From Octopus vulgaris (taxonomy: Eukaryota), in assembly GCA_951406725.2 (NCBI GenBank), contig OX597840.1, positions 13,640,001 through 13,704,000 of the forward strand: a stretch of DNA of 64,000 nt, read 5' to 3'. The notes beneath the pieces are model-generated. The model was not told the origin of the DNA. It saw nothing but the letters and a program-made list of their open reading frames with translations, and did not search any database. Within the stretch, counting starts at the first letter, position 1. Each line of letters opens with the position of its first letter. Of the stretch, positions 1 through 64,000 are shown piece by piece. The position numbers were made by a program, and so were the translations under genes.

Positions 1-874
1 CCCAAGACACTTGCCCAAGGTGCCATGCAGTGGTACTGAACCCAGAACCATGTGGTTGGTAAACAAGCTACTTACCACACAGCCACTCCTGCACCTATAT
101 AATAATTTTTCAAAGGTATTTTGTCCTGTATGCTACCATTTGAGCCAAGTCCCCAGATACCAACTGCCTCATCTAGATCACACTACCTGCTGGAAAAAGC
201 ATCCAAATTTCACTCAAATCACATCCTACCATCATTCACACTTAGACGCATTGGATATTATAATTCTCAATACTGTAAACAAAAAATGGAATTGCTGCAA
301 CATACTTTTGGCCAAAGCAATAAGGGGGTAGGGTGTATTTGAGGGCAATTGAGCTATTATTTCTAGTAGATGAAGTGAATGCTCAGTACACATGAGAGGA
401 AGCCATAACCTTTATTTCTAAAATATCCCTATGACCAAAACAGTAATTTCATACATATTACATACCTATGAATTTATTAAAGATTTTTTAAAATTCTTAG
501 CAAATGCAAGCCCTCTATTCTTTGTTATGCACTTGCAATTTGGCCATGGTATTAAAGAGGTCTCCCATGGCCAATATTGTGGCTACTTGATTAACTCAGT
601 AAAAAGTTATATACATAAACTAAAAAATAAACTATAGCTGTTGACTTGTATGGCTTGGTAGCATGTGCCTTGGGTTTTACTAATTGTTTAAGGTGCAACT
701 GTAATGCTGGACAGATACCTTCTCAACTGTACCACTAATGACATCCAGAACATAGTAGTTGGAGGGGGGGAGCAGAGCATCAGCACTCAGTGGTAGTCAA
801 ATGGTAGACTAGGGCAACATGACATGTTGTACAAAGCACAAGGACATAATGCACTGACCTATCAGCAATTGAAC

Positions 875-1640
875 TCATAACATTGGCTTTTATGAACCTG
901 GGAACATTTCATCTAGAAAGCCAAGCAGTTTATTGAGGGTCTGTGAGATTGCCTGAAGACTGTGTGAATGAAGGCCTTTGTTATAAGTCTTACAAGATGC
1001 TCTCAGGACAGCTGCTCACTTAAAAGAAAAACCATGTGAAGGGGCCAAGACACTGTTGAACAAGTAGAAGCATCCCCTCGTATCAAACGTGTGGGTTTTT
1101 TCAGATGAAAAAATTTTTACCGGAATAAGGCACACAACAAGCTGAATAGCAAGTTGGCTTTTATGAACCTGGGAACATTATGTGGGCTAACTTGCTATTC
1201 TGCTTGTTGTGTGCCTTATTCCGGTAAAAATTTTTCATCTGAAAAAACCCACACGTTTGATACGAGGGATGCTTCTACTTGTTCAACAGTGTCTTGGCCC
1301 CTTCACATGGTTTTTCTTGGACTTTTAAGTGAGCAGCTGTCCTGAGAGCATCTTGTAAGACTTATAACAAAGGCCTTCATTCACACAGTCTTCAGGCAAT
1401 CTCACAGACCCTCAATAAACTGCTTGGCTTTCCAGATGAAATTAGCATTTCTCACCTTTTGTTTACAGTGATTATTCGTTTTCCAAGCAAGCACAGTGTC
1501 AACCTCAAAGTTACTGTCTTTTCAGTCCTTTCTCACCCTCAGGACTGTGTACAGTGGGAGCTTTAAGTTGTCGACAATGGCCTTGTTATTTGTGCTGGTG
1601 CAGAACGAGGACACGACCACCTTCCTTTCCCATTCTTCAG
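875..1640 (-). mobile_element. Degenerate maT/DD37D-like (Tc1/mariner superfamily) transposase relic, N-terminal half
   Basis: Minus-strand translation gives EEWERKVVV..NKAIVDNLKLPLYTVLRVRK (HTH), YKSYKMLSGQLLT, LLNK*KHP and WVFSDEK; stops and frameshifts present. Confidence 0.7.
883..1442. repeat. About 250-bp inverted duplication bounded by a 26-bp direct repeat
   Basis: Arms 906-1155 and 1189-1442 are near-identical reverse complements; ttggcttttatgaacctgggaacatt occurs at 883-908 and 1154-1179. Confidence 0.95.
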
Positions 1641-1644
1641 AGAA

Positions 1645-2120
1645 CACAATGCAAGCAGGTAGAGGTTGCAAGAATGTACAGGGGAGAGAGATATGGTTAG
1701 AGATGGAGGATGGATAAGAGGGTGAATATAATGAAGAACAGATGCTGAAGGATGAAGGAGGAGATAACTGTAGAAATTGAGCAGGGTTTAAGGGATGGGG
1801 GCAATGGATAAGGGGTGGGGGGTTGACCACATGATATATATAAGAGGTGAGGGAGAGTAAGGAATAAACAGACATTGCCAGAAAAGGAGAGGTGAAGTGC
1901 AGCAGAATAGTAATAATGGTAGAGCAGATAGGAAAAAGGATAACAGAGAGTGAGCGAGAGATGATGTGATTGAGGGTATTCAATGTAGAAAGTAGGTGGA
2001 GAGGATAGTATTAAGAATGAAAGACGAATAACAAATGAAATAGTTGGTGGTAATGAAAAGGATAATGGTATCAGGAAAAACCAGTTCTGCTCACATTTAA
2101 TTACATCAGCAGAATACTGC
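1645..2120 (-). mobile_element. Possible highly decayed Penelope-like RT fragment
   Basis: Strong purine skew; minus-strand SVYS..SYIY...P...PAQFLQL...CS loosely resembles the PLE motif TSVY.KPT..H.YL...SSHP..IP.SQFLRL..CS. Confidence 0.3.
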
Positions 2121-2189
2121 AATTAAAGAAATGATGGCGAGGAAACTGAGCAGGGGAGTGCATAGGTTCCAGAATCTGTTTCATCAAGG

Positions 2190-3190
2190 TGAGCAGGTCT
2201 TCTCAAGAACTATACACGGCCAGTCATCCCAGTCCTTCGTCATCTCTTTTGTGAGGTTCAAATTCCTGAGATCAGCTTCCACCACTTTGTTCCATGCCTT
2301 CCTGGGCCTCCACCTTCCACATCTTTTGGCACTTCTTTATACAGCTGTCCTCATCCATATACAAATGCCCAAACCAGTGCAATTTTTTTTCTTGCACACA
2401 TCTGATTCCTCTTATACCCAATTTTGTTCTCAACTCATTTCTACTTTGTTGTCAATCTACACTTACACATCCAACAGAGCAGGCTAGCTTCATCTCTTTC
2501 CAGTATCCTCATCACACAAGGACCATGTCTCATTAGCAAGCAGCATCACTGTTCTAAAAGAAGTACCATACAATCTACCCTTTACTCCAAGAGAAAAGAC
2601 CTTCATTGCCAGCATCAGTAGAATCTCCCTGAACATTTTTCAACTAGTTGTTACCTTGGCTACTAGACTTTCAGAGCAACAACCCCACCTGCTAAACAGA
2701 TCTAGTTAACAAAAGCTAGTGACCATTTTTAGTAATCCATATATGGATTACTAAGGAGTGGCTGTGTGGTAAGTAGCTTGCTTATGAACCACATGGTTCC
2801 GGGTTCAGTCTCACTGCGTGGCACCTTGGGCAAGTGTCTTCTACTAAAGCCTTGTGAGTGGATTTGGTAGACTAAAACTGAAAGAAGCCCGTCATATATG
2901 TGTGTGTGTGTTTGTCCCCCAACATCACTTGATAACCGATGCTGGTGTGTTTACGTCCCCGTAACTTAGCAGTTCAGCAAAAGATACCGATAGAATAAGT
3001 ACTAGGCTTACAAAGAATAAGTCCTGGGGTCAAATTGCTCGACTAAAAGCAGTGCTCCAGCATGGCCACAGTCAAATGACTGAAACAAGTAAAAGAGGAC
3101 AAGAGAATCCATTTCTGGTGAGCTCTTAGTATGTAATGTTCGAGTGCATCTGTCACGTATGAAGCCTGCTTGCTCTGCAAGCAGTATTTT
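2190..3190 (-). mobile_element. RTE-clade LINE 3' ORF relic, interrupted by a SINE at 2754-3097
   Basis: Minus-strand FREILLML..K.FSLGVKGRLYG and LRTKLGIRGIRCVQEKKLHWFGH; homologous to 7590-8360. Confidence 0.75.
2754..3097 (+). mobile_element. tRNA-derived SINE, family A
   Basis: Pol III A box TGGCTGTGTGG and B box GGTTCAGTC, internal (TG)n, tail aaacaagtaaaagag; more than 20 copies or fragments in the window. Confidence 0.9.
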
Positions 3191-3720
3191 GTTTCAATGC
3201 TATTTTCTGTTAGAAACTAAATTTAGAGTTTAACCAACACTTCGTAGCAGCTATAAATGTCATGCTTCTATATTCAACATCTTTGTGGAGGCACACCCAG
3301 TCAGTGTTATATCAGTTCATTTATTCATTTTTACACGTTTTTCCATGTTCCCATGGGTTAGGAGAATAGAGGCACTGTTTTACATTTGAACACCCTTCAG
3401 TCACTAACCATTACCAGTTTTTCAAAAGTTCTCTCATTGCACATATCTTCAGAGGACACAAAACCAGCTGATGATTTGCTGATGGTGGAAAGATCAATGT
3501 TACTGCTTGTCGGTGAACTTGTCTTGAAGAAGCACAAATGTAAACACACACACGTACATACAAGGGACTTCTTTCAGCTTCCATCTACCAAATCCCCAAG
3601 CAATGCTTTGGTTGTGAGGGGTCTATAGTAGGAAACACTTGACCAAGATACTACACAGTTATGAACCTGAAACCCATAGCAATGCTTCTATGTGTGTCTG
3701 TCTGTCTATCAATCCATCTA

Positions 3721-3929
3721 TCTTTTATTCTTTTACTTGTTTCAGTCCTTTGACTGCGGCCATGCTGGAGCACTGCCTTTAGTCGAGCAAATCAACCCCG
3801 GGACTTATTCTTTGTAACCCCCAGTACTTATTCTATCGGTCTCTTTTGCCAAACCACTAAGTGACGGCGACGTAAACACACCAGCATAGGTTGTCAAGCA
3901 ATGCTAGGGGGACAAACACAGACATACAA

Positions 3930-3960
<31 letters not shown>

Positions 3961-4133
3961 CATATATACGACGGGTTTCTTTCAGTTTCCGTCTACCAAA
4001 TATCCACTCACAAGGCTTTGGTCAGCCCGAGGCTATAGTAGAAGACACTTGTCCAAGATGCCACGCAGTAGGACTGAACCCGGAACCATGTGGTTGGTTA
4101 GCAAGCTACTTACCACACAGCCACTCCTGTGCC
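3721..4133 (-). mobile_element. SINE family A, full length
   Basis: Same consensus on the reverse strand, with internal (CA)n(TA)n. Confidence 0.9.
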
Positions 4134-4705
4134 TACACAACATTCTTTAACCTGTGCTAGCCTGCAGGCTGCTGGGACATCACCATTGCTGAAGTAAAAA
4201 AGACAAGGTGATTGCAGTAAGACAATGATAACACAAACACACTGAATTCCGCTGGCCCTGGTCATTACCTTCACTTATCTATACATTCACACATCATCAT
4301 TTTCTAACGTCCATCCTCAATGCTGGTCATGGACTCAACAGGTTGACAAGATCCTAGGGACCCGAGACGAAGGGTTGATTAAATAAACCCCACATTTTAT
4401 CAGCCCTGAAAGGATGGATGAGAGCTGAAGTAATTACATGTTATTCTATCTGACACTAGTGATTCTTCTAAGGCTCCACCACCCTCACCCCCACACCAAT
4501 ATTGATTTTTAACATTAATAGTACAAGGACACATATTTAGGGTGAGCTGGCAGAGGGATGTGGGGGGGGAACATTGATTTAATCTTGCCAATCTGTAATA
4601 TTATTTTAATAATTAATGTTATTTGTTTTATCAATACTCAGAAAGACATGAGGATAATTTGACCCAGGTCGTCTTGGACCTCACTAAACGAACTTAAGAC
4701 ACTAC

Positions 4706-5099
4706 TTTTTTTTACTTGTTTCAGTCTTGTGACAGTGGCCATGCTGGAGCACCACGTTTAGTCGAGCAAATCGATCCCAGGACTTATTCTTTGTAAGCCT
4801 AGTACTTATTCTATCAGTCTCTTTTGCTGAACTGCTAAATTGCAGGGACATAAACACACCAGCATCGGTTGTCAAGCGATGCTGGGGGGGACAAACACAG
4901 ACACACAAACATATACAAACACATACATATACACGACAGGCTTCTTTCAGTTTCCGTCTACCAAATTCACTCACAAGGCTTTGGTCAGCCCGAGGCTTTA
5001 ATAGAAGACACTTGCCCAAGGTGCTAAGCAGCAGAACTGAACCCAGAACCATGTGGTTCATAAGCAAGCTACTTACCACACAGCCACTCCTACGCCTGT
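4706..5099 (-). mobile_element. SINE family A, full length
   Basis: Same consensus. Confidence 0.9.
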
Positions 5100-5120
5100 A
5101 TATTTCTATTACTACTTTAG

Positions 5121-5616
5121 TAAAGGAAAGGCAAAGGTTACCTTCTCGATTCATGCTGACTCATAAGGGCCGGTTTTCTGGTTTCCATGGCATATAAATT
5201 CCCTAGAACGGGACACTGGCCATTTGTAGGGTCACTCATTTTTGCCAGCTGAATGGACTGGAGCAATGTGAAATAAAGTATCTTAGTTAAGAATGCAAAG
5301 CACTGCCCAGTCTAGGAACATTTATGTGGTCATTCGGACTGCTAGAAATAGCAGCAAAAATTATTAGTTTGAGGAAGTATAGGGCTGGTTACTCAGTTTT
5401 CATAGTGACTAAGTGACCGAGATCATAACATTTCCTCCCTAGGATGGGCTGCCAGTCCCTTGCAGGGTTACTCATTTTTGCCAGCTAAGTGGACTGGAGC
5501 AACATGAAATGAAGAGACTTGTTCAAGAATACAATGCGTCGCCCAGTCTTGGAACTGAAACCACAATCTTATGACCATGCGTCCAACACCCTAACCACTA
5601 AGCCGTGCACCTCCAC
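5121..5616 (-). mobile_element. Chimeric tRNA-derived SINE, family B (CORE-like body), 10-bp TSD
   Basis: TSD actactttag at 5111-5120 and 5617-5626; tRNA head gtggaggtgcacggcttagtggttagggtg; the core segment is present twice. Confidence 0.75.
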
Positions 5617-6081
5617 ACTACTTTAGATTTAATTAGTTCAACTACAAGTATGCTTTCTAAATCATACACAAGCCATGTCATGACTTGTTTGATTAGGTCG
5701 GAAGGTTAATAACAATAATACATACACAACATTAACATCTATGTGGTCATTCGGACTGCTAGAAATAGCAGCAAAAGAAGCAACTTATTTCTTTCCTACT
5801 TTCTATGCATAAGTATATTCTACTTGCGGTATTGCCCCCCTAAGTGCAGTGGAAAGTTCCAAGGGGGCATTGAAGAAAAGTGTGGTGATAATGGGGTGGT
5901 GATTCATGTAAAAACAACAAAATAATGGGTTCATTAGGTTAAGTTTTATTTGTGAAATACAGTTGCTCTGAATTTGCTTCAGAAAGGGATCTACGTTTGT
6001 GATGATGGGGGTGCTAGGGATGTGGCCAAGATGTCAAGGGGGCAGCAGCCCAAAAAAGTTTGGGAATCACTGAACTAGATT

Positions 6082-7064
6082 ATGACTAGGAGATAACAGT
6101 TTACTCAGAGTAGCTGCCCTCAGCTTCCACCATGGCGTCAAGATGGCTCCAGAGCCTGGCACAGGCATTCGTCACTATGTCCCTGAGAAGATCTTCAGAT
6201 ACCTCCTTGATCTTGACCATCAGCTCGGCCTTAGTGTTGCAGGCAGAGTGGCTGGTCTCCTTCTCAACCACACTTCACACATAGTAATCTATGGAATTAC
6301 AACTGGGGTAATCCAAAGGCAAGAAACTTGGGAGGCGAGCTGGCAGAAACGTTAACACGCCGGGCGAAATGCTTAGCAGTATTTCGTCTGCCACTACATT
6401 CTGAGTTCAAATTCCGCCAAGGTCGACTTTGCCTTTCATCCTCTCGGGGTTCATTAAATAAGTACCAGTTACACACTGGATTCGATATAATCGACTTAAT
6501 CCCTGATCTATCTTTGTTTGTCCCCTCTGTGTGTAGCCCCTTGTGGGCAATAAAGAAATAAGAAACTTGGGCAAGTGAAATCATAGAAATTATTCTCCAA
6601 CAAACACTTCTCACTTTTTCTAGAGGTATGGCAAGAAGCTGAATGCTGCTACCATGCATATGGCCTTTCAACAAGCAACCCTCTCCAGCAGCTTCACAGA
6701 GCCATCTGAACTGAGCCTAAGGCTCTATTCAAAGGTATAAGGTGGCATGACATCACCCTCGCTGTTCCTTCCTGCTGGCCATGGCTGTGAGGTCTCAACT
6801 GCAGCTGTTCATGACATGTCTTACAGCATTGTGCAGTAGTCAAGATGTCAGCATTTTGACACCTGACACAAATCAACATGATGCAGGTTAACGCTTTTTC
6901 AATATTCAGAAGGCTTCTAGTCCTTCGTGTCAGCTAACTTTTTTCTCAACTACAACTTTAATCTTCATGCTCTCCAACACTGTTAACTGTTCACAATACA
7001 TTAAGCTGTTCCAGAAAAAAAAGGAGACATTAAAAAAATAGTCAAATTTAGCCCAAACACCCTG
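6082..7064 (-). mobile_element. maT/DD37D-like DNA transposon relic, interrupted by a SINE at 6333-6559
   Basis: Minus-strand QHSASCHTSRKS, YPSCNSIDYYV and NACARLWSHLDAMVEAEGSYSE; TIR-like CAGGGTGTTTGGGCTAAA at about 7046-7063. Confidence 0.75.
6333..6559 (+). mobile_element. SINE family C monomer, 12-bp TSD
   Basis: TSD aagaaacttggg at 6321-6332 and 6560-6571; A/B-box-like head; core gcctttcatcct.tcggggt...aagtaccag. Confidence 0.85.
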
Positions 7065-7589
7065 TGTATGTATGTATGTGTGTATGTATGTATATATATA
7101 TAGTTCAAATTTACAGAAAACAAAAGACCAAAACAGGTGTAGGAAATCGCCCAACCCATGTCAGCATGGAAAACCGACAGTAAATGATGATGGTGATGGC
7201 ACGAATCTCTAGGTTCCTGAGTCGCATACAACATACATGTATGCAAACACACACTCACTCTCTAGTTGCAGGGGTGGTTGTGTGATAAAGAAGTTTGCTT
7301 CCCAACCACAGAGTTCTGAGTTGAGTCACACAACATGGCACCTTAGGCAAGTGGCTTTTACTTCAGCCCCAAATTGACAAAAACTTCATGAGCAAATTTG
7401 GTAAACGGAAACTGAAAGAAGCCCAACGTGTGTGTGTTAGGGAGTTTGTGTATATTTGTCTCTTTGCCTTGACATCAAGTGGACGTTAGAACATCTTTTA
7501 TTTTTTACTTGTTTCAGTCATTAGATTGTGGCCATACTGGGGTACCGCTTTGAAGAATTTTTAGTCAAACAAATACAGGTACAATAAAC

Positions 7590-8360
7590 ACTAAAAAGAT
7601 ATAGACTCCATCAGGTGGGATACTTAGTAGTTGATAGCTTTCGTTATCTGGGTGACCAAGCTGGTAGTGGAGGTGGATGCTCCAAGTGTGTAGCTGCTAG
7701 AATAAGAATAGGATGGGGAAAATTCAGAGAACTTCTACCTTTGTTGGTAGCAAAAGGCCTCATACACAAAGTGAAAGGCAGATTGTATGATGCCTGCGTG
7801 TGAACAGCCATGCTACACAACAGTGAAACATGGGCTGTGACTGCAGAGGACATGCGAAAGCTTGAAAGAAATGAAGCTAGTATACTCAGCTAGATGTGTG
7901 CATGTATGATAGGATGTAAGTATCTTGAGATAAAAATTGGGCATAAGAGGCATCAGATGTAGTGCGCAAGAGAGAAGACTGCGCTGGTATGGTCATGTGC
8001 TGCATACAGACAAGGATAGCTCAAACAGTGGAAAGAACCTGTGGAAGAGGTAGCCCCAGGAAGACATGGGATGCGGTGGTGAAGTATGATCTTTGGATGT
8101 TGAGTTCCACAGAGGCAATGACAAGTGATGGAGACCTTTATCAATTTGCTGTTTGAGAAGACTCATCAAGCCAAGTGAAATCGCAATTGTGGCCAGAGTT
8201 GGGGACACGTAAGATACATCCACCACACTCTTGGAGCAGTTGGCATTAGGAAGGGCAACCAGTCAGAGAAACCAAGTCAAATCAGACTGGAACCTGGTAC
8301 AACTCTCCAACTTACAGTCAAACTATCTAACCCATGCCAGCATGGAAAGCAGACACTAAA
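7590..8360 (+). mobile_element. RTE-clade LINE, 5'-truncated (RT C-terminus plus 3' UTR)
   Basis: VVDSFRYLGD, ARIRIGWGKFRELLPLL, KVKGRLYDACV and SETW motifs, followed by the ggc.ttaggaagggca...gcatggaaagc tail shared with orphan tails. Confidence 0.9.
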
Positions 8361-9436
8361 TAATATGAAATGACCCCAGTACTAATTTTGAGGGATTTTT
8401 TTAAAGCCTAGAACTCATTCTATCAGTCTCTGTTACCAAATTGCTAAGGGGATGTAAACATACCAACAGCGGTTGTTAAGTAGTGCTGGGAGACAAACAC
8501 AAACATACACACACACACATATATATACGACGGGCTTCTTTCAGTTTCCATCTATGAAATCCACTCACAAGGCCTTTGTGGGCCCAAGGCTATAGTAGAA
8601 GACACCTGCCCAGGGTGTTATGTAGTGGGACTGAACCTGGAACCATGTGGCTGGGAAACAAACTTCTTATCACACAGCCACACCTATATACGCTCTTTTT
8701 GCCAATTTTTCCGAAAAATTTTCTCTGATTATCGTTTAATCTAAGCCCTGATCGAACAAATCTATGACCAAAGGCGTTTACATTGTGACTATCCCCTCTA
8801 TTAATATATCCAGAGGTGGTGTCTGATATGTCCTTTAAAAAAAAGTAGAATTTGAAGGAGACTTAACTGCTATTTCTGGAAGTCCAAGTGAACATATAGA
8901 CGCTACTCGGTTTTGTTTAGTTCTAGGGTAGCTATAATTATAGAGGAGTTCCACCTGCGACCACGCCCTCAATTTGTATCTCTAGGATTACATTGTCCAT
9001 CGTGACTATTCCTTTTTTTTTTTATTTAGAAAAGTTTTAAAGAGAAAGATAGACAATAGAGAGTAAAATGAGGAGAATCAGTTGTTATTTCCAGCTAGAC
9101 CACCTACGTGTTTATTGTGCTATGAGAAACACCGACTTATAATTCGAGAGCTTACTGTGTCGGTGCTTGAAGATCAAATTTGATAAATTAATCCAAACAT
9201 ATGTCAACAATACATCTTCACATAGAGAATAATTAACTGTTTAGAAAGACAAAACACCCACAAAAGACGGACAAGATACATTATTATTCACGCGCGCATG
9301 TATATATACATACATATATATATAGAGAGAGATCGGGCAGTAGTCCAGAGTTGGCTATTTAGCTAAATGCAATAGTAGACATGAAACCGATGGTAACTTT
9401 CTGTCCGGTCATAACCAACATATACTACTCCAGTAC

Positions 9437-9498
<62 letters not shown>

Positions 9499-9770
9499 CA
9501 TGCATACACACACACACCCGTATACAAAGGTCATGGACATTGCTTCTTCCTCCAGAACATACATAAACACACAGCTGTATGTATTCATACACACACATGT
9601 ATATAGCCCTACATGTATATGTTTAATATAATTATACACGTATCAATACGTATGTGTATGGCATATGCGTTCATATATATATATATATCTCCACATGTAG
9701 GTTTGTTTCATAAAGCCATAAACACACCAGTATAGAGAAATATTGATATCTACCTATCTATATACATGTA

Positions 9771-9932
9771 AAACAATTAAGATTCAAGTGAGTTCCAAAG
9801 AATTCACATGAATGCGGTACTTAACTTAGATGCACCAGAAATCTTTATGGTATTAACCATGAAATAATTTGGGGTGATTATAAACAAGAAAAAAAGCAAC
9901 AACTAATCCATTCTTGTTGCTTTTTTCTTATC
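9771..9932 (-). mobile_element. Short PLE-like terminal fragment with fold-back (same family as 57771-57875)
   Basis: Inverted arms 9886-9902 / 9914-9929 abut (TA)n; the body is homologous to 57771-57875. Orientation and class are inferred. Confidence 0.5.
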
Positions 9933-9949
9933 TATATATATGTATATAT

Positions 9950-10093
9950 ATTTATTTTATAGAAGGAGCTTCTATAGGACTATAACTGTTTCATTCTAGT
10001 CCTGTAGAAGCTCCTTCTATAAAATAAATTAATTTACTCTGCTATGTCTTGAGTACCTTATTTACTGTGGTTAACCCCGACTCAACCCGGGAC

Positions 10094-10096
<3 letters not shown>
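9950..10096 (+). mobile_element. Short PLE-like terminal fragment with 33-bp fold-back; the loop carries an HHR-like 3' half
   Basis: Arms 9950-9982 / 9997-10029; the minus strand reads GAAACAGTTATA-gtcc; flanked by (TA)n on both sides. Confidence 0.6.
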
Positions 10097-10135
<39 letters not shown>

Positions 10136-10493
10136 ATATACATAGCAGTGTGTACGTTGTATGACTGTGTGTGTATATATGCAGACATATACAGTAAATC
10201 CACGTGTCTGTGTATGTATTTATGTATATATATATACACACACACAAACACACAGACATCTGTGTGTTTGCTAACACACAGACATCTGTGTGTTTGCTGC
10301 TGCAAACATCATCACAGCTGAAATCAAAGAAAAACACAAAACTGGACTAAAAAGTACATTAACGAAATCCACATTTAAAGAATAATTATTACAGCAAATA
10401 TTGGCATTAACTGAATTTCACTGTCCCTCGATGTAAATGACAATATTCTGACAGTAATTGTAATTAGTGAAATAAAATGTCCCAAAGAGTTTG

Positions 10494-10610
10494 ACTCACC
10501 TCAAATTGTTGATAATTGTTTAATTAACAAGTTGGAGAGATGAGTGTGAGCATGCGCCGATCGTTACTTCCTTCTTCCGATTGAAAACGTGGAGTGACGG
10601 AAGTGGGAGG

Positions 10611-10612
<2 letters not shown>
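10494..10612 (-). promoter_or_regulatory. Candidate promoter and short non-coding first exon of a minus-strand gene whose coding exons were not found in the window
   Basis: Consensus donor GAG|GTGAGT on the minus strand at 10500/10499; CpG cluster; ETS-like CGGAAGTG and NRF1-like GCATGCGC motifs; flanked by (GA)n. Confidence 0.5.
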
Positions 10613-10653
<41 letters not shown>

Positions 10654-11400
10654 CGAACGAGAGAAAGTAGTTAGAGAGGGAGAGAGAAAAGGAGAAGGAG
10701 GTAGTTGGCGAAGAGATATTGGGACGACAGAGAGAAGAGAATAAGGGAGAGGGTAAGAGAAACAGAAAAGAGACAGAGACGGAGAGGATAAGAAAGACAG
10801 ACAGAAAGGGAGAGGGTAAGCGAAACAGAAGAAAGACAGACAGAGAGCGAGAGGGTAAGCGAAACAGAAGAAAGACAGATAAGAGCGACAGGGTAGGAGA
10901 AACAGAAGAAAGACAGATAAGAGCGAGAGGGTAGGAGAAACAGAAGAAAGACAGATAAGAGCGACAGGGTAGGAGAAACAAAAGAAAGACAGATAAGAGC
11001 GACAGGGTAGGAGAAACAGAAGAAAGACAGATAAGAGCGAGAGGGTAGGAGAAACAGAAGAAAGACAGATAAGAGCGACAGGGTAGGAGAAACAAAAGAA
11101 AGACAGATAAGAGCGACAGGGTAGGAGAAACAGAAGAAAGACAGATAAGAGCGAGAGGGTAGGAAAAACAGAAGAAAGACAGATAAGAGCGACAGGGTAG
11201 GAGAAACAAAAGAAAGACAGATAAGAGCGACAGGGTAGGAGAAACAGAAGAAAGACAGATAAGAGCGAGAGGGTAGGAGAAACAGAAGAAAGACAGATAA
11301 GAGCGACAGGGTAAGCGAAACAGAAGAAAGAAAGATAGAGAGCGAGAGGGTAGGAGAAACAGAAGAGAGACAGACAGAGAGGGGAGGAGAAGGCAGTGAT
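10610..11400. repeat. (GA)n plus purine-rich 38-bp minisatellite with a 3-unit (114 bp) higher-order repeat
   Basis: Unit gagcga[c/g]agggtaggagaaaca[g/a]aagaaagacagataa; 11 clean units at 10883-11300 with degenerate flanking units. Confidence 0.95.
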
Positions 11401-12132
11401 TAAAAGAGAGGAAAGTGCTTTGTGAAGAAAAGTACCTCTGCCCCAGAAACGAGGAGGAGGAGGAGGAGGAATGAGATTGATAGAAAGTAGGAGAAAAGTG
11501 CGTCATGGAATAAGTAAGAGGGAGAATCTTGGTTGATAGAATAGATGACAAGACTCCCTTTCATTTAATAAACATTTTCTGATTAAGTCGACACCCTTTA
11601 AGTAAAATATGTTTGTAAAATAACGAATTACTTTGGATTCCATTATTTGACTGGTGGTTCGTATTCAATCCAACCAGCGAGACACTATCTAGTTTCTCGA
11701 CCTGCTAGAAATGGTGACTAAATCTTAGATGCTAGCAAATAGTGCTCCCAGTTAAATACACCTACAATGTAAGTTCCCAGTTAAATACACTTGACAACGT
11801 ATTTAAAATGGTCCCTTCAATAAGCTCCCTCTACACAGTTCCCGTCTACCAAACTTCACCCATAAACCCTTAGATGACCTCCTTATTCTATGGTAGAAGT
11901 TACCTGATGTACAAAGGATGAGATTAAACCTTGGAGAGAAATTGTAGACTTAAAAATGCTTCTTTTTTTTTTTAACAACGTGAGGTGTTGGTGAGGTCTG
12001 GCTACAAATGTAACTGCATTTGGTGTTGTTTAGCCACTGGTCAATTCTGATCAAGAAAGCTCTCAATCTGAGCTCACATTCCTACCATAACCAGTTCATA
12101 TTTTTATTTATGGATCTTTGGCATCCATATAT

Positions 12133-12508
12133 TCTCTTTTACTTGTTTCAGTCATTTGACTGTGGCCATGCTGGAGCACTGCCTTTAGTCGAGCAAATCG
12201 ACCCCAAGACTTATTCTTTGTAAGCCTAGTACTTATTCTATTGTTCTCTTTTGCCGAACCGCTAAGTTATGGGGACGTAAACACACCAGCGCAAACACAC
12301 ACACACATACATATACATATATATATATATATATACATATATACGACGGGCTTCTTTCGGTTTCCGTCTGCCAAATCCACTCACAAGACGTTGGTCAGCC
12401 CAAGGCTATAATAGAAGACACTTGCCCAAGGTGCCACACAGTGGGACTGAACCCGGATCCATGTGGTTGGTAAGCAAGCTACTTACCACACAGCCACTCC
12501 TGCGCCTA
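12133..12508 (-). mobile_element. SINE family A with an internal deletion
   Basis: Same consensus. Confidence 0.9.
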
Positions 12509-12700
12509 TGAATTGTGAAATAATGGATCAAAACTTGAAAAGTCTTATTTGTGTCTGGAGAATATAGAGAAGCAACATCGGAATACTGTCTCCAGGACAT
12601 GGGGTTGGTCAAGTTGTACGGATATACATATGTATATATGTACACACACACACACATATATATATACACACATATGCATATATATATATATATATATATA

Positions 12701-12750
<50 letters not shown>

Positions 12751-12779
12751 TATATATATATATATGTGTGTGTGTGTGA

Positions 12780-12828
<49 letters not shown>

Positions 12829-13083
12829 CATATATATGTATGTTTGTGTGTCTGTGTTTGTCTCCCCCAACATAGCTTGACAACTGATGCTGGTGTGTTT
12901 ACATCCCCGTAACTTAGCGGTTCAGCTAAAAAGACCAATAGAATAAGTACTAGGCTTACAAAGAATAAGTCCTGGGGTCAGTTTGTTCGACTAAAGGCGG
13001 TGCTCCAGCATGGCCACAGTCAAATGACTGAAACAAGTAAAAGAGTAATGTTCATGAAATTCAATTAGTGGTTTCATACTTTT

Positions 13084-13191
13084 GCAGTAATCAAATTTCA
13101 ACAGGTGTTAACTGACAGTTGAGTCAAGTGTTTGGTCAAGCATTCAACTCAACTGTCAGTAAAATAAACTTAGAAATCTGATGATTACTGC
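13084..13191. repeat. About 108-bp imperfect palindrome (MITE-like)
   Basis: Inner arms actgacagttgagt / actcaactgtcagt; outer arms gcagtaatca / tgattactgc. Confidence 0.6.
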
Positions 13192-13332
13192 GCACTTCAA
13201 CATTGTAAAAAAAAATTTTTTTAAATACAATAATAAAAACAGGAAAACTAGACCATGTTGTAACTTTATTCAACTGATGTATTATTCTATACACATTTCC
13301 ACAAATTCAGAATATATATATATATATATATA

Positions 13333-13558
13333 GGTTATAAAATGAGATAGGGGTTGAGAATTCAACCCACCATGGGATAATATATATCCAATATACTGCC
13401 AGATAGGTACCCAACAAGACTAATACATAGATGTTAAAAATTGTCAAACAATCAGTTCATCTATTGTATTATATGGGTAAAGGTAATAATATTACCGTAA
13501 ATTAATACTACAAAATTAGAGAATGGAGAAACATGCTTCTCCATTCTCTAATTTTGTA

Positions 13559-13562
<4 letters not shown>
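13333..13562 (-). mobile_element. PLE-like terminal fragment in (TA)n with a perfect 26-bp fold-back
   Basis: Arms 13505-13530 / 13537-13562; the body is homologous to 55233-55515. Confidence 0.65.
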
Positions 13563-13592
<30 letters not shown>

Positions 13593-13594
<2 letters not shown>

Positions 13595-13851
13595 CAAATA
13601 AGAAAATGGAGAAGCACATTAGTTGGTTCATCAGCTTTAGGACATTAAAATGTTGACTTATTTATTTATCAAAACAACGACCATAATAACATACATACAT
13701 ACAGTATATTATTCAATGCATATAATATAAGAATACAAGCAGTAATTAAAAAACATGAATATAAATTATTAAAATCACTTACAGCTGATTCAGCCTATAG
13801 ATAATAGTAACTCATTGTGCCTATATTAGTCAAGTGTATTGAGATGATAGG

Positions 13852-13856
<5 letters not shown>
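13593..13856 (-). mobile_element. PLE-like terminal fragment in (TA)n with a degenerate HHR 3' half
   Basis: Minus strand ggctGAATCAGCTGTAagtg at 13777-13795 (HHR consensus GAAAC-AGCT-GTA); begins with aaataagaaaatgga, as in the 55233 family. Confidence 0.5.
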
Positions 13857-13891
<35 letters not shown>

Positions 13892-13995
13892 ATGGTAAGA
13901 CAACAAAAGAATGAAAGAGACCTCAATATTATGTAAATAGAGGAATTTATCTGTAAATGTAATATGTGACAATTATTCGGTAGCAGTTTATTTTT

Positions 13996-14343
13996 AGCAC
14001 TGCCTTTAGTCGAGTAAATCGACCCCAGGACTTATTCTTTGTAAGCCTAGTACTTATTCTATCGGTCTCTTTTGCCTAACCGCTAAGTTACAGGGATGTA
14101 AACACACCAGCATCAGTTGTCAAGTGATGTTGGGGGGACAAACACAGACACACAAACATACATATATATGCATATATACGATGGGCTTCTTTCAGTTTCC
14201 GTCTACCGAATCCACTCACAAGGTTTTGGTCGGCCCAAGGCTATAGCAGAAGACCCTTGCCCAAGGTGCCACGCAGTATGATTGAACCCAGAACCATGTG
14301 GTTTGTAAGCAAGCTACTTGCCACACAGCCACTCCTGCGCCTG
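13996..14343 (-). mobile_element. SINE family A
   Basis: Same consensus. Confidence 0.9.
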
Positions 14344-15480
14344 TATGATAAAAGATATAAAATGAACATAAGTATTTCTCTGCTGAAATTTAGCAGCTTA
14401 GGTGTTGTTTGAAACCAGATCAGTTCTGATTAGATAGATTTATAGACATTCCAGCTGTGACCATCTTGTCATTTTTTTTTTCCAGATGAAGTGTTTAAAG
14501 AACATTATTCATTATCTCCTTTATTAAAGATAGTAGGATGTGATTTGAGGGAGACTTAGTTGCTACTTCTTGCAGGATGGTCAAGCAGATGCTCTTTCAT
14601 TGACTTGTGACTGACTCATTTGTTTTGTTGTGTAATTCCATAGGAATGACTGACCAGTCCTATGGTATATTGACATGCTATAAATGATAGTCAAACATTC
14701 TTCAACTATTACACTACAATATTAAAAATAAACACTTGAATGTATTCGTCCTCAAATTACACCCTATTTTTATATGTATGCCTGCACACATGTATGGGCT
14801 GACATGGGTGCTTCTACATGCCATTGCAGCCTGGTAGAGATAATTGGTAGAATGTTAATAATCAGAACTGATAACCTGCATTCCCAAATGGATCACTTGA
14901 AGACTGTGGACATCTTTTCCACATGAAATCATCGATTACCTTTTTAATCCACAAATAACAGATATTTAGCCACCAAATGCAGTGTTGAGAACTCATTTTC
15001 ACTGTCTGATACCATTATATATGTGTGTGTGTGTGTGTGTGTGTTCATGTATATACAAGCCAGTAAGTAAGACATATAAATGGGTGCTATATGTGATAGA
15101 AAAAACAGCCAAATCTTCCTCTAATCACTTTTCGGTCACACAATGCAGCACTGACCTGGACGTTTCAATCATTTCTTGAAAATTTAATGGCTACAGTTGT
15201 TTCCTTTTTCCAGACTGTTTCCGAATCCAAATGCTTTTCCATTTGAATTTAAAATATTTTGATTTTCTTTTCTGACTCAGCTTTCCATGAACATAAATCT
15301 CAAGGGCAATCACTGAACATTTTAAAATTGAAATTTGTGGATATTGTCTTTTTAATAGTCAGGTTTATGTTAAGACAATAAAAGACCCTGGTAGACTCTT
15401 CAGCCCAGCATCACAAGTCCAAACCCAAAATATTCATCCCAAGGGTTTATATTTTTGTATTATATATATATATATGTATG

Positions 15481-15531
<51 letters not shown>

Positions 15532-15569
15532 AATAAATACAAAATACATATATATATACACACATACAT

Positions 15570-16048
15570 GCAAAACCTCTGGAGGTATGCTGTGACTGAG
15601 AAAACCCGGCAAATAAAGTGAGTCCAGAGCTGTAACCTACACCAGTGTTGCATAACCCGCCCCAGCCCATTCAAAAGTATCTTGGATCATAGGGTGACAT
15701 GCTATGCTTGAAAAGACCTATTGAATCAAGTACATCAACATCAGCAATATCAAAATCAAATCAAATGGAAATTATAGTTGTGAGCCCTGTGCCGGTAGCA
15801 TGTAAAAAGCACCATCCAAATGTGGCCAATGCCAGTACAGCTTTGACTAGCTTCTGTGCCAGTAGCATGTAAAAAAGCACCCACTACACTCTCGGAGTGG
15901 TTGGCGTTAGGAAGGGCATCCAACTGTACAAACACTGCTAGATCAGACTGAGGCCTGGTGCAGCCTCCTAGCTTCCCAGACCCCAGTCAAACCATCCAAT
16001 CCATGCCAGGATGGAAAACAGATGTTAAACGATGATGATGATGATGAT
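15570..16048 (+). mobile_element. RTE LINE 3' end with (GAT)n tail
   Basis: gccggt.gca.gtaaaaagcacc repeats, ggcgttaggaagggcatcc motif and (gat)n tail. Confidence 0.85.
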
Positions 16049-16084
16049 ACATACATACATATGTATGTGTATATATATATATAT

Positions 16085-16145
<61 letters not shown>

Positions 16146-16181
16146 TACATACATACATACATATGTGTTTGTGTTTACATA

Positions 16182-16545
16182 CAAGGTGGTATCAGAAGGT
16201 TCCTTGACTAGTTATGTTTAATAAAAAAAATAACTTATTTACCTAAATTCTAACATCATCTCCTTTGAAATAGTCACCTTGTACAGCAATGCACCGGTTC
16301 CAGCGTTTCTGCCTCTTTTGGAATGGGAGCTGAGAGTTGTTTTCCGAAAGCAAGTCAAGGACCTCTGTGATTTGCTTTGGATCTTGACAACAGTGTTAAA
16401 TAATGACCTTTGAGCTGGATTTTCATCTTGGGGAAGAGGTGGAAGTCTGCAAATATGGCAAATGGGGTGGGTGCAGAAGTGATACCATGTTATTTTTGGC
16501 AAGAAAATCATGAATGAGGAGAGCTTAGTGACAGGGTGCATTCGT
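16182..16545 (-). mobile_element. Mariner transposase C-terminal relic with terminal repeat
   Basis: Minus-strand HDFLAKNNMVSLLHPP, FPKMKIQLKG and FQKRQKRWNRCIAVQGDYFKGD. Confidence 0.8.
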
Positions 16546-17252
16546 AATTCCCTTTGCATCAATTAAATTCATAATATTTCTTTGCAATTAAATGTTTACC
16601 TCATCTAATTTAATGAAAATATCATAAGAATATGCAACATCAACTCTTTAATTGCTTAGTTCATTGTACATGTCCTCTTCACATGAATTAAGAAATTCTA
16701 AACCAGTGCAACTGAGATCATAAAAATGCTTTAAACAAATTCTATTCACAAGCGATCGTATCCCAGTATGAAGCAGCAGGCATTTAAAATTTACTTCTTT
16801 GTTATGGCAAAGCTTCCAAAAGATACTGTCATTCAGTGAATAGGTCTCGATTTTATTTACTGCTCTAATCACCTCATTCAACATGTTATGTAGCCCAGCG
16901 CTAAGACATTTTGCAGCCAAGTGTTCTTGATGAATAATGCAGTAAACTGCAAATATATGTAGAACTGCTTCCTTTAAATGTGCTATGAATTCACAATAAT
17001 GGCCTATCACAGCTGGTGCAACAGATGTTGCACACACAATATTTTTGAGAAGAATATTCTTAGCACTAAAAAGATCTTTAACAACCTTAAAAATTGTAGA
17101 AACTTTTGTTTCAAGTACCATCTTTCAGCAAATAGAGACTCTTCAAAAATTTCCTAATTTGAATTTACGTAACGGACAAAGTCCATTCATAAAAATTCAT
17201 TGTTGTGTAAAGTTGACTCATCAAGTTGTAAAGAAAATTCTTTGTTTTTTAA

Positions 17253-17789
17253 CCCTTTTGAATTCAGATTTCTCTGTCAAATGTCTGAGTCTGAGACCCC
17301 CTTCAGTTACGACACTGACCATGGGACTGCACCTAGAAATTTACCCTCCCAGGCACAAGTCCGGGCAAGGTGGTTTATGGAAGGCCAGCAGTTGCCCATG
17401 CATACCGGCATTCCCTCTCCATGCCACTGATCTTATCCAAGGGAAAGGCAAAGGGGCCGATACAGCTTGACACCAGTGATGTTGCAACTCATTTCTACAG
17501 CTGAGTGAACTGGAGCAATGTGAAATAAAGTGTCTTGCTCAAGAACACAACACGCAGCCCAGTCCAGGATTCGAGCTCACAACCTCACGATCGTAAGTTC
17601 AACGCTCTAACGACTGAGCCATGCACCTTCACAAATGTCAAATGTAATGCTTATTTATTCACAGAGTCTTGAATTAATTCTGCATTATCTTGACATTGTA
17701 GGGTAGGTCAGAGAGGCTGGATTAGGTCAGTTTTCACATACAACTGGTAGAATATTTGGACCGGATATGGCCAGTAAAATGCTAAAGGG
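17253..17789 (-). mobile_element. piggyBac-like MITE (TTAA TSD, CCC...GGG ends) containing a SINE; related copies at 40120-40343 and 56728-56947
   Basis: TTAA at 17249-17252 and 17790-17793; ends cccttttgaattc / aatgctaaaggg. Confidence 0.75.
17286..17631 (-). mobile_element. SINE family B variant, 8-bp TSD
   Basis: TSD caaatgtc at 17278-17285 and 17632-17639; sister copy at 34330-34666. Confidence 0.85.
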
Positions 17790-17960
17790 TTAAGCATCAC
17801 ACTTTACATTCCACATCTTTTGCCACTTCATCTATTCTTGCTGCCACTTGTACTATTATATAGGCGTAGGAGTGGCTGTGAGGTAAGCAGCTTGCTTCCC
17901 AACCACATGGTTCCAAGCATCTACCTGGCACCTTGGGCAAGAATCTTCTACTATTTTTCC

Positions 17961-18362
17961 TATAGGCACAGGAGTGGCTGTGTGGTAAGTAGCTTGCTTA
18001 CCAATCATATAGTCCCGAGTTCAATCCCACTGCATGGCACCTAGGGCAAATGTCTTCTACTATAGCCTTGGGCTGACCAAAGCCTTGTGAGTGGATTTGG
18101 TAGACGGAAACTGAAAGAAGCCTGTCGTATATATGTGTGTATGCATGTATATATATGTGTGTCTGTGCTTATCCTCCCGACATTGCTTGACAACCGATGC
18201 TAGTGTGTTTACATCCCCGTAACTTAGCGGTTCGGCAAAAGAGACCGATAGAATAAGTACTAGGCTTACAAAGAATAAGTCCTGGGGCCGATTTGCTCGA
18301 CAAAAGGCTGTGCTCCAGCATAGCCACAGTCAAATGACTGAAACAAGTAAAAGAGTAAAAGA
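17961..18362 (+). mobile_element. SINE family A, preceded by a partial head copy at 17858-17950
   Basis: Same consensus. Confidence 0.9.
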
Positions 18363-18445
18363 ATATTACTGAGAGGAATTGACACAGCTATAGCGCTTTT
18401 ACCTGGACAAATCACAGCATCCAAAACTTGCATTTATATCTGGTA

Positions 18446-18865
18446 ACTCTTTTACTTGATTCAGTCATTTGACTGTGGCCATGCTGGAGCACTGCCTTTA
18501 GTCAAGCAAATCGGCCCCAGGACTTATTCTTTGTTAGCCTAGTACTTATTCTATCAATATCTTTTGCCGAACCGCTAAGTTATGGGGACGTAAACACACC
18601 AGCATCGGTTGTCAAACGATGTTGGGGGGAACAAACACAGACACACAAACATACACACACACACATGTATATCTATATATATATATATATACATATATAC
18701 GACAGGCTTCTTTCAGTTTCCGTCTACCAAATCCACTCACAAGGCTTTGGTTGGCCCGAGGCTATAGTAGAAGACACTTGCCCAAGGTGCCACGCAGTGG
18801 GAATGAATCCAGAACTATGTGGTTCGTAAGCAAGCTACTTACCACACAGCCACTCCTGCGCCTAT
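18446..18865 (-). mobile_element. SINE family A
   Basis: Same consensus; tail-to-tail with the previous copy. Confidence 0.9.
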
Positions 18866-19480
18866 AAATGGGGTAAGAGAAGAGTTTCAACAATAGTATG
18901 TGGTTTTCCTCTCTATCTGCTCAGTCAAAGTCGGTTACTCGATGGATCAGTGTCCTCCAGCCAGCTCTATCCTGGGTTGCTTCTATCAGATTGGCTATGG
19001 CCATTTTCCTGTCAATCTTGATGATTTTCCACATTTCACAATTAAATTTTGAGAGTTTATAATACATAACCAACCCTTTCTCAATTTGCTTCGTTTGTTT
19101 GGTAAAATCAACCCTTTAAGATTATTTTTAAAATAATTTTTCATTCGAAGTAGTCTTCACCTTTTCCTTCTTTATCTGGATTCATTTTTTGTTAATGTTC
19201 AATCATTGTTGAAGGCTTCAGTGCTTCATTTGAGAAGGCTTTTTTTTCACATATTAAACACAGCAGCAACTGCTCATTATTTAAGGAGGGAATAAATCCA
19301 TATTTCAAATATTCACTCAAGCATTGATGACACTTTCTTTTCCCACTCACGCTAAATTTTTAAAAGAATAACTTACACAGCATTGAATCATATCACTAAA
19401 CAAAATATAATGGAGAAAACAAACAAGATTGCTTAAAAATATTATTCAAGACAAAAGTATGCGATTAAAAATGAATTATT

Positions 19481-19769
19481 TTTCGTTTTTGGATTTGGTT
19501 TGCAAGATTCTTTATATGAATTCGTGTGTTGAAGCATATTCTGTTGTGTCTGGGGAGAGTCATTTTCTTTTTGTGCCTTATAATTTAATACACTCACTGG
19601 TAAGATTTCCACTTATTTCTTATTTTTATTTGCCTAAAATTTTCGTTGCGTCTTGCAACTTTTTCAATAGTCCTAAAATTTTCGTTGCAAGACGCATCGA
19701 AAATTTTAGGAGGCTAAAAATTAAAAATAAGTGGAAATTTTACCGGTGCGTGTGTTAAATTATAAGGCA
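19481..19769 (-). mobile_element. PLE-like terminal fragment with inverted 5' duplication and 15-bp TSD
   Basis: TSD taaaaatgaattatt at 19466-19480 and 19770-19784; inverted arms about 19572-19659 / 19685-19769; contains an HHR. Confidence 0.75.
19634..19670 (-). ncRNA. Minimal type I hammerhead ribozyme, U3:A8 variant
   Basis: cua-UUGAAAA-a-GUUGC aagac GCAAC-GAAA-AU-U-U-uag; palindromic helix III (AAAAUUUU); stem I only 3 bp. Confidence 0.65.
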
Positions 19770-19924
19770 TAAAAATGAATTATTCTTGTACAAACATGTC
19801 TTTAGCAACAATATATACTTATCCTTCATTTTATTTTAATAACCATCGTTTTATCATGTATAATATAATTACTACTATAGGTAAAATTTAGTGTGTTAAT
19901 TGTGTTTTTTTTTGTTTTTTTTCC

Positions 19925-20115
19925 CTCGCTCCACAAAAGCCGAACACCCTCTCGACCTGCCCTGCTCCCGCTTAGGAAGACTAAAGGAATATTTCAATTA
20001 ATCAGTTGGTAAGGGAGGTAACTTCTTAATTGACGCTGGCAAGAGTTATCTCTATTTACCATTTGAAGGTTAAGAACGGACAACACAAAACCCACAGCTG
20101 CCGCTGCAGGTCAGT
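19925..20115 (+). promoter_or_regulatory. Candidate promoter / non-coding first exon of TMEM69
   Basis: Local CpG enrichment in unique sequence; donor-like CAG|GTCAGT at 20109/20110; imperfect inverted pair AAGGGAGGTAACT (20011-20023) / AGTTATCTCT (20044-20053). Confidence 0.4.
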
Positions 20116-20436
20116 TATTTCACGATCTCTTTTTGTTCTAGGTTCCTTGTTTTTTTGTTGTTGGTCAGTTCAAAGCCTTCATATGTTTTAAAATAAATCA
20201 TTAATTAATAGATGTTAATTAGGGATCGCCGATCATTATATTCAACGCCCTAAATAAGACTTCTACTCGTCGAAGTACCTTTTCGAAAAAGAAAAAAAAG
20301 TTTCTTTGCACATCAAACAATCCGAAATTATCGGCACTGGTCACACATATACACAAGTGCATCTGTAGTTCATATATCCGAAGAAGAAGAAGAAGCACAT
20401 TCGGACATTAGAGCAGTGATATATATTTTAGGAAGT

Positions 20437-20791
20437 TGTTACGGCCGGTCTTGGAGTGACCCTTGGTTCCACACCCATAAAGCGCTTGGCAGTTTTGGCG
20501 ACCTGTCAAGACTCGAATGGCCCAAACTGCTAAGCGGTTTATAATTGCAAGGCCAGTGGTCACTCTGATACAAGCATTCATCAACAGATGGATATAGAAA
20601 GAGAGGTAGGCATAAGAATTCGTGGCGTAGATCAACACAAAAGGAACTGGACAAAGGGGGACATTCCTGGCAGAGTAGAAGTACAGAAGCGAAAAATTAT
20701 GCGACATGGAATTCAATTATAAGTGGCCGATACTCCGTGTTGGAGGGTTAAAGGCAGGAAAAAAATGGTCATTCTATGACCGGCCGTAACA
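20437..20791. mobile_element. Solo-LTR-like or MITE-like element, 355 bp, with TG...CA ends
   Basis: Terminal inverted repeats TGTTACGGCCGGTCttggagtgacc / ggtcattctatGACCGGCCGTAACA; no clear TSD. Confidence 0.6.
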
Positions 20792-20832
20792 GTTATCTTC
20801 ATGTGTGTGTGTGTATATATATATACATATAT

Positions 20833-20887
<55 letters not shown>

Positions 20888-21420
20888 CACATGTAGCTAT
20901 GTCAGAAAGATACGGGTTGGATAGACGTTTGCTTATTTTTATTTAATCTCTGTAGGAATTTAAGTTGCACACAAGAAAATTGAAAATTGGAATTTCAAAT
21001 ATTAGAGAAAGAAGAAAATGTTTACTTAAATTACGTTTATATATTTGTTTTACTTAAATGTTAAATCGAAAAAAAAAATTAAAGACGCTAAACGTTAGGA
21101 TTGCCTACAATGAATTACATAAATTTTTCTGATGTACTTTTACAATTTATTTTAACAACTATTGCTGCTCGAATACCTTCTTTAAGAAGCTAAATCCAAG
21201 ATCAAATAATTTAACTTCATTTTTTTTTCTTTTAGTATTACATAATCGGAGACAGTCTGTTGATTTTGGCTGCTATTTCTGAAGTCGTACGAGACTCTGT
21301 AGAAAGGCAACGGTCCTCGGCAAGTCAACAAACAACGTGGAAAATTTCTTCGTTGCTAAATTATTTAAAAGGAAGGTGTAAGCAGGTCAGATGCACCCGT
21401 ATATGTGTCAGTAGGGTGGG

Positions 21421-21597
21421 TATATTATCCCAAGTGTACAACATTATATATCCATCACGACTGGTCTTACCAATCGGTTTCGTTCTAGGTTCTCACCAAT
21501 CGATTGTTACTTAGCATTCCATTGTACCCCGGGTACGAAACCGATTGACAAGATCAGCTGTGAGGGATATATGATACTGTACACTTCGGACAACATA
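21421..21597. repeat. Degenerate inverted repeat (about 65-bp arms); probable old PLE fold-back with an HHR-like 3' half
   Basis: Arms about 21421-21489 / 21528-21597; hairpin gtaccccgggtac directly followed by GAAACCG. Confidence 0.5.
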
Positions 21598-21981
21598 TTT
21601 ATAGATAGGTAGGTAGATAGATAGAAGAAAAGATCCTATATTATTAAATCAGTCATTTATTGCGACTTCCTTTCTTTCTCTGGATTCTTTCTAATTTGCT
21701 GGGGATTTAACTGCTATTTATAGCATGTTGAGCACACTGGGAGTCATCGGTTGTTCGTGTTATTGGACGCTGCTCGTCACACGACCATGAGTTCGAATCC
21801 AGAAAATAGCGTCGCTGCAGCGTAAAAAAAAAAAAGCCGGTAAATGTATTCCTGTAGAATAGAGTCGGAAATTATCCAGTTCTTCAAGGACAGCTGCAGA
21901 AAAAGTTTCCGTTTTGTCTTTTTTCGGATTTACGTAAAAACCACAATTCTGAAGAATTTCGAGTGTTTGAAACAAATATTC

Positions 21982-22358
21982 GGATCTTTTCGGTTTGAAC
22001 GGCAGTTTTTTCTAGCAGTGTCATATCAAGTTCTCACCCATAATTATGACCCTAGTATCGATCTATTGCATTCTGTTTTAGGGTTAGGGTTAGTGGGGGA
22101 ACCCAATCTGTTTCTTAAACGAGGGACATATTCATACGGCACAGAATGTTTTTTTACCACAATTACACCTCATTGATTAGTTGAAATTGCAGAAATTGAA
22201 GAAAAAAAGCAACAAATATATTACAAACTATAGAATTTTCTCAATAAAGCCAAGAGAAAAAGATGTTTTATAAACACATTCTATCAGTATACGAAGTTTA
22301 AAATATTTTAGTTACCTAGAAATTATGTTAAAAACTGCTGTTCAAACCGAAAAGATCC
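21982..22358. mobile_element. MITE with about 29-bp TIRs, GG...CC ends and 8-bp TSD (Merlin-like)
   Basis: ggatcttttcggtttgaacggcagttttt / aaaaactgctgttcaaaccgaaaagatcc; TSD aaatattc at 21974-21981 and 22359-22366; internal TTAGGG repeats. Confidence 0.85.
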
Positions 22359-22371
22359 AAATATTCTTTTA

Positions 22372-22587
22372 TACTTTTTCTTTCATTTGTTTCAGTCATT
22401 TGACTGCGGCCATGCTGGAGCACTGCCTTTAGTCGAGCAAATCAACCCCAGGACTTATGCTTTGTAAGCCTAGTACTTATTCTACCGGTCACTTTTGCTG
22501 AACCACTAAGTGATGGGGACATAAACACACCAGCATCGGTTGTCAAGCAATGCTAGGGGGACAAACACAGACACACAAATACACAAG

Positions 22588-22641
<54 letters not shown>

Positions 22642-22800
22642 TACGACGGGCTTCTTTCAGTTTCTGTCTACCAAATTGACTCACAAGGCTTCGGTTGGCC
22701 AGAGACTATTGTAGAAGACACTTGCCCAAGGTGCCATGCAGTGGGACTGAACCTGGAATTATGTGGTTGGTAAGCAAGCTACATACCACGCAGCCACTCC
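22372..22800 (-). mobile_element. SINE family A
   Basis: Same consensus. Confidence 0.9.
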
Positions 22801-22967
22801 AGCCAATCAAAACGAAATTAATACATTATGGAAAAGGAGGGGCACCACTGCCTTTTATGTTCTTCAGTTTTCTTTTTCTGGTCGTATGTTACTTAAAACA
22901 AAGATCCACAGAAATTACAGTTTTTGGTGGACTAGATAATTTCCAACTGAAGTAGTTAATGTCATAC

Positions 22968-23415
22968 TGTGCCGGTGGCACATAAAAAACACCATTTGAA
23001 TGTGGTCAGTGCCAGTGCTGGTAGACTGGTCCTGTGCTGGTGGTACATAAAAAGCACCATTTGAGCGTGATCAATGCCATTGCTGCCTGACTGGTCCTGT
23101 ACCGGTGGCATGTAAAAAGTACCATTCAAGTGTGGTCGATGCCGGTGCTTGCAGACTGGTCCTGTGCTGGTGGCATGTAAAAAGTACCATTCAAGTGTGG
23201 TCGATGCCAGTACCACCTGACTAGCCCTCATGCTGGTGGCACGTAAAAAGCACCCACTACACTCTCAGAGTGATTGGCGTTAGGAAGGGTGTCCAGCTGT
23301 AGAAACTTTGCCAGATCGGATTAGAGCCGGGTGCAGCCTTCTGACTTGCCAGTCCCCAGTCAAACCGTTCAACCAATGCCAGCATGGAAATCAGATGTTA
23401 AACGATGATGATGAT
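22968..23415 (+). mobile_element. RTE 3' tail with about 5 tandem UTR units
   Basis: Repeated gccggtggca.ataaaaagcaccatt units plus (gat)n. Confidence 0.85.
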
Positions 23416-24547
23416 CAAGATAAATAGCATTGGTTATTTACAGTTAACATCAGCAATAATTATTGACTGAGAGAGAGAGATGCTGCTCTGAGCTTACAGA
23501 AAGCTATTGGTACGGCAACATGTGGTTGGCCCAAGGTGTCTGAAAACAAGTATGTTACATTCATGGCTAAGGAGGTTTGATGTGCTAGAAAATGCACCCA
23601 AATCACCCACTTTAACATTAGTGAATAAATGCTCTGATTCAATTACAAACTCTCTTATTAAACAACAACAGCAACAACACAAACATGAACAGCAGTAACA
23701 TAGAGAGTAAGTCAAAGACTGCAAATCCTGGGTGTTTAAAACCAAAATCCAAAATGTTGTTTGAAAAAAAATGTTGACATGAAAATTTACTACCGTTTTT
23801 CAGAAAACAAAAGTTGACAGGAAGTGCTCATTGCAATGAATATAGCATTATTAGATTTATTGGAACAAGAATTCCAGCCACATTGGAGCCTTTGAAATGT
23901 AAAATAAGCAATAAAAATAAAATTTCATGAAGATATATTCAAATTGGAATCCAGATTTATTTCATACCAAACAGGATGGTCCTGGGGTTTTGGTTACACA
24001 AAAACACAAGGCCAAACTTCATGCTGGCTTATGAGATTTCTTTACTATGGTCTTGGCAGATATCTTTGACAGTTGGCAGCATTATTTGCAGGGCTGTTAG
24101 CTGGAGAATTGGTATATCTGTAACAACAGATCTGTGATCCTTGTACAGATCCTTGTACAACTTGTGACTAGTGGAATACCATAGGTCTGTTAGTCAGAGC
24201 TGACTTCAGGTTACACAATACTAGCAATAAGTGATGAAAATAAGGGAGACGCTTTGTAGACACAGGATCTGCTAGAGACAGCAGCTAAATCTCCATCCAA
24301 TCACACTCTAGCAGCTTAAAAATTAAAAGCCCCATTGGCTAATGACTGAATAAAAAAATGATTCTAACAACTGACCTGAGGCTGCATAACAACACTGGCC
24401 TACACCTCTTTACATTCTTCTTTGGATAATGTAGTCCAGGACAGAGAATGCTCGAAGGACGGTCATGTTTAAGTTTCCTCTGAATAATTTTTTGGTTTTT
24501 CTGCTTATGTGAAAAAGAAATTTATTCTTCTTATAAGAATCGAAAAT

Positions 24548-24633
24548 GTAAGTATTTGGGTTTTTTTTTTAGTGCTAATTTACGTGTTCTTTTAATTCTC
24601 CTTTTAAAATCTGTTATTTTTTTCTTCTTTCAG
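24548..24633 (+). other. Candidate 86-nt intron upstream of the TMEM69 CDS
   Basis: GTAAGT donor at 24548, TGCTAAT branch-like motif, long polypyrimidine tract, TTTCAG acceptor ending 24633. Confidence 0.55.
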
Positions 24634-25273
24634 ATGTTAAGCTTAAGAACTTAAAAATGAAGGAAGAAGCCTCAACCAATCGTGTTTGCTCCAAGACACA
24701 TTGAATTCTAATACCAGTCACTAGAATTGTATTTAATTTAGGGATCATTTATTTTTTAAAAGTATTTATATTCTTTGCACTATTTTCCAGACTTTGACAT
24801 TAAGCCACAGCAGTATTATACAAATTTATGGTCCATTCTGACACAACTGTTTTATTAATCAAGAATTCATTACTTACACATCACTCTCTCATAATTAATC
24901 GAATTAGCTGTTAACCTCTGATCTCGGAATTGAGTTGAATTCTTGATCAAACCGTTGATATAAAGAGAAAAAAACAAACAAAAACTAACTTTTTAAAAAC
25001 TGTTATCAGTGCTCTAATGAATATTATTCAGTACCTAAAATTAGAATAGTGATTTGACAGAGAACGCAGAGTATCAACCAGTTTAATATTGTGCAATATT
25101 TTAGTTCAGTCGCTCTACAGAAAACAAATATTTTGTCATATTCTAAAGGGAGTTTCAGTTGTTCATTTGCTCATACTGTTGCAGAAATTGACTTTTTTTG
25201 CTTAATCAAAAAAAAAAAAAATTATAAATATATTAATTAATTGTAATTGAGCCATTTGTTGAAGTGTCCAAAA

Positions 25274-26125
25274 ATGTTGGCTTCCAGCACTGGTCATGCT
25301 TGGAAATTTATGCTTCCTTTGTTAACCACATGTCGTTATCATCATTGTTTGGTGTTACCCAAAGCTTTGTCCAGAATTGGCCAGCCTTCCATCACTGACA
25401 AATGCCTTGTCAGAATTAAAACTTTCTTTAATCCACTGTCAGAAAATTTTAGAAAAACTTCTACCTCTGCTTCCAACTGTAGTCTGTTAAAATCTTCCTC
25501 AGGACCTTTATCTTCACAGCTGTCTCCTGCGTATATGTCATCACCTGTTCCGTTCTGGAAATCCCTTGAATGTCGACATGCATCCTCTAGTTCTACAAAA
25601 GAAGAAGACAAATTTAAGATTATAATGGCAACATCTACATTAAAAGAACTCAGACATGCTCCTACACCTGCTTTAGTTCTCGGAATCTCAGGACTTATAC
25701 CTTTTGTGTCGTTCCCATTTTATATGTTCATGACCGACACTTACATGCCAGAAATGGCTTTGGCTCAAGCTACTTACGGTGCTGTGATTTTGTCATTTCT
25801 TGGAGGTGTCAGGTGGGGCACTACTATTGCATATAACAGCATCATCAAACCAGATTGGAATAACTTAGTCCAGGCTGTGGTGCCTTCCCTGCTTGGTTGG
25901 TCAGCAATTCAGCTATCTTGCCCTGTTTCAACAATGATACTGGCTGGCGGCTTTGCTTGCCTCGCCTACTATGACATGACTTTCACACCATATCTACCTT
26001 GGTTCAGAGCCTTGCGGTTGCTTCTCAGTGGCATTGCTGTGTTGGCCCTGTGCAGTGAGCTACTCTGTTACTTGATTCTGCTTTCAAATGCTGAAAAAGA
26101 AAGACGAGAAAACCAAACTTGCTAA
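25274..26125 (+). CDS. TMEM69: Transmembrane protein 69 (DUF3429 family), about 283 aa, single coding exon; basic/Ser-rich N-terminus resembling a mitochondrial targeting peptide
   Basis: Only long complex ORF in the window. Motifs PALVLGISGLIPF, YGAVILSFLGGVRWG and PWFRALRLLLS plus about 5 hydrophobic helices match TMEM69/DUF3429. First ATG at 25274 (the ORF track starts at a TTG); alternative ATG at 25310. AATAAA at 26473-26478. Confidence 0.92.
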   Translation: MLASSTGHAWKFMLPLLTTCRYHHCLVLPKALSRIGQPSITDKCLVRIKTFFNPLSENFRKTSTSASNCSLLKSSSGPLSSQLSPAYMSSPVPFWKSLECRHASSSSTKEEDKFKIIMATSTLKELRHAPTPALVLGISGLIPFVSFPFYMFMTDTYMPEMALAQATYGAVILSFLGGVRWGTTIAYNSIIKPDWNNLVQAVVPSLLGWSAIQLSCPVSTMILAGGFACLAYYDMTFTPYLPWFRALRLLLSGIAVLALCSELLCYLILLSNAEKERRENQTC

Positions 26126-26617
26126 TGAATGTGAAAATGATTCCTGCCACCCATTTAGGAGCCACTCCCTAAATGTTTAACTGAATTTTGTTTTGGAACA
26201 AGATTAACATCTGTGATGGTGCCTTTACTGAGTTGAGTCCATGTTATGTTCAAAATGTTGGGTTGTGTTCTTCCCCATTTCTTAAATAATGTGTTTTGTT
26301 TGTGTATAAATGTGAACTGCAAATTGCTCAGGTGCAAGGGAAGCCTTTACTACTTTTCATTGTGTGTGTGTGTGTGTATCTTATTTTCCAAGCGTTACGT
26401 CTGTATTTATGTGTGTATATACACTCAATTATTTGAAATTGAGACTTCTCTGTTGCTACTCTGAGTATTTTGAATAAATGATTAAACTCTGGCATATTGA
26501 GTCTTTTTCCTCTCTCATCTGGAAATTTAAATGCTTGCACACACACACACACACGCACGCATGCACACACCGATCCCTGTATATAATATATGTAGATGTA
26601 GGATTTTTTCTTTTTAA

Positions 26618-26951
26618 AGGAGCACTCCATTGGTTATGACAAGGGTCCCAGCTGATGCGATCAACGGAACAGCTTGCTCGTGAAATTAACGTGCAAGTGG
26701 CTGAGCACTCCACAGACATGTGTACCCTTAATGTAGCCTTCAGGGAGATTCAGCATGACACAGAGAGTGACAAGGCCGGTCCTTTGAAATACAGGTACAA
26801 CTCATTTTTGCCAGCTGAGTGGACTGGAGCAATGTGAAATAAAGTGACTTGCTCAAGGACACAATGCGTCGGCCGGGAATTGAATTCAGGACCTTACAAT
26901 CGTGAGCCAAATGCCCCTAACCACTAAGCCATGCACCTTCACAGGTGTGTG

Positions 26952-26982
<31 letters not shown>

Positions 26983-27463
26983 GCATGTGTGTAAAGTGGT
27001 TGGTGTTAAGAAGGGCATCCAGCTGTAGAAACCAAACTAAATCAGACTGAAACCAGCTCGGGTCAAACTGTCCAACCCATGCCAGCATGGAAAATGGACG
27101 TTAATAGATGATTATGATAGTGACAATGATATAAATATATATGCAAGTATCAAAATGGTATGTTTGTTCCTTCTCGAGCCACGCCTGGCTTATAAGGGCC
27201 GGTTTCCAGGTTTCCTTGGCGTATAGGTTCCTCTCCTGGATGTGACGCTGGTCCATTGCAGGTAAGCTACAAGATGCAGGAGGAAAGAGTGAGAGAAAGT
27301 TGTGGTGAAAGAGTCAGCAGAAGTTCGCCATTACCTTCTGCTGGAGCTGTGTGGAGCTTAGGCATTTCGCTCATAAACACACACATCGCCTGGTCTGAGA
27401 TTTGAACCCGTGATCCCTTGACCATGAGTCTGCTGCTCTAACCACTAGATCATGTGCCTCCAC
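26618..27463 (-). mobile_element. Two family-B-type SINEs (26618-26943 and 27163-27463) downstream of TMEM69
   Basis: tRNA heads gtg.aggtgcatggcttagtggtta and gtggaggcacatgatctagtggttagagc on the minus strand. Confidence 0.8.
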
Positions 27464-28095
27464 ATCAAAATGGTATAGGTGACTATACCAGCTTTAACAG
27501 GCTTAGGGGTGTGAGGCAAAAAAGAAGTAAAGCAGCTGCAAATATACTGCTTGCAATGACCTGTAATCCTCACACTTGCAATGTCTGCATACTTCTTGAC
27601 AAATCCTAGCTGGGACTCAAATGTCACACTTGACATAAGCATGGTGACTGACAAAGAATGTTAATACAACATTATCAAGGTTAATACAACATTATCCAAA
27701 TGGCAAAAGTCCAACAGAACATTTGAAAAAATTTAGCAGTTCATGAACGCTAACAAAACATAAAGACTGAAATTGAAACCAACCTAAGACATTTCTTCAT
27801 TCAACTAGTAGTGATGTCATTGAATAACGAAATTGTTTTATACACACACACACACACTTGTACTTTCACATTTCCCAGTTATCTCAATAGTATTTATCCT
27901 GCTTCTTCAAATTATGGGATGGTGCAGCTCTTAGTGGTCCAAATCAGATATGCAATTTATGTGGGTATCTTTTCAATACATTGCCTGATTTAAAAAGCCA
28001 CATCAGATGCAATGATGGATATAAGGTGTAAGTACAGGAGGTGGTCTGACTCTGCATAAGGAGTAGACAACCACTAACCATCATATATATATATA

Positions 28096-28910
28096 CTAGC
28101 AGTATCGCCCGGTATTGTTTGGGTTTGTTTTGACCGTTTAGAATTGGAATTTTTGAAAAGTAAAAATTTTGCATTATGTAGCTTGTTATTCTCTTTAAGT
28201 GAACATTTTTCTGGTTGAAATACACCGAAAAATGGCGACCCCAGTACGCAAACTTATACTTAATTTATCGACACCAAAAGGATAAAAGGCAAAGTCACCA
28301 TTTTTTGGTGTATTTCAACCAGAACAATGTTCACTTAAAAGTAAAAATTTTGTATTATGTAGCTTGTTATTCTTTTCGGGCTAGCAGTGATGATCAGAAA
28401 TCCGGCCTGCTAAAATTTGGTTAAAGTGATACAAACTGCAGAATCAACGCAAAATGGTCACATTTAATTCAAAGCCTTAAAAATGTTATGAAAACAATTG
28501 GTATGTGTTCACAAAGTCCAAACGATTAATACGAAAAAACCCTCCAGGCTACATCCCAAAAATTCATTTCTTTGCCAAGTTTCTACAATGTTTACGGCGA
28601 TTCGTTTTTATATCTTGATTTTTTTATTTTTCATGCAATTTACGTATGCTTGCATGCGTGGTGAACACAGTTCACGTCAAACAGCTGACTGAGTAAAGTT
28701 CACTATTCAATGCATGGGATAAGGCCTAAACAAACACATTATCGATTTTTGCACTTGTGAGATGAATTTCGGAACAGAAATTGCACAGTTCAATTTTCAT
28801 TCGCCTAAACTTTAAGTGACCCATTTTTGGTGGTTCCACGATTTGTTGGCTAGGAGGAGATGTGCCAGGAAGTTAAACACACAGACACACAAGTTGAGTT
28901 TTATATATAT
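28096..28910 (-). mobile_element. Non-autonomous Helitron
   Basis: Minus-strand 3' end ccc...ccggg-cgatactgCTAG-T at 28096-28099; 5' end tatatataaaactcaacttgtgtgtctgtg lies in (TA)n; no TSD. Confidence 0.7.
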
Positions 28911-29159
28911 ATATATATATATGTTTGTGTGTCTGTTTGTCCCCCCAACATCGCTTGACAACCGATGCTGGTGTATTTACATCCCCGTCACTTAACGGTT
29001 CGGCAAAAGAGACCGATAGAATAAGTACTAGGCTTACAAAGAATAAGTACTGGAGTCAATTTGCTTGATCGACTAAAGGTGGTGCTCCAGCATGGCCACA
29101 GTCAAATGCCTGAAACAAATAAAAGAGTAAAAGAGTAATGAATTTACTGACCCCAATGG

Positions 29160-29590
29160 AATTGGAGGATAAAAATATTTTGTGAATTGTTGGAAATATC
29201 TTTAAATTAGAGAAGAATTGTTTACAAATTCTTTTGGGTTTGTGCCAGGTGTGAACAAAAGGTGTTTCTCTTTTATGTTTGCACTGTTATGAATTTCTAT
29301 GTGTTTAGAATCTTCGGACACACAGGCAGTCAACAAAACGACCAAGTGAAGTAAAATGGTGAGTTACAGATCTGTCCTGCAGTGGAGAATATTATGATGT
29401 CCACAACAACTGTCACTAAATATTGTTCAGTTTTACCTCCATACACTGCATTGCAAAGTTTGCATGTAATGCAGCCGAGGAGGTTGGTAGAAGTGCAGCT
29501 AAAATTGTGACTGATTTGTTAATAGGAATATTGCGAATGGCTTGTTGATTAGAAATTATGGACAAGTGCTAGTTTTAATGGGAGAGTGAT
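29160..29590 (-). mobile_element. Decayed PLE GIY-YIG C-terminal relic, possibly continuing at 30130-30385
   Basis: Minus-strand DRSVTHHFTSLG...LCVR...KRE..VH...PKRI resembles PV..HF...GH...L.V.G...RE...I..L.T..P.G.N. Confidence 0.35.
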
Positions 29591-29596
29591 CTTGTA

Positions 29597-30130
29597 GCCT
29601 AAGCCAGGGGTGTAACCAGCCCACTTATGCATACCTCCCCTTCATTGGACACTAAACTCTGCTTGCGAAGACCTGTTGAGGCAAGTGAAATCAGAATCGA
29701 AATCAAATTCGATGACTGGCATCCATGCTAGTGGAGCACTAAGAGCACCATCTGAGCGTGATCATTGCCAGAGTGGCTAAATGGTGTTCATGCCGGTGGC
29801 ACATAAAAAGCACCATTCGAGTGTGATCGTTACCAGCGTCGCCTTACTGGCACTTGTGCCAGTGTGCGGGTGATATATAAAAAAAAAAACGATTTTCCGT
29901 GACTGTTGCCAGTACCGCCTGACTGGCCCACGTGCCGGTGGCACATAAAAGTACTCACTACACTCTCAGAGTGGTTGGCGTTAGGAAGGACATCAAGCTG
30001 TAGAAACTCTGCCAAATCAAGACTGGAGTCTGGTGCAGCGATCTGGTTCGCCATTCCTCAGTCAAATCGTCCAACTCGTGCTAGCATGGAAAGCAGACGT
30101 TAAACAGCGATGATGATGATGATGATGATG
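29597..30130 (+). mobile_element. RTE 3' end with (GAT)n tail
   Basis: Same UTR and tail. Further plus-strand tails at 30672-31152, 35663-36071, 49900-50220, 53596-53950 and 55937-56252. Confidence 0.85.
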
Positions 30131-30390
30131 ACCAAACAAAAGAAGAAATTTAGTGTTTCAGATATATGTGTACCTTGTTTAAAATGCATTGGTATCAACT
30201 GTAGGCACCTAATGATTAAAGAATGAGATTGTCTCTCATTGGATTTGGTGTAGAATTTGAAGATCTTGCTGCAGAATCAGTAGGGAGCAGAGGACTTGGA
30301 AAGATGGTAGATTTGGTAATGATGGAGTGATAGGAAAGATAGTTTAGAGAGGATGGGAATCAGTGAACTTAGAGTAGAGATGGATAAAAA

Positions 30391-30638
30391 TGTTCCTTCT
30401 CGAGCCATGCCAGGCTCGTAAGAGCCGGTTTCCCGGTTTCAATGGCGTAGAAATTCCCCACCTGGATGGGATGCTAGTCCGTCGCAGGATTACTCATTTT
30501 TGCCAGCTGAGTGGACAGGAGCAACGTGAAATGAAGTGCTTTGCTCAAGAACACAGCGCATCGTCCGGTCCAGGAATTGAAACCACAACCTTATGATCAT
30601 GAGTTCAACACTCTAACCACTAAGCCATGCGCCTCCAC
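30391..30638 (-). mobile_element. SINE family B with TSD agagatggataa
   Basis: tRNA head plus CORE-like body; sister copy at 37123-37370. Confidence 0.85.
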
Positions 30639-32811
30639 AGAGATGGATAAGAAGATATTAAAAGCAACTGTTGACAGAGCAGCTAACCGGCTTCCATGCT
30701 AGTGGCATATAAAAGGCACTATTCGAGGGTGATCATTACCAGCGTCGCCTTACTGGCACTTGTGCCCATGCTAGTAGGGTGCTAAGAGCACCATCCAAGT
30801 GTGATCATTACCAGAGCGGCTATCTGGCTTCCATGCCGGCGGCACGTAAAAGGCACCATTCGAGCGTGATCATTACCAGCGTTGCCTTACTGGCACCTGT
30901 GCCGGTGGCATGTGTAAAAATATTTGAGCGAGGTCGTTGCCAGTACCGCCTGACTGGCCACCATTCCGGTGGCACGTAAAAGCACCCACTACACTCGCGT
31001 GGAGTGGTTGGCGTTAGGAAGGGCATCCAGCTGTAGAAACTCTGCCAGATCAAGATTGGAGCCTGGTGCAGCCATCAGGTTCGCCAGCCCTCAGTCAAAA
31101 TCGTCCAACCCATGCTAGCATCGAAAGCAGATGTTAAACGATGATGATGATGTCTAGAAAACTGGTGAAAATACATTTACATATCCAAACTCACATGTGT
31201 AATTTTTGAAGAAGTACACCACAACTAGTTTATAGCTGCACGTACACATGAGCGCACACCCAGACACGCATGCATGCATGTTTCCTTTGTACAACACTCA
31301 AAATGCATGGTTTAGTGGTTTACTTCGGTATCTTGAATACTTGGGTTCAATTACACAATGTGGAATTTTGGGGTAAGTGATTTTCACTGTTGTGTCAGTT
31401 CAACCGAAGCCCTGTAAATGAAATTGGATGGACAGAAAAATGTGTGAAACCTAACGGAGGGATTGTACTTGTAACTGAAAAGTTCAGCCTTGTCACATTG
31501 ATTTGGTCTGAGAATTACATTAAGAGTATATATATTTGTAGAAATCCTACCTGTTTTCACATCAGTTCAGTGAATAATTTAGTTAAATGAAAAACTGGAA
31601 TGCTCATCGTTGGAACCGACTGAGATCCATTTATTTGTTACAAAGCTGTGTACTTGTAATAAAATATTTATTAAATGGCTTTCCCCGACACCAACTTTCA
31701 CTAGTTTACTAGGTGTATATATATATATATATAACGTTTAGGTTTAGTTTTAAGGTAGACAACTCCACGATTTCATTGTTATGACAACTGAGTTATTTAC
31801 CTCAAGTAAAAAATTTTTTTTAAATTCATGTGGAAAATTTCCAGGCACAACACCCCAAATTTGGACGCAAGGGGGCAGCTGATTATCTTGATCCGTGACA
31901 GTTGGAAGGTGAGGTTTATCTGAGTGGGATTTTAACTCAGAATGTAACCAATCTTAACAAATATTGTCTGATGCTCCAAGAATTCTGACCAATATACTGG
32001 CATTTCACAAACTTCAATGATACATGTTATTGTGCTCCCAGTCAGCTCTGGCCAAGTGGACCTTTTATGATAAAAGACATTCTAATCAGCCCTCGCCATT
32101 CTATATTTTTTAGCAAAGTCAAGGCTCAGTGTATTTTTCACAGTACTTTCTAATGTGCCCAAAATGTTTTAAAGATAGAATGGGTATGAATGTGGCACAG
32201 TCCAAATTTTGGAGTGGCTGGATGGCTTTCTACTCCCTGCTGCAAAAAGCTCAAGTTCCTGTGTACTGGAAACTTTTGATTTTGTGTCCAAAACTTACAA
32301 TTTTTCTAAGCACCAAAATAGCACTGGAAACTGTTTTTTTGGTAATCATGGATGTTTCTTCTTGACCATGACAAGAGGGAGGAAGCGTGCATGAATGCTT
32401 TTGAAAAACAGTAAAGCAAAAGTATTCTACCTAATTTTCTCAGTAAATTATTGAAATTTGTGTTACTCTGTAACACATTTGGCTAAAAAATTTTACCCAC
32501 AGACGAGGTGATGCCAAAAGGGTAATTCTATGCTGTTAATTTCACTAACATCTTCATGACAAAATTTGATTCACAGTTAATGGAGACATTCAAATTCCTG
32601 CAAGGTTATGAACCAATACTCTGATTATGGTTCATTCATGATGTCTTTTTTGTTCAGGAAGGCTCACACGATAATTAACTTCTTGCATTTCCATAACTGT
32701 TAGCATCAAATTTTTGGACACAGAAGTTTTCTGAAGACCAAATAGTGACAGTTATTTTTCAAACCTGTGTCATCCCACATTTACTTTTACCACCACTCTG
32801 ATCATCCACAT

Positions 32812-33750
32812 CAGGGGTCACCAAACTTTTTCCATGGTGCGCCAGATAACTGAGAGAATGATGTGTGCAGGCCACTTAAGCATTTTGCTCAATAGAATAC
32901 AGTAAATAAAGCAGCAAGCTGGCAGAACCGTTAGCATGCTGGGCAAAATGCTTAGCGGTATTTTGTCTGTCTTTGCATTCTGAGTTCAAATTCCGCCGAG
33001 GTCGACTTTGCCTTTCATCCTTTCGGGGTCGATAAATTAAGTACCAGTTACGCACTAGGGTTGATATAATCAACTTAATCCGTGTGTCTGTCCTTGTTTG
33101 TCTCCTCTGTGTTTAGCCCCTTGTGGGTAGTAAAGAAATAGGTATTTCATCTGCCTCTACGTTCAGAGTTTAAATTCTACCAAAGTCAATTTTGCCTTTC
33201 ATCCTTTCGGGGTCGATAAATTAAGTACCAGTTACGCTCTGGGGTCGATGTAATCAACTTAATCCCTTTGTCTATCCTTGTTTGTCCCCTCTATGTTTAG
33301 CCCCCTGTGGGAAATAAAGAAATAAGAATACAGTGAATAGACACAAAAAATAAAGACAACCAACATATTTATTTACCAAAAAGTTATCAAAGAAGACAAC
33401 ATTAGCAATAAGATAGTTATATCACATCCAATTCACACAAACTAAGTAGCAAAAAAGGGTAATGAGGTTTGTGAAACTGATGTTTAGCTTTTAAGATATT
33501 GATATTTGCTTTGGAATTGCTGCATCCAACCAAGAGAATTGCTTTCAAAAGTTCATCAGTCAACCCCGTTCGATGTGCTGACTTCACACTCTTCATTATT
33601 GAAAATGTTTGCTCACAGACATAAGTTGTTCCAAACACTGATGCCATACCAGAGGCAAATGAACTCTCATTGTAGACAGTCACACAAAAGGTACAGTGTG
33701 GTGACAGGCCAGGTGAACTGACTTTGCAGGCTGTAGTTTGGTGACCCCTG
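32812..33750 (-). mobile_element. Internally deleted hAT (Charlie-like) element with both TIRs; contains a dimeric family-C SINE at about 32911-33324
   Basis: TIRs caggggtcaccaaact / agtttggtgacccctg; FGTTYVCEQTFSIMKSVKSAHRTGLTD is the hAT dimerisation domain; SINE TSD agaatacagt(a/g)aata. Confidence 0.88.
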
Positions 33751-34921
33751 GACCACAACATATAATTAAGTCAGATCTGAAATCCAAGTTTTTGAGGATG
33801 AAACTGAAAACATACAAATGCTTATGTATGCTGTAATGTCAAATGCAGTTACAGTGAATCATGATTAAAGGAAATCACAATGACATAAGCTAAAATTAGC
33901 AAGGAAAGGCAAACTTCCTCACCTAATTTTAGCAGCCAAAGTAAAAATGGTGATCAATTTCTTTAGTGATTAAATGGCAATGAAATTTCACTGGCATTTC
34001 AAGAGTTTTGCATAAAAGTTACCAGCCTATTTCAGAAAAATGTCCCCATTTCAAACAAATATTCCCTCATCTGCCTATTACAGCCTTCAGATGGAATAAA
34101 AAGATAAGGGAACCATTAACCCCCTACTTCTAATCCTAATAAAATTACCATTAATGCTGTATCCCTAAAAGCAGCTGCAAGAGTGGTAAGCCCTGTCCAT
34201 TGTGCAAGAATATGAGTGAATTCAACTCCATCACAAATTACAGCAGAAATGTTATGACTTATACAGGAGGTGGGATGTGGTGCATGCAGCAGAATGCACA
34301 GAATACAATTTGCTTTGCACGGAGGAGGAGACCCCCTTCGGTCATGAATGACCATGGGATTGCACCTAGAAAGTTGCCCTTCGAGGCACCAGTCCGGGCA
34401 AGATTGTTTGTGGAAGGCTAGCAGTTGCCCATCCATACCAGCCTCCCCTCTTCATGCCACCGATGTTATCCAAGGGAAAGGCAAAGGAGCCAATACAGCT
34501 TGGCACCAGTGATGTTGCAACTCATTTCTACAGCTGAGTGAACTGGAGCAACGTGAAATAAAGTGTCTTGCTCAAGAACACAACATGCAGCTTGGTCTGG
34601 GAATTGAACTCACAACCTCACAATCGTAAGCTCAACACTCTAATCACTGAGTCATGTGCCTTCACATGATTTGCACAACAGAACAATAGAATAAAAGATT
34701 CCTTGGGCATAGATATCACACCAGGCACAACAACAGTAGTTTGATGGAACCTGCCAAACATTTTACATCGAATGGCTGTAATTTTATGGAACACCTGAAA
34801 ATACACCTTCCCAGAAAATATATTTGTGAATTGCTGACATCAATCCCTGGAGGAATGAATAAAATTACTGGAGAATCCCATTTTATTGACACAAAACTTT
34901 TTGATTAAGTGTTCTCTTTCC

Positions 34922-35598
34922 TACTCTCTTTTACTTGTTTCAGTCATTTGACTGCGGCCATACTGGAGCACTGTCTTTAGTCGAGCAAATCGACCCCAGG
35001 ACTTATTCTTTGGAAGCCTAGTGCTTATTCTATCAGTCTCTTTTGCCAAACCACTAAGTTATGGGGACGTAAACACACCAGCATCAGTTGTTGAGTGATG
35101 ATGGTGGTAGTGGGGGACAAACATACACACATACACACACATACATATACATACATATATATAGTAGAAATATGTTACGAAAAGAAAATATAAAATACAC
35201 GTGGAAATGTAAGGGTAAAATATGAAAAATCAACGAAAATGCATATTGCAAATAGAAAAAAGGCTCTTTATGACAGGTAATGACAAATATATACATTTAG
35301 ATTGAATGAGGTAGTAATACGAGTCATAAAAGTCATTATTATGACATGATTATAAGATGATAATAATGTAAGAGAACAATATATTAACCGGTGTTGTTGA
35401 AACGATGAATAGTTTTGCGTAAACCATGGTTCATTTTGTTCTCTTACTTTATTATTTTCTTATAATCATCTCATAATAATGACTTTTATGACTCGTATTA
35501 CTACCTCAGTCAATCTAAATGTATATATTTGTCACTACCTGTCATAAATAGCCTTTTTCTATTTGCAATATGCATTTTCGTTGATTTTTCATATTTTA

Positions 35599-35665
<67 letters not shown>

Positions 35666-36250
35666 ATGGAAATTGCAGATGTGTTACCAGTGCCGGTGGC
35701 ATGTAAGAGAACCTTCCGTTTCGCGACCGTTGCCAGCACCGCCCCGACTGGCCTTGTGCCGATGGCACGTAAAAAGCACCATCCGTTCGTGTCCGTTGCC
35801 AGCCTTGCCTGGCCCTCGTGCCGGTGGCACATAAAAAGCACCATCCGTTCGTGGCCGTTTGCCAGCTCTGTCTGGCACCTGTGCAGGTGGCACGTAAAAA
35901 GCACCCACTACACTCACGGAGTGGTTGGCGTTAGGAAGGGCATCCAGCTGTAGAAACATTACCAGATTAGACTGGAGCCTGGTGCAGCCTTCTGGCTTCA
36001 CAGACCCCAGTAGAACCGTCCAACCCATGCTAGCATGGAAAACGGACGCTAAACGATGATGATGATGATGATATATACACACACATATATATGACGGACT
36101 TCTCCCAGTTTCTGTCTACCAAATCCACTCACAAGGCTTTGGTCGGACCAAGGCTAAAGTAGGAGACAGTTGCCGAAGGTATCACGCAGTGAGAATGAAC
36201 CTGGAACAATGTAGTTGATAAGCAAGCTACTTACCACATAGCCACTCCTG
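34922..36250 (-). mobile_element. SINE family A split at its internal microsatellite by two later insertions
   Basis: 3' half at 34922-35160 and 5' half at 36085-36250. Confidence 0.85.
35163..35600 (-). mobile_element. PLE-like fragment with about 165-bp fold-back in (TA)n
   Basis: Arms 35214-35379 / 35436-35600. Confidence 0.65.
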
Positions 36251-37679
36251 TTCAAGTTTTTCTTTTTTTTTTCTTTTTCTAATTATATTACTAATTATGG
36301 AAAAGGGAAATCTGATGATGTCATTTTTTTCTAAAATGGAATGAAAGATATTCCCCTTCATGCTTTGAATTTCTGCACATTTTTCATTTTTCATTTTTCA
36401 TTTTTCATACATGCAGCGGGCTTCTTTCAGTTTTCGTCTACCAAATCCACTCAGAAGGCTTTAGTTGGCCCGAGGCTATAGTAGAAGACATTTGCCCAAG
36501 GTGCCATGCAGTGGGACTGAACCCGGAACCATGTAGTTTGTAAGAAAGCTACTTACCACACAGCCACTCCTACGCCTTTCTGCTTATTTACCTTTGTGAA
36601 GAGTTACATCGGTTTTCATAGATAAATAATGGTTTAAAATTTTGGCACAAGGCCAGCAAGTTTAGATGAGGGGGACGATCCTTGTGACTTTCTCCCTGCT
36701 TTATGAACTTTATGTCACTTCCTGTATCTTCCTTTCTTACCCTTCTCCCTCATAAATGTACCCTTTCTTCTCCAGGCCATCTTATATATATTTTGTATCT
36801 AACCGTTACCTTAAGTCTGCAAGAATTTAAAATATGGAAACTTTATGATAGTTACAGAAATCCCCCACTGTAAGAATGCATGTGAGTTCAAAGTTTAGAC
36901 ATCAGTTACAGGTGATTTTTGTGGTTTACCAACATTATCAAAGTGGCACACTATAAAACTGTCCCTGACATTGAACTGGTGGTCACCTTCAGTAATCTTG
37001 ACCACATACATGCACACAACACCAAATCAATGTTTGCATACCAATGCTATCGGAGACCAAATAGATTCAGTGTGACGGTGCTGACCAGATATGTTTTACA
37101 TAGTAATAATAATAATAATAAATGTGACCTTTTAAAGCCTAGCCAGGCTCATGGGCCAAGTTTCCCAGTTTCAATGGTGTATGTGTTCCCCAGCTGGACG
37201 GGATGCCAGTCCATCGCAGCGTCACTCATTTTTGCCAGCTGAGTGGACTGGAGCAACGTGAAATGAAGTGTTTTGCTCAAGAACACAACGTGTCGCCCAG
37301 TCCAGGAATCGAAACCACAATCTTACGATCATGATGCTGACACCCTAACCACTAAGCCATGCGCCTCCACTTACATAGTAATACTAGAACACAATAAATA
37401 TAACATTACTCCAACTACAAAATAGATAAATTATGTTATTATGTATTTGTGGCTTTGTTACTGTATAGCTTCTTTGCAGTGGTGTCCTACACCTCAATAA
37501 GTTAGCATGATCAGAAGTATGAGACATGAATATTAGCAGTTGCAGGAGTTGATGAAATCAATGATATTGACCTGTTATAATTATTATCATCAAGGACTTT
37601 ATGATCAAATGGTGGCTCAACAAGGGATGGAGAAGCTGGTGATATTGACCTATTGATAAAATCATCTGTTTCTACTCTT

Positions 37680-38050
37680 AGGCACAAGGCCTGAAATTTT
37701 GGGGGAGGGAGCCAGTTGATTAGATTAACCCCAGTACACAACTGGTAATTAATTTATCGACCCCGAAAGGATGAATGGTAAAGTCGACCTTGGCAGAATT
37801 TGAACTCTGAATGTAAAGACAGATGAAATACTGCTAAGCATTTTGCCTGGTGTGCTAACGATTCTTATTTCTTTGTTGCTCACAAGGGACTAAACATAGA
37901 GGGGACAAACAAAGGTACTTAATTTATTGACCCCGAAAGGATGAAAGGCAAAGTTAACCTCGGTGGAATTTGAACTCAGAATGTAAAGACAGACAAAATA
38001 CTGCTAAGCACTTTGCCTGGCATGCTAATATTTCTGCCTGCTTGATGCCC
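37680..38050 (-). mobile_element. SINE family C, internally duplicated
   Basis: Two copies of gaccccgaaaggatgaa.gg.aaagt. Confidence 0.8.
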
Positions 38051-38279
38051 TCTACTGATAACATTATCATTAGCAGATGTACTTGACAAAGGATATTTAG
38101 GAACTGCTTGGTTAAATGATGCTAAACTTTTTAATCTTCTCATTTAATTCAGTTGTATTTCTACAAGCATTAATCTAATAACATATAATGTCAGAAAATT
38201 TCATTACACTAGTCTAGCTATGAATCATTGGTTAAACTTGATAAAAAGGGCTGTACTGCCACTTTTAATTATCTGTGAA

Positions 38280-38640
38280 GTAATTTCTCATCTGGATATA
38301 ATTTGCGAGCACCACATGCACTTCAATGGTTGAAAAGAACCTTTAGCAAATGCCATCAAATTTTCCAATTGATTGACTGTAACCTTGAAGTGCCAATTTG
38401 ATTGTTTGCCCAATCCTTTCGTCTGCACCATTACATTTTGGACGGAAAGTAGGACTTTCAGTTTTCTTGTAACCAAGTCAGTTTAACTATGAATTCAGGT
38501 TCATTTTCTGACACTACTATCACTGGTACTAAAACCTCGAAAAACAGATATTTTCTTAAATTTTCTAAGTTTTTTTAGGGCATTAAATAGGTTTCCAATC
38601 AATTAGTAACCATGTTACCTAGACCAACACATTCCCCATT
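38280..38640 (-). mobile_element. Gypsy-type integrase (rve) relic
   Basis: Minus-strand VPVIVVSENEPEF and SPTFRPKCNGADERIGQTIKLAL match GVP.IIVSDNGPQF and SPYHPQSNGLAER..QTIK.AL. Confidence 0.65.
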
Positions 38641-38911
38641 TAATTTGCTTTATTTTTATTGAGTTCAGCCAGTGGTTGTGGCCATGCTGAGGCACCACTT
38701 TTAGAGTGTATATAATTTTTCAGAGGGCTGTGATAAACGTTATTTATTAGTAGTACAAATAAGCTTTTTAATATGATCTTGGTCCACTTTATCAAAAGAT
38801 TTGACAAATTCATCAGTATCTATAATATATACTAAGGTTAGGCTACTAAACACAGTCCAAGCTTTCTTTAATGTTTATAATATATCCATGTGTGTGTGTA
38901 TGTACTTTTTT

Positions 38912-40791
38912 TACTCTTTTACTTGTTTCAGTCATTCGACAGTGGCCATGCTGGAGCACCGCCTTTGGTCGAGCAAATCGACCCCAGGACTTATTCTTTG
39001 TAAGCCTAGTATTTTTTGCCGAACCACTAAGTTACAGGGATATAAACACACCAGCATCGGTTGTCAAGCGATGCTGGGGGGACAAACACAGACACACAAA
39101 CACAAACACACACATATATATATACACATATACATACGATGGGCTTCTTTCAGTTTCCGTCTATCAAATCCACTCACAAGGCTTTGGTCGGCCTGAGGCT
39201 ATAGTAGAAGACACTTGCCCAAGGTGCCATGCAGTGGGACTGAACCCAGAACCATGTGGTTGGTAAGCAAGTTACTTACCACACAGCCACTCCTGCATAA
39301 GATTTTTGAATAAACAACTAGTTTTTATGAGCTTATTCTCTATTGTCAGTTCAGAGAAATATTAAGTAAATTGTTATTTAAAAAGAAAGTAAAAGAGTTG
39401 GTCAAAACCTATATATTCAATAAAGTGATTTTAAGTGCTAAAATGATATTTAATGTCTTTAACTAATTAAGCATCATCAAAAATTAATTATCATTATCTT
39501 TGTCAGAATGTAATGTATTTGTAAAGAATAAGTCCTGGGGGTCACTTTGCTCGACTAAAGGTGGTGCTCCAGCATGGCTGCAGTCAAATGACTGAAACAA
39601 GTAAAAGAGTAAGAGATTGCCAAGTGTTCCCCTCATATGCGTAGGAGTGGCTGTGTGGTAAGTAGCTTGCTTACAAACTGCATGGTTCCGGGTTCAGTCC
39701 CACTGCATGGCACCTTGAGCAAGTATCTTCTACTATAGCCTCGGGCCGACCAAAGCCTTGTGAGTGGATTTGATAAACGGAAACTGAAAGAAGCCCATCG
39801 TATGTATATGTGTGTGTGTGTGTGTATGTTTGTGTGTCTGTGTTTGTTCTCCCACCATCACTTGACAACCAATGCTGGTTTGTTTATGTCCCTATAACTT
39901 AGCAGTTTGGCAAAAGAGACTGATAGAATAAGTACTAGGCTTACAAAGAATAAGTCCTGGGGTTGATGTGCTCGACTAAAGGCAGTGCTCCAGCATGGCC
40001 ACAGTCAAATGACTGAAACGAGTAAAAGAGTAAAAGAGTGAAGTGTAAGAGTAATGCTGTACCAAAATGATCTGAGTCATATTTTAGTCTAAGAGTAGGA
40101 ATGTCTTAATCAGAAATTTAACCCTTTAGTATTTAAACTTGGCCACACCTGGCCCAAACTAAATGTCCATCTTATGTTCAAACCAGCCAGATCTGGCCTC
40201 TTACACCTACCCTACAATGTCATTCTAAAAATATACACTCAGATCATCAAAATCTTGATGCTATGAGACAATGCGTGATTACTTAAAAACAATGTGAATA
40301 AATAAGTATTAAATTTGAGAGAGTGATCAGAATGCTGAAGGTTTGAACAGTTTGAAAAACATAGGAGGGCGCCACTTGGCAATCTCTTGCTCTTTACTCT
40401 TACTCTTTTACTTGTTTTAGTCATTTGACTGCGACCATTCTGGAGCACCGCCTTTAGTTGAACAAATCGACCTCAGGACTTATTCTTTGTAAGCCTAGTA
40501 TTTATTCTATCAGTGTCTTTTGCCAAACCACTAAGTTACGGGGATGCAAACAAACCAGCAACAGTTGTCAAATGATGTTGGGGAGACAAACACAGACACA
40601 CACACGCACATAAATATACATATATATGACGGGCTTCTTTCAGTTTCCGTCTACCAAATCCACTCACAAGGCATTGGTCGGCCCGAGGCTCTAGTAGAAG
40701 ACACTTGCTCAAAGTGCCACGCAGTGGGACTGAACCTGGAACCATATGGTTGGTAAGCAAGCTACTTACCACACAGCCACTCCTGCACCTA
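38912..40791. mobile_element. Cluster of three family-A SINEs (38912-39297 -, 39639-40038 +, 40391-40791 -) and a piggyBac-like MITE (40120-40343)
   Basis: Consensus matches. Confidence 0.88.
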
Positions 40792-42517
40792 TAATTAAAA
40801 AATCTAGCGACGTGTGAAATTCTGTTGAGCATTTCGTCCAGTGTGCTGACAATTCTGCCAGCTCACCGCTTTGCTGAGAAACATTGAGTTTCTTTGAAAA
40901 AAATGTATTCTGAAGACCTTTCCCTGATAAAAAAAAAGTGTTCAATCTTTCACCATAACATACCAATGCCACATAGACTGCACTTTCGCTATTACTCAAA
41001 TATCTCTTAAAGGGCTGTTCTTGATGTGTTGCTCATGTAATGACATTCTTTTTTGGTTGCAAGAGACTCTTAGGTATAAACCAAAAATGATAGTCTATCA
41101 ACCCCAAAAAATTTTTCAATTTCTTCTTTTAATCTAAGAACACTAATCTGCTTGCCTATGTGATGGTTTGATCCTCTCCTTTGAAATATTAATTCCTGAA
41201 AAATCTATAGAAAATGTGTGATTAATACATTTACTTGGGTTAATCAATACAGAGGCTCCTTTCAGACCAGCAATAAATGAATTTTCTTGATTCTTCAATT
41301 AATTCTAGGTTGCTGAAAAATGAGCTTGTCTTCTTGATAAATAATTACGTTAGTAAATTCATTTCGCTATCGACTGTTCAATGAAGGAAAACGTTGTTGC
41401 TATTTTTTGAGATCCATTTGATATCTTCTGCAAAGTAAAAGATCATACTCTTTTAATCAATTGAGGTAAAAGACAGTCAACCGTATATGAGTGAACATTG
41501 TTTCAAGACGAAGACTTGGATAAGGAAATTCTAGGCTGAGGGAAAAGTTTGTGCGCTGTGAGTTACCATGATATGAACTGAATGAACCACAAAAATATAT
41601 ATAAAAAGCATTATTTTAACATGGTGCACAAACTTTTTCCTCAACCAAATATTTAAGCTTTGTCATTCAAATGTACTTTGTATTGGCACAAGTTTTTAAT
41701 TTACCATTTTTCAAACCTAAACAGTTGGTTATAAATCGTCGACACCTTCATACAGACAGCAATTTTGATTCTCATCAGTTCAAGATTGTGAAATTTATTT
41801 TCAATTCCTTTTTTAAGTGTACTGGAATTAAGCAAACACCAAACAGATTTCATTTCTATATTGACCTTGTATCTTTGTCTTGTTTCAGTCATTAGACTGT
41901 GGCCATGCTGGGGCAGCACCCTTGAAGAATTTTTAGTTCAATGAATCAACCCCAGAATTTATTTTCCTCTTTTTCTTTAAGCCTGGTAATTATTCTATCA
42001 GTTTCTTTTGCTGAACCACTGAGTTACGGAGATGTAAACACACCAACACTGATTGTCAAGTGATGATGGGGTACAAACACTGATATAAAGACATAGTTAT
42101 ATAAATATGTTGGGCTTCTTTCAGTTTCCATCTACAAATCCACTCATAAGGCTTTGGTTCGCCTGGGGCTATAATAGAAGATGCTTGCCCAAAGTGTCAA
42201 GCAGTGGGACTGAACCCAGAACTATGTGGTTGGGAAGCCATGCCTGTGCCTATAAGTTATTTTTTTAAATCTTTTATGTATTTCATTCATTAGACTGTGG
42301 CCATGCTGGGGCACCACCTTGAATTTTTAGTTGAATGTATTGACCACAAGACTTATTTTTAAAACCTGGTACTTATTCTATTGGTCATTTTTGACAAACC
42401 GCTAAGTTATGGGAGACATAAACACACCAGCACTGGTTGTCAAGTGGTGATGGGCGACAAACACAGACACAAAGACACACACATATATATATACTTGTAT
42501 ATATATATATAAGCTTT

Positions 42518-42812
42518 TGTGGAGGCGTAATGGCCCAGTGGTTAGAGCAGCGGACTCATGGTCGTAGGATTGCAGTTTCAATTCCCAGACCAGGCGTTGT
42601 GAGTGTTTATTGAGTGAAAACACCTAAAAGCTCCACGATGCTCCGGCAGGGGGTGGTGGTGATCCCTGCTGTACTCTTTTGCCACAACTTTCTCTCACTC
42701 TTTCTTCTGTTGGCCTGCTCGCTTAGCCAGCGGGGTGGGGTCATTTGAAGGCTAAAACAATGCAAAGCGCATTGTGACCAGCGATGTGTAGCAACATCTG
42801 ATAGCCTGGTCG
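42518..42812 (+). mobile_element. tRNA-derived SINE inserted at a (TA)n tract, 13-bp TSD
   Basis: TSD atatataagcttt at 42505-42517 and 42819-42831; A box TGGCCCAGTGG and B box GTTTCAATTCC. Confidence 0.85.
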
Positions 42813-43282
42813 AAAAAAATATATAAGCTTTCATAGAATAAGCCCTGGGGTCAATTTGTTCGACTAATGGTGGTGCTCCAGCATGGCCACAGTCAAATGA
42901 CTGAAATAAATAAGAGAATAATAATAATATGGCAAATATCACAGACTAGGGCCATAAACTTCTTGCTCCCTCTTCCTCTTTTGCACCTCTCTGCCTCTGC
43001 TATTTACTCATCTTCCTTTTCATTCTTCCTTTCTGATATTTCGTTATCTTTTTCCTTTCTTTTCTTTCTCACAGTGTCCAATAATAAAATTGACTAATAA
43101 AAGAAATAATGATAAACTTTAAGCTTATAACGTTTTTATTGGTGGTAGTCACAAAAAGAAAAAAAAAAAAGAAATATAGTAACATGGAGTATCTTTCACA
43201 ATATTGACACTGAATAATCTACAAATCCACAGCTAAAAAGGTTAGTAACCACAAAGATGAAGTCAAGCAAAGCTGTTTTATT

Positions 43283-43347
<65 letters not shown>

Positions 43348-43616
43348 TGTGTGTGTTATCTATATACATATAAAAAACCTTTGTATCTCTGTCTGTTCCC
43401 AATGCATTCACAAACGGCTCAACCAAATCAAATTAAATTTTACATGGCAATACTATAAGACCCTAGGAGTGTGTCAACGTGTAATTTTTTAGGATTAAAA
43501 CAATGCAACATTGGCACTGGTTCTGTATTATATCTCAGAACTCAAAGAATAAAAGTAAAAGTTATTACTATTCGACAATGTAATAGTTATAAAGTTTCAG
43601 TTCTATATAGTTTCAC

Positions 43617-43653
<37 letters not shown>

Positions 43654-43736
43654 GTATATCTTTGTATATATATGTGCATATATTTATGTATGTGTATATA
43701 TGTGTATGTATGAGTGTATGTGTGTATATATATATT

Positions 43737-43780
<44 letters not shown>

Positions 43781-44100
43781 ATAATAAATCTCTGAACGAG
43801 GTATAAACAGTAACTGCATGACAATGTGAGGTATATTTGCCATCTCAATATGGCTAACCACTAAGGGTGGATGTTACTGTAGCTTGTAGCCCCAGGAGAA
43901 CATCGTCTCCAGCTGGCTTTAGGCACACTTTCTGTGCCCTTATGGTATTTGCAAAGGGAGGTCATCCTTCCCTCGTCAACCTAAGTGATACGCACAGACC
44001 GCAGCTTCTGGGTATTGACCCGTCATCAGCGCACGACAATCACCGGTTTTCGAGGAAAGGAGTCCCAATGCAAATATTCATATCCTTTTTCCAGTAACTT
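43781..44100 (-). mobile_element. PLE-like terminal fragment ending at (TA)n
   Basis: Contains an HHR; its 3' end abuts the microsatellite. Confidence 0.6.
43991..44035 (-). ncRNA. Minimal hammerhead ribozyme (A15.1G mutant copy)
   Basis: cgugcg-CUGAUGA-c-GGGU caau ACCC-a-GAAG-cugcg-GUC-ugugcg. Confidence 0.7.
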
Positions 44101-44154
44101 TTCGTCACTGATCAGTTTGCTGAAAGGGGGAAGAAACTTGCAAGAATGGTGCGT

Positions 44155-44552
44155 GTGAGCTGGCAGAAACATTAGCATGCCGGACGAAATGGTTAGTGTT
44201 ATTTTGTCTGCCGCTATGTTCTGAGTTCAAATTCCACCGAGGTCAACTTTGCCTTTCATCCTTTCGGGGTCGATTAAATAAGTACCAGTTATGCACTGAG
44301 GTCGATATAATCGACTTAATCCATTTGTCTGTTCTTGTTTGTTCTCTCTATGTTTAGCCCCTTGTGGGTAGTGAAGAAATAGGTATTTCGTCTGCCTTTA
44401 CTTTCTGAGTTCAAACTCTGCCGAGGTCAACTTTGCTTTTCATCCTATCGGGGTCGATAAATAAAGTACCAGTTACGCACTGGGGTCGATGTAATTGACT
44501 TACTTCCTTTGTCTGTCCTTGTTTGTCCCCTCTATGTAGGCAATAAAGAAAT
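44155..44552 (+). mobile_element. SINE family C dimer, 17-bp TSD
   Basis: aagaatggtg(c/t)gtgtga at 44142-44158 and 44553-44569. Confidence 0.88.
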
Positions 44553-44825
44553 AAGAATGGTGTGTGTGAAAGGGCCTGCCCAGAACATATGACTGTGGTT
44601 GAGAAAAAAGGAAAGAAAAAAAAGGTACCTGCCCTTAAAGTCAGGGTATCATCCATGGGTTTTATGTTGTTTTTCTGTGAGCAGCCCTTTGTGAATCTGT
44701 ATTTTCTTTGTTTATACAGAAAACCCTCGAAGTAACACACACACACACACACACATTCTTTGTTTTGTCCTGAACTGTCCTTAATGTTTTTCTTAATGTA
44801 AACCCTTTGTAGTAAATTAAAAAAG

Positions 44826-44868
44826 AATTATTATTATTATTATTATTATCATTGTAGTTGTTGTTGTT

Positions 44869-44931
<63 letters not shown>

Positions 44932-44968
44932 TTGGTGGTGGTGGTGGTGGTGGTGGTAGTAATAGTAA

Positions 44969-45019
<51 letters not shown>

Positions 45020-45037
45020 GTGTAGTAGTGGTAGTAG

Positions 45038-45071
<34 letters not shown>
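44826..45071. repeat. Compound trinucleotide microsatellite (TTA)(TTG)(CAG)(TAG)(TGG)(TAG)
   Basis: Directly visible. Confidence 0.95.
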
Positions 45072-45165
45072 TCAGAACCAATGAAAGCTGTGTGACAATG
45101 CCTCGTCTGTCATCGATTTATCTGTGTAACAGAGGCAGGAGATTGTCATATTGATGCATTTCCTA

Positions 45166-45199
<34 letters not shown>

Positions 45200-45226
45200 G
45201 TTTTTTCATACTTACACACAGACATA

Positions 45227-45276
<50 letters not shown>

Positions 45277-45574
45277 TTTGTAAGAGATAACTCAGGTGAT
45301 CCAATGCTGCAAATTTAGATAATTCATTTGTTGTTCTGCCAATTTCTTTTCTCTGCTTCTTCCTCTTCATCTTACTAACATCTGACTTGCCTTTCCATTA
45401 ATTCTCATCTTTCACATCCTGTTAAGAAATGCTGTTAAGACTCCAGTGGTTTCTTATGGAACTCTGTTCGTTTTTGTTACCCAGATAAACATGACCTTAA
45501 TTCTTTTAACTCTTGTCTTGATTATTTACATTATTTACATTTGACAGACACTTGTCCTCATCTTGTTTGTTGTT

Positions 45575-45620
45575 AACACAACGTTTTGGGTGATATACCC
45601 TAAAACCTTCATCAGGTGTC
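45575..45620 (-). ncRNA. Degenerate minimal hammerhead ribozyme within a repeat spanning about 45520-46137
   Basis: gacac-CUGAUGA-a...GGGU auauc ACCC-AAAA(G12A)-CG-U-U-guguu. Confidence 0.6.
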
Positions 45621-45646
45621 AATTCCAGGCAGTGACCTGAATAATG

Positions 45647-45692
<46 letters not shown>

Positions 45693-46521
45693 TAATAATA
45701 ATAATAATAAATCTCTGGGCTTCTGATCTTAACTGATTGGAAGTGTTATTATGTACGTTGTTTTGTCTTGGTATAAAAGATGGGCTACAGCAAATATTCT
45801 GCTCAATACCACAGATTTGCTTGTCAGTTGTTTGACCTTAACCAGTTGAGCATGTCCCTTAGTGGCTGACGATATGTGCATCTCTGATCACGAGTAGAAG
45901 TAGTGGGGGAGCATCATAGCTATTTGTTGAGAAGGATTCTTTGGGGTTTGGATAATTCACCTTTGGAAACATGGGTGGTTCGTTCAACATCCATAAAACA
46001 TCCCTTATTCAAGGACATTTTGAGCAGGATGGCCTACCTGACTGGAAGAAAATTCTAACGGGGCCCCACCTGCAAGGTCATGTGCTGTTTATCTTGACAT
46101 GAGATCACCATGTTGCGCACATATGGTTGTGATGCAAGTACTAGGCTTGCAAAAAATAAGTCCTCAGAAGGATTTGTTCAACTAAATGGCGGTGCTCCAG
46201 CATGACTACAGTAAAATGACTGAAACAAGTAAAAGGATAAAACACAAAAGCCATGGACTATTAATATGCGAGGAACGAAGAATAACAACAGTGATGCGGC
46301 CATATACAGAAGAACCACCATTTTGGGCCAAACGAGGAACACAAGAGATCCAAATGATGGCAGTGTTGTTGTTAGTGTTGGTGATTGTGATGTAATGCTG
46401 ATGCGGATAATGGTGGCAGTGATGGTGGTAGTGGCACTCATTGTGGCACTAATGGTATAGTGTACTGAATTGTATTGGAGGTAGTTGGGGAGGTAGCGGT
46501 GATTTTAATGGTGTGATGGAG

Positions 46522-46763
46522 TTACTCTTTTACTTGTTTCAGTCATTTGACTGTGGCCATGCTGGAGCACCGCCTTTAGTTGAGCAAATCAACCCCAGGA
46601 CTTATTCTTTGTAAGCCCAGTACTTATTCTATCGGACTCTTTTGCCAAACCGCTAAGTTACGGGGACGTAAACACACCAGCATCGGTTGTCAAACGATGT
46701 TGGGGGGGGACAAACACAGATACACACAAACATATACACGCACATGCATATATATCTATATCT

Positions 46764-46814
<51 letters not shown>

Positions 46815-47179
46815 CTTGCTTGCTTAGCCAGCAGTATAGTGTCATATGAAAGCTAAAAAACAATGCGAAGTGCATTGTGACCAGCGATATATAGCAACAT
46901 CTGATAGCCTGGTCAGTCACGGTCACGGTGATATATATATATATTTCAATAATGAGGGAGATAAATTAATATTAATTTTAATATCAATTTAAAACCAGTA
47001 GTCCAGCATACAAAAAATCTGAGAAGTCAGAGAAAATTCTAATATATGTGTATATTGGCAGGGCCAGATTGCTAGGTAGTTGGCCAAATACTAGAAATAG
47101 ATCATCAACGATCAAACTACAAAGGGAATTCTCTAGAGGAAAAATTCAGTGACGCCGACTACCTAGCAGTCTGGCCCTG

Positions 47180-47218
<39 letters not shown>

Positions 47219-47381
47219 CGGGCTTCTTTCAGTTTCCATCTACCAAATCCACTCACAAGGCTTTGGTCGGCTCGAGTCTACTGTAGAAGAGAGACTTGCC
47301 CAAGGTGCCATGCAGTGGGACTGAACCCAGAACCATGTGGTTGGTAAGCAAGCTACTTACCACACAGCCACTCCTATGCCT
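46522..47381 (-). mobile_element. SINE family A split at its microsatellite by a SINE tail (46811-46930) and a PLE-like fragment
   Basis: Halves at 46522-46745 and 47215-47381. Confidence 0.85.
46945..47187 (-). mobile_element. PLE-like fragment with 34-bp fold-back (same family as 53165-53435)
   Basis: Arms 47051-47084 / 47154-47187; the left 90 bp is homologous to 53168-53265. Confidence 0.65.
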
Positions 47382-47568
47382 AGAGTTGGTAACATTGATC
47401 TTTCTTTTTTTCACCACAGGGGATAATCCCCCCAACCCTACTACTATCTTGCTGTCTCACTGTGTGTGTATAAGTGACTGCAGTGTCTGTATGACAGTAT
47501 GTGTCTGTGTGACTGTCAGTATGTGTGAGATATATGGGTGTATATATATATATGTCTATGTGTAACAT

Positions 47569-47797
47569 CTACAGTAATTCCTCGACTATCATGGGTCTCA
47601 TGTTCCAAAACACTCCCGCGATAGATGAAAATCTGCAGAATAGACATAGTACTGTACTGTGTATTTTTTTATTATTATTTTCATAATTTGTATATATTTA
47701 TTTTATTACAAATGCAAAGTAAAACACCATGGAGGAATTGATGTAAGCTTAAATAATAAACCACGATAGGTGAACTGCAATATGGCATGGGATTCTC
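47569..47797. mobile_element. Degenerate Tigger/pogo-like MITE
   Basis: Starts TA-CAGTAATTCCTCGACTATC; degenerate right end gcaatatggcatgggatt. Confidence 0.45.
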
Positions 47798-47800
47798 TTT

Positions 47801-48190
47801 TTCTCTTTTACTTGTTTCAGTCATTTGACTGCGGCCATGCTGGAGCACCGCCTTTAGTCGAGCAAATCGACCCCGGGACTTATTCTTTGTAAGCCCAGTA
47901 CTTATTCTATCGATCTCTTTTGCCGAACTGCTAAGTGACAGGGACGTAAACACACCAGCATCGGTTGTCAAGCAATGCTAGGGGGACAAACACAGACACA
48001 CAAACACATATATATATATACATATATACGACAGGCTTCTTTCAGTTTCCATCTACCAAATCCACTCACAAGGCATTGGTCGGCCCGGGGCTATATCAGA
48101 AGACACTTGCCCAAGATGCCACGCAGTGGGACTGAACCCGCAACCATGTGGTTGGTTAGCAAGCTACTTACCACACAGCCACGCCTGCGC

Positions 48191-48192
<2 letters not shown>
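47801..48192 (-). mobile_element. SINE family A
   Basis: Same consensus. Confidence 0.9.
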
Positions 48193-48236
<44 letters not shown>

Positions 48237-48254
48237 ACAAAAAATGTGTGTGTA

Positions 48255-48865
48255 CCCAATGACTGGTATAGCAGCACCATAGTCAACTGCTAAAAGGGTA
48301 AAGGTGATGCTCAAGATAGAAATAACTACAGGGGTATCAAACTGCTGGATCAGGTGATGAAGGTCATGGAGAGGGTCATAGCCCATCCCACTAGGGAGAG
48401 AGTTTGCTTAGATGAGATGCAGTTCAGTTTTGTGCCGGGTAGAAGCACCACTGATGCCATATTCCTAGTTGGACAACTGCAGGAGGAGAAATACCTAGCT
48501 AAAGATAAACCCCTATACTTAGTTTTTGTGAACTTGGAGAAAGCCTTTGACAGGGTCCCCCGATCCCTTATCTGGTGGGCGATTCGGAAACTAGAGATTG
48601 ACAAATGGTTAATAAGGGCTGTACAGGCCCCATACAGAGAGACCGTTAGTAAGATTAGGATTGGCAACGAGTATAGTGAAGAATTCCGGGTAGGGGTCCA
48701 CCAAGGTTCAGCCCTCAGTCCCCTTCTATTCCTCATAGTCCTCCAGGCAATAACAGGAATTCAAGATGGGTTGCCCCTGGGAGCTCCTCTATGCTGATGA
48801 CCTGGCCCTCATAGCAGAATCACTACCGGAACTAGAAAAGAAATTTTGGGTGTGGAAGCAAGGTC
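48255..48865 (+). mobile_element. RTE-clade LINE reverse transcriptase core fragment (frameshifted)
   Basis: NYRGIKLL, QFSFVPGRSTTDAIF, FVNLEKAFDRVPR and GVHQGSALSPLLF, then LYADDL in another frame. Confidence 0.93.
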
Positions 48866-48954
48866 TACACACACACACACACACGTGATCTCTTAAGCAC
48901 CACCAGCTCAAATATTTTCTCCTCTGTCTCCCCTCTTTGGGATCTTTCCTTCTT

Positions 48955-48989
48955 GTTTCCGACGAAGAGCTCCGCTCGAAACGTTAAAC
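48955..48989 (+). ncRNA. Minimal hammerhead ribozyme (U4C variant) in a PLE-like fragment at 48885-49108
   Basis: guuu-CCGACGA-a-GAGC ucc GCUC-GAAA-CG-U-U-aaac; palindrome AACGUU; the fragment ends in (TA)n. Confidence 0.7.
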
Positions 48990-49111
48990 CCTCCTTCCCT
49001 TCTTTCCTGAGCGTCAATAATACTTTAATTGTTCCACGTCCTGCGTTGCTGTGTTTTTTTCTCTTTTTTTTCTCTTTTTTTCTGTGTTTTCTTGTTTGGA
49101 TTAACTTTATA

Positions 49112-49198
<87 letters not shown>

Positions 49199-49833
49199 GA
49201 GTATATATGTGTATACACACACACACACACATATATTAGCAACTAATAGGGTATTTAATCTATATTTGTATGGTGTGATGTATTTCCAAATTTTCTAACT
49301 TAATTATTTATTCAGTTGATATATACTTTGGGTAATTGAACACTCTGGTCAATACATCAATGTATCTTGCTTGAAACCAATGGAGATACTGTTACATGTG
49401 TGTATGTGTGTATACATGAATGTGTGCACACATATATATGCGTGTGTGTGTATGTGTGTGTGTGTGTATGTATGTATGTGTGTGTGTGTATGTGCATGCA
49501 TGTTTGTGTTTGTGTGTGTGTGTGTGTCAGTGTCTTTACATCATGTGATAGTTGCAAATAACTGTCCTTTGATTCCAATCTTCTGTGAAATCATATCTGG
49601 GGGCGTGAGATATTTTTCCCCTTCCCTGGGAGACAGGTGTGGTTTGACAACAGGATGAATGTCCAACTGAAGAAAATCTACCTCAATGAAAACCTGTTTC
49701 ATTCATGCAGTCATGGGAAAGTAAGGCATGAAGTAAGGCATGTGTAAAATTTGAATGAAATTGGTTGTGTAGTTCTCAAGTTTTAGGGAAACACACAGAC
49801 AGACAGACACACATTCTCAGTTATATATATATA

Positions 49834-51035
49834 CTAGCTTAAGGTGACCCGCTCTACGCGCGGGTAAGAGTGTGGTTGTTATTTTCTGTTGCATCCTTTC
49901 GGCACGTAAAAAGCACCATCCGAACGTGGCCGATGGCAGCGCCGCCTTGACTGGCTTCTGTGCCGGTGGCACGTAAAAAACACCAACCGATCGTGGCCGC
50001 TGCCAATGCCCTTCTCCCCGTGGCACCTGTGCCAGTGGCACGAAAAAAACATCCACTACAATCACGGAGTGGTTGGCGTTAGGAAGGGCATCCAGCTGTA
50101 GAAACACTGCCAATCAGACTGGAGCCTGGTGCAGCCTCCTGGCTTCCCAGACCCGGCCAAACCATCCAACCTGTGCTAGCACGGAAAACGGATGTTAAAC
50201 GATGATGATGATGATGATGATTCTCCCTCTTTGTTTCTCTCTCCTTTCTCTCTCCCTTTCCCACTCTCTTACTCTTCCTTTCTCTCGGACTCTCCCTCGC
50301 TTTCTCTTACTCTCTATCTTTATCTATCTCTCTCCTATTTATAAACAACAAAAGATCTTGAGTAAGTTGAGAAAGAAAGTAGTTTGAAAGATCAATCATA
50401 AATATCAGGCAGTGACAACGGAAAGGTCTGCTTCAAGGCAGAAAGCAAAACGCTAACATTTAAAAGGGACAGACGAACTTGCGAGCTGAATAAAAATAAA
50501 AAAATATTGGAAACCATAGTTTGAAAGGATAGAATCTGAGGATAGTAGTGTCACCATGGCTGGCATTTCTTAACGACGGACAGTAACATAGTGGCAGTTT
50601 AACGGCTGGCGTAAAATTTTGAACTTGATGTAAAAGAAAATTCATAAACACCAAGCTTTGAAGTGATTCTTTCTCACGACAGTAGACTCACCATGGCAAG
50701 CATTCAAAACTTCTTCATCATGGACGGCAACACATTGAAGATTTAAAGGCTGGCGCAAATTTTTTAGCTTCATGTAACAGAGAATTCCTAAACACCCGCT
50801 CCTGTAAATTTTAATCACCTTCCAGCCCCATTTAGACCCCTTTTCACATTTTGGTTAATATAACTCGATTTCATTCGGGTCTACTCGGGTCACATTTTAT
50901 AAGATGAAGAATTTTGTCCTAGAGGTCACGCCTTTCATTTGAGGAAAAAAATAGTTGCCATGCAAACTCGCCAGCACTTTTAACATAGGTGTGCATATTT
51001 TCAGCACAACCGACCACATAATGCACACATTATAT
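49834..51035 (-). mobile_element. Non-autonomous Helitron with an RTE tail inserted at 49900-50220; a second Helitron-like 5' end at 49742-49830
   Basis: Minus-strand hairpin ACCCGC gcgtaga GCGGGT about 10 nt before CTAG-T (49834-49837); internal imperfect direct repeat 50551-50653 / 50689-50795. Confidence 0.75.
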
Positions 51036-51567
51036 ATATATATATACACGCATTATATATATATATATGTGTGTGTGTGTACGCATTATATATACAAATG
51101 TATACAAATTATATATATATATATATTATATTAAATTAGAGATAAAACCACTATTAGGCAAATCAAACAGTGAAAAACATAAACGTAAACATAAAAAGAT
51201 TAATATAATATACAAAATATATAAAATATAAAATTAAAAAATTAAAATTATTTATCAGATTATTGAATAATCCTTCCATTTAATGTTAATTTGCTTTTCT
51301 ATATCTTGACATAAAGATAAAGATTAATGTGTGTGTGTGTGTGCAGCTGCATGCACACCTGTAAATCACTATATCATACTGAAATAATTCCAGGTATTTA
51401 TGTTTTGGTTACTTCCATTACTTGCAAGTCAACATTGCTTTTCTTTTTTTACCAGATCAACGGAACTGACCGACTGACCAATACTCTTGAAGACATTGAA
51501 CATACAGCCACTCCTACGCCTATGTATAACTTCTTGCTTACTTCCCCACCAATGTCCTGCAAATCAT

Positions 51568-52658
51568 AACCATCAATGGTGGTTTCAGAAATTCTGAGCT
51601 GGAAACTACAGCCTAGAAGAGGTGCTTCATCCCGGAGGATCTGTAAAGCTCAATGAGGACGTCCTGCAAACCTTGCATGCCATTGGAAAAATCAGCAAAA
51701 TGGGTCAATGGCTTCATCACAAATTTCCCAAGTCTAATCGCTCACAGAGAGTGAATGTGTGCTCTTCTTTGCTGTCATGTCTCATGAATAGACCTTTTTT
51801 GGTGAGAAATGTGTTCTCTATAAATACATCAAGTGCTGAAGACAGTGGGTAGGGAAAGGAGAAACATTGACACCTCAGGCTAAAGAAGGTCTTCACCCAT
51901 ATAATGTGTTGTTATATATTGGTGGGATATGAAAGGTTTAATTCGCTTTCAACTTTTAAACTCATACCAAATGATAACAAAGGAGATCTATTGCAAGCAG
52001 TTTGACCGGTTTAACCTTTTCATTACTGCATTTATTTTGAAATGCTCTGTGTTTCTTTCAATTATTTTAAATGTAACAAAGAATTTAGTAAAATAACTTA
52101 GTTATCATTCAGCTAGTGTTAGGAACATAAATTGTGACTAAGGTTTGGTGGAAGATTTTAATTCAATACTTATGAAAACAAGACATTTGTACTAGAGAGC
52201 CAGAGGTGGTTTCAACCGGTAATGAAAGTACTAGAAGTACTAGAACCACCTTTAGTTTCAAGACGAAAAGTGTTCTTTCATGAGGATAATGCTTGGCTAC
52301 ATACAATGGCAATGACATTCCAAATGCTGGAGCAGTTTGAATAGAAAACAATACCCCACCATCTATATTCACCGGACATTGCCCCATCTGATTAGCATTT
52401 ATTCTGCAGTCTTCAAAAGCATTTGGATGGATAAAATATGAATTCTGTAGACGAGGTAAGAACAGTAGTGGAGAAGTATTTTTTGTCATGGACAAGTGAA
52501 TTTTATAAGAGGGGACTTACAAGTCTATCAGATAGATGGAAGAGCATTGTAGGAAATGAAGGAGAGAATATTTTTGATTAAAAAAGAACTTTGTTTATCT
52601 TAACTTTGAAAAATAATAGAAGTATAAAAAAACCACATTATTTATGGGATGACCCAAT
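51568..52658 (+). mobile_element. Mariner (DD34D) transposase relic, interrupted by a TTAA-inserted MITE at about 52012-52228
   Basis: QWWFQKF..GNYSLEE, LHAIGKISKMGQW, GEKCVLY, HEDNA and YSPDIAPSD motifs; right TIR ...gggatgacccaat. Confidence 0.88.
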
Positions 52659-53164
52659 CCAAGAGGTATTCAGACTCTGCAGAGGGAGTATACAACCACC
52701 ACAGGTAACGGAATATAAACATAAACATAAATATAAATATTAATATAGACATGTAAATAATATTTTCACATATAAACCCCAACAAGCCACCAAACCAACT
52801 GACTGTAGCCCATGCTGGAGCACTGCCTTTAGTTGAAGAAATCAACCCCAAGACTCATTCTTTGTAAGCTTAGTACTTATTCTATCGGTCTCTTTTGCCA
52901 AACCGCTAAGTTACGGGGACATAAACACACCAACATTGGTGTCAAGTGATGGTGATAGGACAAACACAGACATTTCCGTCTACCGAATCCACTCACAAGG
53001 CTTTTTTTGGTGTGAGGCTATAGTGGAAGACACTTGTCCAAGGTGCCATGAAGTGGGACTGAACCTGGAACCATCTGGTTGAGACGGAAGCTTCTTTTTA
53101 CTAGAGAGCCACTCATGTGCCTATATATATATGTATATATATATATATTTATACATATATATAT

Positions 53165-53435
53165 TTAAAATAATAAGGGTGAAAAATTGAATATTAATTT
53201 GATTAATATCGATGTAAAACCAGTGGTCTAGCATATAGAAAAATCTGAAGATTCAGAAAAATTATATTACCTACATATAAGAGGGAAGACCACTAAGTGG
53301 GCATCCATATGCTAGAAGTCGACCCCCTTTGGTTTTACCACTAAGAAAGGAACATTCTTTTCTTAGTGGTAAGACCATAGGGGGTCGACTTCTAGCATAT
53401 GGATGTCCACTTAGTGGTCATCCCTCGTATATGTA
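53165..53435 (-). mobile_element. PLE-like fragment with about 78-bp fold-back in (TA)n
   Basis: Arms 53272-53349 / 53357-53435. Confidence 0.65.
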
Positions 53436-53553
53436 TATATAAATAGCGAGGATGATCTGGTTCTTGACTGAAGATTAAAGGCTTCAAATGACCCGTCCGT
53501 GTTTTTTGTATCGTCTATTTGGATGTTTTGCGTTCTTGTCCCAATTGTATTTT

Positions 53554-53594
<41 letters not shown>

Positions 53595-54059
53595 GATCGT
53601 TTGTCCGTTGCCAGCCTCACCTGGCCCCCATGCCATTGGCACGTAAAAGCACCATCCACTCGTGTCCGTTGCCAGCCTCGCCTGGCCCCCGTGCCGGTAG
53701 CACGTAAAAGCGCCATCCGTTCGTGACCGTTTGCCAGCTCTGTCTGGCACCTGTGCAGGTGGCACGTAAAAAGCACCCACTACACTCATGGAGTGGTTGG
53801 CGTTAGGAAGGGCATCCAGCCGTAGAAACACTGCCAAATCTGACTGGGCCTGATGAAGCCTTCCGGCTTCACAGACCCCAGTTAAACCATCCAACCCATG
53901 CTAGCATGGAAAACGGACGCTAAATGATGATGATGATGATGATGATGATGTATATATACACACATACTAAAAATCTATACAGAAACATATACATATACAC
54001 ATTAACTCTCACAAAAAAATATGCAAATATACACACAAACACAAGATATACACATCAAT

Positions 54060-54103
<44 letters not shown>

Positions 54104-54832
54104 GTGCACATACGCTCACACATACAAACACACCTATCAACACAAATGCACCAAGAATTCAGATAAAAGTTGGAATATGATCCAGCTGCATGATCATCAC
54201 ATCCCCTGCAACAGGTGCAAACGTGTGCATGTTTCTGTATTAATTGTGAGCAGCTGAACTGCTGTCTGCATCTGGTTGTCAGTAACAACACTTGTAAATA
54301 GTAGCTGCATTGTGCAAAAATCTGCACACGTGCATTAATCATTATTTGCGTATCATATGAAATATGGTGCATTGCACAATATTTCTGGTTTGTTTCTCTT
54401 TTCTTCATTGCAGCTACATACGTACATATCCACACATGCATGTTAACATGTACATAGAACAGTAAGTGTACATGTGTCATTTGGAAGCTTCCTTCCAAAT
54501 GATATGATTTCATTTTCCCTCCCACTGCATAGCATCTTGAACAAGTTTTTCTACTATAACCCAAAGCCAACCAAAACCTTGTTAATGGATTCGGTAGGTG
54601 GAAACTGAAAGAAACTCATTGTATATACATATATAGGCATGGCTGTGTGGTAAGAAGCTTGCTTCCCAACCACATGGTTCTGGGTTCAGTCCCACTGTAT
54701 GTCACCTTGGTCAAGTGTCTTCTACTGTAGCCTCGAGCCAACCAAAGCCTTGTTAGTGGATTTGGTAGATGGAAACTGAAAGAAAATCATTGTATATATA
54801 TATGTATGTGTATATCATCATCATCATCATCA

Positions 54833-54877
<45 letters not shown>

Positions 54878-55185
54878 TGTGTGTTGAGAAGCTTGCTTCT
54901 CAATCACATGGTTTCGGGTTCAGTCCCACTGTGTGACACCATGGGCAAGTATCTTCTACTATAATCTCAGACTGACTGAAGCCTTGTGAGTTGATTTGTA
55001 GATGGAGACTGAAAGAAACCTGTTGTATATATATGGAATTTTGTCAGTGAACAGATTGCAGTCTCAAAGTGACAAAAAAAATTTTGACAAATTAAATTCA
55101 AATGTTGAAGTGAATCTAATGGTTTTTGTGTGTGTTTCAAATGGCTTATAAACTCCTTCCACGCTGCAACTGTTTGCATATATAT

Positions 55186-55230
<45 letters not shown>

Positions 55231-55232
55231 TA

Positions 55233-55515
55233 CAAAGTGAGATAGGGGTTATGAGTGTAACTCACTATGGGATATCAGTTATCCAATATACTGCTGGTGA
55301 AGTACCCAAAATGCAAATACATGAATGCTTATAATTGCAATGCAATTAATTCATTTATTGTATCGGATGGGCGAAGGTAAAATATTCATAATACAAATAA
55401 GAAAATGGAGGAACAGACTCCTTTCAATCATCGACTTAAGCAGTTAATAAATAATATGAATTGGTAATATCTGTAAGTCGATGATTGAAAGGAATCTGTT
55501 CCTCCATTTTCTTAT
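55233..55515 (-). mobile_element. PLE-like fragment with 42-bp fold-back in (TA)n
   Basis: Arms 55397-55438 / 55474-55515 with one mismatch; homologous to 13333-13562. Confidence 0.65.
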
Positions 55516-55528
55516 ATATATATATTTG

Positions 55529-55916
55529 TAGGCGCAGGAGTGGCTGTGTGGTAAGTAGCTTGCTAACCAGTCACATGGTTCCGGGTTCAGTCCCACTGCG
55601 CGGCATCTTGGGCAAGTGTCTTCTGCTATAGCCCCGGGCCAACCAATGCCTTGTGAGTGGATTTGGTAGACGGAAACTGAAAGAAGCCTGTCGTATATAT
55701 GTATATATATGTATGTATGTGTGTGTATATGTTTGTGTGTCTGTGTTTGTCCCTCTAGCATTGCTTGACAACCGATGCTGGTGTGTTTACGTCCCCCGAT
55801 AGAATAAGTACTGGGCTTACAAAAGAATAAGTCCCGGGGTCAAGTTGCTCGATTAAAAGGCGGTGCTCCAGCATGGCCGCAGTCAAATGACTGAAACAAG
55901 TAAAAGAGTAAAGAGT
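55529..55916 (+). mobile_element. SINE family A
   Basis: Same consensus. Confidence 0.9.
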
Positions 55917-57871
55917 AAATATATATATATATATATGGCACGTAAAAAGCACCATCCATTCGTGGCCGTTGCCAGCCTTGCCTGGCCCCCGTGCCGGTGG
56001 CACATAAAAAGCGCCATCCGATTGTGGCCGTTTGCCAGACTTGTCTGGCACCTGTGCCGGTGGCACGTAAAAAGCACCCACTACACTCTCAGAGTGGTTG
56101 GCGTTAGGAAGGGCATCCAGCCGTAGAAACATTGCCAGATCAGACTGGGCCTGGTGCAGCCTTCTGGCTTCCCAGACCCCAGTTGAACCATCCAACCCAT
56201 GCTAGCATGGAAAGCGGACGCTAAACGATGATGATGATGATGATGATGATGATATATATATATATATATACACATTCTTTTATTCTTTTGCTTGTTTCAG
56301 TCATTTGACTGTAGCCATGCTGGAGCATCACCTTAACGAGTCTTTTTAGTCAAAGAAATTGACTCCAAGACTTATTCTTTGAAAGTCTTGTACTTATTCT
56401 GTGGGTCTCCTTTGCCGAACTGCTATGTTATGGGGATGTAAACACACCAGCATCAGTTATCAGGTGATGGTTGGGGGACAAACACAGACACTCCTTTTGT
56501 TGTTATTGCACAGTCTAAGGTTAGTTCTGATTGACCTAACTAATGATAAAAGGGTTGAAACAGTGAACATTGCATTTTTTTTTTGTTTATAATGGGATTA
56601 TATTGTCAAAGTGATTTGAGAGAAATTAAGGTGCTGTTACAAGCAATTGGAATGACCATTCAGAGAAGGTGATAACTGGCTACCATGGAGAGGGTCCCTT
56701 AACTATTGTTGTTTATCTTCAGGTTAACCCTTAAACATTCGGATTACTCTGTTAAATGTAAAGCTTATTTATATACATTCTTTCAAATTAATCCTGCATT
56801 ATCTCATAGCTTTGGGATTGCAATTATGTGATTGTTTATTTTTAGGATGACATTGTAGGATAAATATGAGAGGCTGGATCTAGCAGTTTTGAGTATAAAT
56901 CAGATAGAATATTTAGGCTAGATGTGACCAGTTTAAATGTTAAAGGGTGCAATCTGATTGATCAGACCTATGATGAAAAAATGTTCCATTCATGTCTGTC
57001 CTATCTATTTGTGTATCCAAGACTACAAACCATTATGTCCAATTTTCCTACTTTTTTAAAGACTAGTAGTGTGTAGGTTGACTAATAACTCAAATTTTAA
57101 CAGTGAAATTGTTTTGTACTTAAAGAGAAGAGCAGTAACTAGTGTTGAAATATTTCTAAATTTATGGATATGCATCTAATTTTTGTGGCTTTATGTTTGG
57201 ACTATTCAAAAAAAAAAAAGCATAAGTGAATTTAGGAGTTATAGAATTTAGTTAAATTAAATGAAATTGTGACATTCTAAAATCGTGAGGTAATATAAAA
57301 TTATGCAAACTTGATGAAATTCTTGAAGTGGGAGGAATGTTATTAAATTAGTGAAGTGAACTGAGGATGACATGGAATTAAAATAGATTAGGAGAAAAAT
57401 CAGAAAAATGTTAATCATTGTAGAAGAGCAAAAGGGATTTGCAGTTATGTTAACAATATTTTGAAGTGAGGATTGCTAATCATGTTATGCTATGTGACAA
57501 GAGAGAACGAGGTTAAAGAAATATATGAGTATGTAAGTTAAATTAAAAATATTTCAGTGTATTCTAAATAACTGAAGTCAAGATAATCCTTCATTTAGAA
57601 GAAGATTAAAGAAGCATACTCAAAAATGTGATCTGAGAAATGAGAAAGGAAGAAAAAAGGTTTTGAAGATCTAATAAGAACATGCAGAACTGATAGGGCT
57701 ACTCAAAGGTGCATATATAAATGTATGCATATACGCACACAGAGTTATACATACATGCATATATATATATAAGTTCAGCAAAAATTTAGATTCAAATGAA
57801 TATGGTACTTAATTTGGATGCACCAGAATTCTGTATGGTGTTATCCATATAAATCCAATAAGCTTATTTTG

Positions 57872-57988
<117 letters not shown>

Positions 57989-58628
57989 GTACACATAAAC
58001 ATCAACATATACTTGTATACCCACTAATATTCATGCGTATCTGCAACACCACACATTCACACATACACATTCACACATACATGCAGATATTTATCTATAC
58101 AAGCACAGGTACACTCGATCTTATGATTTATGTCAATTTGGATGGCGGCATTTATGTAAAGGTCAGGTCATGCACTAACAAATCTATTTTTCTTGTAATT
58201 AACTGTACTTTTACCTATTTAAAAAAGTTTGTGATGTATTGTCACTTTGTCAGATGTTCCACTTGTAATAACATAATCCAAATACTTGTTTCATTGCTGG
58301 ACCATCGGCAACTAAATTACAAAAACCATTCAAGAACTCTCATCCTGGTCTGTGGAGGGTGAATGGACACCTTGAAAGGACAATAGAGAATGCCTATTTA
58401 TGAATGCTGTCTAAACAGTTCTGAAACCTCTTAAATCACAACTCTGAGTCTCACGATTTGAGTTGTTAAAAGTGGTTTCTGATGAGTAACAGAGAAACAG
58501 TCTTCAGGCAAAACTATTCAAAATCAGATCCAATATATAATTGGTTATAATAATTAGTTTTCATGATTGGTTATTACAATTGGTTATTAAGGTTGGTTAT
58601 TATGATTTGTTATTATGATTGGTTATTA

Positions 58629-59194
58629 TTGGGTTGTCCGGAAAGTTCGTGCCGATTTATAGTAGCTTACATTTTGACTTATTTTAGAACATGGTTGAGT
58701 CCATAAAATAGGATTTGACTACACCTCCATTTAGAGCACAGTTTAAGCTATCTTTTCGTGGAAGAAGGTTTATGTTACTATAACCTGTGTTAATTCTGTA
58801 ACCCTTTAAAATGGAAGCTAAGAAAGTTCATTTTCAGCACTTGATGCTTTGGGAACCAGACAAAAATTGCTGCAGCTTGGCTGGGATGTGTTACCCCACC
58901 CTCCATATTCACCAGATATTGCTCCTTCGGATATTCACTTATTCAGGTCTCTGCAGAATAGTCTTAATGATAAAAATTTCAATTCCTTGGTTGACGTAAA
59001 AAGATACCTTGATGAATTCTTTGCCATGAGACTACCTCAATTCTGGGAAGAGGGTATTTTCAAGTTAAAGGAAAGATGGAGACGCATTGTGCAACAAAAT
59101 GGTTCATATTTGGTTGATTAAAAATGTAATGGCAAGTATTTATTGACCTTTTTCTTTCCTTTAAAAATCGGCACGATCTTTCTGGACAACCCAA
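58629..59194 (+). mobile_element. Internally deleted mariner with both TIRs and TA TSD
   Basis: TIRs ttgggttgtccggaaagttcgtgccgattt / aaatcggcacgatctttctggacaacccaa; ATG at 58811 (MEAKKVHF) joined out of frame to LPHPPYSPDIAPSD...NGSYLVD* ending 59121. Confidence 0.95.
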
Positions 59195-59599
59195 TAGTAC
59201 ATTGAAATTGCGTATAAAATCTTTTGGAAAACATTTTAATCTATTCATTACCAAGTGCAGAAACTCGTGATATTCTCATGTGAGAAAATATTTTCTTCTT
59301 TTTAGTTTTTATTGGTGAACACCTGAATATTTTTAAAAATGGGACAACCTTTCAGCATAGGATATTGAAAAATCAATTAATTAACAAAAAATATTTGCTT
59401 CCTTGTTACTGTGAGAAATTTCCCATTAAACAGTGATGGAAGTGTCTACAAGAATTCACCAGTTGTGGTCTTTTGTTCAAAATTGTAAAATGTTGCAGTA
59501 AAATATTGTACTTCTTGGAGTGTTATTGATTGTTTCTCCTAGAACTGATAAAAGGAGTCAACTGATCTTACAATTGTTATTATCTTTTAGACATCAGAT

Positions 59600-60975
59600 A
59601 GTGAAGTACCAAGTATCTGAGTGTTTCAATGTATATATAAATTGCAAAAATTTATTTTTTCTTTGGAAGGTTTTCAGAGAGCCAAAATAGCTTTCTTATT
59701 CCACTGTCATTTGCAAGAAAAAGTTCAGCAAGACAAATTCTTTAAAGTGCAGATATTGGGGTTGTTACAATTACAAAAAGATGAGGAATTTTGTGTGTCC
59801 ATATTGAAAAGAATAAATATATACTGGCTCCAAAAGCAATGAAGATTTTTGTGCAACTGCTACTTTTACTAAACATCAGATTATATCTATTGTCTATGGA
59901 GAAATGTCTATGTAAAAATTTCAAAAGCTCCAAGTAATATAAGAAAAATCTCTTAAACTGTAGGATAATTGTATTACAGAATCTTTCATTCCATATTTTT
60001 TGTATTTATGTATTTAGTGTTATTCCTTATGTAAAGAATTTTGTCTTTGAAGCCTCCATCATTAAATGGATCATTGCAATAATGAATAGCATCATCAAAA
60101 GATTCTTTGTTTGAGGCTATGTGTTCACTGATGTTACCGAGTTTGTGTAGAATGGTTGAAATTTATATAAGTGATCTATAATTTCTCATTAAGCTTATTA
60201 AAAAGACAGTATTTACTAATTGACAGTTCTTTCCAAGAAATTAATAATACTCAGATTCATATCAACTGTGATTTTTTAATCTAATTCTTTTGAAGATATT
60301 GATAAACTCCTTCCTAATAAGAATCCATTGAATGGCCACTCATCTTTTGAGAATGAATAGTCAATCCTCACTGTAAAGATTGTCCTCAATAGATCAGAAC
60401 CTCTTCTGAAGTAAATCTAAATTTATAATCCTATTAATTCAAAATCCTTGACCATCATAAGATCTCATAGCTACATCAAACAATACCAGATCAATATGTT
60501 TACCTCCTCTACACACACATTCATAGCAAGAATTATTGTAAAATAGGATAGGTTTCTTAGAGTACATAATGATATTAATGTCATAATCACTAACTAGAAT
60601 AAAACATCGTATTTGGTTATTGCCAGAAAGAACTTTCCTCCTTCAAAATGCATTCATAAGAATGCTTATTACCTGGTATTACTGAACCACTGCTGATAAA
60701 TAGACTATTATTCCATAACAAAAGAAGAATGGCATGATTAATGTTAACCTGATAAAATCTAAAACTTTTTGCAATGGTTTCACCTATTTTACCTTCAAAT
60801 GGTTTAGTAATATTGATGATAATAATAATAAACATCATTGTAAATTCATGTAGTTTGAGCATGTAGAGTTTTGGCCATCTACTGTAGTAGCAGCAATAGT
60901 AGTAATAGCTATACAGTTGTGTTAGATGGGATGCAGTCCATGTAAGACGGGGGAAATTTTCTTCATGAAACAATG
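59600..60975 (-). mobile_element. Decayed Neptune-type Penelope-like retroelement (RT, Cys linker, start of GIY-YIG)
   Basis: Minus strand, in order: FHEENF, IIMYSKKPILFYNN, FDVAMRSYDG (60451-60480), LYSED*L (about LYRDDGL, 60364-60378), IRKEFINIFK, KITVDMNLSIINFLE, FLHRHF, CNCNNPNICTL (59749-59775), SYFG. Confidence 0.8.
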
Positions 60976-61811
60976 GAATAATTCCAACAGAAACATACAC
61001 AGTTATTTTACAGGAAATGTAGTAATAACAACCATTGTGTGTATCCTTTGCATTATTTCCACCAAATTGTTGTTCCTTGTGCGTTTATATAACAATGGAA
61101 CTACAGAGCAGGCAGTGAAGGCATGCATGCAGCCAGCTCTTAGATTACCCTGCAACTCTACTGATTTATATATATATTATAGAGATTTTCTGTTTCCTCT
61201 TTGCTGTCAGCAGGAGGTCCTTGCTTTGAGGAGCTTCAGTCGTGATTTCCGTTTTCTCTTTCTCTGGTGCAGTGCTTCATACCCTTCAGCAATTCTTTCA
61301 TCTCTTATTTCTCCTCTTTTTACCCAGCAGGAAACTTCCTATCATATAATAATGTATGGTCTGTCTTAACATTACCAGTAAACATCTACATTTACTCCAA
61401 TTAATGTCTTCTTTACTCTTCTTTCAACATTTTCTTCTTTTCTCCTCCTCTTTCTTCTTGTCTTTCAACTTCTTTTATTCTAATTTCCTTTTCATTCTTT
61501 CCTTCATTTTCTCTTGTTTCATTCCCTCTGTTGTAAAGATTTTCTATTCTCCCTTCCTTTCCCTTTTTTAGTTACTTCTTCTTTCATTCCCTTTTTAATT
61601 AGCCATTCATTCTTTTTATTTCACATCTTTTCCTTTCCACAAGCATTTTCCTTCCCATTGCCCTGATAATTTCCAACATTTCTCTCTCTTTCAACATATA
61701 CAAGCCTTTTCAAGAGTCACCTTTATAATCCTAAAACCATTTTCCCTTCTTTTAGTGAAAATGTGAAATGATAACAGCACACACACATTATGAGTGTGTG
61801 TGTGTGTGTGT

Positions 61812-62045
61812 AAAGAGTATTCAAAGTGGTGTACAGATATTGTATATCCAGGGAAAAGAGGCAGTCAGAATTTTGGATAATTCTTTATTAGCGCTTTCGT
61901 TCATTTAAACAAACTCTTCAAGACAAAAATTAAGACCAAAATGATCTTAATTTTGGTCTCAATTTTTGTCTTGAAGAGTTCGTTTAAACGAATGAAAGTG
62001 CTAATAAAGAATTATCCAAAATTCTTAGTGCCTCATTTTCCTCCA
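61812..62045 (-). mobile_element. PLE-like fragment with about 92-bp fold-back; both arms contain an HHR
   Basis: Arms 61851-61942 / 61950-62041 with a 7-nt loop, lying between (TG)n and (TA)n. Confidence 0.75.
61882..61929 (-). ncRNA. Minimal hammerhead-like ribozyme; mirror copy on + at 61963-62010
   Basis: Two-arm consensus uuuuugu-c-UUGAAGA-GUUCG uuuaaa CGAAC-GAAA-GCGC-U-A-auaaaga. Confidence 0.6.
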
Positions 62046-64000
62046 TATATATATGTATATATATACACACACACACACACACACATACATATATATGTAT
62101 GCATGTATGTGTATATATATAGATGACAGGATATTTAGCATATGGAGTCTTTGCTCTGCACAACTTTCCAAAGCTGGGATATCTCAGAAACAGCTGTCAC
62201 AGACTATCTCTACCTTTCATTATATAACTTAATTAAATTAAATGTCCTTGTTAAGTCTTGCCAATTTGTTTACCTCCTCTTTTTACTTTAACCTATGCCT
62301 ATTGACTCAAAGGGAAGCCACTTCTAGCCACTTTGCAATTGTACTCACAAAACAGCAAATTTAACTGCTATTCACACCCGAATTTTAGTGGCATAGCTAT
62401 TCAAGCTTTACTTAGCTAACACTAAGTAAAGCTTGTAGCATTTTATAAAAATATGATATTAGACTTAATTTCTCTTTTCAATTTTGTTTTTTCTCCATTA
62501 TTTCAATATTATATCCTACTCAAATAAAGCTAAAAAGAGACAAACAAACTTAAAAGCAAGAAAAATAATGATTAAAAGGAGGATTCAAATTAATATGTTT
62601 TTGCTAAATTATAAAAACAAACACTATTAAATAGAATTAATTTTTGAAAAAATCGATATTGATAAATATATTTTATATATTATCAACAAATAAAAAAAAT
62701 ATGTATGTAGAAATTCATCAATTATAACATTTCCTTGTTAGAAAAACAACAAATCTTTATTAACAAAAAGAAAAATGTTTTATCAAACTTTACCATAAAC
62801 AACATCACTGTGATCAGTGGCGTTTGATTAAAGTTTATGGTCTGCAATGCTGTCCTCTTTTCTTCATTACCTCGATTAGAACATAATTTATCATTTATTA
62901 GTTTATTTCCTTATAAACTTTCTAATACTTATTAATTTATATCAAAATTATTTTCTTCTTATTGTAGGATAAAGATAAGAGGAAATTAAAACAACTGTAG
63001 AGGAAACAAAAATGCAAAATAAACAAACATCTTGGTAGATTAGAGTAAAAAAATTTCATTATGAAATAATTTAATCATTCAAAATAATTAATACTGATTT
63101 GTTGTTCAATGTTAGCAATGTGAGCACTGGATAATAACATTCACTTCAAGTCATCAATTTTGGGTTAAAATAGAATAGATTTAGGTCTGAATTAATGAAA
63201 TTATATTTTGTATTTAAAATATACACTTTATTTTGTCTCATTTACAGTAAAAAGCTATTTTTATACGAAACTCGTGGGAGACATATCTGCTGGGTCATTG
63301 CTGTCCCAGACTTAGTGTCTCCTTCAATAAATATTTACAAAACTGAGCATTCCTTTGAAATATCACATAAACCAAGAAAATATTTCCTTGTCCAAATATG
63401 GGGCAATAGCTTCCCAATACTTCCATAGTTGCTTCTAGTGAAAAGAAGATACCAAAGTTGTATGAGCTGTAGGCAACCTTAGTTAAATCCATGTCTTAAT
63501 GTGGGTCATCTAGAGTTATCTTCTCTAGTCACATCGTTAACAACAAGGTCACGCTCGTGAGATAGGGATAAAAAGATGCGCACAGCCAAGAACAGCCTCT
63601 TTTGCTGTCCAAAGCGGCTTGCTGCTAACTGCCTCATCTCCCTCTCTGTTCCGGCTACTGGACTGCCCCACATTGATTTAAATTGAGTTGAATCCACTAT
63701 ACCAGTCATGGAAAGCAGCAAGAAAAAAACCTTTTCTTATTCAACTTCCATTCTGTTCGGTTAAATGTTAATTTACAAGCTGTGTATAAATGCTCTTCTC
63801 CCGGATTGGAATAAATACACCATGTACATGAAGGCGTCAAAAACTCATACGAATTATTGTTGTTTCTCACTGGATTAATTCCTACAGCTATCGAAGGATG
63901 ACCGGACATTATATTAAATTAGTGGGTTAAAAGCTCACTAAAGAGCTTTAAAAGTTGAAATGGATGCTATGGCTTTTGGAGGTAAAAATTTCCCCACATA

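What the first reader, a model, noticed from the sequence alone, without database searches (positions are those of the whole stretch)
19634..62010. Five different minimal hammerheads, all with a self-complementary helix III and most with core variants
Seen: 19634 (- ; U3:A8, helix III AAUU), 43991 (- ; CUGAUGA, near-palindrome CUGCGG), 45575 (- ; ACGU), 48955 (+ ; U4C, ACGU) and 61882/61963 (U3, AGCGCU). Stems I and II are unrelated in sequence but pair in each. Established: minimal PLE HHRs with palindromic helix III cleave as dimers, and positions 3 and 8 form a tertiary pair, so U3:A8 is a compensatory change. Inference: the family consensi are or were active dimeric ribozymes, while single copies carry inactivating changes (G12A, A15.1G).
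Basis: partly seen in the sequence, partly recalled or inferred. Interest (0 to 1): 0.72.

Follow-up and report, generated by a model that had tools for sequence, protein, structure and literature searches.

The report
Five Penelope-type hammerhead ribozyme relics
The five motifs are real hammerhead-ribozyme shapes carried by five unrelated, repeated jumping-gene families of a known kind; these single copies are likely dead leftovers, and several of their odd core letters are shared by whole families rather than being decay, though cutting is untested.

Summary
All five motifs are at the stated places, and each belongs to its own repeat family in this 2.8-Gb animal genome. The families show Penelope-like element (PLE) hallmarks: fixed 3' end, variable 5' truncation, inverted 5' copies, one-sided tail. 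Two trace to PLE coding sequence. One (43991) is a 353-nt non-LTR retrozyme with a canonical, not minimal, hammerhead. U3:A8 (93 of 100 listed), U4C (8,059 exact matches against 3,124 U4) and the 8-nt core CUUGAAGA (61882) are family traits. In the retrozyme lineage, stems, the 3:8 pair and the helix III palindrome covary across subfamilies, which supports past selection for a dimer-capable ribozyme. No window copy has a same-strand partner, and the two palindromic copies are predicted to fold back over their ribozyme. About 2.2 such motifs per 64 kb is the genome average, so the window is ordinary. Minimal dimeric PLE hammerheads and U3:A8 were published in 2014, and this scan has noted the theme many times in this genome and others. 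Cleavage was not shown.

The parts
19481..19770 (.). Head-to-head insertion of family F19634: 5'-truncated PLE end (minus strand, with one-sided tail) joined to an inverted shorter copy; 14-bp target duplication at 19467-19480 and 19771-19784
   Evidence: family links to a GIY-YIG ORF in L294 and L319
19634..19670 (-). Minimal type I hammerhead, U3:A8 core, bulged base before G10.1-C11.1, helix III AAUU, 3-bp stem I; predicted cut between 19637 and 19636
   Evidence: stem II pairing probability 1.0 alone, 0.0 inside the palindrome
43777..44110 (-). Solo, slightly less than unit-length copy of a ~353-nt non-LTR retrozyme (family F43991); ends approximate
43985..44043 (-). Canonical-type type I hammerhead with long stem I; family helix III ACUGCAGU; this copy has private A15.1G; subfamily has C10.1.A11.1; predicted cut between 43997 and 43996
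45523..45620 (-). 3' end of family F45575, truncated at the start of stem I; contains the hammerhead 45620-45575 with private G12A and a broken stem II
45621..45710 (+). Inverted 5' piece of the same element: end of the tRNA-like head (B-box region) plus (AAT)n
48883..49100 (+). Short element of family F48955 between (CA)n and (TA)n microsatellites; ends approximate
48955..48989 (+). Minimal hammerhead with family-level U4C, helix III ACGU; otherwise intact; predicted cut between 48985 and 48986
61814..62046 (.). Head-to-head insertion of old family F61882; tail on the left arm only; ends approximate
61882..61929 (-). Hammerhead-like motif, 8-nt core CUUGAAGA (extra base, or U3.G8 with a bulged C), helix III AGCGCU
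61963..62010 (+). Second arm of the same motif, helix III AGUGCU (CpG decay)

Best explanation
The five sites are single, likely inactive genomic copies of the hammerhead-bearing ends of five unrelated repeat families, two of which link to Penelope-like element (PLE) coding sequence while the other three were likely copied by PLE enzymes. Shown: family membership, PLE-type insertion structure, core letters per family, covariation in the retrozyme lineage. Inferred mechanism: a PLE reverse transcriptase starts at a fixed site about 100-220 nt downstream of the hammerhead (two start sites give the one-sided tail), usually stops early, and often adds an inverted 5' copy, leaving short solo or head-to-head stubs. 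In the source elements, which lie in tandem, two hammerheads on one transcript likely pair through their palindromic helix III and cut after H17. This is likely efficient for the 8-nt retrozyme palindromes and weak or protein-assisted for the 4-nt ones. U3:A8 keeps the 3:8 pair. U4C and CUUGAAGA likely slow the ribozyme and were tolerated because cutting is not needed for each insertion. After insertion the copies decay neutrally (G12A, A15.1G, CpG loss).
For: Families: (40-81 scored matches each). PLE hallmarks: copy-specific palindrome centres, target duplications and one-sided tails, 5' inversions. Coding links: GIY-YIG ORF end about 640 nt upstream of the F19634 hammerhead, same strand in L294 and inverted in L319 (PF01541, E 5e-8); L021 and L029 share 409 nt at 85% of PLE-like ORF upstream of the F45575 hammerhead (tblastn E 3e-9 and 3e-11 to this genome's RT+GIY-YIG ORFs). 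Retrozyme: 353-nt tandem trimer at 99.7-99.9% identity with a perfect core and no ORF (L357). Covariation in 19 distinct rows: 91.5% cells paired against 82.9% shuffled and 23-51% slid, 8 pairs changed on both sides, pair 3:8 C-G 10/U-A 5/U.G 4, helix III centre GC 8/AU 5/CG 4/other 2; palindromic in 94 of 100 listed matches (by eye). An intact 781-aa RT+GIY-YIG element carries another U3:A8 hammerhead. Literature: PMC4209133, PMC8557442, PMC11167929, PMC7229834.
Against: No cleavage or expression evidence: no run on record as RNA, and no copy in the 800-kb sample began exactly at N1.1 (38 hits over three families, low power). No ORF link was found for F43991, F48955 or F61882. The F45575 link rests on 2 same-strand loci of 29 and has no Pfam hit. 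The dimer fold is not favoured over two open monomers for 4-nt palindromes (-5.4 vs -11.4, -20.7 vs -22.4, -5.7 vs -7.6 kcal/mol). Covariation was tested in one lineage only; its counts are cells, not events, and the search pattern fixed several columns. Pair 10.1-11.1 is unpaired in 9 of 19 rows. Some C4 subfamilies also have a broken stem I. Variation within F61882 is mostly CpG decay.
Confidence: 0.8

Rival explanations
1. The variant-core families (U4C, CUUGAAGA, C10.1.A11.1, sister A6U) were catalytically dead while they spread; the fold persisted as a protein-binding or promoter-linked structure, or by descent alone.
For: Hammerhead mutants do not affect insertion by the anole PLE in vitro, and no reads started at its cut site (PMC11167929). 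U4C lowers activity considerably in vitro (PMC3088659). Several C4 subfamilies lose stem I pairs. The A6U sister family had 8 or more copies in 800 kb.
Against: U4C still supports viroid infectivity (PMC3088659). The canonical U4 state sits in a younger, tighter group nested among C4 copies (mean distance 0.138 vs 0.225; 4 label changes against 15.5 shuffled; root uncertain), and stems keep covarying in subfamilies with variant cores.
Confidence: 0.3
2. The 43991 retrozyme hammerhead cuts mainly as a monomer, using 2 bp of helix III plus loop 1-loop 2 contacts; the palindrome is secondary.
For: A monomer can form 2 helix III pairs; monomeric coral (about 0.8 per min) and mussel (about 0.1 per min) retrozymes cut in vitro (PMC7229834).
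Against: The two central loop bases change together among CG, GC and AT, which only a dimer explains; the dimer fold is predicted at -27 to -32 kcal/mol against -10 to -16 for two monomers; axolotl retrozymes need dimers.
Confidence: 0.25
3. The motifs at 19634 and 61882 are chance matches inside AT-rich foldback (MITE-like) DNA transposons.
For: Both lie in long inverted repeats; stem I at 19634 is 3 bp; the 61882 core is irregular; no ORF was found for F61882.
Against: Centres differ in every copy and many copies are one-armed; a tail is on one side only; F19634 continues upstream into a GIY-YIG ORF; stem I of F61882 uses G.U pairs that work on the sense strand only.
Confidence: 0.05

Closest known systems
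Minimal hammerheads of metazoan Penelope-like elements (Cervera and de la Pena 2014, PMC4209133; parts 1-2 of 4 read)
   Same: Type I, palindromic 15.2-16.2, bulged base before G10.1-C11.1, many families per genome, mostly solo or close opposite-strand pairs, U3-A8 variant already reported
   Different: Family-level U4C and the 8-nt core CUUGAAGA are not in the text I read; its supplements were not seen
Lunse, Weinberg and Breaker, RNA Biol 14:1499 (PMC5785218; not held, seen only as cited in PMC6765202)
   Same: Small hammerhead variants of PLEs that cleave as dimers (title and citing passage)
   Different: Could not check whether it lists U4C, U3.G8 or insertion cores; it may
Non-LTR retrozymes (Cervera and de la Pena 2020, PMC7229834, passages and section 14; Li et al. 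bioRxiv 10.64898/2026.07.22.740005, part 1 of 5 and passages)
   Same: F43991: ~353-nt non-coding unit, tandem dimers and trimers, canonical type I hammerhead; mussel units are 350-390 bp; PLE origin proposed
   Different: Helix III palindrome switches among three forms by subfamily; circles and cleavage not shown here; neither main text contains the word octopus
Poseidon element PAc of Anolis (Frangieh 2024, PMC11167929; parts 1-2 of 4) and PLE insertion structure (Craig 2021, PMC8557442; passages)
   Same: Internal RT start, two 3' ends (tail), inverted 5' copies, AT-rich and microsatellite targets
   Different: In F19634 and the 781-aa element the hammerhead lies 0.6-1.1 kb past the ORF stop, not at the ORF start
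Schistosoma Sm-alpha SINE-like elements (as described in PMC6765202, section 11 part 2; original paper not held)
   Same: F45575 joins a Pol III-type head to a hammerhead and occurs as a tandem (L030)
   Different: Here the hammerhead is minimal and the unit is linked to PLE coding sequence

Membership tests
Type I hammerhead ribozyme | Core CUGANGA...GAAA...UH on three helices, open at helix I | tested here: met
   Family forms of F45575, young F43991 and the U4 form of F48955 are canonical; F19634 has U3:A8
Type I hammerhead ribozyme | Canonical 7-nt core in F61882 and in the C4 form of F48955 | tested here: not met
   CUUGAAGA in 33-38 of 38 arms per column; C4 in 8,059 exact matches
Type I hammerhead ribozyme | Covariation of stems and of pair 3:8 | tested here: met
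   F43991 lineage only; C-G, U-A and G-C at 3:8 across unrelated families. The other four families were not tested this way
Type I hammerhead ribozyme | Self-cleavage after H17 | not testable with these tools
   No raw RNA reads
Minimal dimeric PLE hammerhead | Palindromic helix III too short to close in a monomer | tested here: met
   0 monomer pairs for AAUU and ACGU, 1 for AGCGCU; F43991 has 2 and is not minimal
Minimal dimeric PLE hammerhead | Same-strand tandem partner for dimer formation | tested here: inconclusive
   None in the window; tandems exist elsewhere for F43991 and F45575 (L030)
Penelope-like elements (EN+) | RT plus C-terminal GIY-YIG ORF upstream of the pLTR | tested here: inconclusive
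   GIY-YIG for F19634; PLE-like ORF fragment for F45575; none found for the other three; no intact partner recovered for any of the five
Penelope-like elements (EN+) | 5' truncation, inverted 5' copy, one-sided tail | tested here: met
Non-LTR retrozyme (F43991) | 170-400 nt non-coding tandem unit with type I hammerhead | tested here: met
   353-nt spacing, no ORF
Non-LTR retrozyme (F43991) | Expressed as circular RNA | not testable with these tools
   The head-to-tail joint also stands in probable DNA runs
tRNA-derived SINE (F45575 head) | tRNA-like head with A and B boxes | tested here: inconclusive
   Box-like motifs seen by eye against recalled consensus; ARAGORN finds 0 genes in 7 of 7 loci

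The most novel reading that the evidence does not exclude
Competing Penelope and retrozyme lineages in one genome use their helix III palindrome as a self-recognition code (AAUU, ACGU, AGCGCU, ACAUGU; ACUGCAGU, ACUCGAGU, ACUAUAGU among sister subfamilies), so hammerheads dimerise only with their own kind, and lineages repeatedly tune cutting speed through core changes (U4C, U3.G8, C.A at 10.1/11.1, an inserted base) that remain active in the cell.
Probability: 0.2. Interest if true: 0.6.

Novelty: new member of a known kind. Interest (0 to 1): 0.3.

Why it matters
The useful residue is a natural test set: thousands of copies fixing U4C or other core changes, and a retrozyme lineage whose dimer palindrome covaries. 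These make an open question testable: whether hammerhead cutting matters for Penelope-type mobility in the cell, and whether dimer pairing is lineage-specific.

Tried and rejected
Rfam scan at E up to 10: no hammerhead family in the 150 of 245 rows shown. Descriptor hit at 13178: rejected as A-rich chance; it was not searched for copies. A Pfam model I recalled for the PLE thumb region is not in the library. GIY-YIG search: the best hits are dominated by one 781-aa family with its own U3:A8 hammerhead; none of 50 loci examined tied an ORF to the five families. Spacings of 3.58, 1.63 and 1.38 kb between F43991-type hammerheads held no PLE ORF. U4 as CpG decay of C4: rejected, the states are linked to other diagnostic sites (p down to 6e-9). 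My early note that C4 is one subfamily was wrong; unselected C4 copies span several. A second, overlapping hammerhead upstream of the F19634 core: dropped, the upstream letters differ in long copies. Sequencing runs: no RNA holder listed; the depth fall across the cut site is also in probable DNA runs, so it is uninformative. Copies starting exactly at N1.1: none seen among 38 hits. F61882 pattern gave only 3 exact matches, too few for a tally; 38 arms from 20 loci were used. Look-ups by sequence in earlier findings: nothing. Paper searches; none showed a report on these families, but Lunse 2017 and Ferbeyre 1998 were not held and no supplements were read. A scripted tally of positions 12, 15.1 and 10.1/11.1 and a scripted search of the window for other families' motifs were not run; three element ends are therefore approximate.
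Full report
Setting. The window is G000:C27:13640001-13704000 in a 2.8-Gb animal genome, likely an octopus (earlier scan notes and my recall of its repeats; not tested). It is rich in microsatellites and dispersed repeats.

Observation. All five motifs are present in type I order. A descriptor allowing one core change gave 6 hits against 0.10 in resampled sequence, so they are not compositional chance. One hit (13178) is likely spurious, and the 45575 copy was missed because it has G12A and two U.C mismatches in stem II. The window is not special: the same descriptor finds 27 hits in 800 kb from 80 places, 2.2 per 64 kb. Profile hits in that sample were 11 for F45575 (about 38,000 genome-wide), 24 for F48955 with its sisters (about 84,000), 3 for F43991, and 0 for F19634 and F61882.

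F19634. The majority core is U3:A8: 93 of 100 listed matches of 1,611, with 4 C3.A8, 2 U3.G8, 1 U3.U8 and no C3-G8 (by eye). The palindrome centre differs in each of the 20 of 24 loci resolved. Copies picked by the tail alone include one-armed forms, target duplications and a tail on one arm only. The window copy has a 14-bp duplication. Long copies run upstream through a low-complexity tract to the end of a GIY-YIG ORF, on the same strand in L294 and inverted in L319 (PF01541 E 5e-8). This is the inverted, 5'-truncated PLE insertion described in PMC8557442 (passages).

F61882. It has the same head-to-head build with variable centres and a one-sided tail, and it is old (77-94% identity to the window copy). 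In 38 arms from 20 loci the core is C36 U33 U35 G34 A38 A37 G35 A34, so the odd core is the family state. Stem I pairs only if one base is left extra; the core can be read as C3-G8 with an inserted U, or as U3.G8 with a bulged C. Natural insertions near C3 impair cutting under standard conditions (PMC3088659, passages). No ORF partner was found.

F48955. Exact matches number 8,059 with C4 and 3,124 with U4. In 20 plus 20 copies taken in chromosome order, the two states are linked to other sites (p down to 6e-9). U4 copies are tighter (mean distance 0.138 vs 0.225) and mostly nest among C4 copies, though the root is uncertain. So U4C is a lineage trait and canonical U4 may be a later return. 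Some C4 subfamilies have also lost stem I pairs. U4C is a known natural viroid variant with low activity in vitro.

F45575. The family hammerhead is canonical and minimal; G12 is present in 13 of 15 unselected copies covering it (by eye). Upstream lie (AAT)n and a tRNA-like head, in sense orientation in 6 and inverted in 3 of 17 unselected hits; L030 is a tandem of the whole unit. The window copy carries an inverted piece of that head, which indicates that head and ribozyme were on one RNA. Earlier notes said this unit is the end repeat of a coding PLE. My check agrees in part: L021 and L029 share 409 nt (85%) of PLE-like ORF upstream on the same strand, and L005 has it inverted; that is 3 of 29 loci, with no Pfam hit.

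F43991. This is a 353-nt non-coding unit found solo, as more-than-unit copies and in tandem; L357 is a trimer at 99.7-99.9% identity with a perfect core. It fits non-LTR retrozymes (PMC7229834). A loose pattern gave 2,016 matches. Across 19 distinct rows from 30 loci plus the window, 91.5% of cells pair against 82.9% shuffled, and 8 pairs change on both sides. Pair 3:8 is C-G, U-A or U.G in all rows, and the two central bases of helix III are GC, AU or CG in 17 of 19 and palindromic in 94 of 100 listed matches. Caveats: rows are related, so events are few (about two switches among three palindromes), and the pattern fixed the outer helix III pairs. Pair 10.1-11.1 is unpaired in 9 of 19 rows, including the window's subfamily (C.A). 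A15.1G is private to the window copy.

Mechanism. Published work says minimal PLE hammerheads do not cut alone and cut weakly as dimers (PMC4209133), and that the anole PLE hammerhead needs the element's protein and is dispensable for insertion in vitro (PMC11167929). Nearest-neighbour energies agree: the dimer fold wins for 6-8 nt palindromes and not for 4-nt ones (tertiary contacts are not modelled). In the window no motif has a same-strand partner of its family. In the palindromic copies stem II pairing falls to 0 once the other arm is included: from 1.0 at 19634 and from about 0.5 at 61971; at 61921 it was 0 in both contexts. These copies are therefore likely inactive whatever their core. 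I found no evidence of cutting: no RNA run on record, and contig depth behaves alike in probable DNA runs.

Verdict. Real, well supported, and largely known: PLE minimal hammerheads and U3-A8 were reported in 2014, retrozymes in 2020, and their PLE origin in a 2026 preprint. This scan holds 145 notes with these words in at least 31 genomes. Five paper searches showed no report of these families, but the key variant survey (Lunse 2017) and all supplements were unseen, so I do not claim the core variants are new. The covarying palindrome and family-fixed U4C deserve a bench test. Interest 0.3.

Noticed in passing
window 25247-26125 (+): Uninterrupted 292-aa frame with DUF3429 (PF11911, E 6e-32); looks like an intronless TMEM69-like gene (name recalled).
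   Followed up: partly
window 48294-48797 (+): LINE-type reverse transcriptase fragment (RVT_1, E 2e-15) just upstream of the 48955 element; unrelated to it as far as seen.
   Followed up: partly
window 906-1442, 35257-35558, 53272-53435: Further long inverted repeats (99%, 94%, 93%) with no hammerhead found by my descriptor.
   Followed up: no
L271-L288: Young PLE family with intact 781-aa RT+GIY-YIG ORFs and a U3:A8 hammerhead (helix III ACAUGU) about 0.8-1.1 kb past the stop; a good candidate for bench work.
   Followed up: partly
L191, L205, L229, L375, L401, L417, L421, L422: Abundant sister family of F48955 with A6U and a compensatory G-C to C-G change in stem I.
   Followed up: partly
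   Followed up: no
L276, L283: U4C hammerhead with U10.1.U11.1 and helix III AGUACU about 500 nt downstream of a GIY-YIG ORF, so U4C also occurs on a coding PLE.
   Followed up: no
L181, L187, L195: F19634 copies inserted into the (AAT)n tract of F45575 copies.
   Followed up: no
L113: 19 profile hits to the F43991 model in one 3-kb locus; the printout was cut and I did not resolve it.
   Followed up: no
window 22967-23254, 35690-35905, 53602-53777, 55936-56078; 32957-33324, 44200-44537: Dispersed 62-65 nt tandem arrays and 184-nt dimers of common repeats.
   Followed up: no
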